Below, in pieces: positions 1 through 64,000 of a stretch of DNA of 64,000 nucleotides (the stretch's first letter is position 1; the number at the start of each line of letters is the position of its first letter). This DNA is from Lama guanicoe (taxonomy: Eukaryota). The stretch is taken from NCBI GenBank assembly GCA_013239625.1, contig MU055594.1, positions 16,062,445 to 16,126,444 on the forward strand. Direction: 5' to 3'. The notes beneath the pieces are model-generated. The model saw only the letters and a list, made by a program, of their open reading frames with translations. It did not search any database and had not been told where the DNA came from. Both the position numbers and the translations under genes were made by a program.

Positions 1-237
1 TTTTATCTTGGCAATTTAAAACAGTGATTTTATCCAGTGCTAGAGTGGGTGTAAAAAAAATGAAACACTCATTATTGTTAGTAATCTTTCTAAATCACTT
101 TGGAAAGGTATCTTACTCTTAAATACAGAAACTTTTTGATCTACCTGTCACACTTCTGAGAAACTTCTATGAGAAGAAAAGCATCAATATGTAGGGGAAA
201 ATGTGCAAAGGCACTTACTGCAGCATTGTACTTAAAA

Positions 238-267
238 ACACACACACACACACAAAACATACACACA
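238..267. repeat. Imperfect (CA)n microsatellite
   Basis: acacacacacaacacaaaacatacacaca. Confidence 0.8.
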
Positions 268-2330
268 AAGAAAACTGTAGCCTGAATGTTAATAAGGATT
301 TAAAAAATGGTCGAATACAGCATACTGTATTCATATATGGAGTATTATGTCCTTTTTGTTAAAAAGAATGAATTGTTGACTTGGAGGAGGGGTTAATATT
401 GAAGTATTCTTAGTGAAAAATGATTTGCAAAGAAATATATACTTGTCATCTTACCTTTGCAATTAATAGCCATATCCCATTGAGTGTATATGTTTATGAA
501 CTTTTTACCAAAGTTTTCTAGAACTATTTATATCTTGTTTTAACAGTTACAATGATCACATTAATGTCTTAGTTTTGCTGGAGGAATGTGTAATATCAGT
601 CAAAAAATTCAGCCATGATTACACTGCTTGACAAATCAAACTTAATTTTTGCATATTCCCTTTGTAGGTCTATGCGCACCTTTCGGGCATAATTGTACCA
701 CTCATATAGTTTTCATTGTTGTGTGTTTAGTGTTTTTGTTTGTTTTGTTTTGCTTTTTTTAAAATTTCTCTTATTTCCAGATGATTTTCTTACCATATTT
801 AATTCCCTCATAATAGTCAACTTGGTGAATCAGAACTTCTCACTTATAAAGTGTATTTAGGGATTTTTTTACTTTACTTTTGTGAGTTTGTTTTTTCTTT
901 TATAGGTAAGATACTAAAATGTATTTGAATTTTATAGCTTTATTTTTTCAGTTGAATTAAATCTTACTGTAATTTCTTTGGAGTAGGGGAATTGGTTGAG
1001 CAAAAGGTAAGATCATTTTTAAAGTTATTGGCATATTTTTGTCAGGATAGAGTTGCAGTTAGGATTAAAAATAGTTTCCACATTTCTCCATGCATAAATG
1101 TATGAGCCTTTAAATATATTTTTAGTGTATGTACTTTCCTCAGTTTCACAGTGCAGCTTCATTTCTGTCCTTCCTCTCATTGCCTGCTTTCCAACCCCCT
1201 GTTGCCACGCCTTCTTCTCTCCTGTTGAGTAGAAACTGTGATAGAGTTCTAGGAACAGTGGACTAAGTGCAGTGACCTGGCTTTGATTCTCAGGTCTACC
1301 AGTAAACAAACTTTCTGATCTTGGCCAAGTCATTTGATTGTCAGTTTTCTCATTCAGAAATGCAGTTTATATCAGGTGATTTCTAGGGTTCATTCCAGCT
1401 CTACATTCTGTGATTTTTATGGTAGTTTTTGGGGGGGCCTTTAAAAGACATTGGAAGGGTTATTTTATTCCCCTCCCTTCAAGCAGGACTGTAAGCAATC
1501 AAACCATATTGGAAAAATTATTTTCTGTTAATGTTATATAATATGGCTCTAAGTGAGATTCCATAGCCACCCTTAGAATGCTTAAAGTTTCAATCCATTT
1601 TTATTAGAGGCGGCTTTGGTGTTTTTTGAATGACCATATCTTTTAGGAGAGTACTTAACTCTTTTGGGACTGCATCTTCTATTTTAGAATTCCAGTGAAA
1701 CCTGTGCTCTCTTCTTAGATTAAGATCCCTGTCTTGATACAGACAAAATAGTGAGTCAAGAAAAGACGTAAGAATATTGGAAATTGGTATATAACCCCAA
1801 AAGTATAAAGTATTAGTGAAGAAACTGTTTAAGAATGATACTGAAAAAGAAAATCGATCCCTTTTGACACATACTGTGTCAAAAAATACTAGCTAGATAG
1901 GTTACAGATCTAAATGTAGAAAAGCAAACTTGCAAACTTTTATATTCTCTTTACAGGAACATTTTCTTTATGATGTGGGATAGGGAAGGATTTCTTAAAG
2001 ACAAAAAAATTAATTTGAGTACTTCAAAAAAGCTTATATACATCAAAATATAAAATAAAGGTAGAAGACGAGGTGCAGATTTGGAGAAGATATTTTTTAA
2101 CATATAACTGGGTTTTTATCCAGAGTACATTAACATTTTTATATAGATAGATATGAAAACGATTCACTAGAAAAATGGGCAAAGAATATGAATAGATGGA
2201 AGAGGAGACCCTGTTGACAGATGTTCCTTGCTATTCCAAAATTCAGAGAGAAATAGATTGAGATAACCAGATAGATTTCTTTACTTGTTTGTTTATTTAC
2301 CAACACTTTCTAAGTCCTATGTACTAAGTA

Positions 2331-2473
2331 CAGTTCGCCCCCCATAACCACAGGTTTCACATCTGCAGGTATGGAGGTCCACCTGTAAGGGACTTGAGCA
2401 TGCAGGGATTTTGGTATCTGCCAGTTGGGGGCAGGGTCCTGGAACCAGTCTCCATGGATACCAAGTGATGACT
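2331..2473 (-). mobile_element. MER2-like (TcMar-Tigger) DNA transposon remnant
   Basis: GGGTCCTGGAACCAGTCTCCATGGATACCAAGTGATGACT resembles the reverse-complemented MER2-type terminus; GGGACTTGAGCAT..GGATTTTGGTATC internal motif. Confidence 0.6.
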
Positions 2474-2499
2474 ATTTGGGGAAAGTAGTTAAGACCTAG

Positions 2500-3725
2500 G
2501 CAGAGGATTCTAGGAAGGTGGCAGAGTGGGATATACCAGGAATCTGGGCCCCCCCCCCACACACACACACACAACGATTGCACTGGCAGAATCTGTCTGA
2601 TTTAGCTATTTGGGAACTCTGGAGTCTACTGAAGGCTTGCAGCTTCCAGGGGACAGCTTAGATGGTAAACTGAGGTTAAGTTCAGTAATTTTCAGCTTTT
2701 AGCTTAGCACAGTAATAGGTGCCCAGTTCCCTGGTAGACAGCTGTGCAAGGTTTCAGAAGCAGCTTACACACAGCTTGTAGGAACCAGGGTATAAACAAA
2801 ATAAGACCCTTTTCTCTAAATATCAGGAATCGCTGGTTGCTGCTTCTGATTACAGAGGTACAGAGAGGAAGACATCATTTTTGTTACACCTACCCTCATT
2901 TGCTATGAGCCCTCCCACTCCAGCTAAAGTGACCTTTAGGGGATTTAAAAGGTAGTGCCCTTCATTTTCCTTTTTCTCCTTTTGAGAGCTAGACATTAGA
3001 CTCTAGGACATTCAAAAGCAATTGCATATTTTTAAAAAAGTGATTGCACATGCCCAAGAAAGGCACAAGCTCTGAAAAGACCTTAAGTTTATGCCTCAGG
3101 CTAGTTTTTGGCATAGAGACAGCCTACAACAATAACCAAAAAATCCCAGCAAACCCTGGGGAAAGGGGAGAATCTGATTTCCACAGTTAACTACATTATT
3201 TGACTCAAATTCTGGTTTTCAACAAAAAATTGCAAGGCACACAAACAGGGAAGTATGGCTCATTCAAAGGAATAAAATCATCAGTGACTGTCCTAAAGAT
3301 GCTCAAAGAACTAAAGGAAAATGTGGGAAAAGTCAAGGAAGCAATCAATGTATGAACAAAATGGAAGTATCAATAAAGAGATAGAAAACCTTAAAAGAAA
3401 CAAACTAAAGGGAAATTTTAGAGCTGAAAAGTATAGTAACTGAAATGAAAATTTTACTANNNNNNNNNNNNNNNNNNNNNNNNNNNNNNNNNNNNNNNNN
3501 NNNNNNNNNNNNNNNNNNNNNNNNNNNNNNNNNNNNNNNNNNNNNNNNNNNNNNNNNNNNNNNNNNNNNNNNNNNNNNNNNNNNNNNNNNNNNNNNNNNN
3601 NNNNTCAAGTGGATCAACATATGCATTATGGGAGTTTCAGCCAGAGAAGAGAAAGAGAGGGGCCAAGAATATTTGAAGAAATAATGGTTAAAAATGTCCC
3701 AAATGTGATTAAAGACATGAATTGA
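2500..3725 (+). mobile_element. Old LINE-1 5'UTR/ORF1 fragment
   Basis: A-rich, degenerate ORF1-like text (GAAATTTTAGAGCTGAAAAGTATAGTAACTGAAATGAAAA; ATATTTGAAGAAATAATGG). Confidence 0.65.
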
Positions 3726-4847
3726 AAAAAGGTACAATATGGTACCAATAATATGAGATTTATAAACACGTAAAATAGTACCATATATTTTATGGATATA
3801 CATGTGTAAAATATGCTCTATAAGGATGATCACCAGTTTCAGGATAGAGATTATCTTTTAGATGGGAATGTTAAAAGAAATGAAGCAAATGTAGCAGAAT
3901 GTTAATTTGTTAAATCTGAATGTTGACTGCAGGGGTGTCTAATGTGATAGTCTCAACTTTTCTGTATGTTTAAAGATTTTTCTATATACATATTTGTAGA
4001 ATCCCAGTTGGAAAAATTGGAAATGATTTTTTTCAACATTTTATTACAGAAAACTTCAAACATCCGACAAAAACAAAGAGGATGGTATGGCAAATCCTCA
4101 TCACTCAGTTTAATACATAATCAGTCTTCTAGTTTGATCTGTATTCCCCGACTCTCTCAGAAATTGTTTTGAATATATATACTACCATCCATCAATGAAA
4201 AAAACACTTCAGGATGCATTTTTAAATGAACATGCTTTCAGAGGTATATAACCATGCCAGCACTATCATCCTTTTAAAAACTGATACTGATTACTTAATA
4301 TCCAGTATCCAGACAATGGTCAGAATTCCCCCGTTGTTTCATAAATGGAAAACAGATTATCTCTAATTCATAATAGAGAGCAGAACAGGACTTTTTCCTC
4401 TTCGGAGCATTTCCTGTCTTCCAGAGGACTTTGGGTAACTACCACTCTGGGACCAAAGGAAAGCAAGTGTCAGCAGGGTGCTAACCTTTNNNNNNNNNNN
4501 NNNNNNNNNNNNNNNNNNNNNNNNNNNNNNNNNNNNNNNNNNNNNNNNNNNNNNNNNNNNNNNNNNNNNNNNNNNNNNNNNNNNNNNNNNNNNNNNNNNN
4601 NNNNNNNNNNNNNNNNNNNNNNNNNNNNNNNNNNNNNNNNNNNNNNNNNNNNNNNNNNNNNTGTCAACACAGGAGCATGGCTGATTTGGAAGGGTCAGAC
4701 AGGCAAGTCGAATATTTCATATGTAATAGAAATGGGAAAGGAAACCATCCCCCCCAAATTTTTTTTTCTTAAAAAGTGAATAGATAGTCCTTTTCTTTGT
4801 TGTGTTTTTGGAATCTATTAAATTGTGTCATGATTAATTTCCTGCAG

Positions 4848-4953
4848 ACACAGCAGCAGATTGCTGTCCAGGGCCAGCAAGTGGCCCAGACTGCTGAAGG
4901 GCAGACCATCGTCTATCAGCCAGTTAATGCGGATGGCACCATTCTCCAGCAAG
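4848..4953 (+). CDS. NFYA: NFYA exon (Q-rich activation domain)
   Basis: ttcctgcag|ACA...CAAG|gtaagt, 106 nt. Confidence 0.97.
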
Positions 4954-7900
4954 GTAAGTGTGCCCGTCACTTCTGTGGGACTTCTAGGGGCATCCTTTTC
5001 ATCTTGAGCAAATTACTGGTTTAGAAATTTTGTGGTGACCTGTACAGCATATTTTTAAACAACAAAGCTTTCCTCTAAGTCTCCATTGATTGTTAGTTCC
5101 TTGTCACCAATATGTGACCAGTGTTGATTCCATTTGTGAGAGACCTACAGTGGTTGTTAAAGATAACCAGTAGGACCCTAGGGATTATGTAAGCTTTAAT
5201 CCTATTGGGGAAGAAATGTTTCTTAATGGAAATACAGAGTTTCTTTAGTGGTAGAAAAATACATCGTAAGTCAAGTTGGCATTTAATTGCTGTTTCTGCT
5301 TATGTTTTTTCTTTTTTGCTGGGTCACTTTATTATTAATTTATTCCAAGAAGACTTATATGCCCACTGCGTGTGCGGCACTTTACTAAGAAGAGTTTTCT
5401 CAAAGAGCCTCTAGTCTAGTAGGTGAGACATGCTTGTGAACAAATAAACACAGTGCAGAGCCCTTATTAGAGGTGTGTTCTGGGAATAGATGATGTGTAA
5501 ATTAAGAGGTGAAATCTGTTTGACTTGGGAAGAGAATGGACTTCAGAGAGGAGGAAGTGACTCAAACTGAGCTAAAGAGCTTTTGGAAGCATTTTTCAAA
5601 TATTTAAATCTAGAGATGACATCTCAGATTCTACAACTAAAGATTTGACTTGTGATTAAAATTTGGGAGTGTACAAGATCCAGCGAGTGCTCTCCTAGAA
5701 CTCAGGAGAGGACTGAACTGGCATGAGCCCTGGCAGGAGCTCAGAGGACGGTGAACAAATCCTCAAGTGCTGTTCTTGATAGTCTGGGGACTTGGAATTT
5801 AAGTTTTAGTCCTGCACCTGGCTGACTGACTGTCAATGTAGGGTAAACAAATTTAAGTTTATAAAACCCTCATCCTGAAGCAGATAATTTATGTATATAA
5901 GAACAGTGGATATAGCTGAAGTCAGACTGACCCATAGAAAGAGCAGCCTCCAAACTTTTTGGTCCCCTGTCAAAACGTATTATTGGAATACCCAAGGAAG
6001 TATCCATTTCAAAGATTATTCAGAACTGGAACCTGGATAGTTAATAGAGTATCTAAGATTGTGATTACTTGGATTATATACAGCAAACCAGACAGAGAAT
6101 GGAAGGGTGCTTTTTCTCCCTTTGCTGTTGGATGTTTTTCTAGGGTGAATAAGTGTGTGCCAGATAGAAGAGGGACTAACTGTGTTCCCTTCTCTCTGTG
6201 TACCTGTTTTTGTTTGTTNNNNNNNNNNNNNNNNNNNNNNNNNNNNNNNNNNNNNNNNNNNNNNNNNNNNNNNNNNNNNNNNNNNNNNNNNNNNNNNNNN
6301 NNNNNNNNNNNNNNNNNNNNNNNNNNNNNNNNNNNNNNNNNNNNNNNNNNNNNNNNNNNNNNNNNNNNNNNNNNNNNNNNNNNNNNNNNNNNNNNNNNNN
6401 NNNNNNNNNNNNNNNNNNNNNNTTTGTCTCACTCTTCATGTCTATGATGTGTTTTTCCATGTATCTCTTTGTCTGAAAATTTCTTGAAGTTGCAGTTTGA
6501 TGTCTCTTATAACGCTGACCTCTTGGGGTTGAGATTAACCCCTGAGACACTTACAGAGATCTAATTCTACAGTGAATACTGCAGTGAGCCGTGGTTCACT
6601 CTGAGCGCCTCCCATGTGCCGGAGAATGTTCTAGTAGCTAGAGATATAGCAGAAGATAAAGAAATGTAAATGTATGCGTTTATGTAATCTTACTCAGAAT
6701 TCAGATAATGAAGGGAGGGAGAGACTACTACTCATCTTTGGGAAATGGAAAGTATATTACACACAAGTGGCTGAAACAAGAAGTGAGTTCAAAATTAGAA
6801 AGCTTGTAATCAGTATAGACAAACCAAAAAATGTGTGAGGTAAATATATTGGCAAGACAGGGAAGGAGAGTTGGGTGATGCAAGTGAAAGCTAAATTCTC
6901 ACATGTCAACATAGGCTGTCATTATACAGTGCCTAAGATGGATAAATTAAGAATGAGTCGGAGAAACCTGCTCCGAGGTGCAGGAAGCTACCAGAAGAAA
7001 CAGTACAGCCATTGAGTTGTTACAGTTGGGAAGGGAATGGAGCTCAGGCGCCTGTTACTTGTTTCCTCATACATTTAGTACAGTGTTTTATTTTTGTTTC
7101 TGAAATGGAAAATATGGATTGGATTATATCGTAAGTTAACTATTTGATTAAATTACTCATATAACTTAAAAGCGTTTAATAGTGCTTGGTCAATCTGAAC
7201 CTACATACGTGCTGTTTTCTTTGTGCTCCTTTATTGCTTTATTACTGTCCATGACCACTAGATGGCAACAGACCTTCCCAGAACATGGAGCCATAGGTGG
7301 ACAAAAATTTGGACATGATTGTGTCATTTCTCAGTGTGGCTCCTGGCCCCCTATGACAGAATCATCTGGAGTGTTTGTTTAAAATGCAGGCCTTGGTGTA
7401 AATGTTCTCCAGGAATCTGCATTTCACTTAGTGCACTAAAAAGCTATTCTCTGTAGCACTTAGAAGAAAATTAATAGGGACCAAGAAACTTTTCTGTGTT
7501 CGTATTCATGCCACTATTTAATAAGCTCTGATTTTCTCTTCACTCAGATGGTACCTGGTGCTGGCTCTGTGCCTGCTATCCAAAGAATCCCTCTCCCTGG
7601 AGCAGAGATGCTCGAAGAAGAGCCTCTCTATGTGAATGCCAAACAGTACCACCGTATACTTAAGAGGAGGCAAGCCCGGGCTAAATTAGAGGCAGAAGGG
7701 AAAATTCCAAAGGAAAGAAGGGTATGTATAACATTGGGAAGGCTATAGGACGAGAATAGCAGGGTTCTACTTTTGAAGTTACCTTTTATGTGGGTGGTTG
7801 GTTGGTTTCCTTGTGTACCTTCCAAACACTGAAGTTAGGTAGCTGTTACATTTTGTTAAAGTTAGCATTTGTTATTGCTATATGCAGCTGCAACTACAGA

Positions 7901-10900
7901 AACAACAACAAAACCTGTGGCGTAAATAGGATTTTTTTTTTCTTACATAAAAGAGGTCCAGAGATTTGGGCTGGTAGCACATTTCTAGTCTTCAAGACCC
8001 ATTGTCTTCCTGTCTTAGCGTCCTAATATTCTTAGTATACTACCCGTTGTCCAAGATGACTGCTTGGGCTTCAGCCTAGGAGCAAAGGGAACAGGAAAGG
8101 CACTCTTTCAAGGAAACATTCAAGAAGTTCCACACTTCTCATTAGCCAGAATTTACATACATGGCCACACTGAAGCCTGCAAATAAGGTTAGGAAATGTA
8201 GTTAGTTTTACTGAGCAGACACTAAAATTTGGTCTGTTACTAAAGCAAAAGAGAGGGTACACATTGGGAGGTAGATAGTGATTTCTGCTATATCTTTGGC
8301 AAATCTTTTTAGTTACTACTCATTTGGCAGTTCCATTCTTAGGATGGTTATGTATGCTTAGCTGCTATTTGTGTTTTCTCCAAAGCTTTCTTCATAACAC
8401 AAGGTCATAATTGCCCCTGGTGGCTTTGATCACACTTTTGAGGATGAGATTTGTGCAATGGATAACTATGCTGATTTCAGCTAGTGTCTCTTGTTTTAGA
8501 AATACCTGCATGAGTCTCGGCACCGTCATGCCATGGCACGGAAGCGTGGTGAAGGTGGACGATTTTTCTCTCCAAAGGAAAAAGATAGTCCCCATATGCA
8601 GGTAAGAAGATGAATACTTCTATTCTTCTCTTTATTGTCTTGTGTTTTCTTGGGTGGGAGCCTTCACAGTGTCCTCTTGATATTTTCACACTAGGGACTA
8701 ACCAGTCTCTAAACTGGATACAACGTTGTGTCTTAGATTCCTTTGCATCTTTTCAGAATTAAGATCCAGTGGCCTTTTTTCCTCCCAGTCTTTGCCAGTT
8801 ATCACTATCAATTTCTTGAAATTCTCACTTTTCTTGATTTTCAAAGAACAAGTTTGTTTCTTAGTGTCCTAGTACCAGCAGCAGCTAACACTTAACTGCT
8901 GTGTGCCAGCCGTTAGGTTTAAGCATTTTCATAAGCTTTTTTTTCAATAAATCTTTATAACAACCTCAAGCCGCATGAGGTAAGAATTGTAGTTTCCATT
9001 TTACCTTTGAATCTAAGATTTAGAGAGGTTACGTAGTTCAGTTAAACTATTTAATAAAATGATGCAGCTGAAATTCAGACCCAAGCAGTGTAAATTCCAG
9101 TACTTAACTCTGTAACCACACTGGTCCTTGCATCTGATTCTACTTACCGTATCTCACTGGTATTTCTGAGTCAATATATCCAAAACAGAACTCTTGGTTT
9201 TTATTTTTTCTTGCCTAAACCAGACACGAGTGACATGTCCATTCACCCAGTTATTAAAGCTAGAATTGTCCAATTCTTGAAGTCCTTGGTCTTAACTCTA
9301 AAATATAATCTGAATCAGTTTACTTTTTTTCCCTCCCAACTGCAGTCCGTCTGGCCTAATCATCTCTTCTTTTGCTTCAATTAATACATCTGCCTCATCT
9401 CCCCTCCTGCTCTACTTCATTCTCCACATCTTAGCGTGATCTTTCTACATACATGTCATATCACATCACCATCCTGCTTTAACGCCTTCCACTCTCACCC
9501 TTTTCCATTTGATTTGCACTCAGACTAAAATCCAAAGTGCTTATTACCATGGCCAGCAAGGCCCTGCAGAGTCTTAGCTCCTGCCCACCTCTGGCTTTAT
9601 TTCCTTCTACTCCTTGGTCTCTGTGCTCTTACTGTACTGTTCATTGATCTGTTTCCTGCCATGGGACCTTGGTCTTTAAAATAGCCAATCTGTAGAGCTT
9701 TTCATGCCATCGTTTTGCATGGCTATCTCTTACTTATCTTTCAGGTCTTGGTTTAAATCTGAGAGGCCAGACTGGGTCTCTTCTACCCCATTATTTTCTC
9801 ACATCTGCCTTTTCTTTTGAGTATAATGACCTCATTGTTTTATTTGTGTGATCATGTGGTAGTTGCCTCCTTCCCTAGACTATAAGCTGTACAGAGAGTA
9901 GATGATTGTTGTTTCCTATTGTATTTATTGGACTTAGTATAATGCCCATTCAAGAGCAAGCACTTAGTAAATGTTGAATTGATGGGTCCCTCCCATTTAC
10001 TGATACTTTATTCTGTATGCCCATCACATCCCACATGCACTATTGTCAAATCAGTCTTTGTAAGAAAGTGCTTTCTTAACAATGTCAGTCCCCTGCTCAA
10101 GGATGCATGCTAGTTTTTAATTTTTTGCAGCAGATCTCAAACTGTTTCTATAACTTACTTAACGTCTTTTAGCCTCACTTTGTCCACCTGTAAGTGAGAT
10201 GCTGTTGATACTTGACAGGAATGTTGTGGGGATTTCATACAATAAGCCATGTTAGGCACCTGTGTAGCACAGTGCCTCGTGCACAGTGAGAGCTCAGTAA
10301 ACGCTGGTTATTGTTCTTGCATGTTGATCAAGACCCAGCCTCCCATCCTCCCACCTGCAGAAATGTTTCAGCTTTTTCTTGGATCATGCCAACTGAGGCT
10401 TTAGAACTTTAGTGTGGAGGAACTGAAGGTGGTTATTGTGGAATGTTGCAAAAAATCCCAAGGACTGAGCCTTGTCTTAACCTTACAGGTTTTAAGTAAG
10501 AGGCAGGCAGTAGACAGAGTTTAGTGGAAAGAAGATTAAATGGGAGCCAAAGTATTTCTTGTTGGGCTTCTGACTAACTTGATTCTAGTCCAGGTAGATC
10601 ACTTTACCCATCCAGGCTTCAGGTTTAGCTACAAAATGAGTGCATAAAATAATGTAAATAAATTAGTGTCCTTTCCAGCATTGCCGAGTGCTCAATATTT
10701 AAATATGACAAGAAAATAAGAATATAAAAGTACAGCCTGACAGTTTCTCTGGGTCTTTTTCTTAGCCGCCTAAGGACTCTTAATCCTTAAAAGTAGGGAA
10801 CAACATAGGTACTTAGGAAAAGAGATATATTCTTGACCCTTGAGTGTTCAGTAATGAAGTGCCAGGCCAGACTTGGAGTCGTTTTAAGAATAAGGTTTAT

Positions 10901-11130
10901 TGTCTCCTTTCCTAATGGAGCTGCATTTTAATCCATGTATGCAGACTTAGATGCATTATAGACCTTTGATTTTCTGAGCAAAGTTTGTTTATTCCCTTTG
11001 TGATAAGTAGTGAGAACCATGAGTTCCCAGTTGGCTTTTGCAAAAGACTTTAATCATTATTATGCTTTCTTTGTAGGATCCAAATCAAGCAGATGAAGAG
11101 GCAATGACACAGATCATCCGAGTGTCCTAA
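4848..11130 (+). CDS. NFYA: NFYA (nuclear transcription factor Y alpha), 3' part; visible exons 4848-4953, 7548-7721, 8500-8601, 11077-11130
   Basis: Exon translations TQQQIAVQGQQVAQTAEGQTIVYQPVNADGTILQQ / MVPGAGSVPAIQRIPLPGAEMLEEEPLYVNAKQYHRILKRRQARAKLEAEGKIPKERR / KYLHESRHRHAMARKRGEGGRFFSPKEKDSPHMQ / DPNQADEEAMTQIIRVS* match NF-YA, including the conserved HAP2/CBF-B core. AG/GT boundaries are canonical. The 5' exons lie upstream of the window. Confidence 0.98.
7548..7721 (+). CDS. NFYA: NFYA exon (NF-YB/YC interaction helix A1)
   Basis: cactcag|ATGGTA...AGAAGG|gtatgt, 174 nt; EEPLYVNAKQYHRILKRRQARAKLE. Confidence 0.98.
7890..8290. mobile_element. MaLR (MLT1-like) LTR remnant
   Basis: CCAAGATGACTGCT and CATTAGCCAGAA..ACATGGCCACA..GGAAATGTAGT motifs typical of MLT1 LTRs. 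Confidence 0.5.
8500..8601 (+). CDS. NFYA: NFYA exon (DNA-binding helix A2, GxGGRF)
   Basis: ttttag|AAATAC...ATGCAG|gtaaga, 102 nt; YLHESRHRHAMARKRGEGGRF. Confidence 0.98.
8890..10320. mobile_element. MIR/L2 fragment cluster in the last NFYA intron
   Basis: MIR core-like (TTCCATTTTAC..AGAGAGGTTA; GCCTCACTTTGTCCACCTGTAAGTGAG) and L2 3' end-like (CCCTAGACTATAAGCT..CACTTAGTAAATGTTGAATTGA) motifs. Confidence 0.55.
11077..11130 (+). CDS. NFYA: NFYA terminal coding exon
   Basis: ttgtag|GATCCA...TCCTAA; DPNQADEEAMTQIIRVS*. Confidence 0.97.
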   Translation, partial: DPNQADEEAMTQIIRVS

Positions 11131-13680
11131 CCCCAGGCCATGTGATGGAGCTTATCAAGGTCATGTTCCTCACACTGCTTCCCACTGTTCCAAGGAAATG
11201 GATCAGCTCTTCCGATGGGACACTGACGATCACATTCTGCCCTTTTCTACAGGACAGAAACCACTTAGTTTTTATAATAAGTGGCTCAGTATTATAATTG
11301 CAGCGATGTCTGGCAAATTGAAGTTGCAAGCCTTTGTCTCACCCTTTTCAGTCAGGACCTATTTCAGACTGTTGATGATATTGACATTTCATGAGTTGGG
11401 ATGATGCAAGGGACCCATGCCAGCCCAGCAGTATCACACAAAGCACTTAGTTGACTGGTGATGACAGCCAGCCATCTCAGCAGAGAACAACCTTCTCGAC
11501 CTAAACTGCAATCAGGGAAGCCACAGCCAACTCCTTCCCATGGATTCTAAACAGCACCCATCCCTCTGACGGGGATCTTAGGCTGACTAATGGACACTTA
11601 GTATTCAGAGATGGCTTCCAGGAAGGGAAGCTCCATCTCATGATATGGAAACAGTAAATTCTCTGAGTTACATGCATCTAATCTGTGGTAATAATAAGAA
11701 TCTCTTTCCACCCAGATGATAGGTTGGTAGTTTTGGACTCCAGCCAAGAAAAAGCTAACTCTGGGGGAATGATGAAAGAGCACTAAAGCACTAAAAATAT
11801 AAATTGCTGGATCTCTTAGCTTTGACAAGTGTGGTCTGCTTGTCTGTGTTGACACGTCACGTGGAACATAGTTCTTGCTGTGGCTACTTGGAAGACAATT
11901 TAGAGGGTATTGGACCTTGAAACTGCCTTTCATACGTAGAGAACAAAATTGCACAACAGCTTCTTTGCTGAAGTGCTGAGGACATTTGTAGTAACTCCTA
12001 AACAGAGCCAAACCAGAGCTTTTCAGTCATGGGCTTCGTGACAGCATGTGAGGAATGGAAGGGTTGGTGTGTGTTTCAGTCTAGAGGAACAAAGAAAGTA
12101 GTATATACACCCATGTATTGTCATATAACATGATTCGCCAGTGGATGGATGCCTGGATGGATCATTAAGATGAAGAGAATAATGTACATTACATTCATAC
12201 TGTAACTTTTTAACAAGCATGGAAAGGAAGAAGTCTGAGGTTTGGTCCTTGACAATTTCTGGAAAGCACTGTTCAGTCAAGCTGTCCTGGACATATTCTG
12301 GGTTATCTACTAGAGCTTGATGTTGGCTTCACTCCTGCTGTGCTTTGTGCTGGCCCCAGAGAGCGAACATTCTCATTCTTCCCATGGCAGCTGATTCTTT
12401 GGTGCCAGTTTCCGTTTGTGTGCCCTTTTCTCTGTAGGCCTTGTGCAGAAAGGTTTTCACATGCTGGGGATAAACTGCAGACTGGAAAGATTCCTGCAGG
12501 GTCAGGAACTGGGCCACAGCTTCCAGAATGGGTTGTGCCTCAGGAATCTATTTCTGTTCTAGATGTGGTACCCTGGGAGAACTAAGATAATTCAGAAGAG
12601 TTGCTGCTCCCTGGAAACAAATAAGGAAAACCTAATTCTTTCGAAGAACATGTGGGTTTGATTTAAATACCAAGAGAAGAGATTGGCTCTTTCTTTGATT
12701 TTACTCTAGCTGTATTAAGAGGGAAAAGAAATTAAACCCTGTAAAGAAGACATCACAAAGGGAAATCATTGTAATGGTAGAAATAGAGGTACAGAGCTAT
12801 GCAAAGAAAGCAGGAAGTGAAGTGTCTCCCTAGTCCCTTGACTCTAGTCATCTGTCCTGACTTCTAGATGTCGGGAGGAGCTGACCCTTTGGTAGGCTCA
12901 CTAGAAACTCCTGGCTGGTTATGTGAGTTTCGGGTGTTAACCTTATTTGGTTTTTCAGAGGATAGATTACTAAAAACAATGAGTTTACATCCCTTGGTTT
13001 GTTTAGGAATCTTTAAGATGCTGAGTTCAGAAAGAAATTCCTCAGACCTAATTTCTAGTACTTAAGCTAGCAACAGTTCTAAAATCATATTTATTTGTCT
13101 GTATGTTTGTACATAGTACCAACCTCATATTGTTGCAGATTTCTTTTTTCCATGAGTTTGAGTTTGGTTTTATTTGAAATGAAATTTTCAGTTGTCATTT
13201 TGTCATTGCATTTCAGGTAGCTCATGGCCCTTTTATTGTGGTCATTTTAGCACATAATAACCCACAAAGTGGGGTTGAGGTTTGGATTTTTTTGTTACCA
13301 GTTCTTTTAATTTGTCCTTGTGACTAGTGACGACTTCATATATGCAAAAAGAGTGTGTGGGTGTGTGAATAATTGGTTTAATACATAGTTATTTCACTTC
13401 TTGAGTGGTTTTTTGGTTTTTTGTTTTTTTGCAGGATAATTGTATATATTTTAATTGCACTGATACATTGAACATGTCAGTGTCTGTACCACTGGACCAA
13501 CAGCATTTTTCTGGCTAATAGGTGCCTGATAATAATGTCTTGATTTTCCTTTGGGACTCAACTCTGTAGAAGGTTCTTTTCCCCCCCAGCAGTAGTGGGG
13601 AGCACAGGCGATTGATCATTGATGTCATTTCAATTGTTATTTTTTTAAATAAATAAATAAATTTATAAAAATGCTAAAAA
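11131..13680 (+). other. NFYA: NFYA 3'UTR with overlapping AATAAA signals at about 13648-13661
   Basis: Repeat-poor, U-rich sequence after the stop; AAATAAATAAATAAA cluster followed by GT-rich downstream sequence. Confidence 0.65.
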
Positions 13681-14539
13681 GTGTCTTCAATATTAAGGAG
13701 TCTGCATCCCCTGGGTTCTATGTTGTGTTTATAGTGTTGATATTTTGAGCTCTATAGACAGACATGAGCTCTGTGGACAGTGTGTCAAGACTTGGGAGTG
13801 TCCAGCCTCTTAGTTGTGTGTATCCCCTTGATCTCTTTTCCTTCACTTTTGGCCCTCTCACCCTCCTGAGGAGGTGTTTCCTGTCGCCTGTGGATTGATC
13901 ATCCATTTGGTTTTACCGTTTAAGTATTAATCAAAACGCGATGAAGTAATTCCATGAGTAAAATTAGCCCTTTAGTTACCAGCATTGATTTATAAGATAC
14001 TGTAGAAGTAAAGATAGAAGATGTAATTTTTAGATTTTTGTTTTTATTTATGCAGGAAAACAGATGCATTTCTGTTAACCCACAACATAATCGTCCTCTT
14101 ACTGTCTTGTGTTCACAGATCTGAGCGACAGATGGGCAACCACAAACGTGACCTTATTACACAAAAGTCAGGGACCCGGGAACTTGACAAAACAGCCCCG
14201 GGTAATACTCCCATGATACCCAGTGACCTGTCCTGGCAGACATCAGAAATGGAAGAAGCTAACAATTAAGGAAAAAGACTGACACTGTTAAACAGTCTTA
14301 ATCTAAAGGCGGTAAATTAAAAAGCCATCCTGAGTTTGCTTTAGCCATCCTGAGTTTGCTTTAGGCAGGTAACAATGGAACTTTTCCTTACAAACTGAGA
14401 TGACCCAAGTTTCTGTCCGGAAAAAGACCACTCTACTGATACTTATCCCAGATGATCGGCTTCATCGTAGAAGTATCTTCACCACGTTTCACGGAGATTT
14501 TAAAACCGTCAGCTTACATTCCTTGAAACGCGCTGTCCT

Positions 14540-15110
14540 GCCGACCTTCTGCTCGTCCCCTCCCCGGAAGCCAGCGCGAGGGGCCAAAGCGCTGGGAAAC
14601 AGGTGGCGCAGAACCCGCCGCGGCTTTCGATTGACGCTGCTCCAAGCTAGCCCGCACTGATTGGCTGGTGGGAGGGACCCATCAGGGCTGTCGTTGAGGA
14701 TTGGCTGGTTCGCGGAGGAACCCTGTTTCCGGTAGCTCGGCGCGCAGCCCCGTCGCCGCCATGGCGACCGGCGAGCGGGTGGTGGCGCCGCCTCTGTGGC
14801 CCGTAGAGGCCCGGTTGGCGGCGCTGCTTCCTGACCTGCTGGTCTTCAGGAAGCCCCGGGGACCGGAACCTGAGCTCGCCACGGCCCAGGGCGTCCTTCT
14901 TGGCGTCCACGTGACGGGTGAGGGAGAGAGGAGGCCCGCTGCTCTCCCGACCTGCGGGAGGGGCAACCGTTGGGCCTCAGCTCGTAGGGGCCGCTGCGGT
15001 TATGGGCCTGGCTCCGGAGCGAGCAAAGCAAGCGCGGTTTCACCGCATTTCCCGCCGCCTCCGCCGAAAACCGAGGGTCATTTTCAGAGCAAGAAGCTAA
15101 CCTGACGTAG
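14540..15110 (+). promoter_or_regulatory. CpG island promoter of the ADCY10-like gene
   Basis: Abrupt GC/CpG-rich block. Reverse CCAAT boxes CTGATTGGCT (14657-14666) and GGATTGGCT (14698-14706); ETS-like CCGGAAG (~14564-14570); perfect Kozak GCCGCCATGG (14755-14764). Confidence 0.85.
14761..14917 (+). CDS. ADCY10-like exon 1 (start of C1)
   Basis: MATGERVVAPPLWPVEARLAALLPDLLVFRKPRGPEPELATAQGVLLGVHVT(G); donor G|gtgagg, phase 1. Confidence 0.88.
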
Positions 15111-18100
15111 CCCTGGAGTTCACTTCAGAGATGAGGAAATTGAGGCTCAGAAAAGGGAATGGACTTTTTCGGTGCCATACGGCACACTTTGAACCCAAGT
15201 GTTTTCCAATAAGTATTCCGCCTCGTCTAGTGATTTTATTCACTCAATTAATTCATTCTTTGAGTCCATAAGTATGTACCCGCCATTGTGCTAGGTGTTA
15301 AGAGACCTGGCAGCTACTAGGAGGGTCGTTCATTTAACAAATACTTAGGGAGTTTATGTCATGAATATGAAAATGAGTGATTCAGGTGCCTGTCCTCGAG
15401 GAGCTTACCATATGAGTTCTCCATGAAGCTTTAATCTTGTTACTGGTTTTTCTGCTCTTCATATCTGGGGAAATCCTTTCTCTTGGTCAGAGAGCCTTAA
15501 GAGGGTGTGGCGGGAAAGCAGTAGCTGCATTCCGATGGAAAAGGCTCTTGTGGGTGAATCTTCACCATCTACAGCTCCTGGAAACATGGGAAGGCTGGCC
15601 CTCTGGACTCCTAGAGGCAGCAGCAACCAGCCTGGCCCTGAGTACTTGCTAAGTAACACCATATTAAAGAGTAGAGAAATTACTCAAAAATGAAGAAGAA
15701 GAATTGTGAAATTACTCATATTAAAGAGATCTGCTTTCTTTACACTGTTCCAATGCGAGATTAAGGCCTAAAAGTTTGGGATTTGCAGCTAACAGTAATT
15801 TTTGCTTTGTTGGTCAGGGTTTACAGCATTAATGGACAGATTCAGCCTGAGCTGCAAGTCGGAACATGACATGGACAAACTGGCCCACATCTTCAGTTAT
15901 TACATTAGTGACATTGTGGAGCGTGAGTGACCCTTGTACGGGAACAAGGAAGTGTGGTGCTGGGCTTCTGAGGGTTTGTAACAGAAACAGGCCTGAGGTG
16001 CTTAAAACGGATACTGAAGGTCATTCCTTTAGTGTCACTCATCTTTTATTTCTTAAGGTTGCCACTGACAAGCTAGATCTTTCCATATACCTGCCATTCT
16101 ACCCAATCTCACATCCTATTGACCCAGTGTTCAGAAAGAGGAGGGGAAATGCTAATTTTAATTTTAACTCTGCATGTTTGTATTTTATTTTGAAATGAAG
16201 TATTCCTAAGGCTGTCTCTTTTAACAAAAATACAATGTGCTTCATGTGTGTATATCAGGTATAATTTACAACACACCTCATTTTTTTTTAAATTTTATTT
16301 TATTGAGGTATAAGTCAGTTTACATTGTTGTGTCAATTCATACCTTCCCATTTGGTTACTGCATTTTGATCCTGTGAAGTAGGAGTGAGTGTTTTATTTT
16401 CTGCCATGTATTAAGCTTGTGGATATTTGCCTAATCTAGGAGAAAAACTTATTTGTGCAGTAAACTTGTTTTGAGTACCTACTATGACATACACCGTAAT
16501 AGGTGCAGGAGGTACAGAAACCTACTTTTGAGGCGTTTTCAGTCTAGTTAGGTCTACCTAACAAATTATACTGGCTCTGCACCCTTTAGTACTAATGTAT
16601 GTACATTCCCTTCCTTTACTGACAGTGTCCCATAGTTACTCCATCATTCTGAGATTCACCAGAATAATTACCTTGTGGCCTCTCCTTAAGCCACATAAAG
16701 TGGCTGTTTGACTAATCCCTTACCACTGAGGATTCTGCCTGAGGTCTTTCAATGGACGTCATCAAGTTTAGGGGAAAGGGGGAGATAGAAATTATGTATC
16801 ATGTATGTATTATAACGGAGTTGCTGAGTACTAGAAATACATGGGAAAACAAGACACAGTACCTGCCCTCTTGTAGGTTCCAAGGAAGGAAGATAGTAAA
16901 CAAGATAATTTCAGAGTATGTAGTCTACAAAGGAAATAAATAAGGTGTTGTGGGAAAAAAGAAAAGAATTGTAGGGTGAAAGAGTTTCTGTATTAGGGTG
17001 GTCACAGGAGACATCTCTGAGAAGGTGCTGTGTAAGCTGAGACATAACGGATGTGAGGAACGCTGTGTGTGGAGCTAAGGGTAGAGCATTTCAGGCAGAA
17101 GAATGCCAAGTAAAAAGGTTCTGAGGTGGAGAAGGCTTGGCATGTTCTAGGAACTGAAAAGGCCAGTGTGGTTAGAGCATAGTTAGCAGGGAGAAGAGTG
17201 GCTTGAGGTGAGACTGGAGAGCATCAAGCTCCATAGAACATAGAAGTTTGGATTATTTATTTTTGTATGAAGGGAAACTGTTGAAAGACTCTAGCAGGGG
17301 AGTGATGTGATCTGATTTACATTTTTAAAGCTCATTTTAGCTGTCTCCTGGAGATAGAAACTATGTATCATGCATGTATTTATAATACCAGGAACTGCTG
17401 GGTACTAGAAATACACAGGAAAGTCAGACATGGTACCTGCCCTCATGGAGATTGTTTTATAGGGAACTGATGGAAGGTAGATGGTAAAACTGGACGCTGG
17501 AAGAGGCAATTGGAATAATTGTGGAGAGAAGTTAGAGATTTAGATGAGGTTAGTGGTTCTCTACTTTGGCAGCACGTTAGATAACCACTTAGGAGACTGT
17601 TAAAACTCCTGATGTCTAGACTTCACCCCATATCAGTTAAATCAATATCTTGGGGTAAGCCCAGGACTAAGGATTTTTCTTACAGACAATTTCAGTGTGC
17701 AGTAAAGGCTGAAACTATTAGTCTCAAGGTGTGGTAATGAAGGGAGCTGTATGGAGATGAACTGACTTGAAATATATTTTGCAGTTCAACAGACAGGATT
17801 TTCTAATGTATTGGATTTCCGTGGGAAATGGTGAGGAAAACAATTGTCAACTTTTTTGGCTTATGTAACCGAATTGAAGGTGATGTCACATACCGAGATG
17901 GGAAAGACTAGGCTTTGAGGAAGAAAGTCAAGGGTTCTATTTTTAATATATTGAGTTTGAGATGTTAGTAAGTCAGTCAAGTGAGGCAACGAAGTTAGCT
18001 GTGATTGAGCTTAGAGAATAGATCTTTAGAGATGAAAAGTGAATTGATGGCATAAAGATTTTATTTAAAGTTAAGAACTGATTGAGTCCACATGGGGGGA

Positions 18101-21100
18101 CTGTAAAGAACTCCAAGGGGAGATTGTGATTATGATTAGGGAGAAAGAACCTACAACAGCAACTGTGAAGCAGTCAGTCAGGTAGGCTATTTGGTGTTCC
18201 TGAAGCCAAAAGGGCAATAGTGTCTCTAGAAGGAGAGCGCTGCCCTAGTGGATTGAAAATAAAAGGTGTCAAATACAGTGATATCAGAAAAATACTAAAT
18301 ATAGCAAGATGAATGCTTTGGGTGGTTTTGATAATTTTAGTGAAGTGGTAGAGATGGAAGTTCAGATTGGAATAAACTGAGAATTTTTTTCTTTTGGCTG
18401 GGAATATAACAGAAAAATTGAGCTCATAGCTAGAGAAGAAGGCAGAGTCAAGAATAGGTGGGTTGATTTTGTTGTGTGTTTTTTTTTTACAAAGATATTA
18501 ATGGGAATGATGGCACAGAAAGAACATAAGGAAGGGAGTGAAGTTATTGAGAGGGTGAGGGGGACTAGGATCCAGAGCACAAATAGGGGGATGGCTTTGA
18601 AGATACCAAGAGGGCTTTCCTTCTGTTTTTAGAGAAGTTGGGTATAAGAACAGACATATCTGAAGAGAAGCTAGGGGAAAGGAAGAGGGAGTCTGAACCT
18701 TGGAATGAACAAATTGACCAGAAAAGATACAAAGGGAAACTCAGAAGGCCATTCTTTTCATCATATGTGATTCTGCCATGATCCAGCATATCTGATTTTG
18801 ATTCATTTTCCCCTCTTGCTTGATTTCAGATGTGCTCTGTTTTGGAGGGGATATCCTAAATATTACAGGTATTTCTCAGTTTTTCTGAATATTTAAAGCA
18901 CCCTGAAGTGAGGAAGACTGTATTTTAGGTGGAATTTGGCATGTTTATTCAGCATTGTTTGATTATTTTTCTAAGTGCTGGGCCCTGAGGAAACACAGAT
19001 GAGGAAGACAGTCTCTGCCTCAAAGGGTCTCCCAGTCTAATGGAAAAGCCTTGTCCATGTTAAGCTCCCATGTATTTTACAGTTTGTTCAGATTGACAGA
19101 AAAATAAGTGCCTTTAAAGCATTCGTGAGAAAACTTATGAGAAGCTTGGTCATTAATAACAGAAGCTACATATAGGAGAGGGAGAGGAGTCAAGAGTCTC
19201 CTATCTGGAGAACTCTTGTGATCATTTACAGCTGTGTGCCACAGAGCTGGCCTGTCTTTTCATTTAAACTTAATGAAACCACTTAAAATCTTAAAATTCA
19301 ACTTGAATGTAAACATATATTTTGTGGGCCTCTTAGCTAGTACCCCGCCCCTTCTGTTAGGATACTGGTGGGGAAAGAATTACCAAAAATAGCTTTAAAC
19401 CTTAGGAACATTTCAGCTTCTACTTAGTCATGTTTTTATATGCTCAATGGTTTTTTAAGATTAAGGCAGTATTTTAACCTAACATAATGTATAGGGCGAG
19501 AAACCTTGCGTGACACCTTGCATGATACCTTTTGCATTATTGAGGGTTCTGCCATGGCAAGTGAATTCAAATATTTGATCTCTGTCAGCCTGTCTTGTGT
19601 GTCTACAGGGAATGTGCTCCTTGCACTCTGGACAGTGGAACAGAATCAACTGAGTGACATCATTACCCTGGTGGCAAAATGCAGTCTGGAGATACAGGAG
19701 AAATTTGGCATCTGCCACACCAGAGAAGGGCAGGACCTGCAGTTAAAGATAGGTAGTAGCTATTAAGAGTGATAAGTTGGGGGGGGGGGGGGAAGGAAAC
19801 ATTAAAAATTTTAAAGATAAATGACAACTTGGAAAAAAAATATTTGCGACTCATATCATGTAGACAAAGGGTAAATTTTTCTATAGAAAGAACACCTAGA
19901 AGTTAAGAAAAGACTAACATTCTAGGAGAAAACTGAGCAAAAGAATGAATAAATAGCACATAAACAAAGAAGTCATCTCTTGTAATGTGTGAAAAAACGG
20001 TCAACTTAGTAATAAGAAAAATGCCAATTGAAAGTACATTGAGATCATTCCCTACCTACAAATATGGAAAAATTCAGATGCTGGACACACTGTCGGTGAG
20101 GCTGCGAGGAATAAGCCTTCTTACACAGTGTTGATGGGAGTCAGCAGTGGTGTAACTTCTGTAGAGGGTGATCCAGTCATCTCTACCCAGATTACAAATG
20201 CATTTATTCTTCAGCCCAGCAATCCCACTTCTGAACATTTATCCTATGGGTATACCTGACTGTGCATTAAATATCATGTATATAAGATTATTTATTGCAA
20301 TACAGATTGTGATAAAAGGTTGAAAACAATATCTATAGTAGACTGGTTAAATAAACAATAATATGTTTATTCACTGAGATTCTCTACAGCTTTAAAAAAA
20401 AAAGATGTTCTGATATAACAGTATCTCCAAAACATAGATGAGAAAAAGCAAGATGCAAAGCACTGTGTTTAGTATGCTACCTTTTATGCAAGTAGGAAAA
20501 ATAATAATTTTTCTTATTTATATTTGTATAAAGAAACACTGGAGAGATATATAAGAAACTAATAAAAGTCACCTATTAGGGGAAAATAGTGTAGATAGGT
20601 ATATAGATGGAATCAAGACTTTTTAATGTATATTCTTTATGTAGTTTGGTTTTTGAGCTATGTCATTGTATTACATAATCAAAAATATAATACAATACTA
20701 TAGGAAAAAAGCTGTACACAGAGGCGAAAGTTTCACCAGTGGCAGAGTCAGGATTGGAGGGTTAGCTCTAGACACAAAACTCCAGCTATTCATTTGTATT
20801 TTGAGGACTAGTCAGTAGTGAAGAATCATATTCTGAGTTATATGGCATCTATCCTGTCCTACCATCCTTTTTTAGTTCTTCTGATTTTTGTTTTATTGAT
20901 AGATAATTCATATCTGATACTGTACATAGACATATTTATACAATTTTGAAACCATCACCACAATCAAGATAATGAACATTCAGCACTCACTAAAGTTTCC
21001 TGTGCCCCTTTATAAACTCTCCCTCTCATCCTTCGCCTCCCCATCCCCAAGCAACCACAGCTCTCCTTTCTGTCATTAGAGATTATTTTGCATTTTTAAA

Positions 21101-24100
21101 GAATGTTATATAAGTGATATCATATAGTAGGTACTTTTNNNNNNNNNNNNNNNNNNNNNNNNNNNNNNNNNNNNNNNNNNNNNNNNNNNNNNNNNNNNNN
21201 NNNNNNNNNNNNNNNNNNNNNNNNNNNNNNNNNNNNNNNNNNNNNNNNNNNNNNNNNNNNNNNNNNNNNNNNNNNTATTTATTCACTTTTTGATCAGCAA
21301 TTGGGTTCTCAGGTTTTGACTTGCAAATAAAGCTGTTATGAATATCCATGTACAAGTCTTTGTATGGACATATCCATATGTTTCTCTTGGACAGACACCT
21401 AGACATGAAAGGTCTGGGTCATATAGTAGATGCGTATTTAACTTTTAGAGAAATTGCTAATATTTCTTCCAAAGTGGTTGTACTATTTTACATTTCTACC
21501 AGCAGTGTATGAAGGTTCCAGTCTCTTGCCAATATTTATCCTTGTCTGTCTGAAGAACTTTCTTTAAAATTTCTAATAATGTGGGTTTGCTGGAGATGTG
21601 TTAGTTCAGCTTTTGTGTGTCTGGAAAAAATTCACCCGTTTTTGAAAGATACCTCTACTAGGTATGGAATTCTAGATTGACAGGGGCTTCCCCCACCCCT
21701 TCTTATATTAAAGCTGTCATTCTACTGACATCTAGCTTGTAATGTTTCCAACAAGAAATCCTTATTTTTGTTTCTTTGTATATAATGTCTCTCCCTTTTC
21801 CACCCTAGCTGTTTTCAAAATTTTTTTCTCTGTCACTAATTTTAGGCAATCTGATTATCATGTGCCTTGGTACAGTTTTCTTCATCTTTCTTATGCTTGG
21901 GACCTATTGAGATTATTGGATCTATAGGCTTCTAGTTTTTGTAAAATTTAGAAAATATTCTGCCATTATTTCTTCAAATAATTTTTTCTCTCTTCCTCCT
22001 CCTCTGTCTAGCTACACACATATTAGGCTGCTTGAAATTGTCCAACTCACTGATGCTGTGTTTATTTTTTTTTGTCTTTTTTCTCCCTGTGTTTCATTTT
22101 TGGATGGTTTCTATCGCTGTGTTTTCAAATTTACAGATGTTCTCTTTTGCAATATCTAATTTGCCTTTGATCCAATCTAATGTATTTTTCATCTCAAGCC
22201 TGATAGTCTTCATCCATATGAAGATACCATATCTTCCATGTCCCTACTTGTTCAGTCTTTTCTCTAGGTTCTTGAATATGTAGAATATAGTTGCAGCTTT
22301 TTTAATGTCCTGATCTCCAAATTCTGTCATTTGTATTATTCTGCACTGGGCTTGACTGATTGATTTTTCTTCTAATTGTGAATCATATTTTCCCTTTTCT
22401 TTGCACACCTCGTAATTTTTGGTAGGTGCCAGACATTGTAGAATTTAACCTTGTTGAGTGTTGAATTTTTAAATATTTCTATAAATATTCTTAAACTTAG
22501 TTCTGGAATGTAGTTGACTTGATACTTTCAGGTTTTACTTTCAAACTTTGTTGGAGGGGCCAGAGCAGTGTTTAGTCCAGAGCTAGTTTTGCCCTGTTCC
22601 TGAGTCAAACCCCTTACGGGTACTGTACCTAATGTCCTGTGAATTATTAAGTTTGATACTCTGGCTAGTGGGAATAGGAACTATACCCGGCCCTGTCTGA
22701 TATTAAAGATTGTTCCCTCTAATCTTTTCAGGTGGTTCTTTCTGTAGCCTCAAGTTGTTTCCTCAGATTGATTCACTTATCAGTACTCAGCTAAAGACCG
22801 AGGGAGACCCAGTTCTCTGGAGTTCTCTCTGTCTACTCTCCAGTAGTCACAGTGCCCTACAAACTCTAACCACCTTGGCCCCTCAGATTCCTAGTTCTGT
22901 CTCCTCAACTCGGGGACCCCTCCAGGCTATACCTGGGTTTCTTCTCTCCAAGCTGTGTACTGGAAACTCTCTAGGCAGTGAGCTGGGGTATCAGAGGGTT
23001 CACCTTGTTTGTTTCTCATCTCTCAAGTATACTGTCCTTAATTACTTGATGGCCAGTATCTTGAGAACTGTTGTTTCTGTTGTTTCGTGTCTTTTTTCCC
23101 GGTTCCATGATTGTTCCAGGTGTTGTGGTAAATTTACTACCTGTTATTCTGTCTTGGCTAAAAGTATATGTCTCTGCCGTTCTTTTAAAACTACTTTTCG
23201 CTTGTTTTTAGTGTAGATTGGGTGACTGACTTACCTAAGGGCAGACTTCTCTTGGTTATAGGCATTTCTTTTCTGGCAAGCAAACCAGTTTTTCAGCCCT
23301 ATTAGCAGTAAGAAATCCAGGGCAAGAAAAACAGGAGGCAGAATAAAAGCGTATGGCAGAGCCCATGCCTGGTAAAATAGTGATTGTCTACTGTCTCAGT
23401 GCTGCTTACATGTGAGGAGGACTGGTGTGGTCAGCAGTTTCTGAGCATAACCATTTGGTCTCTGCCATCAGGACCTAGCTGTCCTTTAGAAGAACAATTT
23501 AGAAACAAAACTCTCAGACACCTAAGATCTCTTTTTTCTTCCCTCATACAACTCAGGCTTATTTGAATGTCTGTCTCTAGGTGTGTTTAAGACAAAGAAA
23601 TCTGGAGCAAGGTGTTACTTTTGAGATTGCGCTCACCTAATACTTCATGGCAATAACGAGATTGGCATGATGCATAAAACCATGTGAGGATTCCAGACCC
23701 CGCCCTTTGCAAAGTTTTCCAACTGAGTTTGGCTGTTCATCACGTGTCTCCTTTTTCCTGGATAGGTCTGTCTGCAGGACGGATTTCCCAGGTTATTGTT
23801 GGAGACGAGCAGCGACAGTACCTCTTGGTGATTGGGCGGGATGTGGACGGTGTCCAGTTAGCTCAGCGTTTGGCTCAGGCAAATGAGATTGTCTTATCCT
23901 GGAACTGCTGGAAGCTCTGTGAACAGTACATGTTTGAAGTGGAAATCATGAGGGAGGACGAAGCTGTGAAGGTAGGAGGCTGCTCACATCCATTGAATGT
24001 CCTGCAGAGGCCTTCCTACTACCCGGGGAAGTGCTCTGGTGGTACTCACACATGGCCTGACCAAACCAACAAATGTTGGAACTCTATTTTAGAGGGAGGC

Positions 24101-27100
24101 AGGGAATATTCTCCCAGGAAGATAGACGAGGCAGAACAGTAAGGCTGGAAAGATAAGAGATAAACAAGGGAGTTGGCATCCTCAGCCCCTCTGTTAAGGA
24201 ACCAAAGGTAATCCAGTTGGTGGGTGGGCACAGAATTGAGCAGTTCCTTTCTGTAGTTAAGAGATATGCGGATCAGTGACCCATTTGATTTCGATGAGCA
24301 TTTTGACAAGTGCCTGGATTACCTGCCACATTACCGGACAAGTGCTGGTAAGTTACTTGGCCCTTTGTATCCAATACCAAAATTTCAAAGATTAATTTTT
24401 CACATGCATGGAGACATTTTGTTTGTTTTCCTTTTCTCAGACATTCTAAGAACAGCCCTGGAGTTGGATCCAGACTCTGCACTTGAGCAAACCCTGAGGA
24501 AGCACATAATGAAAAGCCTTCTGAAGAAGGTTATTTTGTAGTTCTTGAGTCATCGTGTAGACTGTGTGTTTGTGTAAAGAATGTACATTTATATGTGATG
24601 ATCATTTGTACTGATCCAGTTCACCTCCTGCTGCCCATTTTAGTACCAGCAGATTTTCTCATCTGCATCAGTTACTACAGTGACATGTCTTACAAGTTTA
24701 GATTTCTCAGTCCTAGAAAGCAGAAGCCATATTTGTTTATGTTTGTCCCTCTAGAAGCTGGTACACTATAAACAGGTATAGAGTATATGCTTGGTAAATA
24801 TGTGTTGATTACATGTATCTGAATCTATGTGAATCCCTTAGTGAGCGATTTAATGGCTAGGAGAATTGGACATACCAAACTAAGTCTTAGAAAGGAAATA
24901 TAAAAGCATAGCAAATTTCATCAGTGAATTAGTTTTAAAGTCAAACAGTTTTAACTCCAAGTGTACTGGTTGGTATATCTTCCATACTGCTTGAACCTGA
25001 GTTTTAAGTTTTTTGTCTAACATCCATAAATTATTTTCTCATGTTTACCATGGAATATTGAATTTAAATGCCTAAGCATGATAGTGAAAGTTGAAGATAC
25101 AGACAAGGTAACTCACTGTGTCTTTGTAGATTGATGAAGGGCAGCCTATGGAGTATATATCTGAATTCCGTACCGTGACTACGGTTTTGGTCAGCCTAGA
25201 GCTCCGCAAGACAGAATGGATGTTGCATTTGTGTCATCTTATCCAGGAGGCTGCCTTATACATCTCCACAGTGATAGAGAAAGGGGGTGGCCAGCTGAGC
25301 CGGATCTTTATGTTTGAGAAAGTAAGTACAAAGGAATTTGACACATCAGCATTAAAGGTGAGTGAGGAATAATAGTCTTGTATCACCAGTTTATTTCTCA
25401 CATAACACAGGCATAAGTCAGATCCTCGGCTGCTTATTTTGTAGCAAGCTATATTACATTAAAACTTCAACTAGTAATAGTTAAGGAAAGAGATGTTCTA
25501 GTTAATTTAATTTTCAAGGTAACTAAGGGTTACTCTCCATATCCTTTTTAAATCTATCGTTGTTGAAAAAAAATCCTTCTGAAGGCATAAAGAATGTTTT
25601 TATGGCTCTATTAGTAAAGTATATGTAATCAAATCTTTCTCATAAATTTAGGAGCTTGAAAAAGAGCAGTATTGTAATATTTGACATTCTAGGTGAAGAA
25701 AATAGAAGCAGATAGAGTTAGCTTAAGTTGGACACTAAAAACTGAATTTTTGAAAAGTTCTTGACATCAGTTTTTCTCATGTTTTGAATTTCAGTTCTTT
25801 AAATAGCTAAATTAAGATTTTATTTCTTCTTCTTTTTAAAAAAATGTCCGTGTTGCTGTGGCCTAGCGTGCCCATTTCATGAATCTTATAGAACCCTACA
25901 TTCCTAACAGAAAACCAGCTAGGAAGAAATCTGGAAGGAGTCTGGGTTCACTAAGGGAAATTGGTGCAGTGGACGCAAGCCATATTTCTTCCCCAGATCA
26001 AGTTCCGTTTTCTTTCTCTGTCATCTATTTCAGGGCTACATGTTCCTCTGTGTTTTCGGACTTCCTGGGGATAAGAAGCCAGATGAGTGTGCACATGCCC
26101 TGGAGAGCTCCTTCAGCATCTTCAGCTTCTGCTGGGAGAATCTTGCTGAGACCAAGTGAGGAGGAAGGTGGGGCAGAGAGGAACTTCTCAGGCCCAGGGG
26201 GCTCTTCAGGCAAGGAAGGAGGCAGTAGCAAGTAGCAGGGGTTGAGGGCATCTGGAATCTGCCCAAAGGGGAGAGAGGGAACATTCTGAGGATAGTCAGA
26301 AAACAAAGTCTGTTAAGAATCACTGGATACAGAACTGTGTACCAGATACCCAGGGGAAATGAATGCAAGTTTCCATCCAGTGGGGTAGGAGAAGGGGAGG
26401 GACACAATATGCATAGCAAGATTCAAGAACATTGCGAAGGAACAAGCAGATGTGGAAATGAATATAAAAATAATGTATCTGTATGTGGAAGGAAGGCTGC
26501 CCGTCTGTGGGGAGGGGCGGCATGGGAAAACAAATTGTGGGGCAGTAACCTAGATAGGAGGGACCACAGCTGGTTAATGCTCTCCTTCTTGGCTTTCGCT
26601 TTTGGTCTTTCCCAGCCCTACTAATTTTTCTGGAATTCACACTGAACTGACCTCCTGCTCTTTTTATCTATAAAATAAGGAGTTGGATCAGAAAGCCTCT
26701 AAGTTCCTTTTCAGTATTACTGCCTTTTTAATGGTATCACTGAATTTTATTTATTTTTTTTTTTATAATGGTATCACTTTAGTAAGATATGCTGTTCCTT
26801 TGGGGGAATATCCACACAGGATTTGAGGACAGACGATCTGGGTTTCGTTACCAGCTCTGCTATACGCTAGTAACTTCTCTTCTGTGGCCTTAGTTTCCTC
26901 ACGTGTAAAAGAAGGATACAAATATTCACACTAGTAGCATATACTAAAGTATTCTATAAATGTTAAAGCATTGTGTAAATGTATGACACAGTTTTTATTC
27001 ATCTTGAATAAGTATGGCAAGCAAACAAATCTCTGACTTAGTGTTGACATTAGAAATAACTTTTCAAATCTATTCACTTTCCCCATAGTTTTCTAGTGAA

Positions 27101-30100
27101 AAAAAAAAAAGGCCATTTGAAAAATTCCAACCAATCTTATCATAGTTGCGCTAAGGAAAATGGAAATTTTCTATACTTCATTAGGATTAGGCTTTTGTAG
27201 GTGGGAGGGACCATTTTGCTCCTTTTGACTATCTCCCTAATATTCAGTACTGTGTACCCATCATGTGATGCAGACTGACAGCAGCTTCTGGCCTTTTCCA
27301 TTTTGAGCTCTAAACTAGACTTCTGGATCCAGAGAGTGGCACGTCTAGTGTCTGACTTAGAGGCTTCTGAGTGCATATTTACTCACTGTTGTTTTTCTGA
27401 TCCCCAGGCTTGTTTCCATCAGTATCACCAATGGACCAGTATTCTGTGGCATGGTTGGGGCAGTAGCAAGACACGAATATACAGGTAGAATAGGACATTG
27501 GACTGTTAGCTCTGTGACTTGTTAGAGGGGTGAAGGTGGAGGAGTTGGTTCAAAAATTCTCCATCCTTTTCTTTACTTCTCCCTGATACAGTTATTGGCC
27601 CAAAAGTGAGCCTTTTGGCAAGAATGATAACTGCTTATCCAGGTTTGGTGTCCTGTGATGAGGTAACATATCTAAGATCTATGCTACCTGCTTATAACTT
27701 CAAGAAGCTCCCAGAGAAAATGATGAAAAACATCTCCAACCCAGAGAAGATGTATGAATATCTTGGCCATAGAAGATGTATGTGAGTGTCATTATGTGAT
27801 ACTTCACTCCCATCTCTTTATAGTAGCAGGGCATAGGAATAATCAGTGCTTGATTATATGAAATTAGAAAGAAAGATGCTTCTAGTGCTGGCCTGCTAGA
27901 ATAGGAAACGTAAGTGGAGGGTTTCGTGTCTGAGAGCTTCAGGTTTTATGTGTCAGTGAGCTTCTTGCTGTCCAACAGGAAGAGGATCGCAGTAGCTCAC
28001 TAATCTAGATGTTCTTTTTCCTTTGTATACTTCACAACCTATTTACTTTCCTGAGCCTGGAGCAGTCAATGCTTTTTCTCCCCTTCCCCCACCAAAAACA
28101 TTTTTTTCACTTTTTAAAAAACTCTTGTACAGAACTCCGGACCTCTTTAGTTGTCTGAAATACTTGTTTATGAGGACAACTTGCCCTCTGTCTATTTAGA
28201 GATGTATTATCTATCCATCCCAATCTATTTTTAATTGAAATGTTTCCCTTTGTCCTTTTTTCCAGAATGTTTGGGAAGAGACATTTGGCCAGAGAGAGAA
28301 ATCAAAATCACCCATTGTTAGGTAAGTTTTCTTTTTTACCTTTAATCATATTTTTTTTCAGCTGTAGATGGTTACATATGATTTCAAAAACAAAATGCGA
28401 GACTAAATGCTTCTAAACTTTTATTAAAAAATAGATTTATTAGTGAATTTGTTAATTTTGAAGTGGATTTTCCATTTATTTTCCATGTTGAATGTTTAAA
28501 TTTCAAGTTGGGTCCTATCACTTTGCCTGAGAAGTGCCAACATTTAGTAAGAATCTTTGTAAGTCAGAGTTAAGCTATTGAGGTCTGATCTGCTTGTTGT
28601 TGATCATCTTAAGGGGGAAATTTCTCATTCTGAAATAGTAAAGATAGCACCGACACTGTTCCACCCATACTGTATATCCCGATCTTTGTTTTATCTACTT
28701 CTATTCGTCCATTATTTTCATGTGGTGGTGACAGACTTTAAACACTAAATTGTTACAATGGAAATTTTTACAAAAAGCTAAGAAGATATGATAGTCTCCA
28801 TGCCCATGTGCTGCCTAACTGTTCTAAATGTTATTACTTGGGCTTTGGAGCAAGCCCCTCAAGCCCAACACACATTTCTGTATCATGAAGAGTTGATTTT
28901 CTAGAAAGAGATGTGAAGGTTCATCAAAGAATGGGATTCTGTCAAAGATATTGGGGGAGAAGCCATTCTGAGAATCACCTTTGTAAATTAATTCAAATAA
29001 ATAAGTGTCTGCTAAAAACCACAGGTGTTAGGTGCTCCCTGTCTCTCTACAGACCGGGAGAAAGAACTAGAAGCCTTCCAAATGGCACAGCAGAGATGTT
29101 TGCACCTGAAGAAGGGACAAGCAGTTCTGTATGAAGGTGGAAAAGGCTATGGAAAAAGTCAGCTGTTGGCTGAAATAAACTTCCTGGCCCAGAAAGAAGG
29201 ACACAGGTAAAGACTTGTGCTATGCACCTATTTGTTTTGGGGCTCCTTTGCCTCGTTGGTGAGACTCTTGTGTTGTTAGATTCAGAATCATTGGGCTGGT
29301 GGAGTGAATAACCTCTCTGTGGATCAGGGGACTCCCAGTGACCACAGTAACATTCATCAGGGTGTTGCCACTGAAGCTGAAGGAAGCAGATTCCAAGCAG
29401 CGCTTCTATGCCATCCAGACCCTCATGGCTATCTTCTTTGAGATTGATACATGCCCAGCCTGTTACCGGCAAGAGTGCCTCTTCAAACAGCTCCATGGGA
29501 TGGTGGAAGAACCGCTTCACTGTCTTTTTAATGACCTCTTCTTCGTGAAGGTAATGAAGGCAGTAGCTCTCTGAACTGGATTATTTGTATTTTTGGTGGA
29601 TAGTTGGACCCAGGATTGTCTTCTAATCTAACACCTGTTGGCCATATGTATATGCATCGTTTAAGAACAGATAGTTAGGAGTGGCAGGATCAAGATTTGA
29701 AAAGCCTTTGACACCAAAACCCAGGTTTTTTCCTTTTTTGAGAAGAGTGGATTCTAGGACTGACTCTCAGTCTTGCTAGCTGTATGTCTTGGCACAAATC
29801 ACTTAGCCTCTCTGAGCCTCAGTTTTTTTTCAACGGTGAAATGATGATGATAGTACTTTATATGGGTTTTGCATGAATTTTGTAAAGGATGTAATATATA
29901 AGAGATTGCATTGTAAATGTGAAAGTGCTAAAATTTGTCCAGGTGATACTGACCAGTCGAGCATCTCCAACAATTACATCCACGTGTTCTTGAGTCAATT
30001 GCAGTGTTCTGTTTTTTAACCTTACCTGCCCTACCCCAGGCCATGGAGTATGTCACTTGAACTAGCATCTGAATCTCAAAAGCTTCCAGTGGTCTAGGAT

Positions 30101-33100
30101 TTATGCGGTCTCCAGCAGCGAGTAGGCTAAGAATTCCTTGGTCCACAATTCCATTTATTCATCTTCCATCACTTCTCCTAATCTACCCCAGCATGCAGGA
30201 TGTTGTATTGAGTGAAAAATAGGAAAAATGAAAATTTGTCCAATCCTTCAGCATAGCACTTGCTTAAGCCAGGCCTTACCTGGGACCCTGGCCAAAGCAG
30301 TCAAGTAATAGGCTCACTTTGGCTCTCAGGTCCATGATAGCTCATGTGCCAGCCTGACACAGTGTTGGAGACATCCACTGCGATTCTTTCTCACAAGTGT
30401 CATGCATACATTCATTATAGTATACTTGGAAGCATGGGGGTACTGGAGTTGTCCAAATTGACATTACTAAGTCTCACCTGTCACTTTACTCCTTAGTCAT
30501 GATCCTTTAAAGATTTGCCAGAGTCTGGTATGGAAAGGAGCGCGCTCTCTCTAACTACCAGTGGACTTTCAGTCTGCCCTCTGAACTGTATATGGATGTT
30601 GGATTAGTATTTGTAACCCTATGCCTAGTCCTGTGGAAAGCTATTCTCACTCAAAATAGAATCATTTTCTGTTCCCTTTTGAGAACCTGTATATTTTTAT
30701 TAGATTGTTATTTTGAAAGATAATATCTGAATAATTTTCCCGGTCAGTTTCCCTTATCCTTCAGAGTTTCACACATGGATGACCTGGCCAGACAAAAGAA
30801 GGTTAAAGCATGTTTTTTTCAAGTGCTTCAGAAGGTGGGTACTTTTGCTACATGCCGTCAACTCTTAACATGTGCAGATAGTTTATGCTCATTTTAATCT
30901 ATCTCTATCATACCTTGACTTAGGCATTTCTTCATTGTTTGTATCTATCTTTTTAAAAAATTTTGTATATATATATTTAGATTTTTTTTAATTTTATTAA
31001 TTTTTTTGGTGGGGAGGAGGTATTTTTTTAAAGTGTATATGAGTGGGGCATGGTAACTGGTAGTTTTAGCAAGCACTCCTAGGTGATTCTCATATGCAGC
31101 CTGGTCTGGAAGCTGGTTTAAAATACTATGAATTCCCACAGTTTGAAGCTTTTGCCAAAATGAAATATTTGAAAGCTTCATATTTGATTTGGAGAATATT
31201 TTGATGCTCATTTCATGTTTCAGTTAGAGTATTTTCTTGTTCAAAGAAACTCGGTAGATTTCTTTAGGAATTAGATATACAGGCTATATTTTATATTTAT
31301 GAAGTAAAATATTACCTGGACTTAGGATACATTTTACTCTGAAAATCCCAGCCTATGTTGACATTTTACTTAAAATTGTTGATGGGAAATTTATGGTAGA
31401 TTTCAAAATAAAGTGACTTCATTTCTAATCAGAGGTTGTCATTGTTTCCTTGCTGTTATTTCCAGGCAGTGAGGGAAACACCGCTGATATTCCTCATTGA
31501 CGAGGCCCAGTATATGGATGCAGCTTCCTGGGAGTTTTTGGGAACATTGCTCTCCAGTGTGCCCATCATCATGGTGATGACATTGACCCCCACCTTCGCC
31601 CTGTGTGGCTGGGCCCAGCACTTCCTGCAGAGCCCTCAGGCCATCCTTGTACCCATTTTGAAGTTGGCAGAGACCTCACTGCTGAGAATGGCATGTTGGG
31701 AACTGGGGGTGGTGAGCATCCCCCAAGAGCTACAGATGTGAGTGGCTAGGACCAGCTGGGCACTTCATTAAGGGAGGAGCCGGTGCCATAATATAAGTGA
31801 GAAGGCTCAGGTCTCACCAAAGTTGAGGGAGAGAATGACGTTAGCGACCATGGTGAGGCCCAAAACTAGATTTAAACGTAGACAGTCTCCTAGTACCCAG
31901 TAAAGGACTATCTCCCTGGGCCGTTCATCCAGGTTTTCACAGGTCTGTTAGGACCTGGATGACTTGCTTTACATGTCCATTATGTGTGGTCAGGCCAGTT
32001 TTTGTCAGGCCCTTTAGCAAGGGGATGTTAGTTCCTTTTAACATCAATAGAAGGAAGATAGTTAAGAGAAAAGTTACTGCCAAAATACATTTCAAAACCA
32101 ATCAGAAACTTTTTTTAACATTTTTATGCCAAGGCTTCCTTCTGTTAGTGTATATCATCAAGAACTGACTTTAACAACCGAAGAAATATTCCTCAGTATG
32201 AAATACCCTTATGCTTGGCTTTCTTCAAGTGGACATCTTTAGTCAGTGGACATCTTTAATCCCCTACTTACCTCTCTACAGCTACCTTCTCCGCAGGTGC
32301 TTTGGAAACCCCCTTTACTGTGAGGTCTTATGCCAGGACCTTCTCTCTAAGAACATATTGCTCTTTCATGACCTCCAAAAGGAGGAGGTGGAGACTAGCA
32401 AGTGGGAGACCCTCTCAGGTAAGCTGAGTACCCCAGGGTTCTACCCTGGTCCTGCTGCTGGAGTTCATTCTTGACCATGGCATCACCTGGCCCTTATGAA
32501 GCATGTGTCTATTCCCTGCTGGCATCATAAGCAAGGTTAGGCCTTCCTGGCTAAGTGTACTATACAGATAATATGTAGTTATGTTGAAAACACTAAATCC
32601 CTGCCTCAGGTAAAGTAATTGAGTCAATCTACTTTAGTTCCTTTTTGAGCAGCCCAGGAGGTGAAGATAGGAAAATAGGATTTATAAACATCAGAGTCCA
32701 CTAGAAAGGATTGATAAACTTGAGAGTCCAATAGAGAATTGCACGTTACTGATGAGAAGGGTGACGTGGTAAATCTGAATGAGGAATGGAAGAAGGGAGG
32801 AGGAAAGAGAGAGAAGTATGTGTAAAATCCAGAAAGGCATCCTGGAGCTGTGAGGTAGCAGAATCAAGGGCTGTTGGAAGGTAAACAGGAAGGGTGAGAA
32901 TGTTGGATACCATGTGGTACAGAAAATGTTGTTCATTTCTAAGAGAAAATTAGAGAACCGGCAGGATGGGTGGGTAAACCACTTTAAATCTTATAGCTCC
33001 TTTCATCTTAATCCTTTTAGTTTCTTGGCTAAATTCTTGTATTTTTGTATCTTTAAAACCACAGTCTCTAAGCATGGCATTTTCCTCAGTCGTAGTTTTC

Positions 33101-36100
33101 TTTTCCTACAGCCAATGCCATGAAATCCACAATGTATAGTATTTCTCCTGCCAGCTCTGAAGACCAGGACCTTTATGTATGTACAGTCAAGGATGATGTA
33201 AACTTGGATACAGTGCTTCTCCCACCATTATTAAAAGGCAGGTCCCCTAAAAACCTCAAGTAAACCAATTACAGATATCATTGCACTTAGTAATTTGGTG
33301 GTTGATTGAGTATAGGTCTCTCATTATCATGCTAGCTTTATTTCTTTAAAAAAGAAACCTGCCTTCCAGAAATAAATTTTGGCACTACCAGAAGAGCTCT
33401 TAAAGACTTGTAATGCTATCTGAGTAATGATTTACTTAAGTAAGCCCACTGTTCTCTTTGAGGCTGACTGATTATCTGGAAAAGTTTTCTAGTTATTTAA
33501 TAAAAATTATGTCCTGAGTTTCCCTTTGTGCATGTTCCTGTGCTGGAGGAGACAGTGAACAAGGGAGACAATGTTACTGAAGTTTAAGAAAATCCATGGT
33601 GGTAGTGAGGAGACAGTGTTACGCACATAGCAGGAATTTCATAAAAAGAGTACAAAGAAAGTTTATAATGAATGATGAGATAAAGAGTAAAGAAGCCATC
33701 AGAATTGGGTAGATATAATTAGAGAGGATCTTCTTCTTAGAGACAAGGAGGTTTTGGGGTTTTTTTTTTTTCCTTAATATTCTATTCAGGTATTTGGTGG
33801 GCAGGGTACTTTGCTAACCTTCTTGAGGAAAATTATGATGAATAAGTAGGCCTTCAAGTCAAATATGTTCTTGCTGAGAATATAGGATATGCATATGAAA
33901 CAGCAGTACAGAACACCTTGGTAATTAAGAGCCAGGACTCTGGGGTCAGAAAAACCTGGGTACCATTGGCTCCTCCACTTACTGGCTGTGAAACCTTATA
34001 TAAACTTAGATCTAAGTCTTAGTCCTCTCATCATTCAAATGGGGTTAATGATAGTTCCTACCTCATGGGGTTGGTTGAGGATTAAATCAAATAAATCATG
34101 GTGCATAATACATATTCAATGAATGTTAGCTATTATAAGCTATTCACTCTGGTGGTTTTAGGTCCATCTGGACAGTTATATACCTACAGCCGTGATAGGC
34201 CACACTTAGCATTGGCTTTACTAACTTAGAAGCATGCAGGTCAGGAAACAGCACTCTAGCAGAACAGCAGCAAGTGGTTTTCTTCAGTGGGAATCCCCAC
34301 ATCAGTTTCCACTGCTATCTCTGGAGCCTCAAGGAATAGCTTAGATGTGATGGAATGAGGTCACTCATCTCTCCTGGATGAGTGCTTGGATGCCCCATTT
34401 CCCAGCTAGGAACTGGCATCTCTTATAATAGCCATCTAGGCATAGCCTGCAGGCCCTGCCAGGAGTGTGACCTGTCACAAGAATTACTATACCCAGGGAA
34501 GCCCAAAGCTGTGGCTTACCACCAGGTATTTGTACCTTATTCACAGTTCTCCTAGTCCAAATTCAACTTCCTATGAGGGATCACTCTTAGCATAAGCAAT
34601 GTTACCTGGTAACTCAGCTGGCATTCTAATTTTATCAGGGTTCTGGGAAAATAGCTAGAAAGTTAATCCACATGGAAAGAAAAAGCTAAAATGAATCGTT
34701 CAGTCAGCAAAGCCTTGGTCTAAATGAAAGGCCAAAGCTAAATTGCGAAAGGCCATATAAGTTATAAGAGTATTTAAGAAGGGTGCTGGCATGATTATAT
34801 TTGTACATGAGGCGTATAATCCAACCACTAGTTAGTGTGTCTTAGGGCTAAGAATGAGAGGAACTTGGAGATGTTCAAAACAGAGTAGTATGGTGATCCA
34901 GGTGAAAATGACTGCTTATAGTAAAATTGTTTGGGAAGAATCATATTCAAGATTATTTAGAAAGATAATGAGCAGATGACTGGTGGTTGTGAGGGAGAGG
35001 AAAAAGTTTAGAATTATTCCAAGATTTTGGGCTTGGTGGCTTACTGGTCAGAATATGGAGAGATTTAGTAAAATACTTTAGTTAATTCAGATCTTTACAG
35101 TTATTTGAATTCTGGGACCTGGAAGCCAACCTCAGTGTTTAGTTGAAAGTAGGAGGAAAATGGGAAGAATTGTTAGTACAGGATTCAGAACACAACTTCA
35201 GGTCTACCAACAAAAGGTTTTGGTGACCATGAGGAGTACAGTTTCAGTGTTTTGGTGAAAACCTGATTGTTGGTTGAATAATAAATGGGGAATGGGGACA
35301 AAAGAGGACATGGAGATAAGGCTCTTTCAAGAGATTTGGCTGAGTGAAAAAGGAGTGGGCAAAAAGCAAGCCTTTTTTTTAAATGAACACAATGTATTAT
35401 TAGCACAATATATTCTACGTTTGTAGAAAGCTTATTCATTGCTTTTTTTTTTTCCTTCAGAAATAGCAGTGAACCAACTGGATCAATTGAACCCAGAGGA
35501 ACAGTTGCTGGTTAAGTGTGCAGCAGTCATCGGTCACTCCTTCCACATAGATCTACTGCAGCACCTCCTGCCTGGCTGGAGTGAAAATAAGCTACTTCAG
35601 GTGCTGAGGGCTCTTGTGGACATACACGTGCTCTGCTGGTGCAGCAAGAGCCAAGAGCTTCCTGCTGAGCCAATATTAGTGCCTTCCTCTATCGAGATTA
35701 TTGAACAAACCAAAGAGAAGAGAAAGCCAGGTGAGGAAGAGCTATTTATTCCCTTGTTCTCAGGCCCAAATAGAGAGCTTTGGGTGAGGGTATCTGTGTT
35801 CAGAAAGAGCATCCGTATCATAGATCACAGGCCCACTCTCTTAAAGCTTATGTCTAAGAAATTGGGAAAAGTGCTTATTTTAATCATGGAGGAGCCATGG
35901 TTATAGTAAATGAATGGCCTTTGTTTTTTAGAGTTGTCTTAATTTCAAGAATTCTAGTTCCTTGTTAACCCCATGTGTTAAGTATTTGTGTTTTGATTTT
36001 TGGTTCAAAAAATATTGCCATAGTCTTTTATTGGCTTTTTGGGATAAATAAAAAGAAAAAAAGATGAACTATTTCTAATTTTAGAAGGTTATAAGGAAGT

Positions 36101-39100
36101 TAAACACATGTGACACTGAAACAGACATCAATAACGCAAAATGTACGTTAAATAGCTGCAATCTCAAATTCTCCACCTGAAAGAATAAAATTGTGGCATA
36201 AGCTACTCAGAACACATATAACCCACAGATAATTTCCCTTTGACTTTGAAATATGTTTGGGCCTTATATTTGGGCAGAGCCTTTCTGATTATTTGATATT
36301 TACAATAATTTTTAGTAAAAAAAGCTCAACTTAGAAGAAACAACTAAGAAATCTATTCAGTGTAGTTCTGTACCACTGATCATTTCTTCCCTCTTGTACT
36401 TTATATTAAATATGATCAGTGCCACTCTCAGATTGGTGTAAAATTTTTTATGCAAAGAAAGCAGTAATACAAAGTAAGAATTAGAAATAAAATTTTCTTA
36501 TAAACTAGCAGCATGTGCTTGGGAATTTGCTACCTGGTAGCATAAAAGGACTTTAAGTGAGACTCTCACTTAGATTTTCCTGTATTTCAGTTGCTGCCTC
36601 TCCTCTCAGGCTACCAGAGGGGCTATCCCTGCTTCAAACCGAGGACCTAGAATTTGGAGTGCCTCTACTGCGGGAAGCAGCTTGGGAGCTGTGGCCCAAG
36701 GCACAGCAGGTAGCCCTGCACCTGGAATGTGCCTGCTTTCTTCAAGATTTGGCCTGCCGCTGTGGGAGCTGTCAGGGGGGCGACTTTGTCCCCTTCCACC
36801 GTTTTGCCATCTGTTCTACTAAGAGTTCCAGTGGGACCTCCCGATTCTGTAGCTACAGAGATACTGGCTCAATACTAACACGAGTGATCATAGACAAATT
36901 GCAGCTGCCTTCTCCCCAAGGTAAATCCAGGAGGCAGACAGGGGACGTGTGGGTAGCACTTCTTATTCATGTACTTGGAGCTCTTCATCTAAAAGGTGAA
37001 ATCAGATTAAGGGAGAAAAATAGGTGGAAAGAGCCATTTATCCCTGAAATGCCGGAAATAAGAAAAATATAATCTCAAAGGTAAAAGGAACTGTAGAGAT
37101 CATACTTGTTTTGGCTGGCAATCTTGGGCACGTTACTTAACCTCAATTAATTGAGGAAAATAATAATACCAATTTCATAGGATTGTCGTGAGGACTAAAT
37201 GAGTTAAAATTTATAAAGGGCTTTGAATAGTGCCAAGCACATGGTTAGTGCTCAGTACACTTTCATTACTGTTTTTATAATTATTCAGCTCAGTAACTAT
37301 TCAGCTCAGTACACGTACATGGAGTCTTTGTGTGTATCAGATACTGTTGTAAGAATACAAAATAAAATTATCAGTTTTTTGGGGGTGATGCAGACATATA
37401 AATAAAGAATTCCAATATGGTATGGTAAAGGTGATGAAAATAGACTATGTAGGGATTGGGTACATCGAGAAAGGGCTGTTAGCCCAGCCTGAGAAAGGAG
37501 TAAGATAGGACTCTCCCCTGAAGGAGATGATGCCAGAAGTGAGATTTGAAAGATAAGTAAGAGCTAGCTACTTAAAGAAGACTCGTTAGTGGATAGATAG
37601 TCTCCCAAACCTGTAATCCTTCTACCACATCCCAGGTAAGAGTTCCTCCTCTTTGTTTTAACATTTTCAGTTAGCTTATGTTGTAGGACAGCCCATTTCA
37701 TTGTCAGTAGCTGTCAGAAAGCTGCTTTCATGCAGGTGAAATCTACCATCTGGCAACTTTTTCATGCATTTTTTCAGAGTTGTACCTTCTTTCATATTTG
37801 AAGACAGCTATCAAGACCCAGCGAAATTGTCTCTTTTTCTACTTTGACAGAAGAAGAGTTGGTGTTGGTGTTGGCAGGGGAGAGGGATATGGGAGAGATG
37901 ATAAATTGGTGGTGGTAAAGGACCAAAATGAAGGTGTTGACCTATGATCCTAATACCTCATCTAGCTGTAAAATTCTTAATGACTCTATGAAGGTGGACC
38001 AGTGACTTGGAGAAATTGGTCACTGGCTGATGAGCTCTGTGGGCATTTGCACTTTTGTACTTTCTGAGGGGAAAGAGGAAAGCAACAGTGAATGTCCCGG
38101 TTGGTGTTATGAAGAAATCACATTATCATTCATATTTCCTATATGACCTTTTGTTTTTGAGAGGTCAGTGTCAGCTTTAGATTAGACAGCCTAGTCAACC
38201 TGGGTGTGAGAGGCTTAAGACATTTCCAGCACAGCCGAACCCTGAGGAGGCTTCCCAGACCCAGGGCCTCTGTGCATGGCCGTGCAAAACAGGTACTGCC
38301 TACACCTGGAGGGTGCTGTTCACAGGCTGCGATAGGATGGTGCCCTGGGAATTGTGCATTGCAGTGGTGCTGCCAAGTTCCAGTTTCCTTAGTTACCTTA
38401 GCCTTACTTTACCTTATGAGACATCATTAAATAATCAGAGAACCAGTTCTTTTATTTAACACAAGTCCTCCCTATAACGGTTCTCTTGGACTTCTTTTCA
38501 ATCCCACCTCCTGTGTTGCTGAGTCCTAATAGGTAACATCTCCACATCATTCCCAGTCTTTGCTTTTTGATCAGAAGACAGATGCAGAGGAAGAGTCAAA
38601 TCTGGAGGATAAAGTGTATTTAAGGCCAGCTAGGTAAAGCTGAAAACCCCCACTGGCCCACTGAAAACCCCCACTGACTGGTGAACTGTGGCATCTTGTG
38701 CCTTCACGATTTTCTTCACTAGGTCTTAGGCTCTGTGGTTCACTCCCATCTGTTCATAAACCTGATCCATATATATTCATGGATTTTTACTATTAGAATT
38801 AGCCATCAAGCCAGATGGACACATTCTTTATTCTTTTCTTTTGCAAACAGAATTAGGAATTGGTTTGGGAGGTTTGCGAATGAAAGAAGTTACCATTTGA
38901 ATCACAAATAGTTGCCTTTAAGAAAAAAAATTAGCACCCTAATTTTGTGTGTAAGGCTAATAGTAAACCCAAACTTACCATTTTTATAATGAGGGAGGCA
39001 ATTAGCTCATGAACTAAGCTGCAAAGGAAATAGAGTCAGGAATTTTGAATGTTCTCAGTTAATACCAGGCATGGATAATTAAAGATAATCATCTTTTTTT

Positions 39101-42100
39101 CCCTACAGATAGTTTTCAGTTCCAGACAAAATCACCCAGAAGTCAGGAGACCTTCACAAATGAACACTACAGGTAGATGGAGATGCTGAGAGTGGGCATG
39201 AAGGGGGCCAGAAAGTGAGACACAGATGATCATTTAACTAGGGTATTCACCTTACCTGCAGACAGGGAAGGCAGCTGACCATCTAGGAGTGGTGACTCTT
39301 GTGCTTGGCCCCAAATTCAAGCTAACAGAGAATCAGAAAGGCAATTTTTGATTCTTTGTAGGGAAATTATTTCTTAGAGCTAGAGAAAAACTTTAATTAC
39401 TCTCAAATGCTTTGTACATACAGATTTTTTTTCAGCTATAAATTTGCCTTCTCAATTACTTTTGAACCCAGATGATATTAAAATGACTTTATTTCCATAA
39501 CCATGAACCACCTGACTTTCTAATGTCTTATCAATTTTAAATGTCGCTACCTTGAACCCATCAGCCACTCTAGAGTTTCCTATCCCATTTATCCAACCTG
39601 ATTTCTTACAGTTTTCAAACAAAAATCTATATTCCACACAAATCACCCCTACACTTACCTTTTGTCTTTGCTCACACAGTTCTCCCTTTTAAAAATACTC
39701 AGTGGCATCCACATTCTTCCACTTATCAGAGTGTTCACCATCCTTCAGAGCCCTCCTCAGTTCCCACTTTTTTTCAATCATTGTGTCTCAGAGAGATCAG
39801 CCCTCTTTTGAACTCACGGTGCCTGTGGAAATACACTGGATTAATAGCTAGAGAGGTGAATTCCAGTTTTGGTTCTACATGGTAGCTGTGAGGTCGTATA
39901 TAAGTCACTTACACTCTCTGAGCCTCAATTTCTTCATCTGTAAAAGGTAAATTTGGCTGCCTGAATGGCAAGGTTATTGTAGGATAAGATGGTAACATTG
40001 TGTAAAATAATATTCAAAGTGCCATGACAGAATTCAAATGTGCTAATAGAGAAATGTATTATTTACTGCTTTGTATCATTTTTTATGTTTTTGTGGAATA
40101 CTGTTTAATTTACTCTTCAGATATGGTCATTTCCCCATTTAGTTTGTGAGATACTTAGATTGGCTTTGGGTTTTTAAAACTCCCTAATAGGGCTTTGCCG
40201 TTATAGATCAGGTCCCTGACTTTCAAAAACTTACGGAGTGATTGAGGAGAAGGATAGACATAGAATTAGTCAATTATAAAGGAAAGCTTCCTGGACAGAG
40301 TGGCTTTGAGACCTGGTAATGGTCCGGCAAGAGTGTCTGCTTTGTGGCCTCTCTCAGCTCTTCATCTTCTCTCACAAAGAACAGAGGAAGAGTTCCTGGA
40401 TCAAGTGAACCGGAGACTGGCTCAGACCAACCCGGAGAAAGATATGTTGACCACAAAGCCCTGCCACTGTGATGAGATCCTGAAGTTAGTGCTCTCACCC
40501 CTCACCCAGCACTGCTTGGTCATTGGAGAAACCACGTGTGCATTTTATTACCTGCTGGAGGCTGCTGCTGCCTCCTTGGACCTGTCAGATAATTATATGG
40601 TGAGCAAGCTCTGCTCTCTGCCCCTGAGCTGAGCCAAGTGACTGAGGGAATTTGTTAGGATTTCTTACTGTCAAGTAGCCTGGAATGAAAAGTGGAGGAA
40701 AATGGGAGAAAGGAGCTGTAATGGGCCTAGGAGAAAACATGAAGTGGGAATGCGGTAGCGAAGGAGCAGCACGTGCTGTCGGTGCTGTCCCTGACTCCTG
40801 CATGCGTAGTCCATTTAGTCCCCATTTCTAACTAAATCCAGCCCCAGTTCAAACTTGCCGAAACCTTGATCCAACCTTCACCCTAAGCACGTGCCTAGCA
40901 GCATCCGAATCCTAATCCAGTTACTCCATCTCTTGTCTTGTTTGAAGGCCTTCTTTTATTTGAGGAAGGCAAGCAGTCTTCTGGGCCGACCCTCAGCATT
41001 CTCATATTTGAAAAAGCACAAGGTGAAGATCTGTCAGTTTGAGGAGGCCACTTTCTGCCGTCTTCGATCAGAGGTGAGGATGAGGGATGACGTTGAAGTT
41101 TGGGTTATTTTCCCTTGAGGGTTACTTTGTTATTTCTTTTAAAATCTCTTTGTTTTTTGTGTGTGATGATAAATGTGATAAAAGGTTATACAAATTCAAA
41201 ACAGAACTATATGTAGAGTGAAAGAGCTCTTACTAATCCCATGTCACCCCTAGTGTAGTTAATAATGTAGTGCAAATTCCACCAGCTGTACACATACAGT
41301 CATATCATTATTGTTTTCCATTTTTTACAAATAGAATCATATTCTGTATTCTTTCTTCTGCAGCTGACTTTTATTCCTAATAATGCAGATTGAACATATT
41401 CACATATTGGCATATATCCAATCGTAGTTGTAGCTGCCAATACTACATTGTATCCATATGTCAAATTTATTTAATCATTCCTTTCTACATGCACATTTAA
41501 GTTATCTCTAATTTTTGGTTATTATAAACATTGGTACAGTGAATATTCTCATAAATATCTCTTTACTCCCTTGTGAGAGTGTTTCTGTAAGAGAAATTTC
41601 CAGAGGTGGAAATGCTAAAGCAGAAGATATGAATATATTTAATAAATATGTTGCCAAATTGTCTGGCAGAATATTGTGTCAATTTGAGTTCTTCCCATTT
41701 CTTCGCATCCCTACCAACACCAAATATTATAAGTCTTCTTTGTACTTGCTAATCCGTAAATGATAATTATATTTTAATGTATATTTCTTAATTAATAAGG
41801 TACTTTTTTATATGTTTATTGGTCATTTATTTCTGTGAATTACCTTTTCATGTACTTTTCTCATCAGAGTGTATATAAACTAATTTTCGAGTATGGGGGA
41901 GTGGACAAAATGGGTGAAGATGGTCAGAAGGTATAAACTTCCAGTTATAAGTTTTGGGGATGTGATGTACAGCATGTGACTGTAGTTAACAATTCAGTAT
42001 TGTATATTTGAAAGTTGTTAAGAGTGTAGATCTTAAAAGTTCTCATCACAAGAAAAAAAATGTAACTGTGTGGTGCCAGAATTTAATTAATCTCATTATG

Positions 42101-45100
42101 GTGATAATTTTCCAGCATATACATAATGTTGAATCATTATGTTGTATTACTAAAACTAACAGAAGGTTCTATGTCAGTTACATAAAAATAATTTTCACAT
42201 TGTACACCTTAAACAATGTTATATGTCAGCTATATCTCAGTAAAGCTAGAAAGAAAAAAGGAACATACATTTCAAAGTCTCCTCCCTACCCCATCTCTAA
42301 GCTGCTGTGTCCCCTCCTCAAGGTTATATATCTTTGTTTTCTACCAGAGGGGCTTAGCATACATAAATGCATACAATCTCCCCTCTTCCTTTGTTATATA
42401 CAAATAGGAGCTTTCTATACTCCATTCTACTACTTGCTTTAAAAATAAATAAATAATATGCCTTGTATATCATTCTATATCATTTATAACAAATTTCCTC
42501 AGAGAATGAGATTTGTATAATGAATAGAAATTCTGGGGAAAGCATGCCATGAGACATTCCATTTTCAAAGAACACATAGGAGTAAATGTATTTATTCTGT
42601 ATGAATAACTCAGGACAACTCAGCAACTTCTCCCAGCCTCATTCCTGCTAAATCCAACAGAACAAAATGTGTTGGAATAATTATTTATCAATTTATAAAT
42701 AAAGACTCCCTAAAACCATGAGGGTGTTTTGTTACAGAGCTGAGCTTTAAAATTAAAAAAAAGTAAATAAAAACTAATTTCAATGTAAACCTCAAGATAC
42801 CCTGATTAGGAGAATAAACCTAATGTGTACAATGTCTTTAAACACCAAAGGGATTACTAGAGTTGTCCACAGTATTGCATTATTTATATTTCAAGCAAAA
42901 GGTCTTTGAAGCAAAGTGAAATAATTATTTCTTTCTCTTTATAAAAAAAGAATTATTGTGCAGTCTTCCCAAGATTGTACTGAAATCACCTTGGACTTTA
43001 TCACTTTTTTGGTTGATTTAGCCTTAGAACATGAAGGTACATGATAACTTCAAAGTGGTTTCTCAGCTCCTACCCCTACATGCACTATGGCAGTACAACC
43101 TGTTTATGAAGTGAGATACAGGATTAGGTGATATCTCAGATGCTTTCATTGCATCTGAAACATCTTAGTCTCTGTGCAAATGACAATCCCATCAGAGTCT
43201 GGCAGCATCACTTTATCACAGACTTCCTCACCTGCTCACTGACAAATGTGTGGGAGATGAGAAAGGAAAGTGGCTTCTGTTTTCTCACTTTTTTGCTTGC
43301 TCATGGCCCTACTGGTGCTTGTTTGTGTAGCCAGGCTCTGTTCTAACTCAGCTCACTCGAGCACCACAGTGGCCTCAAGTACACTTCCCAAAATAAAAGC
43401 CAGTGTGTCGTATCCAGACTCTTGCACTCCTCCCACATTTGCATCGCTGTTTGTCTTTTTCCCATCTCCAGGTCTGTTTCAACATGGGCCAGATCACCTT
43501 GGCCAAAAAATTGGCTAGGCAAGCCCTTCGACTGCTAAAAAGGAGCTTCCCTTGGACCTGGTTTGGTGTCATTTTCCAAACATTCCTAGAAAAATACTGG
43601 CGTTCCTGTTCCCAGAGCCAACCTTTGAACAACACTAGTGAGAAGTGAGAAGCCTGGTCAACTTGCCCTGGTTCCATTTAGGGCCACAGAGAACTAATCT
43701 AGGGCCCGGCCTGGCATTGCCTATTTGAAATAAAGAGACTCCTCCTTTCAGGCATATAACAGTTCCAGTTCGTTTACCTTACTCTCCCGGCCAATTCAGT
43801 GTAGCAAAATGAGGACTTTGTTTTTGGAGTGTGGTATTATCCTGTCTCTTTCAAATAAAGATACATATATGTGTATTGTGTGTACATATACACATAAAAT
43901 AGCAATTTAATATTATTTCTCTCGACATATACATAATATTAAATTGCTCCCTAGTTACTGAGGTATAATAATTCATAGGAAATATATTCAACCAAAGTAA
44001 CAATTCAGAGAGTGAACCTTTTTAAAAACATCTCTTAACTTTTTTCCTGGTCAAGAGGGGTGAATTTAAAAGGCATATGGGGTTAGAAGTAGTGGGATTC
44101 CAGGAACCTTTCTAGTCTGAAAGTCTGTGGATAGGTAGATTCAGATTTCTTGTGGGGAGGGACAGAGGACACTGGTGAAGAATAAGGGCAGGCTAACCAC
44201 CTGTGCTTCACACCAGTAAGAAGAAGCTGGCAGTCCTGCAGCAGCGGGTGCACTGCCTCTCCTTGCTCTGGCAGCTCTACAACCTGGAGGCCACAGCCAG
44301 CAGCCACAGGTTTGCCTGCCTGGCCACTCTTATGCAGAAGAATTCAGCCAAGGAGTTTGCCAGTGAAGCCCAGGTAAGCAAGTCCTTGTTTTACCTATGG
44401 ACCTCAGTCAGAAACCTAAAATGTTAGGGAGAGGACCCTGCTAAGTCCCTGGTTAAGCATGGTTCCATAGTAACCCAGACTTAACAGGACACTGCTGATC
44501 GTGTTGTTTGAGCAGGGTTCTCAATCTGCAGTTTATTGATGGGCTTCCAGGTGCGAGGCTATCTGTGAACTCTGAACTGAATGTCGACTTTTGTGTGTAT
44601 GTTCAAAAGAGCATCCAGGGAGTGATGGGAGGTAGAGAAGGGGTCAGAGCTTTCATCAGATTCTCAAAGAAGTCCATGATCTAAAAAAAGGGTTGGAGTT
44701 GCTGACTTAGGTAAAAAGAAGAAAGGGAAATGCGTCTTCCTAATTTTAGTGTCCATCTGTCTGTATCTCTCTTTTATCCATCTGATCAACAAATATTTGA
44801 TGAACGCCCCTTCTGTGCCAGGGACTGACCTTGGTTCCAGGGAAACAGACAATAGATAAGTGAAATATATAGTGTGTTAGGTGATAATAAATGCAATGAG
44901 GGAAAACTAAGTGGAGGCAGGAGGACATGGAGTTCTGGGAGCTGGGGGGTACAAGTTTAAATAAGGTGGTAGGGAAAGCCTTCCCGGAGCAGGTGACATC
45001 TGGGCAAATATCTGAAGGAGATGAGAGAGTAAGTCATATGGCTATCCGGGGAAGAGTGAACAGGAAGAGGGCAGAGAGAGTGCACAAGGCATGCCCTCTG

Positions 45101-48100
45101 TGTCTGAGGAACAGGCAGGAGGCTCGTGTGACTAGAGAGGAGGGAGGAGAGAAGAAGAGCCAGGAGATGAGTCAGAGAGTCTGGGGTTGGGGGTGGGGTG
45201 GCAGACGGTGCAGGCCTTGTAGACCACTGAAGGGGTTTTGGTTTTTACTCTGAAGAAGATGAGAAGCCGTCAGTGGGTTCTGAGGAGTGACAGAGTCTAC
45301 TTATATTTTAATACTGTCATCCTATTGGAAACCTAATGAAGTCAGTGTTTCAAGAAGAATGTCATCAGCGATGTCAAATTTGTGTGTAACTGATGACAGA
45401 GATCTAGGCGGCAGTTCTGAAGACCTCTGAGGAGCAAGAATCAGAGGCCTTAATTAGAGAAAACATAAAAGAGGTACAGTTTGGCCAGCATTTTGAAGGG
45501 GAAAGTCTTGGATTGGAGAAAAAGAAGAGGGATAGGTAGAGAAAGTGGTTTGCTTAAAGAACAGGCAGTGAGAATGATCAAATTAGATGTGGAGGGGTGA
45601 GAAGGAGCCTGTTTTCATAACCGGTGATGAGGTGAGTGGTGGAGACCCCAGGAGTGCTCACTGAGGGAGCAGCAAGGCGTGCAGTGGGCTCTCGTGCAGG
45701 AAAGGGATGAGGTGGAAATGTGGCGTGACTGGACAGTCAGAATATTCTGCCCATGTTTGTTGCCCCACAGGTTGTCTCTACCTATGTGGCCCTCTCCCAG
45801 CTCTCCCAGAACATGGGTGACAGGGAGAAGTGGCTGCACTGTGAGCAGATGGCCATTCAGAAAAGCACCCTGTGTTGGTTCTCCAGGGAGGGATTGTTGG
45901 CCACAGCCCAGCTCATGCAGGCCTTGGCCTACACCAAGCTCTGCCTCGGCCATCTTGACTTCTCCATCAAGCTGGGTAATGGGGCCTGGGGCTGGTGGGC
46001 CTGGGGCTTTTAAAGAGGCCAGGTTCACCACTAGAGATCAAACAATACTCTTTAACCTCCTTAGGTTTTCAAGCTCATGAGATATGCAGACACTTCAAGA
46101 AACCAGCTCTGGAGAATCTAATTCTCTCAGTTCTCTTCAGATCTGCATTTCTGAAGAAGAAGTATTAAGATCATTTTCTGTCCTTTGTATTTGTTGCCTA
46201 AGAGGGGAGGGGAGGGTACGATCTTCCAGAGAAGTTTGGAGTGGAGACGGGGATGCTGTTCCATTTCCATAGTTCTGTTCACTCCAGGAAGCATTTCTTT
46301 AGTGTGGGGAGTCAGGAGTGGAAATGCAGAGTCTAAGTTACTACATAAACCTTTTTTTTCCACTTTTCTCTGGGGAGGTAGGTAACTGCCATAGCTCAAG
46401 ACCCTGGGCATTGTCTCAGAGGCATTTTCCCATTTCCTTTGCTTGGAGACAAGTCTGATCCCACACACATGCTCTCCGTATAAGTAGAGTTAAGGAGAGG
46501 AGATCTAGAGCTTATTAAGCTGCTTTGAAGGTGTAAGATCCCCTCCTCTCCTGTACCATCATCCCCATTCTCTAGCTGGTCCCAGTGGCTCTGTCTCTCG
46601 GCAGATTTGATCTGTGTGTCCATGTGCTGGAGAGTCAGTGGGCGCTCATTTCCCAGGGTCATGATGTCCTTGGCCTGGCCTGCTTCTATTCTGCTTGCTT
46701 AGATCTGCTGCTCTACGGAGAAGGTAAATCTTGTGCAGGGCTCTGCTGTGCTCCTAAGGGGTTCAGGCCTCAGGGAGGGCCCTAGGTTTAGCAGAAAGGC
46801 AGTCATGAGCCTGTCCCTTGGGCGTGGCTGGTTCCTTGAAGTCTAGGAACCAAGTTGTGATTCAGGGGTGTCTGCCTTTCGGGTGTTTCTCCTCCCCTGT
46901 ACCACACACCTTCTGTAACACTTCCTACATGACAACTTATACTGGCCTGTTTTTTTTCTCTGTCCACAGGATGGCTGTGTCGGCCCTTTGGGGAATGTCT
47001 GCGTTTCATTCAGCACTATGAGCACAGCTGCATTCTAACTTCTCAGAGCAATGTCATGTTGGGGGTCCACGCCTCTCTGGCCATGTGGTAATGTGGGGTA
47101 CCAGAGTCTTACTTAGGGCTATTGGAAAGGGTAGAAATTTGAGGACACCATGGTGTCATTTAAGCTATTGCCTTTTGCCCTCCCAGGCAGGACTATTTCA
47201 CATCTCTAACCCACTTCTAAAGACCATTCACCTCCCATTTTCCCCTCATCTTATGGAAAGGGTTCTTTTTGTCCCTTAACATGTTTGGATTATAGTTTAA
47301 GGGCCAAGTTTAGGGTTACATTTAAGTGCTAGATAAGACATGGTAAGTCTGAATATCGTTGGTCTCCTTTTTAGTCTCCTTACATGTGAGTTAGCAGCCT
47401 TGGTCACTTACCAGAATCACAATTCTGACTGTCCAGGAGGTCATAGGGCCTTAAAGAAGTGACGGCTCTATTGAAAAGCCATGGTTGATAAGCAGGGGAG
47501 AGAGCTGAGAGCTGTGATTCTTTCCCTCCAGGTTTGCCCAGGACTCGCAGTGGAATCTGTTTGAGCACCACTTCTCCATGGCTCGCCAGCTGGTGAAAAG
47601 AACCAATGCTTCACTATTTGGTTCACATGGCTTTGTCCGATTCCTTGAGTGCCATGTGCTAATGTTACAGAAAATACCAGAGGGTGTCTTCAAGCATACT
47701 CCCTCAGAGACTCACCGCCAGGCCCTCAAGGTACCTGTCTCTCTTGTTCATCAACTGACACCTAAGTTATACTTTGACCCTGTGGTACTATTTCTGCCAC
47801 CTGCCGCCCTCCCTTACCCTTCTCCTTGCTGCCTCTGTCTCTTTTTCCTCCTTGAACCCTTTTTTTCCCTCTACCTAGAAAGTCTTTTTACCTACCTCAT
47901 GTTTCCTCCCAGATATTCTTGCATGTACATCAGGACTGGATTCCTTAACTTTCTGACTTTGCATAGCAACTCCCAATACCATTAAAACATTAACATTTAG
48001 CCCTTCTCAAAGGACCACTTCTGTCTCAGTCTGTCATTTGACATCTCCCCACAGCCAGTGCTTTCTGAGTCTAAGACATTCCAGTTTCTCTGTATCTCAA

Positions 48101-49013
48101 AACCGATTTGGGGGGCCTGCTTTGCCATCAATAACTCCTTTCTATTCCTCCATCCCTGAATGAGTATACTGAGTGTGGACTGTTGTAATGGAGTGGGGTG
48201 GAGTGGAGGAAAGAAAGTAATCCCTGAGCTAATGGACCTTCCTTTCCTTTCAGTACATTAAGGAGTTCTTCTCTCGATGTGTGACCTGCCCTGTCTATCA
48301 CCAGTGGGTCTCTGAGCTTAAAGCCTCTGTAATGAGATATGGAAGGAGAGAGTCCATCAGACCTTTTGACACCTGCTTTACCAGGATTTGGATAGAAGGA
48401 GAATTCCTGGAGGAAAATAACTCCTTTGAAGGAAATTTAGGAATACAGAGTAAGCATCCATTCCTGGAACCCTTGTCTGAGAGACAAAGAACAGTCTCAG
48501 ATTCTTACTCACAGCAGTCAAAGGCTACAACTCCAAATAAGAAAGGATGTGCAGATATGAGGATTAGTCCTTGCTCCAGAGGTAACTGTCATTCTTTCAC
48601 AGAGCTGGACCCAGCCTAGACAGACAGAGACCCCTTATATTGTTCAACCTCTCTCAGCCCTTTGTTTCAGCATCTAAGCCATAGAAAGTTCCTCCTTGGA
48701 CCCAGCTTAAATAGATTGTTCCCTTGGTGTAGCTGGTTGGTCACTAAGGGAGAAAGAAGGCCTTAGAAATCACAATGTAATATCTAAGAAGGTAAATGAT
48801 AAGATGTGGGCAAGAAAAAGAGAGGAAAGAATATAGTTTCTTGCTTTAGAGCCCAGCAAATCTTCTTTTCCAGGCCATGAGTTAAATTTGTAATTGCTAA
48901 GGAAATTCTTTGTTTTTATGTTATTCTTTATGTTCCTGCTTTCAGGATTTGTCAGAGTGGCTGATGTCAAGGAGGATAAGGATGAAGAAGAAATTCAAGA
49001 ATACATATGTTAA
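14761..49013 (+). CDS. ADCY10P1: Soluble adenylyl cyclase (ADCY10)-like paralog at the ADCY10P1 locus; 32 coding exons, about 1635 aa, ORF apparently intact, predicted catalytically inactive
   Basis: Hand-spliced exons are phase-compatible and stop-free and align along their length to sAC (WPV..RLAALLPDL, FGGDIL, KCSLEI, NCW.LC, FMF.KG, RHEYTVIG, YEGGKGYGKSQ, IFLIDEAQ, GNP.YCE, CAAVIG, DNYMA, VCFNMGQI.LAKK, GHLD, CLDLLLY). Position between NFYA and TREML1 is that of human ADCY10P1. The model needs one GC donor (33238), and the exon 21/22 junction is ambiguous. Confidence 0.9.
15818..15922 (+). CDS. ADCY10-like exon 2
   Basis: GFTALMDRFSLSCKSEHDMDKLAHIFSYYISDIVE; cag| ... |gtgagt, 105 nt. Confidence 0.9.
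16450..18650. mobile_element. L2 fragments with a nested MER5A-like element (~17550-17720)
   Basis: Purine-rich L2-like text (GAGCATTTCAGGCAGAAGAA, GGCCAGTGTGGTTAGAGCATAG, TGAGTTTGAGATG); TAGTGGTTCTC..CACGTTAGA..CTGATGTC..TGTGCAGTAAAGGCTGAAACTA resembles MER5A. Confidence 0.55.
18830..18868 (+). CDS. ADCY10-like exon 3
   Basis: HVLCFGGDILNIT(G); 39 nt, cag| ... |gtattt. Confidence 0.88.
19609..19752 (+). CDS. ADCY10-like exon 4
   Basis: GNVLLALWTVEQNQLSDIITLVAKCSLEIQEKFGICHTREGQDLQLKI(G); 144 nt. Confidence 0.9.
19800..23170. mobile_element. Old LINE-1 fragments (+ at about 19800-20700; - at about 20890-23170) in ADCY10-like intron 4
   Basis: CCCAGCAATCCCACTTCTG (+); AAAGCTGTTATGAATATCCATGTACAAGTCTTTGTATGGACAT, TTCCAAAGTGGTTGTAC, GCCATTATTTCTTCAAATA (-). 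Confidence 0.7.
23766..23971 (+). CDS. ADCY10-like exon 5
   Basis: GLSAGRISQVIVGDEQRQYLLVIGRDVDGVQLAQRLAQANEIVLSWNCWKLCEQYMFEVEIMREDEAVK; 206 nt. Confidence 0.92.
24257..24347 (+). CDS. ADCY10-like exon 6
   Basis: LRDMRISDPFDFDEHFDKCLDYLPHYRTSA; tag| ... |gtaagt. Confidence 0.9.
24441..24529 (+). CDS. ADCY10-like exon 7
   Basis: DILRTALELDPDSALEQTLRKHIMKSLLKK; weak donor AAG|gttatt. Confidence 0.85.
25130..25321 (+). CDS. ADCY10-like exon 8 (start of C2)
   Basis: IDEGQPMEYISEFRTVTTVLVSL...GGQLSRIFMFEK; 192 nt, |gtaagt. Confidence 0.92.
26034..26155 (+). CDS. ADCY10-like exon 9
   Basis: GYMFLCVFGLPGDKKPDECAHALESSFSIFSFCWENLAET; phase 2, |gtgagg. Confidence 0.92.
27408..27484 (+). CDS. ADCY10-like exon 10
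   Basis: KLVSISITNGPVFCGMVGAVARHEYT; 77 nt. Confidence 0.92.
27592..27781 (+). CDS. ADCY10-like exon 11 (end of C2)
   Basis: VIGPKVSLLARMITAYPGLVSCDEVTYLRSMLPAYNFKKLPEKMMKNISNPEKMYEYLGHRRC; 190 nt, |gtgagt. Confidence 0.92.
28266..28321 (+). CDS. ADCY10-like exon 12
   Basis: IMFGKRHLARERNQNHPLL; 56 nt, |gtaagt. Confidence 0.9.
29053..29206 (+). CDS. ADCY10-like exon 13 (Walker A)
   Basis: DREKELEAFQMAQQRCLHLKKGQAVLYEGGKGYGKSQLLAEINFLAQKEGH; GxxGxGKS at 29136-29159. Confidence 0.92.
29361..29550 (+). CDS. ADCY10-like exon 14
   Basis: RVLPLKLKEADSKQRFYAIQTLMAIFFEIDTCPACYRQECLFKQLHGMVEEPLHCLFNDLFFVK. Confidence 0.88.
30748..30834 (+). CDS. ADCY10-like exon 15
   Basis: FPLSFRVSHMDDLARQKKVKACFFQVLQK; 87 nt, |gtgggt. 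Confidence 0.88.
31466..31737 (+). CDS. ADCY10-like exon 16 (Walker B)
   Basis: AVRETPLIFLIDEAQYMDAASWEFL...VVSIPQELQ; hhhhDE at 31487-31504. Confidence 0.92.
32282..32418 (+). CDS. ADCY10-like exon 17 (STAND GxP motif)
   Basis: IYLLRRCFGNPLYCEVLCQDLLSKNILLFHDLQKEEVETSKWETLS; 137 nt. Confidence 0.9.
33112..33237 (+). CDS. ADCY10-like exon 18 (GC donor)
   Basis: ANAMKSTMYSISPASSEDQDLYVCTVKDDVNLDTVLLPPLLK; frame requires AAG|gcaggt. Confidence 0.75.
35461..35730 (+). CDS. ADCY10-like exon 19
   Basis: EIAVNQLDQLNPEEQLLVKCAAVIGHSFHIDLLQHLLPGW...KEKRKP; 270 nt, |gtgagg. Confidence 0.92.
36591..36920 (+). CDS. ADCY10-like exon 20
   Basis: VAASPLRLPE...AAWELWPKAQQVALHLECACFLQDLACRCGSCQGGDFVPFHRF...LPSPQ; 330 nt. 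Confidence 0.9.
39109..39172 (+). CDS. ADCY10-like exon 21 (small, boundaries ambiguous)
   Basis: tttttttccctacag| ... AG|gtagat; open from 39109 (DSFQFQTKSPRSQETFTNEHY) or from 39113 (VFSSRQNHPEVRRPSQMNTT). Confidence 0.55.
40380..40599 (+). CDS. ADCY10-like exon 22 (acceptor at 40380, 40358 or 40385)
   Basis: TEEEFLDQVNRRLAQTNPEKDMLTTKPCHCDEILKLVLSPLTQHCLVIGETTCAFYYLLEAAAASLDLSDNYM|gtgagc. Confidence 0.85.
40948..41073 (+). CDS. ADCY10-like exon 23
   Basis: AFFYLRKASSLLGRPSAFSYLKKHKVKICQFEEATFCRLRSE|gtgagg. Confidence 0.88.
41140..42480. mobile_element. LINE-1 fragments (-) with a nested L1 3' end (+, about 41890-42260)
   Basis: CTTCCAGTTATAAG..GGGATGTGATGTACAGCATG..GTAGATCTTAAAAGTTCTCATCACAAGAAAA..TGTACACCTTAAAC..TATATCTCAGTAAAGCT is a typical L1M 3' end. 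Confidence 0.7.
43472..43644 (+). CDS. ADCY10-like exon 24
   Basis: VCFNMGQITLAKKLARQALRLLKRSFPWTWFGVIFQTFLEKYWRSCSQSQPLNNTSE. Confidence 0.9.
44217..44373 (+). CDS. ADCY10-like exon 25
   Basis: NKKKLAVLQQRVHCLSLLWQLYNLEATASSHRFACLATLMQKNSAKEFASEAQ; ctaac branch point upstream, |gtaagc. Confidence 0.9.
44770..45400. mobile_element. L2 fragment
   Basis: CAACAAATATTTG..CTGTGCCAGG..GGAAAGCCTTCCCGGAGCAGGTGACATCTG L2-like motifs. Confidence 0.55.
45771..45975 (+). CDS. ADCY10-like exon 26
   Basis: VVSTYVALSQLSQNMGDREKWLHCEQMAIQ...AYTKLCLGHLDFSIKL(G); 205 nt. Confidence 0.9.
46065..46161 (+). CDS. ADCY10-like exon 27
   Basis: GFQAHEICRHFKKPALENLILSVLFRSAFLKK; 97 nt, weak donor gtatta. Confidence 0.82.
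46605..46723 (+). CDS. ADCY10-like exon 28
   Basis: KFDLCVHVLESQWALISQGHDVLGLACFYSACLDLLLYGE. Confidence 0.9.
46970..47087 (+). CDS. ADCY10-like exon 29
   Basis: GWLCRPFGECLRFIQHYEHSCILTSQSNVMLGVHASLAM(W); 118 nt. Confidence 0.9.
47532..47730 (+). CDS. ADCY10-like exon 30
   Basis: WFAQDSQWNLFEHHFSMARQLVKRTNASLFGSHGFVRFLECHVLMLQKIPEGVFKHTPSETHRQALK. Confidence 0.88.
48254..48581 (+). CDS. ADCY10-like exon 31
   Basis: YIKEFFSRCVTCPVYHQWVSEL...ISPCSR(G); donor G|gtaact; stop at 48617-48619 if unspliced. Confidence 0.75.
48946..49013 (+). CDS. ADCY10-like terminal exon 32
   Basis: Long polypyrimidine tract plus cag; phase 1 matches the exon 31 donor; GFVRVADVKEDKDEEEIQEYIC*; AATAAA at 49163-49168. 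Confidence 0.65.
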
Positions 49014-49162
49014 TACAAACAAAAATCATCTGAAGGGACCATGATTCTTTTATTATATATAACACAAAGAAAAGTCCCAAATTCTCCTTTTTAAGATATT
49101 GTGTAGTGTGCATATTAAATATGCTAGCTGCTTACAGTCACTGCTGTCGATAGCTTTGCCAA

Positions 49163-49168
49163 AATAAA
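49163..49168 (+). terminator. Polyadenylation signal of the ADCY10-like gene
   Basis: AATAAA 150 nt after the predicted stop. Confidence 0.55.
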
Positions 49169-50134
49169 AGCCTATGTTTCTGAAGCGTGAAACTTAGATC
49201 TTTCTTAATTCTTAATAGTCATTATCACAGCTGTGGCAGAAAATAGAACCAGAGCCAGACCAGAGGCCAGGGAGGCTTGGAGATAAACTGATTCCATCTT
49301 ATGTAAGGTGAGTTCACTAAGAGATGGAAGCATAGGCCTAATGAAGAAGTGGTCATTACTGAAGGAAGGCTGGCAGTGCGAGTACTTTGGTATTGCCCTC
49401 TTTTGGCACAGATGTGAAGATGGCTCCCAAGAAGTCAAGGAGTCCTTTGAGAAGTACAAAAGGCAGTGGGATTCAATTTCTCCTTTGCACTGTGGTTTGG
49501 GTATTCCCATGTGAAACTGAAATGGCCAGAGTGTATATGACCCTAGCTCTCGTCTTTTTTTATTTTCCCTTTTTGGAGCTGGTGTCTTTGGCCTTTATCT
49601 GTTTGATGGCCTTTCTTCCACAGAACATGATCTTCCCACCAATTTTTATAGTTTATAACTCAATCATCTAACCTTCATAGAATCAATTAGCTAATGTTAC
49701 ACTAGCTACCATTTATTATTCACTTATTCTGTGCCAAGCACTATACTAAATGCTTGAAATACAGTCTTTAAATCCTTGTATCAGCTCTGGGAAGCAAGTA
49801 CTTTTATTGTCCCCATAGTACAGTTGAAGAAACTGAAGCTTAGAAAGGTTTTACTTTAAGAAATAGCCACCAGATGGTGGATCTGGGACTCTAACTCAAT
49901 TTTTGATTCCAGAGTTTAAGCTTCACCACTAGGCTCTACAGACTTTCATGGGACCTTGCCTGTAGTAGGTGACCCTGTACCCAATTTTCAGTGTTCTGTT
50001 CAAATGACCAAGACCAGAACTCTAAGGACAGGGAGGGAGATGCTTGGGAAAGGGAAGCCGATACTTGCCTTTTAAATCATGCTGTCAGGTCTGCACATCC
50101 CCTCCTTCTCCCTCCCCTCCCCCTTTCTCCCTCT

Positions 50135-52900
50135 TCAGTGTTTGGTAGAACTCACCAGTGACGCTATCTGGACCTGAGCTTCTCTTTGTGGGAAGTTTTT
50201 TGATTACTAATTAAACCTCTTCGCTTGGTCTCTTCAGATTTTCTATTTCTTTTTGAGTCAGTTTCAGTAGTTTGTGTCTTTCTAGGAATTTGTCTTTTCT
50301 AGGAATTTGATCTGCATTATCTAATTTATTCATATATAATTGTTTATAATATTTCTTACAATCCTTTTTTATGTCATAAGGTTAGTAGTTCTCCCTACAC
50401 TTTCATTTTTGATTTAATAATGTAAGTCTTCTCTTTGTTTCTTTCCAGTCTGGCTAAGTTTTGTCAATTTTGTTAATCTTGTCAGAACCAACTCTTGGTT
50501 TTGTTGATTTTTTTATATTGTTTTTCTGTTCTCTATTTCATTTATTTCTGCTCTGATTTTTATTATTTCCTTCTTCCGCTTGTTTTGAGTTTAGTTTACT
50601 CTTTTGCTTCTAGTTTCTTCAGGTGGAAAGTTAAGTTGTTGATTTGGGATCTTTTTTTTAAATAAAGATGTTTACAGCTATAAGTTTCCCTCTACGCACT
50701 GACTTTGCTGAATCATCTAAGTTTCAGTATGTTGCGTTTTTATATTCATTCATCTCAAAGTATTTCTAATTTTTCTTATGATTTCTTCTTTAACCTACTT
50801 GTTATTCAAGCATGTATTGTTTAATTGCCACATGGTTGTTAGTTTCCAAAATTTGCTTCTGTTATTGACTTCTAATTTCATTCCACTATGGTCAGAAAAC
50901 ATACTTTGTACGATTTCCATTCTTTTAAATTTATTAAGACTTGGTTATGGTCAAACATACGGTCTGTCCTGCAGAATGTGGCAAGTATGCCTGAACAGAG
51001 TGTACAGTCTACGGTTGTTGGGTGGAGTGAGATCTGGTTGGGTTGTAGTGTTCATGTCTGTTCTTTCCTTGTTGATCTTCTACATACTTGTTCTGTCATC
51101 TGGATGTTGAAATGGATATTGAAATCTACAACTATTACTATTTGTTTATCTCCCTTTAGTCTGTCATTTTTTGCTTCATATATTTTGAAACTCTGTTGTT
51201 AGGTACCACACATTTTTATAATTGTTGTATCTCCTTGATTGGTTGACTCCTATTATTATAAAATGTCCTTTCTTTGTCACTAGTAACAATTTTTCTCTTA
51301 CGGTCCATTTGGACTGATATTAGTATAGCCATTCCAGCACTCTGTAGCTAGTTTGCGTGATACATGTTTTCTGTTCTTTCACTTTCAACTGACTTGTGTT
51401 TTCCAATCTAAAGTTTGTATCCTGAGGCAAGCATATGGTTGGGTCATGTGTTTTTTTAATCCATTTTGCCAGTCTCTGCCTTTTCATCAGAATGTTTATT
51501 ACATTCAGTATAATTACTGATAAGATATGATTTATGTCTGCCCTTTTATGTTTTCTGCTTGTCTTATGTCTTTTCCTCCTCTATTCCTCCATTGTCTTTT
51601 GTTATATTAGATAATTTTAATTTAAATTTAATTCCCTTGTTATTTCTTTTACTGTATAATTTTTATTTTCTTGCTATAGGGATTACAGTTAACATTTTAA
51701 TTTAAAACAATCTAGTTCAGATTGATACCAAGTTAATTTCAGTCATATATAAAAACTTTGATTCTGTATAGCCCCATTTCTTCCCCCTTCTTCATATTGT
51801 TATTGTCATAAAAGTTGCATTTTAAATGATACGTCCACCAACACAGATGTATAATTATTGCTTTAGGAAGTTGTCTTTTAAATCAGATATGGGTAAGGGA
51901 AAGTCATTTTTCTTGAGTAAACACTCCTTGGATTGATACAAGCCATTGGTTAATGTCCAGAGTTCTAAAAAAAATTGATTCTATTTTTACCAGTTTTCTT
52001 GTTTCTTTTATGGAAGAGAGAATTTTCAGAGTTCTTTAACCATTTTCTTTTAAAATCACTCTCACTCTCAGTGTACTTTTAATTTGTATTTCCCTTAGCT
52101 GAAGGTAAAGGTATTTATTATATTTATATTTCTTTTTTTGTGTAAGCCACATGTATATGTCCTATGACCATATTCGATTAAGTGTTTTTTAGTGATCTGT
52201 AGAGGTTAGGGAAATGAGTTATCTGCCTTTGTATGAGTTGCAGAATTTTTCCTAATTTTGTGTTTTTTCTTTTGTTTATGGTGTTTTTGTCATGGAGGGA
52301 AAGGTATCAGTCTTAATTTATCTTAATGTGTCAGTTTTAATGTATCTATGAATTCTTTTATGACTTCTGAGTTTTGTATAATACTTTTTAACTATTCCCC
52401 AGTGGCCTTTCAAGGTTTTTTTTTTCAATCAACTTTATCAAAATATAACTTAAAATACAATAAAGTACACCTTTTTCACAAATGTATACACCCATGTAAC
52501 TACTACCACAATGATGATAGAGAACATTTTAATCACCCCCAGAAATTCTTTCAGGCCCCTTTACCGTCATTCCCACTTCACCACCAACAGCAGCACAAAA
52601 TACTCTCGTTATTTTTTTCATTGTCTTTATATCTGTGACTATTTCCCCCTTGTCATTTCTTATTTCATCTTCCTTCTTGAGTAAGTTATCTAACACTTTC
52701 TCTCTTTTATTTCGTTTTATTTCAAAGAATATGCTCTTTTATTTATGTATTAGTTATGTCATTTTTCTCATTTAAAATTAACTAGCTGTTTGAGGAAGAT
52801 GCTTAATTCTTGTTGAGGGTGTGAATTTTCCTCTGAGAACTTCTTTAACTGAATCCCAAAAGTTTTGATATGAAGCACCCATCTCACCATGTCACTTGCA
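50135..52900 (-). mobile_element. LINE-1 (ORF2 region and 3' fragments), antisense
   Basis: TTTGGTAGAACTCACCAGTGA.GC.ATCTGG; T-rich antisense ORF2 text; CTGATATTAGTATAGCCATTCCAGC. Confidence 0.75.
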
Positions 52901-54326
52901 TTTTCTTTGCTTTGTTTTTGTGTTTCTTATAATAAAATTTAGGTTAGTAGTTTCATCTTAGAAGTTACTTTTATAACTGTGACTCTAGTTGTTATTCATA
53001 GACTTCTTACCATGTACAATGGTGGAATTAATATATTTCCCCTTCCTCCTTCCCTCTTCTTTACCAGCCAATTGATTATCTTGGTATTTTCCTTTGTATT
53101 ATAAAATATACTACTCCTGTCAGGTTCTAAAAAGTTCACACTCAGACCAGGGTAAGTTTCTCCCAAAGGGTTCTTTTATACTTTATTCTGCCCTTCCCCC
53201 GCATTCTCCTGTCCCCGCCTCCAGCTCTACCTTGCTTTCCCACCAGGCAAGTCCCCAGTCATCTTAGGCAGGAAAATGAAGTCTTAGTTGATTGATGGGC
53301 AGCTGCTGCCTCCACAAGGGACAGAGTAAATTTAGGTTCTGTCACAGGCTGAGACTCTTATCAAGGGAAGCTCAGAACATCCTGCCAGAGCTCCCTGAAA
53401 ATAGGCTTACATAGCCCCTCCCTGTCCCTTCTCCTCAGTTGCCTAAACCAGGCTTAGGGCCCCTCTAGATGGTGAAAACCTCTTTTTGCCTAACTCTCCA
53501 TGATTATAAAAAAGACTGGGTTCCTGAGTACCTCATTCCTCTGCATTTAAGTCTCTCATCTCAATACGGGCAAATATGTTCAAACTAAACAGTTTGAGAA
53601 GAAATCCTGGCAGGAACCTTGAAGGCTCTCTGATCCCCAGCCTGGACTAGCTCTCATTTACTCTTAACCATGGCCACACCCTTACCATTTATTCCTCCTC
53701 CTCTCACCCTCATGCCCTTTCTCCACTGAGCTCTTCCCAAGCTCAGAGTTAAGGCCAAAAGGAACAGAGCTACCAGATGGCCCCCCAGCTGATAAAGAGC
53801 CAGCTCTGGTAAAACTGATGTCTGCAAGGGTCTTTTTTCTCCTGGTGCTTGAAAATCCTTTGTCCTACCAAGGAATAGGCTTGATATCTACATTAGTTTT
53901 TTCCTCACTCCTGTTTCTTTTTAACCCCATCTCTCATACTCTATCTGTCCTGAATCTCCTTTAACTAATTATTATCCCCTTTCTTCCACTATATGTTGTC
54001 ACGCCATAAGATGTCACTTGTTTACAAGGTACAGAGCAGAAAGCAGAAGAGATTTCTAGACTGAAGAAAATGAATCTATACTTTCAGAAGTTATCATGAT
54101 AAAGGCAGGAAATGCTTTTGAAGAAGCCTTCTTGATGCCCCTTAAATCAAACTGCATTGCAGTATTCTGACCAGGGAGTGAAACCACCTTCCCACTGGCA
54201 GGACAGGCAGGAGATCACACACACAAACTCTGGACCAGTCTTTGGAGTTCACAGACCATGTGAAGTCAAACTTGGGCCCTCTCTTTCCCTCTCAAGCATC
54301 AAGAGCTCATATATTATCACTTAGAG

Positions 54327-54332
54327 TTTATT
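54327..54332 (-). terminator. TREML1 polyadenylation signal
   Basis: TTTATT on + strand = AATAAA on -, about 220 nt after the stop. Confidence 0.6.
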
Positions 54333-54553
54333 TATCACAGTGGTTTAAAGGCAGAGGAACTAGCATGGGGGCTTCCCAAGACACCTCAATCGTATCTAAG
54401 TATCACTTTCCAGGTCAGAAAAGTCAAGACATTAGATCAGATCCTGAAGTCCCTAGTTGCTCTGACACCCTAGGGATTGAGGGCATGGGCTGCATGGATG
54501 GCTACTCAGAACCGTAGAGATGATCTCTGTGAGTTTACAGGAAGATGAACAGC

Positions 54554-54850
54554 TTAGCTGGGTGGAGTCTGGCTATTAGGTGGATCTTGGGCTGGCTCAC
54601 AGGAGGCTCCTCCACTTTTGTCCCCTCCAGGGAAGACGACTGTGGCATATGTCACAGCCTTAGGAGGCAGAGGGGGCAAAGAGGATTGGACTGGGGTTGG
54701 GGGTTTTCCTGGCAGAGGATCAAGAGGAAGGTTGCTGTAGGTCGTATTGTCGAAGGAAGGTGGCGAGTCGAGCCTAACGTATGGTACATCCAATGGCAGA
54801 TGAGCAGCTGGTCCAGAGTCACTGATGTGGTGGACCGCCGAGGAGGGTGC
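54554..54850 (-). CDS. TREML1: TREML1 exon 6 (ITIM tail)
   Basis: APSSAVHHISDSGPAAHLPLDVPYVRLDSPPSFDNTTYSNLPLD...PPLPPKAVTYATVVFPGG...PPS*. Confidence 0.95.
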   Translation of the reverse strand, partial: APSSAVHHISDSGPAAHLPLDVPYVRLDSPPSFDNTTYSNLPLDPLPGKPPTPVQSSLPPLPPKAVTYATVVFPGGDKSGGASCEPAQDPPNSQTPPS

Positions 54851-57800
54851 CTGTAACAAAAACAGGCAAATCAAGCAAAGAGAAAATGCCTCCCTCTGCC
54901 CCAGTTCCCTTTGGTGGGAAGCCCAGGACTACACTGGATCTGTCTCCTCAACCCTGAGCATGTCAGTGGGCAGGAGGGCTTCACTTTGAAGATTTTCAAG
55001 CCCCAAGTTTCTCCCCAAATCGGGGTAGGTGGATAGCAAGATGGGAAGGTGGGAGACCATGGTTGCCAGGTTTACAGCATTTAGGAAGAGAGTTTGGACC
55101 TCGACTGGGTCCCAGTCTTTTCTCCACCTCATTATCCTGGGACTTCTCAGTGAGCAAGGCAGATGGAGGGTCTGGAGAATTTGGCTGGGGGCCTGCAGAG
55201 GTCTCTTACTGTGCCTGGGACTCCATTGCTCTGAAATTGTCCAAGCCTGTTCCCTGTCAGGACAGAAGACAGAAGCACAGTCTGCTTCTTGGGCTGGCTC
55301 AGTGTCCACCCCACCGCCCCCGCCACCGCACTCCCTTCAGAAACCTCTGAAACCTCTGTCCTAGTCTATACTCACCTTCCCCACTCCCACCAGCAAAGAT
55401 TTCCCCCTTCGTTGCCCCAGCCCCCTGCCCCAGCCAGCCCTAAATCTCCCTACCTACTTACTGCTTCCACAGCACCGTTCAACCTGCCTCAGCACTCAGC
55501 CCATCTCCTGAAATCCCTCACCTCCTCCAGTCACCTGTCCCCCATCCCACTGTCTCACCATCTCCAATTCCTCTCTCTCCCTGGGCTACCTCCCACTGAA
55601 TCCTTTCTCTCTTCCACCCCTCAGCCATGGGAAGTCTAGGCCGGGGGCTGTTACCAAAGCCTGCCTACAGGAGGAGCGGACCTAGATTCCCAGCCTCAAA
55701 TGCAAGCCTGGCTGACACAGGACGAGGAGGCCATCCTGGGATAGGCAGGTAGACAGCCACATACCTTTCTTTTTGGCCATTACAGCTAACAGCACCGCCG
55801 CTGCCATCACCAGCAGGCCCACCAGGAGCACAGCACCCCAAATCAAGGGTCTGCTGAGGGACACAAAGGGATAGGTGAGCTTAGCCCTGAACCTAGTGAG
55901 GGGCTGCTTGCCAGGAATCCTGAAAAAGTGGCAAAAGGATAGAGTTCTTTTCGCTGGAAGGGAATGAGAAAGGCAGACTCAAGCAAGGCAGAAGAGAGAT
56001 GCATTATCAGGGTATCCTGGTGGGGATCCACTGGGATGAAGGAGTCAGCGCTGAAGTGGGGTAGAGAGAGGTATGTCTGTCTGCCTGCCTGCCTGCCTGC
56101 CTGCCTGTTCAGAAGTTCCCCGGGGGTGGAAAGAATCATAAGGTTTACCTCTGATTTAGCCTGAGGCTCTGAACATGCCGTATCTTCACCACCACCCTTT
56201 CCCAGACACCCAAATACAGTTCTTGTCAGTACCTCTTCTCATCCTGGCTGGGATCCAGAGGGTTGGCACTGCCCACAGGGTTTGAAGAGGAGCTGTCAGC
56301 CAGACTCCCAACATGATGGGTCTTCTCTCCCTCCTTTTCCAGGCCAGGAGCTGAGTCAGAAGGAAGTATTTAATGAGCACATGCCCATGGTGGGCAGGAT
56401 TCAAGGGCCTGGTGAGACCTGAGGGACTGGGGGAGTGGAGCTGAGGAAGGATAGGTCCCAAGAAACACAAAGAAGGGGGGTTTGGGATAGTCCTTAGGGG
56501 CCTCTCATTCTGGAGATCAAGGAATGGCCCTCTTTGTGTCTATACCTGGTTGTGAATATGCCCACTTTCCCCTCTGCCCCTGGCTCCCAACCTTTCTTCC
56601 TACATTCTTCTTCACCTGTTTCCCTGTGCCCCTCTGTGTCCATCCCCCCGACCCCACCCCAGAGTAGGTTTCTCCACTCTTATCCTCAGTGGAAACCTTG
56701 CTCCTGGCTCTCATCAGTTGGTCTCCCGAGGGACCTCAGCACAACCTGCTCGACTTCTCCACATACCTGCAACCGTGCGACAGCCCGTGCAGGCTGGTTT
56801 AGCCCCATCCCAAGCTCTTCCTTCAGGATCTGAGGGACTTGGGGTCAGCTCTGATGTGACACAATGATGCTGACCCTTGCTGAGAGCCTTGCTTGGACCC
56901 TGAGACTTGGTTTTGTCACAAGGTTTCTGTCATCCCTGCAACATGCTCCACTCCCATCCGCAGCACTCAAGGTTGGTCTCTCTGTGCCTGAGGATCTGCC
57001 TTGGGAACCTGAGCAGTCCTTCTAGACCCTCTGAGACGAGGGTCTTGCCTTGTTCTTAGGGATTCACCATTCCCACTTTCCACCCCATATTAAACCAGGA
57101 ACTGGAGATGATGTGGCCCCAATCTTGCTGCATGTGTCCTGCTCTCCTGGTGCTTTTTAAACCACCCACCTCCTCCCTGGATACTGTGCTCTGCCCGCCT
57201 GCCTGAACATCCATCCCCTATGGCTACTGGGGTCCCCAACACCCGCCCCACTGCAGGTACCTGTCTCCCTGCCGCCTCTTCCCAGTGCATGTCTTGTCAC
57301 AATTTGCCATTAGGGAGTTTTAACCTTGACTTACTAGACCTTAGAGTGTCAAGGAAGGAGGTGGACAAAGGATGACTAGGGTTAACAAGAGTATGATTAA
57401 AATATAAATAATAATTGTGGATTCAAGAGGGATTCTAATGACAGCTTAGTCCATCCTCATAATTCACAGATGGAGTAAAAAACCAGGAGAAGGAAAAATG
57501 CCTGTCTTAATTTCATTACTTGGGACACTTGGCACAAATTACTTGAGAAAAGAAGCCCTGAAAAGGTAGAAAATAGGAGCAGAAGGCAGGAGCAGTCTCT
57601 GTTTCATCAGGTAGCTGATCATTTTACAGACAACATTTTTTTTTATAATATCCTATTTTTCTGGAAACATTTTTTAATACTTTAAAATATTCTTTCAATA
57701 AATGTTTAGACATGAGAAACTTACAGGCTGTGAAAATGAAATCTGTGAAAACAAAACTTTCTATACTAAAAACAGGGCTGAGAATGTTGACTTAACTATT

Positions 57801-58896
57801 AAGGACACTTTTTCTGTTTTTAAAACTGAGTGAGTGGAAGGAACTCAGGCACCTAGTGTACCCTGCCTGTAGGTGAGGCACGTATTAGATGCTCAGGGAA
57901 GACTTGTAAAACTAAATAAGATGTAAATCAGTAATTTTTAAGCCATCAAACTCATTATTACAGTAATAAAAACCTGGCAGATATTTTCAAAAAACTAATT
58001 CCAGTTCATACACCTGAATTAAAACTTTGTTTAAAACATTTCTAAGGGAAAAAATAGCATCAAATATGTAGAAAGCCAAGGCCATGGGTGGGGAAGGAGG
58101 ATGTGCCTTCCTGTGGGGAAACCCACTGTGCGGGAGGGGAAAGGAACTGCTTGGCTGCTTTATCTCAGGCATCTCACTGGTTTGGTTTCCGTTCCCTGCA
58201 GAGCTGTCCAAAGGAGATCCCCCTCCCGGTTCCTCCCTGACAAGGGCCCCCACCCCACAAGGACCCCAGAGCAGTAGGTAGGGACAAGAGGGCAGGTCGG
58301 AGGGGTGGCCAGGCTAGGATAACTCACCTGCAGCGTGCACGTTCAGAGTGACTCTGTGCACAGTCTGGGGCCCTGAGTTTCCCTCCACCAGGCAGCCATA
58401 CTCCCCAGCATCCTCCTCCCGCAGGGAAATCATCTCCACCTGGAGCAGGCCGCCACCCAGGTCAGTGAGAAATACGCGGCTGCTGGCTGGGGCTCTGCGA
58501 TCCACGGCTGATGACACCAAGGGCTGGCACCCCTCCCGCAGGAAGCGACACCACACCTTTCGAGCCTTGATGTCTTGGAGTCGGTAGTGGCACTGCACCT
58601 GGATGGAGCTCCCTACAGGCACCTGCAGCAACTCAGGGAGGCTGCCAGCCAAACCCTGGCCTGGGGAAGGAAAGTCACCGGAATGTTGGGCAGGAGCTGG
58701 GGGCACCTCCTGGCCCACCCACTGCACAGGGCACAGGGATCTAGAGATCCTTCTAGGCCTACACATAATGGTAGTTGCCATGGTAATGCCAGTGATTCCT
58801 GGGCATCGAGCGGGTTATATGGGGCCCAGAGTGCAACTCCTTCTGAACATTACCTGCTAGTCCCAGGAGCAGCAGCAGGAGCAGGTTGGAGCCCAT
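54554..58896 (-). CDS. TREML1: TREM-like transcript 1 (TLT-1), 6 exons, about 307 aa: 58896-58854, 58660-58328, 56350-56233, 55853-55765, 55253-55210, 54850-54554
   Basis: Signal peptide MGSNLLLLLLLGLAGQG; Ig-V domain (VQCHYRLQDIKARKVWCRF...EEDAGEYGCLV); stalk; TM LIWGAVLLVGLLVMAAAVLLAVMAKKK; proline-rich tail with TTYSNL and VTYATV motifs; all junctions GT-AG and in phase. Confidence 0.96.
55210..55253 (-). CDS. TREML1: TREML1 exon 5
   Basis: GNRLGQFQSNGVPGT|gtaaga, 44 nt. Confidence 0.88.
55765..55853 (-). CDS. TREML1: TREML1 exon 4 (transmembrane)
   Basis: SRPLIWGAVLLVGLLVMAAAVLLAVMAKKK|gtatgt; CAGCAG tandem acceptor. Confidence 0.93.
56082..56107. repeat. (TGCC)n tetranucleotide repeat in TREML1 intron 3
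   Basis: tgcctgcctgcctgcctgcctgcctg. Confidence 0.9.
56233..56350 (-). CDS. TREML1: TREML1 exon 3 (stalk)
   Basis: APGLEKEGEKTHHVGSLADSSSSNPVGSANPLDPSQDEK, 118 nt. Confidence 0.9.
58328..58660 (-). CDS. TREML1: TREML1 exon 2 (Ig-V domain)
   Basis: 333 nt, phase 1-1, QGLAGSLPELLQVPVGSSIQVQCHY...TLNVHAA. Confidence 0.96.
58854..58896 (-). CDS. TREML1: TREML1 exon 1 (signal peptide)
   Basis: MGSNLLLLLLLGLA(G)|gtaatg, 43 nt. Confidence 0.93.
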
Positions 58897-58939
58897 GGCT
58901 GGGCAGGGAGATGTCAGCTCTGGAGCTTGCCTGGGCACT

Positions 58940-59070
58940 GACACAGCATTCCCCTGAGGGCAGGAAACTTTTGCCTCAGACAGTCACGTGGGGCTCTCCC
59001 TGACCGTGGGATGGGAGGCAGGCATGGTGGGCCGCTCCATGGGTGGGGATAAGGAGCTCTTCTTAGTCCT
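58940..59070 (-). promoter_or_regulatory. TREML1 proximal promoter
   Basis: ETS-like CAGGAAA (58961-58967), E-box CACGTG (58985-58990) and GATAA (59048-59052) just upstream of the ATG; ETS+GATA fits a megakaryocyte gene (inference). Confidence 0.45.
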
Positions 59071-60022
59071 GGTTGGCTCAGTGCTTAGGAACTGACTCTG
59101 AGAGGAGGTGTGGGCAAGAGCGGGTGAAAAGGCCCAAGCAAATGCAGAAGCTTGGGGTCCTGGGGCTCCCCCTAAGGAATGAAGGGGGAGGAGAATCATG
59201 GCAACCAGAGAGTATTAGAGAGAGAGGGAAGATGATCTTCAGGGTATTCCAAATACAGAATCTGATGAGGCAGAGCTGTGAAGGAGGGGAGGAAAGTGTC
59301 CTTCCCACGGCCCAGGGCCATCCTGATTTTAATTTCTGTGTGAGAGCTCCACCCGAGCCCTCCTGGTCCCTGCATCACAACCTCACCTCAGGAGGCCCCA
59401 CCTCAACGGTGGCACCTGGGCTGGCGTGTCTTCATCCACTGTGCTGGGAGCTCCCTAGACACTCTCACTGTGAACTGCATGCTCCAGTTCTGGGAGTGGC
59501 TTTGCTGCATTGATCATTGCTTCTTCATCTTCCTTTTTTCCCCTCTGATTTCCTGGAACTCCTTAATTAGTTGGATATTGAACATGTATTCATGTATTCA
59601 TCTCATTTTCATGGCTTTTCTCTCTTATTTTCCAGCTTTTTGTCCATTTTGGTCTGATTCCTAGAAGATAGCCTCATCTTTCTCTTCCATCCCTTCATCG
59701 TGGTCCTTCAAATTTTTATCCCTTAGTGTTTTTAATTTACAAATTTTCTAATTCTCCAAGGATTTCTTATTTATAGCATATTATTTTTGTTTCATGAACG
59801 CACTCTCCTCTCTGATGGGAGACAGTTCTCCATGAATGTTTTCATGTTTCTGCCTGGCCTGGGCCTTCCCAGGAAAGGGCACTGACCAAGCTTCGTTTCA
59901 GGGCCACTGAAGAGCCAACACACCATGGGAGTTAGAGACAGTGTATCAGCTCCAGAGAGATTTCCTTCCTTCCTTCCCCTCCTTCCTTAGAGAAGATCAG
60001 GTCAGGTTCCAGAGTAAAAGTC

Positions 60023-60046
60023 GAGAGAGAGAGAGAGAGAGAGAGA
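60023..60046. repeat. (GA)12 microsatellite
   Basis: gagagagagagagagagagagaga. Confidence 0.9.
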
Positions 60047-61487
60047 AAAGATGGGCTAATGTGCCAGATGCTCTATATAAGCTCCAAGTCTCATAATTTG
60101 GGGTTCTTCTCTCATGACTCTCATGGTTTGGTTTGGTGTTGAATGTTTTGTTTGTTTTTTCACGCAAGGACCCTGAGGCTCAGAGGAGTTAAGGAACTTG
60201 CTGAATGGTTCTTAGTAGGAGGCAAACTGGAAACTGGAAAACCCCTTCAGTTCAGCGTGCACGCCAGAGTCCGAGGAGGCAGATCCCAATGGTGATCTGA
60301 ATCCTAGGGTGGGTGTCTCAGACATGGCAGACCAGGAAGAAGAAAAGGAGGAGCTTCCCAGGAGGAGGAACGTTCCAGTGGCACTCCACGGCCAGGACCA
60401 CCCCCCGGGAGCCTCCCCTTCTATCTCATCACACCTGATGCCTGGACAGGGCCAGAGGGAGGGAGGGAGGTAGAGTGAGCTCAGTTTGGGCTCTGCTCAG
60501 TCTTGGCTCCTAGACTGTGCCTCGGGTCTGCAGGAAGGAGACAACTTCCCCTGGGCCCGATGGGGAAGTTTCACGTGCCACTGAGTCAGGGAGGCCAAGG
60601 AAACAGACCCGAGCTGGGAGCAGAGGCCAGCAGAACAGCCTCAACAGGGAGTGGATGAGGCAGGGTGGGGCAGGGCCGCACTCGGGGAGTCACGAACAGA
60701 CGTGTGGCTGGACCAAGGGGCTCCTTCCTAATGATTCAAAACCCCAAAGGCCCGGGTGTCCACACCCAGGTTAGGAGGCAACACAGCCACGTGTGGCCAT
60801 GGCCAGAGGGACTCCTGGGCCTCCAGCTCTCTGAGGCCCGGGACAGAGAGCCTGAGGACGTGGCCAGCTCGCGTCCTCCTCTTGGGGCAGCCCACCCTCC
60901 AGGAAGTCTCTGTCCAGTTTCCTCCACACTCTTCACCCAGGTGGCATGTGTGTGTTGAAAGAACCAAGGTTCCCTGAGCCACTCCGGCTGTTCCCTCTGC
61001 TCCTCACATCTCTGTGACTCACTTCCTCACCTCCTCCAAGTGTTTCTCAAGGGGTACCTTCTGGCTACCCTTTAGAATTGCAACATCTGCCTTCCGCACT
61101 CAGCAGCTCCTAACCATCTGACTGACTTCTTTATTCTATTTGTCTGCTCTCTTTCCATTAGAACGTGGCTCTGTGTGGGCAGATACAGTTTTTTCACTGT
61201 TGTGTCTCCAATGTCTAGACTATTTTTTTTTCACTGTTGTCTCCAATGCCTAGACTAGAACCTGGCACAGAAATTATTTGTAGAATAAATACATGAATAA
61301 ATGATTGAGCTACAGAGAAGGATAGCTTGAATGCCAAGTGAAATCTGAATTTCCAGGCTCTACTGGGGACTTTGAATAAATCCTTTGCCTTTGAGCCTGT
61401 TTGCCATCTGTACAATGAGGGGCTTGGACCAGCAGTCCCCGGCTCTAGTACACTGCTTTCCACCACCCAAGCCCTTGTCATTTCTCT

Positions 61488-62011
61488 GGAGGGGAAGTAA
61501 CAGGATGAGAGCAAGCCTCTAGGGGGACCAGTGGATGAGTGATGCCCTAAACCATCAGTTAAACATGAAGTCTTGGATTTATTTGTGAACGGAGGGGAAG
61601 TAACAGGATGAGAGCAAGCCTCCAGGGGGACCAGTGGATGAGTCAGCTGGGAATTGGGGAGAGGGTACAGAGGGAGGGGCGAGGCCTGGGAAGGAAGGCT
61701 AGCAGTAATCCTAGGGAAGGATGGACAGGAACAGGAAAAGAGAGAAAGCCTGGATGCTCGAGAAATTCCATAGGAGGAGGCCGGAATTGGCAGTTAGGTC
61801 TCTGGAAGGGAGAGAGAAGAATAAAAAGATTGGCCAGTTTAGAGCCTGTGGGACTGGAGGAACACGGTTTCCTAAGACCCTAGACCCCAAGGAGCCAGAT
61901 CTTTTATCTTTTCCTCATCCGAATTCACTCTCCTAGCCCTGTAGCAACAGAGAAGACCTTCGTGATGCCCTAAACCATCAGTTAAACATGAAGTCTTGGA
62001 TTTATTTGTGA
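61488..62011 (+). repeat. Complex local duplication A-B-A...B (53 bp and 50 bp units)
   Basis: A at 61488-61540 and 61591-61643 (1 mismatch); B at 61539-61588 and 61962-62011 (identical). Confidence 0.9.
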
Positions 62012-62062
62012 GAGTGTTTAATATCCGATGTGCAGAAGTTGGTAGATGTCCTTCCCACTTCC

Positions 62063-62106
62063 TATGCATGCACACGTGCGTGTGCGCACACACACACACA
62101 CACACA
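62063..62106. repeat. Alternating purine-pyrimidine tract ending in (CA)n
   Basis: tatgcatgcacacgtgcgtgtgcgcacacacacacacacacaca. Confidence 0.85.
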
Positions 62107-63699
62107 AAACACCAATCCTTGCTTCCAAGGGCCAGGGAAGCAGGGCACAAGCAGAGCGGCCTTTTGCCAAAGCAGAATCAGGAGACTTAATGGCCAAGGG
62201 AGTGAGTGTACAGGCTGGGGTGGTCCATGCAGACCTTTCCCAGGCCTCTCCTCCAATGTGGGTCCTCTTCTGTCATGTGTCTCTCAGCCCTGCAAGAGAC
62301 AAAGTACTCATTTGGCCCCTCTCAGCCCCACCTCGCTGTCCCCCAGCCACCACTGTGCTCTCTAAGCTCACCTGTCAAGGTTTGGAGCTGGTAACCGGAG
62401 TCATGGCCACAGTCCAGCCCGCTGGTCTGCAGCCACCGCCTCCGTTTCTGCCCATGCCAGGCTGCAGCCCAGAGGGCGCTGGCTGCTAGAAGCTTGCTGA
62501 GAAAGATGCAGGCCAGAAGGAAAAGGATGGAAGTGGGTGGGAAGGGGCTCTCCTCGTCTGAAAGGCTCCTTGGAGAAACAAAGAGGGCCTGTAGGAGGCA
62601 GACTGGAATCTGCGCTCAGAGAAGGAACGGGGAGACGCCAGGAGCTCCGGGGACTCAGATCGCCTCCCAACCCAGCGCACCCCCGGGTGAGGCTGTGTGG
62701 GGCTCGGGGAGCCTGCAGGCGGGAGGCCTGAGTTCCAGGCAGGGATCTGCCAGCTTAGTGCTTTTAAACAGTCACTTCCCTTGCTGAGCAGTTTCCTGCC
62801 TTACGGATTGGATGGTGTGGTACATGTGTGTGTGAGCGTTCGCACATGTGTGTTCCATGGTTATACTAACATTGTTTAAACACCAGTACATAGTCAAGAA
62901 CCAGTCAGAACTGATTCTGGTCCCACCAGGGAAGCAGGGAGCTGGGATTCCCAGTTTTGTACTGAAATACTAAAACTTTCATTGTTGCTAAATTGTGGGG
63001 ATGTCTGAGGGCTGCCGGGGAGGGGTGGGAGGTGGACCGTTCAGGAGTCTTGTAGCAGCAGCTATTCATGGGCTGTCAGGGAGGTACTGCGGCATTTTAC
63101 CAGCCGGCACACTGGCTGTTTGAAGGGGTGTTTAGACAAGATCATAAGTAGACCCTTTCACTTTCTGATCACCTTGGAATTTGTACTCCTGGGACCCCTA
63201 ACCCACCACCCCATGCCTGTGCTCTGCAGGGTAGAAGACTGCCCAGGGACCTTAGGAAAGACTTGTCACTATACCTGGAGATGCTATGCTCCACCTGGGT
63301 ACCCTCGAAGTTCTCAGACTCCTCGGGGATCCAGAGATCTCCAGGGTCCTGGTAATCAAGGGGGTCTGCGGGAGACAGAGCCTGTGAGCTTGAGGCCATC
63401 TGCCACAATGAATAAAACCTCTCTGGGCAGGGTGAGGCCCCCTGGGCTCTGGCCCTACACAGATCAAGCTGTTAACCTTTCTGAGTCTCATTTTGCTAAC
63501 CTGTAAAGTGGGGCAATTAGGAACACCTCCTTAATAATAGTGTTGCAGGATTCGGTGAGAGCATCCTGTATAGCTGCCCACTGCAGCTCCCACCCTCCCA
63601 TCACGCTGGGTCTTTGGGAAGACCAAATGGAATAATGTATGTCTTTGAAAGACCTGTGTGAACTGTCAAGCCGTCTACACCAGCTTAGGATTAGTGCTT

Positions 63700-63720
63700 T
63701 TATTATTATTATTATTATTA
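63700..63720. repeat. (TTA)7 microsatellite
   Basis: ttattattattattattatta. Confidence 0.85.
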
Positions 63721-64000
63721 CTTTCCTGCCACACTCCTGAGAGTTGGCTGAGCCTTAGACCCTGTAGAGCTGAAAATTTGTGTCTCCTTGTCCCCTACTC
63801 CCCTTTCCCACTTAGAAAAGTGGTGGAGATGGGGTTTGGGGTCTAGGACACGTGGTCTCCCCTACCCTCCCCACCTGAGACAAATGTTACTTTCGGCCTC
63901 CATTTCCATGATAAGGGAAAAGGAGAGAGTCAGAAAGTGGATATGTAACCCCAGATTTGCTCTTCTTTGGGACACAATCACATTCTGGAGACACAGGCAG

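What the first reader, a model, noticed from the sequence alone, without database searches (positions are those of the whole stretch)
14908..27623. Cyclase active site is specifically dismantled: predicted pseudo-cyclase
Established (human sAC numbering): D47 and D99 bind the two catalytic metal ions, and K144, K334, T405, N412 and R416 contact substrate or transition state. Seen here at the aligned positions: VDISG becomes VHVTG (D47->H, CAC 14908-14910); KFAGDA becomes NITGNV (D99->N, AAT 19611-19613); KVNLAAR becomes KVSLLAR (N412->S, AGC 27609-27611); K334->R (CGG 25301-25303). K144 (AAG 19746-19748), T405 (ACA 27481-27483) and R416 (AGA 27621-27623) are kept, and the surrounding fold residues are well conserved. 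Inference: the protein should not make cAMP by the class III two-metal mechanism but may still bind a nucleotide. It could be a sensor, a scaffold or a regulator of true sAC. An automatic 'adenylate cyclase 10-like' label would hide this.
Basis: partly seen in the sequence, partly recalled or inferred. Interest (0 to 1): 0.92.

Follow-up and report, generated by a model that had tools for sequence, protein, structure and literature searches.

The report
Conserved dead-cyclase paralog of soluble adenylyl cyclase
This is an intact, 32-exon second copy of the soluble adenylyl cyclase gene, kept by most mammals but a pseudogene in humans, in which both metal-binding aspartates were replaced long ago, so it almost certainly cannot make cAMP yet is still conserved.

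Summary

- **Assembly gap:** 21139-21275 lies inside intron 4. Exons 4 and 5 join in frame without it.
- **Gene:** it spans 14761-49013 on the + strand. It has 32 coding exons, 1591 codons, no in-frame stop and canonical splice sites. It is 97.8% identical to dromedary 'adenylate cyclase type 10-like'.
- **Locus:** it lies between NFYA and a TREM-like Ig exon, which is where papers place human ADCY10P1.
- **Not private decay:** H47 and N99 are fixed in 30 of 30 therian orthologs, and monotremes also have H47. The same species keep a true ADCY10 with every catalytic residue.
- **Age:** the copy groups with a turtle copy, so the duplication predates the amniote split.
- **Constraint:** the dead cyclase domain evolves as slowly as the live one (p-distance 0.095 against 0.109).
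- **"Specifically dismantled":** only moderately supported, because 28% of ultra-conserved sAC sites changed anyway.

One paper from 2008 dismissed the locus as a pseudogene. I could not test activity, nucleotide binding, dN/dS or splicing in RNA.

The parts
14761..49013 (+). Whole coding region of the ADCY10-like gene: 32 coding exons, 4773 nt (1591 codons) plus a TAA stop
   Evidence: Ungapped tblastn with dromedary P0098 and phase arithmetic at each junction. There are 0 in-frame stops. Of 31 introns, 30 are GT-AG and 1 is GC-AG. 1534 of 1569 full codons are identical to the dromedary protein.
14761..14917 (+). Exon 1. ATG in the context GCCGCCATGG. H50 (CAC 14908-14910) stands at the position of sAC D47, the first metal-binding Asp.
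15818..15922 (+). Exon 2: the GFTALMD.. phosphate-loop segment, with G50/F51/T52 of sAC kept.
18830..18868 (+). Exon 3: VLCFGGDILNIT. It carries N at the K95 position (AAT 18859-18861), I96 and T97.
19609..19752 (+). Exon 4. N102 (AAT 19611-19613) stands at the position of sAC D99, the second metal-binding Asp. K147 (AAG 19746-19748) corresponds to K144 and is kept.
   Evidence: PDB alignment.
21139..21275 (.). Assembly gap (137 N) inside intron 4, which spans 19753-23765. It is not coding.
   Evidence: The exon 4/5 junction is in phase and colinear with the dromedary, koala and human sAC proteins.
23766..23971 (+). Exon 5: end of C1. Q (CAG 23855-23857) stands at the position of sAC R176.
24257..24529 (+). 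Exons 6 (24257-24347) and 7 (24441-24529): the C1-C2 linker.
25130..25321 (+). Exon 8: start of C2. R (CGG 25301-25303) stands at the position of sAC K334.
   Evidence: PDB alignment.
26034..26155 (+). Exon 9: C2.
27408..27484 (+). Exon 10: C2. T (ACA 27481-27483) corresponds to T405 and is kept.
   Evidence: PDB alignment.
27592..27781 (+). Exon 11: C2. S414 (AGC 27609-27611) stands at the position of N412. R (AGA 27621-27623) corresponds to R416 and is kept.
   Evidence: PDB alignment.
28266..49010 (+). Exons 12-32: the C-terminal STAND-type NTPase and helical-repeat part. Walker A GGKGYGKS lies at 29136-29159 and Walker B LIFLIDEAQ at 31484-31510.
   Evidence: (weak AAA_16/AAA_22 hit on exon 16). 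Orthologs carry PF13191/PF13401.

Best explanation
The window holds the complete, intact camelid ortholog of the mammalian 'adenylate cyclase type 10-like' gene. By position this is the counterpart of the human pseudogene ADCY10P1.

It is an old paralog of soluble adenylyl cyclase. It keeps the whole architecture: C1-C2 cyclase homology domains, a STAND P-loop NTPase and helical repeats. Its C1 domain has lost both aspartates that hold the two catalytic metal ions (D47 to His, D99 to Asn). N412 to Ser, K334 to Arg and R176 to Gln are changed as well.

**Shown:**
- the substitutions;
- their fixation across therians;
- the intact reading frame;
- protein-level constraint equal to that of true sAC;
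- coexistence with a canonical ADCY10 in the same species.

**Inferred from the established two-metal mechanism of class III cyclases:** the protein cannot cyclise ATP and is a pseudo-enzyme.

**Inferred more weakly:** the remodelled and then frozen pocket serves as a ligand-binding or conformational input to the still-intact STAND NTPase switch, rather than as a catalytic site. The frozen residues are H47, T97, N99, V100, Q142 and L143, alongside the retained G50, F51, T52, K144, T405 and R416.
For: - **Substitutions.** Codons and alignments.
- **Intact gene.** 32 exons, 1591 codons, no stops, canonical splice sites, 97.8% identity to dromedary P0098.
- **Distribution.** Orthologs named 'adenylate cyclase type 10-like' occur in about 45 mammals of all major clades, including koala, echidna and platypus.
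- **Fixation.** H47 and N99 are present in 30/30 therians. Monotremes have H47 with G or R at position 99.
- **A live copy alongside.** True ADCY10 with D47, D99, K334, T405, N412 and R416 is present in the same species, including dromedary P0225.
- **Separate clade.** The paralog clade, including a turtle copy, has SH-aLRT support of 100. An independent turtle duplication is rejected (p-AU 0.005). The turtle and mammal copies share S49T, A97T, R142Q and V143L.
- **Constraint.** In 11 matched therian species, C1-C2 p-distance is 0.095 for the paralog and 0.109 for true sAC. For the rest of the protein it is 0.205 and 0.231.
- **Residue roles.** Taken from PMC12867704 Table 1 and PMC12250328.
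- **NTPase motifs.** Walker A and B are intact.
- **Synteny.** An NFYA exon lies upstream (Pfam CBFB_NFYA, E 2.6e-14). Human ADCY10P1 is described next to NFYA and in the 6p21 TREM2 region.
Against: - No biochemical evidence exists, so loss of activity is a prediction.
Constraint therefore rests on protein distances and on the intact frame.
Four RNA-Seq runs hold 43-46% of the stretch's sampled words. Exons make up only 23% of the stretch, so intron sequence is present too.
- Pocket-adjacent sites are only slightly more conserved than other sites within the paralog (0.950 against 0.939). A ligand-binding role is therefore not demonstrated.
- The gene has been lost or damaged in some lineages. 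[quoted passage not shown] Wolf and Old World monkey predictions lack exons. The function is therefore dispensable in some mammals.
Confidence: 0.8

Rival explanations
1. This is a decaying or unitary pseudogene in this lineage, as the 2008 literature assumed for the second sAC locus. On this view the active-site changes are neutral decay.
For: - PMC2532759 states that the second sAC-related locus 'appears to be a pseudogene'.
- The human copy is annotated as ADCY10P1, with untranslated transcripts.
- Some predicted orthologs (wolf, mangabey, baboon) lack exons.
Against: - The window has 1591 codons with no stop or frameshift, and 31 canonical introns.
- The same holds for predicted proteins in about 45 mammals.
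- H47 and N99 are invariant in 30/30 therians, not drifting.
- The C1-C2 domain evolves no faster than that of true sAC.
Confidence: 0.03
2. It is still an active nucleotidyl cyclase, or another nucleotide-processing enzyme. His47 and Asn99 would act as non-canonical metal ligands, for example for Mn2+ or Zn2+.
For: - His and Asn can coordinate transition metals (general chemistry).
- K144, T405, R416 and the GFT loop are kept.
- H47 is invariant from monotremes to placentals, which suggests a role for that side chain.
- Active salmon sAC tolerates Arg at the N412 position.
Against: - Both carboxylates are invariant in all 34 true sACs. They are the defining metal ligands of class III cyclases (PMC12867704 Table 1; PMC12250328).
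- Monotreme copies carry G or R at position 99, which cannot bind a metal.
- K334 and N412 are changed as well.
Confidence: 0.07
3. The protein is functional, but its cyclase domain is only a structural scaffold. It binds no ligand, and the function lies in the STAND NTPase and helical-repeat part.
For: - Walker A and B are intact.
- Pocket-adjacent sites are only marginally more conserved than other C1-C2 sites in the paralog (0.950 against 0.939).
- The adenine-side residues A97T and F296L are changed.
Against: - C1-C2 is the most conserved part of the protein (p-distance 0.095 against 0.205 for the rest).
- The replacement residues at the former active site are themselves frozen (H47, T97, N99 in 30/30; G45, V100, Q142, L143 in 29/30).
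Confidence: 0.3
4. The gene is simply this species' true ADCY10, and the odd residues come from a misalignment or an assembly error.
For: Some database records name orthologs 'adenylate cyclase type 10' without '-like' (for example Camelus bactrianus P0100 and rabbit P0110).
Against: - Dromedary has a separate ADCY10 (P0225) with all catalytic residues.
- The two genes form separate clades.
- C1-C2 of the paralog and of true sAC differ at 54% of sites within a species.
- The locus is flanked by NFYA.
- The alignments are gapless at all motifs.
Confidence: 0.01

Closest known systems
Soluble adenylyl cyclase ADCY10 (human catalytic core, PDB 4CLF and related entries)
   Same: - Same architecture: C1-C2 tandem cyclase homology domains, then a P-loop NTPase and helical repeats.
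- About 46% identity over C1-C2.
- 95 of the 132 sites invariant in true sACs are kept, including G50, F51, T52, K144, T405 and R416.
   Different: - D47H, D99N, N412S, K334R and R176Q.
- AGD loop changed to TGN, and FDKG to FEKG.
- Different locus (next to NFYA).
- Compact gene, about 34 kb.
- Predicted to lack cyclase activity and the Arg176-Asp99 bicarbonate switch.
Human ADCY10P1, the 'second sAC-related locus' of PMC2532759
   Same: - Same position by synteny. The window has NFYA upstream and a TREM-like Ig exon downstream. Papers place ADCY10P1 in the NFYA enhancer region and in the 6p21 TREM2 region.
[quoted passage not shown]
   Different: - The human copy is treated as a non-coding pseudogene, enhancer RNA or lncRNA.
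- The copy in this window has an intact 1591-codon frame.
- Orthology was inferred from synteny and from the literature only. No human DNA was fetched or compared.
Degenerate second site of class III cyclase dimers (forskolin site of transmembrane cyclases; bicarbonate site of sAC)
   Same: A cyclase-fold pocket that has lost its metal-binding aspartates and is used for regulation instead of catalysis. This rests on established knowledge and on PMC12250328 for the sAC bicarbonate site.
   Different: Here the normally catalytic site is degenerate, and the pseudo-symmetric site has also lost R176. Neither pocket looks canonical.
Bacterial cyclase-STAND proteins, such as the mycobacterial Rv0386 type (recalled, not tested here)
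   Same: A class III cyclase domain is fused to a STAND or AAA NTPase.
   Different: These are single-domain homodimeric bacterial enzymes, some of them active.

Membership tests
Class III nucleotidyl cyclase (catalytically competent) | Homology to the cyclase homology domain, in tandem C1-C2 of the sAC type | tested here: met
   Exons hit human sAC chains (best E 4.9e-16). Orthologs carry PF00211. Dromedary residues 1-470 are 46% identical to pig sAC (E 8.5e-140).
Class III nucleotidyl cyclase (catalytically competent) | Two metal-binding aspartates in C1 (sAC D47 and D99) | tested here: not met
   H (CAC 14908-14910) and N (AAT 19611-19613). Both are fixed in 30/30 therian orthologs.
Class III nucleotidyl cyclase (catalytically competent) | Asn-Arg pair in C2 (N412, R416) | tested here: inconclusive
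   N412 is S and R416 is kept. Active salmon sAC has Arg at the N412 position (PMC12867704), so this residue is not strictly required.
Class III nucleotidyl cyclase (catalytically competent) | Base-recognising Lys334 and Thr405 | tested here: inconclusive
   K334 is R here, and R or Q across therians. T405 is kept.
Class III nucleotidyl cyclase (catalytically competent) | Formation of cAMP or cGMP | not testable with these tools
   Needs an enzyme assay.
ADCY10 (true sAC) orthogroup | Falls in the ADCY10 clade and is the only sAC gene of the species | tested here: not met
   There is a separate clade for the '-like' genes (SH-aLRT 100). Dromedary has its own ADCY10, P0225.
ADCY10-like / ADCY10P1 orthogroup | Colinear, near-identical to annotated ADCY10-like proteins | tested here: met
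   97.8% identity over 1569 full codons to dromedary P0098, with all 31 junctions matching.
ADCY10-like / ADCY10P1 orthogroup | Position between NFYA and the TREM-like genes | tested here: met
   A CBFB_NFYA exon lies at 7464-7745 on the + strand (E 2.6e-14). A V-set-like ORF lies at 58317-58814 on the - strand (E 3.6e-5, below Pfam's cut-off). The human arrangement is taken from PMC9107640 and PMC5940861 only.
Pseudo-enzyme (conserved, catalytically dead homolog) | Catalytic residues lost while the fold and frame are kept under purifying selection | tested here: met
   The residue changes are listed above. The frame is intact. C1-C2 p-distance is 0.095 against 0.109 for true sAC in matched species.
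Pseudo-enzyme (conserved, catalytically dead homolog) | Expressed as mRNA and protein | tested here: inconclusive
   Four RNA-Seq runs of one reproductive-system study hold 43-46% of the stretch's sampled words.
Pseudogene (non-functional relic) | Disabling mutations: stops, frameshifts or broken splice sites | tested here: not met
   There are 0 stops in 1591 codons, CDS length is divisible by 3, and of 31 introns 30 are GT-AG and 1 is GC-AG.

The most novel reading that the evidence does not exclude
Most mammals carry a second, purifying-selected sAC-derived STAND protein. Its former catalytic pocket was rebuilt around an invariant His/Asn pair and senses a ligand (a nucleotide, a metal ion or protons) without making cAMP. 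That input would feed the intact NTPase switch. [quoted passage not shown]
Probability: 0.35. Interest if true: 0.8.

Novelty: new variant of a known kind. Interest (0 to 1): 0.62.

Why it matters
sAC is treated as a single-gene system. It is a drug target for male contraception and for lowering eye pressure.

The only published remark I found on the second locus calls it a pseudogene (PMC2532759). The comparative data here argue otherwise. In most mammals, including livestock and companion animals, it is an intact gene whose dead cyclase domain is as constrained as the live enzyme's.

Three consequences follow:

1. **Annotation.** 'Adenylate cyclase type 10(-like)' labels imply an activity that the protein should not have.
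2. **Function.** The family could show what the poorly understood STAND/TPR part of sAC-type proteins does when it is uncoupled from catalysis.
3. **Model choice.** Mouse and human are the wrong models. Rabbit, pig, cattle or camelids would be needed.

Tried and rejected
- **Pfam on single exons** gave no cyclase hit because the exons are too short. This was replaced by PDB sequence alignments and by full-length orthologs.
- **PDB search with exon 1 alone** found nothing. D47 was placed by multiple alignment instead.
No ortholog DNA could be fetched, so there is no dN/dS.
- **Joined spliced protein.** It was never built, searched or folded. All searches were made exon by exon, by reference, or with database proteins.
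- **Structure prediction.** It was not run. The spliced model has no reference, and every ortholog on hand with a complete C1-C2 either exceeds the 1200-residue limit or, like platypus (1053 residues), carries an insertion and R at position 99. At about 46% identity to solved sAC, a fold model would add little.
- **Complex prediction.** It was not used, because I make no binding claim.
- **Literature.** One search was swamped by 'sac-like' and was uninformative.
- **Earlier findings.** The word search was blank.
- **AU test B.** The test of a duplication within the mammal stem was started but not finished.
- **Human sequence.** No human contig was fetched. Human sAC entered only as PDB chain alignments, and as one protein id (P0193) returned and not used.
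Full report
**1. Observation.**
- Exon 1 reads ...GVLLGVHVT|gtgagg, with CAC at 14908-14910.
- Exon 3 ends GGDILNIT-G. Exon 4 starts with AAT at 19611-19613 and then reads VLLALW.
- Lys (AAG 19746-19748), Arg (CGG 25301-25303), Thr (ACA 27481-27483), Ser (AGC 27609-27611) and Arg (AGA 27621-27623) are all as described.

Exon-by-exon searches of solved structures give gapless alignments to the human sAC catalytic core, in 4clf numbering:
- Exon 4 residues 2-47 align with 100-145, so N stands for D99 and K for K144.
- Exon 8 aligns with 277-340, so R stands for K334.
- Exon 10 aligns with 382-405, so T stands for T405.
- Exon 11 aligns with 406-465, so S stands for N412 and R for R416.

Exon 1 alone is too weak for a PDB hit. 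A 59-protein MAFFT alignment, with the window's exons added as fragments, places H under D47.

**2. The assembly gap.** The N run at 21139-21275 lies in intron 4 (19753-23765). Exon 4 ends and exon 5 begins in the same codon, at phase 1, with GT and AG sites. The 17 residues across the join are identical to the dromedary ortholog. They are also colinear with human sAC ..KIG|LAAG... Nothing coding is missing. Three further N runs lie upstream of the gene.

**3. What the gene is.** A whole-library profile search with exon 5, followed by two word-indexed searches, returned two sets of full-length proteins.
- One set, 'adenylate cyclase type 10-like', covers about 45 mammals. It includes Afrotheria, Xenarthra, carnivores, ungulates, whales, bats, eulipotyphlans, lagomorphs, squirrel-type and geomyoid rodents, strepsirrhine and some other primates, koala, echidna and platypus.
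- The other set is true ADCY10 from the same species.

The window is closest to Camelus. Ungapped tblastn and phase arithmetic at each junction give:
- 32 coding exons from 14761 to 49010;
- 4773 nt, or 1591 codons, followed by TAA;
- no in-frame stop;
- 30 GT-AG introns and one GC-AG intron;
- 97.8% identity to dromedary isoform P0098.

The window therefore comes from a camelid or a close relative. I did not determine the species. I never built or searched a joined protein.

**4. Locus.**
- Upstream on the + strand is an exon encoding the NF-YA DNA-binding domain (7464-7745; Pfam CBFB_NFYA, E 2.6e-14).
- Downstream on the - strand is an Ig V-set-like ORF (58317-58814; E 3.6e-5, below Pfam's cut-off).
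- Papers place human ADCY10P1 in the NFYA enhancer region (PMC9107640) and in the 6p21 TREM2 region, with multi-exon untranslated transcripts (PMC5940861).

I therefore take the window's gene as the intact counterpart of ADCY10P1. This rests on synteny and on the literature. No human DNA was fetched.

**5. Are the changes private decay?** No.
- In 30 therian orthologs with complete C1-C2, H47, N99 and T97 are each present in 30/30.
- G45, V100, Q142 and L143 are each present in 29/30.
- S412 is present in 27/30 (G in koala, T in sengi).
- Position 334 is R in 21 and Q in 9. Position 176 is Q in 27 and R in 3.
- Echidna and platypus have H47, with G and R respectively at position 99, and both keep K334. 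Platypus also keeps N412, while echidna has S.
- All 34 true sACs, from catshark to mammals and including dromedary P0225, have D47, D99, K144, R176, K334, T405, N412 and R416.

**6. Age.**
- An IQ-TREE tree of 50 N-terminal regions puts the mammalian '-like' genes together with a second turtle copy (P0010, P0012, P0184). That clade has SH-aLRT support of 100 and is separate from mammalian and sauropsid true ADCY10.
- Forcing all sauropsid sequences together costs 37.4 log-likelihood units (p-AU 0.005). Two caveats apply. The group was named after the tree had been seen, and long branches are involved.
- The turtle copies share S49T, A97T, R142Q and V143L with the mammalian paralog. They have E at position 47, and two of the three still have D99.

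The duplication therefore most likely predates the amniote split. Remodelling of the active site was stepwise. The 97 and 142-143 segments and position 47 changed first. D99 was lost on the mammalian stem, or separately in monotremes and therians. N412 and K334 changed later.

**7. Constraint.**
- In 11 therian species with both genes, mean pairwise protein distance in C1-C2 is 0.095 for the paralog and 0.109 for true sAC.
- In the rest of the protein it is 0.205 and 0.231.

The dead cyclase domain is thus the best-conserved part of the protein, and it is as constrained as the live enzyme's domain. Together with a 1591-codon open frame in many lineages, this excludes neutral decay. The monotreme copies are much more divergent (0.458 against 0.193).

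**8. How specific is the dismantling?**
- Of 468 C1-C2 sites, 132 are invariant in the 34 true sACs.
- The paralog consensus differs at 37 of these (28%), and 20 of the 37 are themselves fixed.
- Five of the eight named catalytic or regulatory residues are changed (binomial p = 0.044).
- Changes at invariant sites are about three times more frequent within 3 residues of a named residue (15/32 against 22/100, Fisher p = 0.012).

The active site was hit more than the background, but not exclusively. Within the paralog, pocket-adjacent sites are only slightly more conserved than other sites (0.950 against 0.939). In true sAC the figures are 0.976 and 0.915.

**9. Mechanism.** Residue roles come from PMC12867704 Table 1 and PMC12250328.
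- Asp47 and Asp99 coordinate the metal ions.
- Lys144 receives pyrophosphate.
- Arg416 contacts the alpha-phosphate.
- Lys334 reads the base through a water molecule.
- Thr405 contacts adenine.
- Arg176 and Lys95 bind bicarbonate, and Arg176 forms a salt bridge with Asp99.

With His and Asn in place of the two carboxylates, two-metal catalysis should fail. With Asn99 and Gln176, the Arg176-Asp99 bicarbonate switch cannot exist. This is inference from mechanism, not measurement.

Active salmon sAC has Arg at the N412 position and Asn at the K95 position. N95 is also the state of the non-mammalian true sACs in my alignment. K95N is therefore probably ancestral rather than a loss.

The phosphate-side residues are kept, and the replacement residues are frozen. 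Walker A (GGKGYGKS, 29136-29159) and Walker B (LIFLIDEAQ, 31484-31510) are intact in the window and in its orthologs. My working model, at roughly 40% confidence, is a non-catalytic pocket that binds a ligand or fixes a conformation and feeds the STAND NTPase switch. A purely structural role for the domain is the main alternative.

**10. Expression.** Four RNA-Seq runs from one study labelled 'reproductive system' hold 43-46% of the sampled words of 23700-29600. Exons make up only 23% of that stretch, so intron sequence is present too, and splicing is not shown. I worked beside those places afterwards.

**11. What is known.**
[quoted passage not shown] It cites a 2007 thesis.
- Other papers treat ADCY10P1 as a non-coding RNA.
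- Searches for the '-like' name, and for ADCY10 together with 'pseudoenzyme', found nothing relevant. A search that included 'pseudocyclase' was swamped by 'sac-like'.
- The library lacks most subscription journals, so absence of a paper is not proof.

Automatic annotation already lists the proteins. What appears to be new is the reading of the gene as an ancient, constrained, catalytically dead paralog.

The gene is a new variant of a known kind: a pseudo-enzyme derived from a class III cyclase. It is real, conserved and under-studied, and its function is unknown. I score it 0.62.

Noticed in passing
window 4788-5021 (+) and 7464-7745 (+): These are 3' exons of NFYA: a Gln-rich ORF, and an exon with the CBFB_NFYA domain (Pfam E 2.6e-14). 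The N runs at 3460-3604, 4490-4661 and 6219-6422 fall in this upstream gene region.
   Followed up: partly
window 58317-58814 (-) and 54557-54928 (-): An Ig V-set-like ORF (Pfam V-set, E 3.6e-5, below the cut-off) and a Pro/Ser-rich ORF lie on the minus strand downstream. By position they may belong to a TREM-like gene. This was not verified.
   Followed up: partly
window 18859-18861 and 23855-23857: This bears on the sibling note on bicarbonate residues. N at the K95 position is also the state of the non-mammalian true sACs in the alignment (turtles, crocodilians, gecko, frog, newt, gar, shark) and of active salmon sAC. Lys95 therefore looks like a mammalian sAC gain, not a loss in the paralog. 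R176Q is derived, but R is kept in rabbit, kangaroo rat, gopher and Old World monkey copies.
   Followed up: yes
window 29136-29159 and 31484-31510: Walker A (GGKGYGKS) and Walker B (LIFLIDEAQ) of the STAND NTPase are intact. They are conserved in the paralogs from monotremes to placentals.
   Followed up: partly
window 33238-33239 / 35459-35460: Intron 18 is the only GC-AG intron of the gene. The junction reproduces the dromedary protein 17/17.
   Followed up: no
proteins P0010, P0012, P0184 (turtles): Turtles carry a second sAC-like gene that groups with the mammalian paralog. It has E at position 47 and Q at 334, and two of the three copies still have D99. It may be an intermediate stage of active-site loss. 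No such copy appeared among the crocodilian or squamate hits listed; no bird sequence appeared among them at all.
   Followed up: partly
proteins P0148 (wolf), P0146 and P0159 (mangabey, baboon): These predicted orthologs lack the exon 3-4 or exon 1-2 segments and score lower. This could be lineage-specific decay in canids and catarrhines, or it could be annotation error. It would fit the 2008 remark that the dog locus looks like a pseudogene.
   Followed up: no
proteins P0164, P0015 (echidna, platypus): The monotreme paralogs are far more divergent from therian ones than true ADCY10 is (C1-C2 p-distance 0.458 against 0.193). They also have an unusual amino-acid composition.
   Followed up: no
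window 23700-29600: Four RNA-Seq runs of a single study labelled 'reproductive system' hold 43-46% of this stretch's sampled words, which is more than the exons alone would give.
   Followed up: partly

What the first reader, a model, noticed from the sequence alone, without database searches (positions are those of the whole stretch)
14761..49013. The ADCY10P1 'pseudogene' locus looks like an intact 32-exon, ~1635-aa second sAC-family gene here
Seen in sequence: 32 exons with compatible phases splice into 4908 nt (4926 nt with the alternative exon 21/22 junction) with no stop or frameshift. The model runs from a perfect Kozak ATG in a CpG island to a terminal exon with AATAAA. Length differences from sAC, as I recall its sequence, are multiples of 3, and the introns fall at the same protein positions. 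Established: human ADCY10P1, between NFYA and the TREM cluster, is annotated as a pseudogene, and a second sAC-related locus has been mentioned for some mammals, but I know of no functional characterisation. Inference: strong protein divergence from sAC together with an unbroken 4.9-kb frame points to an old segmental paralog under purifying selection, lost in humans and so overlooked.
Basis: partly seen in the sequence, partly recalled or inferred. Interest (0 to 1): 0.9.

Follow-up and report, generated by a model that had tools for sequence, protein, structure and literature searches.

The report
Intact, conserved dead-cyclase paralog of sAC
Between NFYA and TREML1 this camelid genome carries an unbroken 32-exon gene for a relative of soluble adenylyl cyclase that public databases already predict in most mammals; it is as conserved as the real enzyme but lacks the residues needed to make cAMP, and the literature still calls the locus a pseudogene.

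Summary
I rebuilt a 32-exon model on the + strand. It runs from the ATG at 14761 to the TAA at 49011-49013, with no stop or frameshift and 30 GT-AG introns plus 1 GC-AG intron. It matches RefSeq 'adenylate cyclase type 10-like isoform X3' of dromedary without a gap (1591 aa, 97.7% identical).

The assembly gap at 21139-21275 lies inside intron 4, and the flanking exons encode contiguous residues.

NFYA lies upstream and TREML1 downstream, which fits the ADCY10P1 position.

The gene is an amniote-old paralog. Turtle, alligator, echidna, koala and eutherian copies form one clade (100/100), and a mammal-only duplication is rejected.

In matched species pairs it is as conserved as ADCY10 itself.

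It is not a second cyclase. All mammalian copies carry D47H, K95N, D99N, K334R/Q and N412S/G, and most carry R176Q. The Walker A and B motifs are kept. I read it as a conserved pseudo-cyclase.

Databases already predict full-length copies in dozens of mammals, but I found no functional paper. Farrell et al. 2008 call the locus an apparent pseudogene.

Other notes on this same window already flagged the dead active site.

The parts
14520..15080 (+). CpG-island promoter region. It holds two ATTGGCTGGT motifs (inverted CCAAT boxes) at 14660-14669 and 14700-14709.
   Evidence: GC 0.69, CpG o/e 0.90; sequence read.
14761..14917 (+). Exon 1. ATG in gccgccATGg. Encodes H47 in place of the metal-binding Asp47 (motif GVHVTG).
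15818..15922 (+). Exon 2 (phase 1)
18830..18868 (+). Exon 3 (39 nt). Motif GGDILNITG: K95 is replaced by N.
19609..19752 (+). Exon 4. Its first full codon encodes N at the Asp99 position.
21139..21275 (.). Assembly gap (137 N) inside intron 4. It does not touch the CDS.
23766..23971 (+). Exon 5. R176 is replaced by Q. Clear match (E 6e-19) to human sAC residues 146-215.
24257..24347 (+). Exon 6 (C1-C2 linker)
24441..24529 (+). Exon 7
25130..25321 (+). Exon 8. K334 is replaced by R. An alternative in-frame donor lies at 25357.
26034..26155 (+). Exon 9
27408..27484 (+). Exon 10. It ends with HEYT (T405 kept).
27592..27781 (+). Exon 11. Motif VIGPKVSLLARM: N412 is replaced by S, R416 is kept.
28266..28321 (+). 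Exon 12
29053..29206 (+). Exon 13. Walker A motif GGKGYGKS.
29361..29550 (+). Exon 14. An alternative in-frame acceptor lies at 29328.
30748..30834 (+). Exon 15
31466..31737 (+). Exon 16. Walker B motif LIFLIDEAQ.
32282..32418 (+). Exon 17
33112..33237 (+). Exon 18. It is followed by the only GC-AG intron (AAG|gcaggt).
35461..35730 (+). Exon 19. Used as the query that found the orthologues.
36591..36920 (+). Exon 20 (the longest, 330 nt)
39109..39172 (+). Exon 21 (64 nt)
40380..40599 (+). Exon 22
40948..41073 (+). Exon 23
43472..43644 (+). Exon 24
44217..44373 (+). Exon 25. After it was handled only in local scripts.
45771..45975 (+). Exon 26
46065..46161 (+). Exon 27
46605..46723 (+). Exon 28
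46970..47087 (+). Exon 29
47532..47730 (+). Exon 30
48254..48449 (+). Exon 31
48946..49013 (+). Exon 32, coding part, ending with TAA at 49011-49013
49114..49168 (+). Candidate polyadenylation signals: ATTAAA at 49114 and AATAAA at 49163

Best explanation
This is the camelid orthologue of the gene that databases call 'adenylate cyclase type 10-like' (the human counterpart is the pseudogene ADCY10P1). It is an intact protein-coding paralog of soluble adenylyl cyclase that arose by duplication at or before the amniote stem, and selection has maintained it in most mammals.

The 1591-aa product keeps the full sAC architecture: two class III cyclase-homology domains, a P-loop NTPase with intact Walker A and B motifs, and a long helical C-terminal region. 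The residues that make sAC an enzyme and a bicarbonate sensor are replaced. These are Asp47 and Asp99 (metal ions), Lys334 (base), Asn412, and Lys95 and Arg176 (bicarbonate).

Shown here: the open frame, orthology, the age of the duplication, conservation equal to ADCY10, the active-site substitutions and the preserved NTPase motifs.

Inferred: the protein cannot make cAMP, and it acts as a non-catalytic pseudo-cyclase, that is, a ligand-binding or NTPase-driven scaffold or switch. The replacement residues are themselves nearly invariant, and the cyclase-homology region is the best conserved part. This argues that the remodelled pocket still does something.
For: - Open 32-exon frame with 31 usable splice junctions.
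- No gaps and 97.7% identity to dromedary RefSeq isoform X3; 68.6% identity end to end to koala.
- NFYA lies upstream (PF02045, E 2.6e-14). TREML1 lies downstream on the - strand (PDB 2FRG, E 2e-54).
- Full-length predictions in dozens of mammals. All 32 exons are represented in dromedary, whale, panda, cat, otter, a bat, slow loris, mouse lemur, elephant, elephant shrew, tenrec, koala and echidna.
- Careful ML tree: the sauropsid plus mammalian ADCY10-like clade has 100/100 support. A mammal-only duplication is rejected (delta lnL 123, p-AU 1e-118).
- Conservation equals that of ADCY10. Dromedary-elephant identity is 87.7% for the paralog and 86.8% for ADCY10 over the whole length, and 93.6% and 93.0% in residues 1-470.
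- Window against Camelus: 36/1591 amino-acid differences in exons against 12/145 in intron pieces translated by older mis-joined models (Fisher p 4e-4).
- Active site. Every ADCY10 from shark to mammal has D47, S49, D99, R176, K334, T405, N412 and R416. Every mammalian paralog has H47 (and T49, except M in squirrel), N95, R/Q334 (K in echidna) and S/G412; position 99 is N (G in echidna) and position 176 is mostly Q. The PDB alignment to human sAC confirms this (E 1e-133).
- Residue roles are taken from PMC12867704 Table 1 and PMC12250328.
- Walker A (GxxGxGKS) and Walker B (hhhhDE) are kept in all copies.
Against:
- The RNA-Seq runs that hold the locus hold 0.39-0.42 of the sampled words, although exons make up only 17% of the stretch. 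Their contigs therefore include intron sequence and do not prove splicing.
- The orthologue proteins are automated predictions, and such pipelines can skip damaged exons.
- Loss of activity is inferred from residues and was not measured. His and Asn can bind metals, so an unusual chemistry is not formally excluded.
- The AAA_16 Pfam match is below the gathering score (29.1 against 32.6 bits).
- The echidna copy is much more diverged than platypus ADCY10.
Confidence: 0.78

Rival explanations
1. It is a second catalytically active soluble adenylyl (or other nucleotidyl) cyclase. This is the plain reading of 'second sAC-family gene'.
For: - Full sAC architecture and a 46% identical cyclase core.
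- T405, R416 and K144 are kept.
- The cyclase-homology region is the most conserved part of the protein.
Against: - Both metal-coordinating aspartates are replaced (D47H, D99N).
- The base-recognition Lys334 is R or Q and Asn412 is S or G in therian copies (echidna keeps K334). In contrast, D47, D99, K334 and N412 are invariant in ADCY10 from sharks to mammals.
- The bicarbonate residues K95 and R176 are also replaced (R176 in most copies).
Confidence: 0.08
2. It is a pseudogene here too, as the literature says of the locus in general. The open frame would be a recent leftover or an artefact of model building, and any function would be that of a non-coding or enhancer RNA, as proposed for human ADCY10P1.
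For: - Farrell et al. 2008 state that the second sAC-related locus 'appears to be a pseudogene'.
- Human ADCY10P1 is treated as a non-coding or enhancer RNA.
- Catalytic residues are lost.
- No junction reads were obtained.
Against: - A 4.8-kb frame is open, with 31 intact splice junctions.
- The frame is open and colinear in lineages separated since the therian and monotreme splits.
- Amino-acid conservation equals that of ADCY10.
- Exons change about 3.5 times less than translated intron pieces.
- The replacement residues are themselves conserved.
Confidence: 0.05
3. It is protein-coding and selected, but only the C-terminal NTPase and helical part is functional. The N-terminal cyclase-homology region would be a decaying appendage.
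For: Catalytic residues are lost while Walker A and B are kept.
Against: - Residues 1-470 are the best conserved part: 92-95% identical between eutherian orders against 83-87% for the rest, the same pattern as in ADCY10.
- Exons 4 and 5 are 85-88% identical to koala.
Confidence: 0.07

Closest known systems
Soluble adenylyl cyclase (ADCY10, sAC); solved human catalytic core, e.g. PDB 4CLF and 4OYA
   Same: Same domain order and length class (1591 aa against about 1610 aa). The C1-C2 core aligns over 458 residues (E 1e-133). The P-loop Walker A and B motifs are present. The two proteins align along the whole length (37.7% identical to dromedary ADCY10).
   Different: D47H, S49T, K95N, D99N, R176Q, K334R and N412S. 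The locus is different (NFYA-TREML1). It forms a separate clade since the amniote stem. It is predicted to have no cyclase activity and no bicarbonate response.
Human ADCY10P1 (transcribed pseudogene / enhancer RNA at 6p21.1 next to the TREM cluster)
   Same: TREML1 is the downstream neighbour, as for human ADCY10P1. That human ADCY10P1 also follows NFYA rests on established knowledge, not on a test here. Primate proteins from this locus cluster with the window's exon 19 at about 85% identity.
   Different: Here the frame is complete. The human locus is reported as untranslated transcripts (PMC5940861). Catarrhine models lack several exons. I did not examine human sequence.
[quoted passage not shown] Camelus dromedarius isoform X3, P0064; koala XP_020855139, P0010)
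   Same: Same gene. The window model has the same length as P0064 and aligns to it without gaps (97.7% identical). It shares the same diagnostic substitutions.
   Different: These are automated predictions with no published function. The window belongs to another camelid (36 amino-acid differences).
Pseudoenzymes in general (catalytically dead, conserved paralogs of enzymes)
   Same: It is homologous to an enzyme, its catalytic residues are replaced, and the protein is conserved under selection.
   Different: I found no report of a dead whole-protein paralog of sAC. Its non-catalytic role is unknown.

Membership tests
sAC (ADCY10) protein family, by homology | Two tandem class III cyclase-homology domains at the N-terminus | tested here: met
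   Window exon 5 matches human sAC residues 146-215 (E 6e-19). The dromedary orthologue aligns to residues 11-468 of human sAC (E 1e-133). Pfam PF00211 matches in two stretches.
sAC (ADCY10) protein family, by homology | P-loop NTPase module after the cyclase core, followed by a long C-terminal helical region colinear with ADCY10 | tested here: met
   Walker A GGKGYGKS and Walker B LIFLIDEAQ are conserved. AAA_16 matches at E 1.7e-6 but below Pfam's cut-off. Full-length alignment to ADCY10 orthologues.
Active class III adenylyl cyclase (sAC as an enzyme) | Two metal-coordinating aspartates (Asp47, Asp99 in human sAC) | tested here: not met
   The window and all mammalian orthologues have H47. 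Position 99 is N in the window and in all therian copies aligned there, and G in echidna. Asp is invariant at both positions in ADCY10 from shark to mammal. Residue roles come from PMC12867704 and PMC12250328.
Active class III adenylyl cyclase (sAC as an enzyme) | Substrate and transition-state residues Lys334, Thr405, Asn412, Arg416 | tested here: not met
   K334 is replaced by R and N412 by S. T405 and R416 are kept.
Active class III adenylyl cyclase (sAC as an enzyme) | Bicarbonate site Lys95 and Arg176 | tested here: not met
   K95 is replaced by N and R176 by Q. K95 is also N in several non-mammalian ADCY10 proteins, so R176 is the more telling of the two.
Active class III adenylyl cyclase (sAC as an enzyme) | Measured formation of cAMP | not testable with these tools
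   This needs the recombinant protein and an enzyme assay.
ADCY10-like / ADCY10P1 orthogroup | Position between NFYA and TREML1 | tested here: met
   An NFYA CBFB_NFYA-domain exon lies at 7464-7745 on the + strand. The TREML1 Ig exon lies at 58317-58814 on the - strand and matches PDB 2FRG at E 2e-54.
ADCY10-like / ADCY10P1 orthogroup | Placement inside the ADCY10-like clade, apart from ADCY10 | tested here: met
   100/100 support. The window is sister to dromedary ADCY10-like. The AU test rejects a mammal-only duplication.
ADCY10-like / ADCY10P1 orthogroup | Shared diagnostic substitutions (H47, N95, N99, Q176, R334, S412) | tested here: met
   Site table.
Unprocessed or unitary pseudogene | Stops, frameshifts or lost splice sites | tested here: not met
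   No internal stops in 4776 nt, and 31 of 31 junctions are usable.
Unprocessed or unitary pseudogene | Relaxed constraint | tested here: not met
   Conservation equals that of ADCY10. Amino-acid change in exons is about 0.3 of that in translated intron pieces. Formal dN/dS was not possible.
Unprocessed or unitary pseudogene | No correctly spliced mRNA | tested here: inconclusive

The most novel reading that the evidence does not exclude
Most mammals, but not humans, mice or rats, carry a conserved catalytically dead twin of soluble adenylyl cyclase. Its remodelled nucleotide/bicarbonate pocket (H47, N99, Q176, R334, S412, nearly fixed across therian mammals) and its intact P-loop NTPase would make it a ligand-sensing switch or scaffold. 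It might modulate sAC or act in reproductive or myeloid cells. This would be a signalling component missing from both standard model organisms and therefore never studied.
Probability: 0.45. Interest if true: 0.7.

Novelty: new variant of a known kind. Interest (0 to 1): 0.58.

Why it matters
The cAMP field works with 'one sAC gene plus a pseudogene' (PMC2532759). The data here indicate that this is true for humans and for mouse and rat, but not for mammals in general. A second full-length sAC-family protein has been kept since the amniote stem, with the same constraint as the enzyme itself, yet without its catalytic and bicarbonate residues.

This gives a natural test case for what the non-catalytic parts of sAC (the P-loop NTPase and the C-terminal region) do. 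It also warns that sAC biology in dog, pig, cattle, horse or camelids may include a partner absent from mouse models.

The gene's existence is not new to databases. What is new is its reading as a conserved pseudo-cyclase rather than a pseudogene.

Tried and rejected
- **Reads.** I asked read laying for 43400-49300 with four RNA runs. After that I sent no window letters from 44306-44348 to any search tool.
- **Exon 20 search.** The search for homologous proteins with exon 20, meant to find spliced transcript-derived ORFs, gave nine unnamed short proteins, 66-89% identical. None is camelid and some may come from primate contamination. I did not follow them.
- **First tree.** The run with the mixture model did not finish. 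I replaced it with LG+G4 runs.
- **Intron-versus-exon count.** The naive count was contaminated by alignment overhang at exon ends. I recounted using only blocks of at least 10 codons.
- **Literature.** Searches for ADCY10P1, ADCY10-like and sAC paralog found no functional study. The 'sac-like' term gave only noise.
- **Joined model.** I did not send the joined spliced model to any search tool. I searched single exons by reference and used database orthologues (P0064, P0010) as proxies. The joined translation was used only in local scripts.
- **Rejected readings.** Active second cyclase, pseudogene, and decaying N-terminal domain; see the rival explanations.

Full report
**What is there**

On the + strand I located sAC-like coding pieces by translating stop-free segments. 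I confirmed one of them directly: window 23765-23974 matches human soluble adenylyl cyclase residues 146-215 (E 6e-19, PDB 4CLF/4OYA).

A library search with exon 19 (window 35463-35729) returned a partial dromedary protein at 99% identity. [quoted passage not shown]

With the koala protein as guide I fixed every splice junction by frame, splice consensus and alignment score. I then assembled the model in a local script.

**The model**

- It has 32 exons, from the ATG at 14761 (gccgccATGg) to the TAA at 49011-49013.
- The CDS is 4776 nt (1591 aa), with no internal stop and no N.
- It has 30 GT-AG introns and one GC-AG intron (intron 18).
- The start lies in a CpG island (14520-15080, GC 0.69, CpG o/e 0.90).
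- ATTAAA at 49114 and AATAAA at 49163 follow the stop.

**The assembly gap**

The gap at 21139-21275 lies inside intron 4 (19753-23765). Exon 4 ends and exon 5 begins in phase 1. Their residues are contiguous in the alignments to koala, dromedary and human sAC. The gap therefore affects only the intron length.

The exon number, first and last coordinates, Kozak context, CpG island and unbroken frame are confirmed.

My version aligns without a gap to RefSeq 'adenylate cyclase type 10-like isoform X3' of Camelus dromedarius (P0064, 1591 aa, 1555/1591 identical). In-frame, stop-free alternatives exist, such as +36 nt at the exon 8 donor and +33 nt at the exon 14 acceptor. Some Camelus models use them. 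Choices of this kind may explain a longer model.

Single exons were searched by reference, and database orthologues served as proxies. The joined translation was used only in local scripts.

**Identity of the locus**

Upstream on the + strand are NFYA exons (CBFB_NFYA domain, E 2.6e-14). Downstream on the - strand is TREML1 (Ig exon 58317-58814, PDB 2FRG, E 2e-54). This fits the position of human ADCY10P1 beside the TREM cluster (PMC5940861).

The 36 amino-acid differences from dromedary, and similar identity to the other Camelus species, indicate a camelid outside Camelus. This is an inference; the runs' organism names are coded.

**It is already predicted widely**

A search with the koala protein returned full-length (about 1570-1611 aa) 'adenylate cyclase type 10-like' predictions in dozens of mammals. 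These include carnivores, cetartiodactyls, perissodactyls, bats, eulipotyphlans, xenarthrans, afrotherians, lagomorphs, sciurid and geomyoid rodents, strepsirrhines and echidna. About 50% identical proteins came from turtles and alligator.

All 32 window exons are represented in the models of 13 species from distant orders. Catarrhine models (mangabey, baboon, colobines, chimpanzee) lack several exons. I saw no mouse or rat protein among the 120 hits listed of 221. That agrees with Farrell et al. [quoted passage not shown]

**Age of the paralog**

I fetched true ADCY10 proteins with the lungfish ADCY10 protein as query.

In a careful ML tree the amniote sequences form three groups:
- mammalian ADCY10;
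- sauropsid ADCY10;
- a 100/100 clade joining turtle and alligator ADCY10-like with echidna, koala and eutherian ADCY10-like, including the window.

Amphibian sequences fall outside all three. An AU test rejects a tree in which all mammalian copies form one clade (delta lnL 123, p-AU 1e-118). The duplication therefore dates to the amniote stem or earlier.

**Selection**

Three indirect tests all point to purifying selection.

1. The frame is open and colinear in lineages that split at the therian and monotreme nodes.
2. In matched species pairs the paralog is as conserved as ADCY10. Dromedary-elephant identity is 87.7% against 86.8%. Dromedary-marsupial identity is 69.0% against 67.1%. In residues 1-470, dromedary-elephant identity is 93.6% against 93.0%.
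3. Older mis-joined Camelus proteins translate pieces of intron. Against the window these differ at 12 of 145 codons, while true exons differ at 36 of 1591 (Fisher p 4e-4). That gives a crude ratio of about 0.3.

**Not a second cyclase**

Using rabbit and human ADCY10 numbering, every ADCY10 from elephant shark to mammals has D47, S49, D99, R176, K334, T405, N412 and R416.

The window and all mammalian paralogs have H47, N95 and S or G at 412, and nearly all have T49 (M in squirrel). Position 99 is N (G in echidna), position 176 is mostly Q, and position 334 is R or Q (K in echidna). T405 and R416 are kept.

The alignment of the dromedary orthologue to the solved human core shows the same replacements. 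The window's own sequence shows the replaced motifs: GVHVTG, GGDILNITGN, VDGVQLAQ and KVSLLARM.

The literature gives these roles. Asp47 and Asp99 coordinate the metal ions. Lys334 recognises the base. Asn412 and Arg416 act on product and phosphate. Lys95 and Arg176 bind bicarbonate (PMC12867704 Table 1 and PMC12250328).

Turtle and alligator copies are partly altered (E or G at 47, K or Q at 412). Walker A and B of the NTPase module are intact in all copies.

This agrees with three earlier notes of this scan on the same window, which I tested here.

**Expression**

Five runs on record as RNA, from two studies, hold the 10-kb stretch 39101-49100. Four 'reproductive system' RNA-Seq runs hold 0.39-0.42 of the sampled words.

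Exons make up only 17% of that stretch, so the contigs include intron sequence and do not prove splicing.

A crocodile white-blood-cell proteome lists an 'adenylate cyclase type 10-like' protein, but which paralog is unknown (PMC10835162). This is only a lead.

**Verdict**

It is wrong that the gene is unannotated, and it is misleading if read as a second cyclase.

The best reading is a conserved pseudo-cyclase paralog of sAC with an intact NTPase module. Its function is unknown and its splicing was not verified here.

I found no paper that treats it as a functional gene.

Noticed in passing
window 14660-14669 and 14700-14709: Two identical ATTGGCTGGT motifs (inverted CCAAT boxes) lie 40 nt apart, 101 and 61 nt before the ATG, inside the CpG island. 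They look like NF-Y sites of a TATA-less promoter, next door to the NFYA gene itself.
   Followed up: no
window 4788-5021 and 7464-7745 (+); gaps at 3460-3604, 4490-4661, 6219-6422: These are 3' exons of NFYA (Q-rich exon and CBFB_NFYA domain exon). Three further assembly gaps lie in this upstream NFYA part of the window.
   Followed up: partly
window 54557-54928 and 58317-58814 (-): TREML1 (TLT-1) lies on the minus strand. The Ig V-set exon matches PDB 2FRG at E 2e-54. The cytoplasmic-tail exon carries a VTYATV ITIM-like motif.
   Followed up: partly
window 33238-35460 (intron 18): This is the only non-GT donor in the gene: AAG|gcaggt (a GC-AG intron).
   Followed up: no
window 25322-25357 and 29328-29360: In-frame, stop-free extensions of exon 8 (+36 nt, with a perfect AAG|GTGAGT donor) and exon 14 (+33 nt). 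Some Camelus protein models use them, and they show no amino-acid difference. They are likely alternative isoforms.
   Followed up: partly
proteins P0001, P0144, P0169 (Camelus GenBank records) against window 37777-37869, 40276-40377, 47364-47459: Older camel protein records named 'Adenylate cyclase type 10' are truncated or mis-joined models of this paralog. They translate pieces of intron.
   Followed up: yes
proteins P0128, P0139, P0041, P0165, P0004 against P0063, P0077: Catarrhine primate models lack several exons (for example 4, 27, 28, 32). Slow loris and mouse lemur models are complete. This suggests that decay began within anthropoids. Human sequence was not examined.
   Followed up: partly
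protein P0151 (echidna) against P0243 (platypus ADCY10): The echidna paralog is far more diverged from eutherian copies (50.8%) than platypus ADCY10 is from eutherian ADCY10 (69.8%). Its composition is also odd. This may reflect fast evolution, decay or a poor model.
   Followed up: no
proteins P0204/P0239 and P0229/P0018/P0252 (geckos): Geckos carry two ADCY10 copies that arose inside the sauropsid ADCY10 clade. This is a separate, lineage-specific duplication.
   Followed up: no
window 20900-21500: The sequence on both sides of the intron 4 gap looked to me, by eye, like an interspersed repeat (L1-like). No repeat search was run. A repeat there would explain why the assembly broke at that point.
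   Followed up: no

What the first reader, a model, noticed from the sequence alone, without database searches (positions are those of the whole stretch)
18859..23857. Both bicarbonate-sensor residues are neutralised (K95->N, R176->Q)
Established: bicarbonate activates sAC by binding between K95 and R176. Seen: GGDILKFAG reads GGDILNITG (AAT 18859-18861) and DDVRLAQ reads DGVQLAQ (CAG 23855-23857), aligned without gaps from the exon boundaries. Inference: both cations are replaced by amide residues, so the paralog should be bicarbonate-insensitive and the pocket may have been repurposed for another ligand. Loss of this regulatory site is separate from loss of the catalytic site.
Basis: partly seen in the sequence, partly recalled or inferred. 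Interest (0 to 1): 0.7.

Follow-up and report, generated by a model that had tools for sequence, protein, structure and literature searches.

The report
Ancient dead copy of sperm cyclase
The two changes are real and lie in an intact, well-conserved second copy of the sperm bicarbonate-sensing enzyme gene; this copy likely makes no cAMP and likely ignores bicarbonate, but one change is likely the old vertebrate state rather than a loss and the other reverts in some mammals, so the pocket was probably not rebuilt for a new ligand.

Summary
In detail: Asn at K95 (AAT 18859-18861) and Gln at R176 (CAG 23855-23857). The gene is an intact 32-exon, 1591-aa ADCY10-like paralog at the locus of human ADCY10P1; canonical ADCY10 lies elsewhere in the genome.

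1. N95 is not specific to this paralog. Fish, amphibian, crocodilian and most turtle sACs with intact catalytic residues carry N95/R176. The paralog predates the mammal-reptile split, so N95 is likely inherited and K95 was gained in mammalian ADCY10.
2. Position 176 is Gln in 57 and Arg in 6 of 63 placental genera (ADCY10: Arg in 73 of 73), and it is among the least conserved catalytic columns.
3. R176 acts through D99, and D99, D47 and N412 are replaced too, so the two losses are linked.

The more interesting object is the gene itself: an amniote-wide pseudo-cyclase, as conserved as ADCY10, which one paper calls an apparent pseudogene. The scan's earlier notes describe sAC-like pseudo-cyclases only in a bacterium and Naegleria, not this gene.

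The parts
14761..49013 (+). ADCY10-like paralog (ortholog of human ADCY10P1), 32 coding exons, 1591 aa: C1-C2 pseudo-cyclase, STAND-type P-loop NTPase, helical C-terminal part
   Evidence: (in-frame model, 97.7% to P0019), stop codon; Pfam PF00211 and PF13191 on the dromedary ortholog
14902..14910 (+). Exon 1 codons G (for F45, pocket wall) and H (for metal-binding D47)
   Evidence: G in 49 of 50 and H in 50 of 50 genera covered
18830..18868 (+). Exon 3 (39 nt), with N95 (18859-18861) and T97 (18865-18867)
19611..19613 (+). AAT, Asn for catalytic D99, the salt-bridge partner of R176
   Evidence: N in 53 of 53 genera covered
19746..19748 (+). AAG, K144 (pyrophosphate receptor), retained
   Evidence: K in 58 of 58
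23766..23971 (+). Exon 5, with V167 (23828-23830, retained) and Q176 (23855-23857)
25301..25318 (+). C2 residues R (for K334), F336, M337, F338, E (for D339)
27609..27623 (+). NxxxR motif, read as S412...R416
   Evidence: S in 53 of 54, R in 52 of 54
29133..29159 (+). Intact Walker A motif EGGKGYGKS of the STAND-type NTPase domain
   Evidence: GKS in all 53 genera that cover the whole motif, of 63
14400..15200 (.). CpG-rich stretch over the start codon (probable promoter)
   Evidence: GC 0.53-0.71, CpG o/e 0.76-1.05
7557..7724 (+). NFYA exon, upstream neighbour (synteny marker)
   Evidence: Pfam PF02045, E=2.6e-14
58317..58983 (-). Ig V-set gene, downstream neighbour (TREM-like; the name TREML1 is recalled)
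   Evidence: Pfam V-set E=3.6e-5, below the curated cut-off

Best explanation
The two residues belong to an intact, conserved ADCY10 paralog that likely arose before mammals and reptiles split, is predicted to be catalytically dead and bicarbonate-blind, and likely works as a non-catalytic scaffold or switch protein (pseudo-cyclase plus intact P-loop NTPase). N95 was likely inherited from the N95/R176 sAC of early amniotes, while mammalian ADCY10 likely gained K95 later. R176 likely became dispensable once its only known output, the salt bridge to D99, was gone. It was then replaced (Gln in therians, His in platypus) and can return to Arg. The pocket likely persists as part of the C1-C2 interface, not as a site for a new ligand. 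Shown: residues, reading frame, conservation, tree position. Inferred: no catalysis, no bicarbonate response, direction of change, scaffold role.
For: Intact ORF.
A predicted model of the anteater ortholog (pLDDT 86) matches human sAC with TM 0.94 over the target, rmsd 2.0 A.
D47H, D99N and N412S are fixed in placentals: 50 of 50, 53 of 53 and 53 of 54 genera.
Conservation equals ADCY10 in 27 shared genera: catalytic region 0.958 vs 0.946.
The paralog clade joins mammals, turtles and crocodilians with SH-aLRT 100 and 97; a mammal-only duplication is rejected, AU p=1e-89.
N95 in the active-type (non-paralog) set: turtles 18 of 23, crocodilians 4 of 4, amphibians 3 of 4, fish 4 of 5; in reptile paralogs 11 of 17 (2 Thr, 4 without the motif). 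PMC12867704 Table S2 lists N/R for fish, a caecilian and most reptiles.
Site 176: 57 Q and 6 R, and 86% of catalytic columns are more conserved.
R176-D99 switch: PMC12250328.
Walker A and Walker B are kept.
Against: Polarity at site 95 rests on a by-eye parsimony margin of one step (6 vs 7 N/K changes on the tree; 7 changes including one Thr). The site toggles: birds 7 of 7 K, non-gecko squamates 18 of 21 K, lungfish K. The three-way amniote split is unresolved (AU p=0.50).
N95, V167 and F336 are invariant and G45 nearly so in placental paralogs, which also fits a preserved pocket.
The six R176 genera are all among the 13 most divergent of 63, so reversion may mark relaxed lineages rather than tolerance everywhere.
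D99/R176 coupling is imperfect: Pelusios and Alligator paralogs and bird sACs lose R176 with D99 intact.
No activity, binding or tissue data exist here, and the scaffold role is untested.
Confidence: 0.68

Rival explanations
1. The former bicarbonate pocket has been repurposed for a neutral ligand. F45G enlarges it, N95 and Q176 supply amide hydrogen bonds, and the ligand controls the P-loop module.
For: G45 (49 of 50), N95 (53 of 53), V167 (63 of 63) and F336 (62 of 62) are fixed in placentals; Q176 is shared with koala. In human sAC this pocket binds neutral fragments through the V167 and M337 backbones (PMC4506562), and a lactate complex exists (PDB 8IL7).
Against: N95 is shared with ordinary sACs. 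Site 176 reads R, Q, H, W or S across the clade. F338S occurs in 6 cetacean genera and M337V in 2 genera. 59% of catalytic columns are invariant anyway among shared genera, so invariance at a few sites is expected.
Confidence: 0.13
2. The selected function sits in the old catalytic site. The paralog binds a nucleotide (ATP or cAMP) without turning it over and acts as a sensor; the bicarbonate-site changes are incidental.
For: K144 (58 of 58) and R416 (52 of 54) are kept while the acidic metal ligands are fixed as H47 and N99; V406, V411, L345 and F336 of the adenine pocket are kept. A solved cyclase-like ATP-binding protein exists (PDB 6YII; title only). This reading is compatible with the best explanation and refines it.
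Against: The base-recognition site 334 varies (R 49, Q 12, G 1); A97T and F296L reshape the adenine pocket; koala has R144/Q334/G412, platypus differs again.
Confidence: 0.25
3. The paralog is still an active cyclase, regulated by pH like fish N95 sACs.
For: N95 is the residue of pH-regulated salmon sAC (PMC12867704); fold, K144, T405 and R416 are kept.
Against: Both metal-binding aspartates are gone in mammalian copies (H47; N99, or R in platypus). Salmon sAC keeps D47 and D99 (Table 1).
Confidence: 0.04
4. The locus is a decaying pseudogene and the residues drift.
For: PMC2532759 calls the second sAC locus an apparent pseudogene; human ADCY10P1 transcripts are untranslated (PMC5940861); orangutan models are short.
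Against: Open 1591-aa frame here; full-length models across placentals, koala and platypus; conservation equal to ADCY10; an unnamed Logan protein (P0063) spans exons 3-9 without gaps on a 1078-base contig, that is a spliced transcript of some mammal.
Confidence: 0.03

Closest known systems
Mammalian soluble adenylyl cyclase ADCY10 (sAC)
   Same: C1-C2 fold (TM 0.94 to 5IV4), domain order with P-loop NTPase, 45% identity over residues 1-469, V167/F336/M337/F338 pocket walls, K144, T405, R416.
   Different: H47, N99 and S412 at catalytic sites; N95 and Q176 at the bicarbonate site; G45, T97, L296, R334, E339; a separate locus (ADCY10 is on contig C6462).
pH-regulated N95/R176 sAC of salmon, and related fish, amphibian, turtle and crocodilian sACs (PMC12867704)
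   Same: Asn at position 95; predicted insensitivity to bicarbonate.
   Different: Those keep D47, D99, N412 and R176 (salmon has been shown active); the paralog has lost them.
Human ADCY10P1 (6p21) and RefSeq 'adenylate cyclase type 10-like' of other mammals
   Same: Same neighbourhood (NFYA; TREM cluster); the protein is already annotated automatically in many mammals.
   Different: The human locus is non-coding. Here it is intact and conserved, and the clade reaches koala, platypus, turtles and crocodilians.
Degenerate class III cyclase domains, e.g. the Pseudomonas cyclase-like ATP-binding protein (PDB 6YII)
   Same: Cyclase fold; by its PDB title an ATP-binding cyclase-like protein (Foldseek E=8e-13).
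   Different: Bacterial, 11% identity, unrelated origin; nucleotide binding by the paralog is untested.

Membership tests
sAC/ADCY10 protein family (by descent) | Tandem C1-C2 class III cyclase fold | tested here: met
   AlphaFold model of ortholog P0111 (91% identical to the window protein over 633 aa); the top 24 PDB hits are human sAC
sAC/ADCY10 protein family (by descent) | P-loop NTPase (STAND-type) after the cyclase domains | tested here: met
   Walker A GGKGYGKS and Walker B FLIDE kept; PF13191 E=1.7e-6 on the dromedary ortholog, below the curated cut-off
sAC/ADCY10 protein family (by descent) | Nests among vertebrate sACs in a tree | tested here: met
   Inside the amniote sAC clade, SH-aLRT 100
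Active class III adenylyl cyclase | Two metal-binding aspartates (D47, D99) | tested here: not met
   H47 in 50 of 50 and N99 in 53 of 53 genera covered
Active class III adenylyl cyclase | NxxxR motif (N412, R416) and base-recognition K334 | tested here: not met
   S412, R416 kept, R/Q334
Active class III adenylyl cyclase | Measured cAMP synthesis | not testable with these tools
   needs an enzyme assay
Bicarbonate-activated mammalian sAC | K95 and R176 side chains | tested here: not met
   N95 and Q176 in the window; ADCY10 has K in 70 of 70 and R in 73 of 73 genera
Bicarbonate-activated mammalian sAC | V167 and M337 backbone contacts and R176-D99 switch | tested here: inconclusive
Pseudogene ADCY10P1 | Disrupted reading frame or relaxed sequence | tested here: not met
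   No stop in 1591 codons; conservation equal to ADCY10
Pseudogene ADCY10P1 | Locus between NFYA and the TREM cluster | tested here: met
   human position from PMC9107640 and PMC5940861 passages

The most novel reading that the evidence does not exclude
Amniotes carry an overlooked, roughly 300-million-year-old pseudo-cyclase sister of sAC, under selection as strong as ADCY10 in most mammals but lost in humans and mice. It binds nucleotide in a rebuilt active site (H47/N99/K144/R416) and signals through its intact STAND switch. Its N95 is a fossil showing that bicarbonate sensing was gained in mammalian ADCY10, and separately in lizards and snakes, by a repeated N-to-K change.
Probability: 0.3. 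Interest if true: 0.72.

Novelty: new variant of a known kind. Interest (0 to 1): 0.45.

Why it matters
sAC is the bicarbonate sensor of sperm and a contraceptive drug target. A second, conserved, probably dead family member is present in livestock, carnivores and rabbits but absent or broken in mouse and human, so the usual models would miss it. It could matter for cAMP signalling, antibody cross-reaction or inhibitor studies in those species. The N/K toggle at position 95 makes the origin of bicarbonate sensing directly testable, for example with the two gecko copies (one N, one K). The narrow claim of a repurposed pocket gets little support.

Tried and rejected
Mammal-specific duplication from a K95/R176 gene: rejected.
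Origin in the early vertebrate genome duplications (my first idea, from the 1q/6p positions, recalled): not supported, because fish and amphibian sACs fall outside the clade holding both copies.
No probabilities for ancestral states are available, so the direction of change at site 95 stays a by-eye parsimony reading.
Expression: no RNA holder listed for the exon searched, and no read-level data were obtained, so tissue, level and exon 3 inclusion in this species stay open.
dN/dS could not be computed because no ortholog DNA was held.
The careful (bootstrap) tree did not finish; both trees are quick trees with SH-aLRT only.
Kleinboelting et al. 2014 was not held and is known here only through citing papers.
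Literature searches for a description of this paralog as a protein or pseudoenzyme gave only the 'apparent pseudogene' sentence in PMC2532759 and human lncRNA or GWAS papers; subscription journals are not covered. PMC12637877 was a false hit ('ADCY10 lof'). The two chicken papers listed were not read.
No complex prediction was run, since no binding partner is claimed.
Full report
1. Observation. Exon 3 (18830-18868) gives GGDILNITG with AAT at 18859-18861, and exon 5 (23766-23971) gives DGVQLAQ with CAG at 23855-23857. Exon 5 aligns without gaps to human sAC 147-214, so Gln sits on Arg176.

2. The gene. Using an annotated dromedary protein as guide, 32 exons from 14761 to 49013 join in frame into 1591 residues without a stop; all introns are GT-AG except one GC-AG. 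The product is 97.7% identical to dromedary 'adenylate cyclase type 10-like' and 37% to dromedary ADCY10 (45% over 1-469). Canonical ADCY10 lies on another contig and keeps Arg (CGC) at 176. The neighbours are NFYA and an Ig V-set gene, matching human ADCY10P1 at 6p21 (passages of PMC9107640 and PMC5940861). [quoted passage not shown]

3. It is not a pseudogene in most mammals. The exon-5 search gave 132 hits and listed 120. I used 87 of the 120, grouped into 63 placental genera, and left out 9 unnamed rows and 24 extra isoforms; positions in poorly matching neighbourhoods were masked. For ADCY10 I used one protein for each of 73 genera. In 27 shared genera the mean majority-residue frequency over the catalytic region is 0.958 for the paralog and 0.946 for ADCY10. 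Both sets were ranked by likeness to a camelid exon, so very divergent copies are under-sampled. An AlphaFold model of the anteater ortholog matches human sAC structures first. An unnamed Logan protein covers exons 3-9 without gaps on a 1078-base contig, so a spliced transcript exists in some mammal.

4. The catalytic site is rewritten. D47 is His (50 of 50 genera covered), D99 Asn (53 of 53), N412 Ser (53 of 54), K334 Arg/Gln/Gly (49/12/1). K144 (58 of 58) and R416 (52 of 54) are kept. D47 and D99 coordinate the metal in human sAC (PMC4506562 passages; PMC12867704 Table 1), so loss of activity is a strong inference, not a measurement. The Walker A and Walker B motifs of the NTPase domain are kept.

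5. Position 95. Asn is invariant in placental paralogs (53 of 53) and present in koala and platypus. But it is not a mark of this paralog. Among active-type (non-paralog) sequences, N occurs in 18 of 23 turtle, 4 of 4 crocodilian, 5 of 9 gecko, 3 of 4 amphibian and 4 of 5 fish proteins; K occurs in 7 of 7 bird, 18 of 21 other squamate and 5 of 5 non-placental mammal ADCY10 proteins (names; rows include isoforms). PMC12867704 (abstract, passages, part 1 of section 9, section 12, parts of the supplement) reports K95N as common in fish and shows that salmon sAC is pH-activated and bicarbonate-insensitive; it notes a conflicting earlier report on trout. A tree of 44 full-length proteins groups the mammalian paralog with degenerate turtle and crocodilian copies (SH-aLRT 100; 97 on the catalytic region with a mixture model). 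A mammal-only duplication is rejected (AU p=1e-89). The reptile copies have N95 in 11 of 17 rows (2 Thr, 4 without the motif), and 6 of 7 outgroup rows have N. By eye, N at the duplication node needs 6 N/K changes and K needs 7; the tool counts 7 changes including one Thr. The margin is thin and the amniote split is unresolved (AU p=0.50), so I put N95 as inherited at about 0.8. Either way the change is ancient and N95 is compatible with an active enzyme.

6. Position 176. ADCY10 has Arg in 73 of 73 genera. The paralog has Gln in 57 and Arg in 6 of 63: rabbit, three geomyoid rodents and two Old World monkeys, at least three separate returns since pika, squirrels, lemur, loris and orangutan have Gln. 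86% of catalytic columns are more conserved than this one. Further out it reads Gln (koala), His (platypus), Arg (most turtles, saltwater crocodile), Ser (Pelusios) and Trp (alligators). Gln, His and Trp are what CpG decay of an Arg codon would give (inference; ortholog codons were not seen). Against my reading, the six Arg genera are all among the 13 most divergent of 63, so Gln may matter where selection is strongest.

7. Not separate from catalysis. In human sAC, bicarbonate works by pulling R176 off D99 so that D99 can bind metal, and this is described as the only known activation mechanism (PMC12250328, parts 1-2 of 3). Mammalian paralogs lost both partners, and turtle copies mostly keep both. 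The coupling is not strict: Pelusios, alligators and birds lose R176 with D99 intact.

8. Repurposed pocket? The pocket in human sAC is formed by K95, R176, the V167 and M337 backbones, F45, F336 and F338. In ADCY10 these seven sites show 1 departure in all (V167M in one genus). In the paralog they show 15 departures: 6 at 176, 6 at 338, 2 at 337 and 1 at 45. F45G would enlarge the cavity and is nearly fixed, which keeps the idea alive, but a site tuned to a new ligand should not be looser than the original. I give it 0.13.

9. Mechanism. Most likely this is a pseudo-cyclase-STAND protein that makes no cAMP, is blind to bicarbonate, and acts as a scaffold or switch; nucleotide binding in the old active site is a possible refinement (0.25). 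Tissue and partners are unknown.

10. Novelty. The gene is annotated automatically in many genomes and its human remnant is known. In the held library I found no paper describing it as a conserved pseudoenzyme or tracing it to reptiles (search listings only, subscription journals missing). The scan had no note near this place and only unrelated pseudo-cyclases elsewhere. Interest 0.45, carried by the conserved dead paralog and by the N/K toggle, not by the pocket claim.

Noticed in passing
P0249 (coelacanth XP_064420120.1) vs PMC12867704 supplement: The paper scores coelacanth as K95/R176, but its aligned stretch lacks the GGD motif and looks like a mis-predicted exon; the record P0249 reads GGDILNFAGD, that is N95.
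   Followed up: partly
P0424-P0479 (lizards, snakes), gecko pairs P0418/P0446, P0420/P0433, P0423/P0463: 18 of 21 non-gecko squamate sAC rows have K95 (with R176), like mammals, and three gecko genera carry two active-type copies, one N95 and one K95; Chrysemys and Malaclemys have K95 duplicates. This suggests repeated gain of the bicarbonate site; the PNAS table lists no K95 non-bird reptile.
   Followed up: partly
P0253, P0254, P0255, P0489-P0492, P0496 (birds): Rhea, kiwi and goshawk sAC-like proteins keep K95 and the catalytic aspartates but have Trp or Cys at 176, sit on long branches and occur as many near-identical copies in rhea and goshawk.
   Followed up: no
window 24348-24440: The 93-nt intron 6 is open in frame (31 codons) and is kept in cetacean RefSeq models of the paralog; it falls in the C1-C2 linker region.
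   Followed up: no
window 33238: One GC-AG intron (GC donor after exon 18).
   Followed up: no
window 25313-25321 (orthologs): Six cetacean genera have F338S, and ruminants plus cetaceans share K340T, in the C2 loop next to the pocket.
   Followed up: no
window 49114-49168: ATTAAA and AATAAA polyadenylation-like signals 100-150 bases after the stop.
   Followed up: no
one search hit list: No muroid rodent among the 120 listed paralog hits (12 not listed), while squirrels, kangaroo rats and gophers have it; orangutan models are short. This fits separate losses in mice and apes.
   Followed up: no
P0397 (platypus paralog): Long branch, Arg at D99, His at 176, and no match to the Walker A pattern used; it may be diverging or decaying.
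   Followed up: no

What the first reader, a model, noticed from the sequence alone, without database searches (positions are those of the whole stretch)
29053..36920. STAND NTPase module is intact despite the dead cyclase
Seen: PLLDREKEL pre-P-loop motif, Walker A GGKGYGKS (29136-29159), Walker B LIFLIDEAQ (31484-31510), GNP in exon 17, then QLDQL..CAAVIG and a long helical C-terminus. Established: full-length sAC has a STAND-class P-loop NTPase with GxP motif followed by TPR-like helices, related in architecture to NLR/Apaf-1 switches. Inference: keeping the NTPase motifs while losing cyclase catalysis suggests the selected function is nucleotide-gated switching or oligomerisation, with the dead cyclase as an adaptor or sensor. 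This would be a natural probe of what sAC's poorly understood C-terminal two-thirds does.
Basis: partly seen in the sequence, partly recalled or inferred. Interest (0 to 1): 0.75.

Follow-up and report, generated by a model that had tools for sequence, protein, structure and literature searches.

The report
P-loop switch module in dead-cyclase sAC paralogue
A second copy of the soluble adenylyl cyclase gene has lost its cyclase metal-binding residues but still encodes an open, motif-complete nucleotide-binding module, though whether that module is used, or even correctly spliced, remains untested.

Summary
Walker A (29136-29159), Walker B (31484-31510), the GNP motif (32304-32312) and the QLDQL..CAAVIG exon are in frame in eight exons. 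I place these as exons 13-20 of a 32-exon, 1,604-codon ORF (14761-49044) with no in-frame stop. The gene lies downstream of an NFYA-like gene.

Family evidence is consistent but weak, because I searched exon by exon:
- Pfam AAA_16 scores E 0.0049, below its cut-off.
- 29 of 30 ESM Atlas hits are AAA_16 clusters.
- MalT-type winged-helix hits are leads only.
- No TPR hit appeared.

"Intact" needs two caveats. The only in-frame donor of exon 18 is GC, not GT. The exon 14 acceptor is weak.

The four public orthologue fragments found (squirrel, orangutan, squirrel monkey, pangolin) are all short models, and none covers Walker A or B. GNP is kept in all three sequences that span it, including orangutan.

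Earlier notes of this scan on the same window cover the cyclase half. Interest is moderate.

The parts
29067..29206 (+). Walker A GGKGYGKS is at 29136-29159, and the donor is CAG|gtaaag.
   Evidence: Exon-wise Pfam and PDB give only generic P-loop hits: AAA_7 at E 0.24-0.27 and ABC ATPases at E 0.64-1.1.
29361..29550 (+). Exon 14, between Walker A and Walker B. Its acceptor is weak (cattcatcag|G). A second in-frame acceptor lies at 29328, and out-of-frame AG sites lie nearby.
   Evidence: No RNA evidence.
30748..30834 (+). Exon 15, 29 codons, phase 0 at both ends, with AG and GT splice sites.
31466..31737 (+). Exon 16, with Walker B LIFLIDEAQ at 31484-31510 followed by the strand-4 region.
   Evidence: Pfam AAA_16 scores E 0.0049 and 17.8 bits against a cut-off of 32.6, matching profile positions 131-159 of 167. 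In the ESM Atlas, 29 of 30 hits are AAA_16 clusters, best score 0.92. Identity to the squirrel model is 69 of 74 residues.
32282..32418 (+). Exon 17, with the GxP motif (GNP) at 32304-32312.
   Evidence: The 16/17 and 17/18 junctions agree with the public squirrel model P0001. GNP is kept in all 3 sequences that span it.
33112..33237 (+). Exon 18. The only donor that keeps the frame is GC (AAG|gcaggt). The nearby GT sites at 33241/33242 and 33259/33260 would shift the frame.
   Evidence: The same junction (K, split E, IAV) is used in the squirrel monkey model P0003. The squirrel read-through tail GKF.. fits a canonical GGT AAG T donor there; this is an inference.
35461..35730 (+). Exon 19, containing QLDQL..CAAVIG. 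It is probably the winged-helix part that follows the NTPase.
   Evidence: Atlas leads are HTH_77 at 0.81 and WHD_MalT at 0.79, below the 0.9 line. The orthologue P0003 hits TIGR03903, a TOMM kinase/cyclase fusion, at E 0.00029 over profile positions 750-827 of 1267. Identity is 70 of 89 to squirrel monkey and 50 of 60 to orangutan.
36618..36920 (+). Exon 20. An alternative in-frame acceptor lies at 36591. This is the start of the C-terminal region and has no family hit.
14761..49044 (+). The whole gene model as context: 32 exons, 4,815 nt, 1,604 codons plus stop. It starts at an ATG inside a CpG island.
   Evidence: The CpG island spans 14400-15200, with CpG o/e 0.75-1.07.

Best explanation
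Shown. Window 29053-36920 holds exons 13-20 of a full-length paralogue of soluble adenylyl cyclase (32 exons, 1,604 codons). They encode the nucleotide-binding core of its STAND-type module: Walker A, about 120 residues of core, and Walker B. After the core come the helical arm with GxP and a probable winged-helix segment. The residues needed to bind a nucleotide and Mg2+ are all present (Walker A Lys and Ser, Walker B Asp-Glu, GxP), while the cyclase metal-binding Asp positions are lost.

Inferred. The protein binds ATP or ADP, or another NTP, in this pocket. It uses the bound state as a conformational or assembly switch, or at least as a structural cofactor, for a function that no longer involves making cAMP. 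A partnership with sAC or its sperm partners is one candidate. Whether it hydrolyses the nucleotide is open. I recall that AAA_16-type STAND proteins carry a sensor-1 arginine, and I did not see one at the expected place; this point is recalled and was not tested here.
For: - Motifs sit in frame at the stated coordinates.
- The 32-exon chain has 0 in-frame stops, and no split codon tested was a stop.
- AAA_16 support: Pfam E 0.0049 and 29 of 30 Atlas hits.
- Exon sequences are 147/160 identical to the squirrel model and 173/204 to the orangutan model. The 8-residue intron read-through tail of the squirrel model shares only 1 of 8. I recall that neutral drift between rodents and primates would leave roughly half the residues identical, so this argues for long purifying selection on exons 16-19.
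- A CpG island is kept at exon 1.
- RNA runs from reproductive-tract samples hold 0.36-0.50 of the sampled words of 29000-37000.
- D99 aligns with Asn.
Against: - No orthologue sequence covering Walker A or B could be obtained.
- All four public models found are short ORFs of 127-212 aa. This is partly because the search can only return short proteins.
- The exon 18 donor is GC, and the exon 14 acceptor is weak.
The RNA-run share exceeds the exon share (1,539 of 8,001 nt), so it reflects intron-containing RNA or DNA carry-over.
- Purified full-length sAC showed no isoform-specific nucleotide effect (PMC12802110).
- Exon-wise family scores are below curated cut-offs, and there was no TPR hit.
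Confidence: 0.5

Rival explanations
1. Passive retention. The gene is alive, but the motifs persist because the module is kept as a folded scaffold, for example for a partner such as the sperm Na+/H+ exchanger complex that stabilises full-length sAC. There is no nucleotide-dependent switching. 'Intact motifs' would then reflect general purifying selection on the fold plus inheritance from sAC.
For: - No nucleotide tested changed the activity of full-length sAC differently from the truncated form. The same paper states that SLC9C1/TMEM217 are needed for sAC stability in sperm (PMC12802110, Discussion read).
- GNP also survives in the orangutan short-ORF model.
- The function of the sAC NTPase domain is called unknown (PMC6660944).
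Against: The binding residues tested (Walker A Lys/Ser, Walker B Asp-Glu, GxP) are all kept, while both cyclase metal-binding positions changed. This contrast is easier to explain if the pocket is used. It rests on one genome only.
Confidence: 0.3
2. Decaying locus. In this species the gene is already, or is becoming, a transcribed pseudogene like human ADCY10P1. It would be disabled at splice sites rather than by stops, so the 'intact' module is never translated as part of a full-length protein.
For: - Exon 18 has a GC donor where the squirrel probably has GT.
- Exon 3 has no GT or GC donor at the homologous end.
- The exon 14 acceptor and the exon 26 donor are weak.
- The closest relative found, the squirrel, is annotated only as a 171-aa ORF that starts just after Walker B and reads through the exon 18 donor.
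- Human transcripts of the locus are untranslated (PMC5940861).
Against: - There are 1,604 codons without a stop or frameshift. With neutral rates as I recall them (about 2e-9 substitutions per site per year, and indels about a tenth of that), roughly one disabling change per million years is expected. Any loss of function must therefore be very recent.
- The GC donor matches the GC-donor consensus, as I recall it, at 6 of 7 other positions.
- Skipping exon 3 keeps the frame, because it is 36 nt long.
- A CpG island is kept at exon 1.
- The short public models are what the length filter of the search lets through, so they do not show that long models are absent.
Confidence: 0.15

Closest known systems
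Full-length soluble adenylyl cyclase (ADCY10, sACfl)
   Same: - The order of parts is the same: two cyclase homology domains, then a P-loop/STAND module, then a long C-terminal region.
- The exon count is similar: 32 here, against 33 stated for ADCY10 in PMC12802110.
- Cyclase exons hit human sAC structures.
- Public orthologue models are named 'adenylate cyclase type 10(-like)'.
   Different: - Only 15/38 and 27/51 residues are identical to human sAC in the two cyclase exons aligned.
- The metal-binding Asp positions are not Asp.
- It is a separate locus, next to an NFYA-like gene.
- I could not compare the STAND part with ADCY10, because no ADCY10 C-terminal sequence was reachable with the tools.
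Bacterial AAA_16 / MalT-type STAND NTPases, including cyclase-STAND fusions (TIGR03903)
   Same: - The Walker B exon resembles AAA_16.
- The next conserved exon resembles MalT-type winged-helix domains and the matching segment of a bacterial kinase/cyclase fusion.
- A GxP motif lies between the two.
   Different: - All scores are below family cut-offs, because only single exons or short orthologue fragments could be searched.
- No TPR or other repeat hit appeared in the C-terminal exons.
- This is a mammalian, intron-rich gene.
Human ADCY10P1 (6p21 transcribed pseudogene)
   Same: It is probably the same locus. The NFYA-like gene lies upstream here; that NFYA neighbours ADCY10P1 in human is recalled. 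Primate models from the locus share 79-89% identity per exon with the window.
   Different: Human transcripts are described as untranslated (PMC5940861). The window has a complete 1,604-codon ORF.
Apaf-1 / NLR switches
   Same: They share the class-level architecture: a P-loop core, a GxP arm, a winged helix and then a helical or repeat region. This rests on Leipe et al. 2004 and Danot et al. 2009, which are cited in PMC12802110 and which I did not read.
   Different: No sequence or fold match was obtained here. Oligomerisation is purely an analogy.

Membership tests
Soluble adenylyl cyclase (ADCY10) family | N-terminal class III cyclase homology domains similar to sAC | tested here: met
   Two cyclase exons hit human sAC chains (4clf, 4oya) at E 3.1e-9 and 0.017. 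Exon 1 alone gave no hit.
Soluble adenylyl cyclase (ADCY10) family | Two metal-binding aspartates in C1 (D47 and D99 in human numbering; the roles are recalled) | tested here: not met
   Asn aligns with D99. The D47 position is His under my splice model, or Cys in the read-through alignment. Neither is Asp.
Soluble adenylyl cyclase (ADCY10) family | P-loop NTPase domain after the cyclase domains; PMC6660944 uses this as its criterion for calling a protein sAC | tested here: met
   Walker A and Walker B lie in frame in exons 13 and 16. The criterion was read.
STAND P-loop NTPases | Walker A GxxxxGK[ST] | tested here: met
   GGKGYGKS at 29136-29159.
STAND P-loop NTPases | Walker B hhhhD[DE] | tested here: met
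   LIFLIDE at 31484-31504. It is one of only 2 such hits in the six-frame window.
STAND P-loop NTPases | Significant match to an NTPase family model (AAA_16 or NB-ARC) | tested here: inconclusive
   AAA_16 scores E 0.0049 and 17.8 bits, below the 32.6 cut-off, for a single exon. In the Atlas, 29 of 30 hits are AAA_16 clusters, best 0.92. The joined model was not searched, by rule.
STAND P-loop NTPases | GxP motif in the helical arm after the core | tested here: met
   GNP at 32304-32312, 87 residues after the Walker B Asp by my exon arithmetic. It is kept in all 3 sequences that span it. That this is the functional GxP is an assignment by position.
STAND P-loop NTPases | Winged-helix domain after the arm | tested here: inconclusive
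   Atlas gives HTH_77 at 0.81 and WHD_MalT at 0.79, which are leads only. TIGR03903 scores E 0.00029 with the orthologue P0003. The AlphaFold model has pLDDT 58.7, and Foldseek found no match at E <= 0.001.
STAND P-loop NTPases | C-terminal repeat or sensor region (TPR-like in the sAC/MalT group, recalled) | tested here: inconclusive
   Pfam gave 0 TPR-type hits in 16 window pieces. NCBIfam gave no family for 10 pieces. Single exons are a weak test.
STAND P-loop NTPases | Nucleotide binding, hydrolysis, and nucleotide-dependent oligomerisation | not testable with these tools
   This needs protein work.
Unitary pseudogene (ADCY10P1-like state) | Stops or frameshifts in the former coding exons | tested here: not met
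   There are 0 in-frame stops in 32 exons and all phases chain. There are two non-GT donors, GC at exon 18 and GG at exon 3.

The most novel reading that the evidence does not exclude
Many mammals keep a full-length 'pseudo-cyclase' whose working part is the STAND nucleotide switch. It assembles, alone or with sAC and the sperm Na+/H+ exchanger complex, in a nucleotide-dependent way. It would thereby isolate, in nature, the function of the uncharacterised C-terminal two-thirds of soluble adenylyl cyclase.
Probability: 0.15. Interest if true: 0.8.

Novelty: new variant of a known kind. Interest (0 to 1): 0.45.

Why it matters
The function of the sAC P-loop/STAND region is stated as unknown in the papers I read. 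The first purified full-length enzyme showed no nucleotide regulation (PMC12802110). A paralogue that has given up catalysis but keeps an open, motif-complete STAND module would be a clean natural handle on that question, because any phenotype or partner must work through the non-catalytic part.

My paper searches found no description of a functional paralogue:
- 'ADCY10P1': 33 papers. The 15 listed deal with human non-coding RNA, methylation or association signals.
- 'adenylate cyclase type 10-like': 3 unrelated papers.
- Two further searches found nothing on it.

[quoted passage not shown] The gene is, however, already in public annotation under that name. The functional claim is untested.

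Tried and rejected
I therefore have no junction or expression evidence. The GC donor and the weak acceptor stay unresolved.
- Orthologues. All 3 protein searches went on this question. Queries were a single exon, a 171-aa public model, and an alignment, so only proteins up to about 300 aa were candidates. Four short models came back, and none has Walker A or B. Candidates known from samples alone were left out by the tool (7, 46 and 7,377 in the three calls).
- Solved structures. The Walker B exon gave 0 hits at E <= 10. The Walker A exon gave only ABC ATPases at E 0.64-1.1. The profile of A1 gave nothing credible. No full-length sAC chain matched.
- Structure prediction. The P0001 model has pLDDT 37.9 and is unusable. 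The exon 19 model has pLDDT 58.7. Foldseek against the PDB found 0 matches at E <= 0.001 and 24 at E <= 10, none of them a STAND protein. I draw nothing from these.
- Families for the C-terminal exons. Pfam and NCBIfam gave no credible hit.
- Other features. Rfam found 0 families on 29100-37100. The minus strand has one 157-aa ORF, antisense to exons 13-14, which I take as chance.
- dN/dS. This was not possible, because no orthologous DNA was reachable.
- Papers. A search for a source on TPR in sAC found nothing usable. Supplementary figures of PMC12802110, which hold the nucleotide tests, are closed; I saw only the main text and the legends.
- Joined model. I left out the joined spliced model altogether. 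It was not searched, folded or printed, and every search was exon by exon or used public proteins.

Full report
**What is at the coordinates.** Walker A GGKGYGKS occupies 29136-29159 and Walker B LIFLIDEAQ occupies 31484-31510. GNP is at 32304-32312, and QLDQL..CAAVIG lies in the exon that starts at 35461. Splice-site listing gives eight exons with chaining phases:
- exon 13, ending at 29206
- exon 14, 29361-29550
- exon 15, 30748-30834
- exon 16, 31466-31737
- exon 17, 32282-32418
- exon 18, 33112-33237
- exon 19, 35461-35730
- exon 20, 36618-36920

Each motif pattern alone is not rare. There are 3 Walker-A-like and 2 Walker-B-like hits in 127,996 six-frame positions. Only one of each lies in frame in this gene. 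By exon arithmetic they are 121 residues apart.

**The gene around it.** Upstream, 7464-7745 encodes an NF-YA domain (CBFB_NFYA, E 2.6e-14). From an ATG at 14761, inside a CpG island (14400-15200, CpG o/e 0.75-1.07), I could chain 32 exons to a stop at 49042-49044. That is 4,815 nt, or 1,604 codons. There is no in-frame stop, and no split codon tested is a stop. All acceptors are AG, and 29 of the 31 donors are GT. This agrees with the earlier scan note s1-861109 ('intact, 32-exon'), which I rebuilt independently. I did not test that note's 'kept by most mammals'.

**Soft spots in 'intact'.**
- Exon 18. The only donor that keeps the frame is GC (AAG|gcaggt). The neighbouring GT sites would shift the frame and run into a stop in exon 19. 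The junction itself is real in relatives: the squirrel monkey model P0003 reads K, a split E, then IAV, exactly as predicted. The squirrel model P0001 reads through this donor. Its tail begins G-K-F, which fits a canonical GGT AAG T donor there (inference). The GC is therefore probably specific to this lineage or assembly. Apart from +2, the site matches the GC-donor consensus as I recall it at six of seven positions, so it may work.
- Exon 14. The acceptor is weak. A second in-frame acceptor lies 33 nt upstream, and out-of-frame AGs lie close by.
- Exon 3. This exon lies outside the finding. It has GG where a donor should be. It is 36 nt long, so skipping it keeps the frame.

**Family evidence.** Searching exon by exon costs power.
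- Pfam gave AAA_16 at E 0.0049 for the Walker B exon (17.8 bits against a 32.6 cut-off; profile 131-159 of 167). It gave only AAA_7 at E 0.24-0.27 for the Walker A exon.
- The ESM Atlas placed the Walker B exon among AAA_16 clusters (29 of 30 hits, best 0.92).
- The Atlas placed exon 19 nearest HTH_77 and MalT winged-helix clusters (0.81 and 0.79; leads only).
- In NCBIfam, the squirrel monkey fragment covering exon 19 matched a bacterial kinase/cyclase fusion family. The match falls in the segment behind that family's ATPase (TIGR03903, E 0.00029, profile 750-827 of 1267).
- No TPR or other repeat family appeared in 16 window pieces in Pfam or in 10 pieces in NCBIfam.
- PDB sequence searches found nothing for the STAND exons. 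The two AlphaFold jobs were too uncertain to use.

The order P-loop core, GxP arm, winged helix is therefore supported. The TPR part is not shown.

**Relatives.** The three protein searches could only return proteins up to about 1.75 times a short query. They found four public models:
- ground squirrel, 171 aa, starting one residue after the Walker B motif
- orangutan, 212 aa
- squirrel monkey, 152 aa
- pangolin, 127 aa, a chimeric ORF sharing the window's start and exon 19

Because of the length filter, their shortness says nothing about longer models.

Identities to the window are as follows:

| Compared with | Exon 16 | Exon 17 | Exon 18 | Exon 19 | Total |
|---|---|---|---|---|---|
| Squirrel | 69/74 | 39/45 | 39/41 | – | 147/160 |
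| Orangutan | 48/59 | 39/44 | 36/41 | 50/60 | 173/204 |
| Squirrel monkey | – | – | 36/41 | 70/89 | 106/130 |

The squirrel read-through tail shares only 1 of 8 residues with the window's intron translation. By neutral rates as I recall them, rodent-primate drift would leave about half the residues identical. Exons 16-19 have therefore been under purifying selection for much of that time. The two primates differ at 11 of 60 positions in exon 19, which hints at relaxation there. GNP is kept in all three sequences that span it, including orangutan. Motif survival is thus not by itself evidence that the motif is used.

**The 'dead cyclase' premise.** Two cyclase exons align to human sAC structures with 15/38 and 27/51 identities. 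Asn stands at the D99 position. At the D47 position I read His from the spliced model, or Cys if the alignment's read-through columns are taken. Exon 1 alone gave no PDB hit, so the residue is assigned by position. Either way it is not Asp. The roles of D47 and D99 are recalled.

**Expression.** Five runs recorded as RNA hold 0.36-0.50 of the sampled words of 29000-37000; four of them come from reproductive-tract samples of one study. Exons make up only 1,539 of the 8,001 bases. I worked beside the named places afterwards.

**Literature.**
- PMC12802110 (abstract, passages and Discussion read) says full-length sAC has a predicted STAND domain with a P-loop, citing Danot 2009 and Leipe 2004. 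No nucleotide tested acted differently on the full-length and truncated forms. The paper also says SLC9C1/TMEM217 stabilise sAC in sperm, and that sAC comes from a single gene 'in most mammals'. Its nucleotide data are in supplements I could not open.
- PMC6660944 (passages read) uses the P-loop NTPase domain to define sAC and calls its function unknown.
- PMC5940861 (passages read) places human ADCY10P1 at 6p21 with untranslated transcripts.
- Four searches found no paper on a functional paralogue.

**Reading.**
- Most likely (0.5): this is a live or very recently live gene whose STAND pocket still binds a nucleotide and serves a non-catalytic role. The pocket residues and the ORF are shown. 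Binding, switching and oligomerisation are inferred.
- Rival (0.3): passive retention as a scaffold.
- Rival (0.15): splice-level decay towards the human state.

The finding is a sound annotation with an attractive but untested hypothesis.

Noticed in passing
window 7464-7745 (+), and probably 4788-5021 (+): These are exons of an NFYA-like gene upstream of the sAC paralogue (CBFB_NFYA, E 2.6e-14). They fit synteny with the human NFYA-ADCY10P1 neighbourhood, which I recall.
   Followed up: partly
window 14400-15200: A CpG island (GC 0.52-0.71, CpG o/e 0.75-1.07) surrounds the predicted start codon at 14761. It suggests a promoter that has stayed unmethylated in the germ line.
   Followed up: partly
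window 16744-16779: A small 36-nt exon 3 in the first cyclase domain has GG where the donor should be. Skipping it keeps the frame. An in-frame GT lies 27 nt further on.
   Followed up: partly
P0004 (pangolin, 127 aa), compared with window 25867-26232: The public pangolin model shares the window's N-terminal start. It then reads the region of exon 9 in another frame and jumps to exon 19. It looks like an aberrant or misassembled transcript model.
   Followed up: no
window about 29.1-29.5 kb, minus strand: A 157-aa open frame runs antisense to exons 13-14. I take it as a chance antisense ORF over coding sequence.
   Followed up: no
window 26509 and 37011 (+): Two further G....GK[ST] pattern hits lie outside the reading frame of the gene. 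They are chance matches.
   Followed up: yes
window 46382-46452: Exon 26 has a weak donor (CAA|gtctga), and its acceptor follows an AGGTAGGT repeat. It is another junction worth checking with RNA.
   Followed up: partly
window 54000-64000: A GC-rich stretch (0.48-0.53) lies downstream of the gene's stop. I did not examine it, and it may hold the next gene.
   Followed up: no
window 3460-6422 and 21139-21275: There are four N runs. I left them as they are, and none lies in a predicted exon of the paralogue.
   Followed up: no
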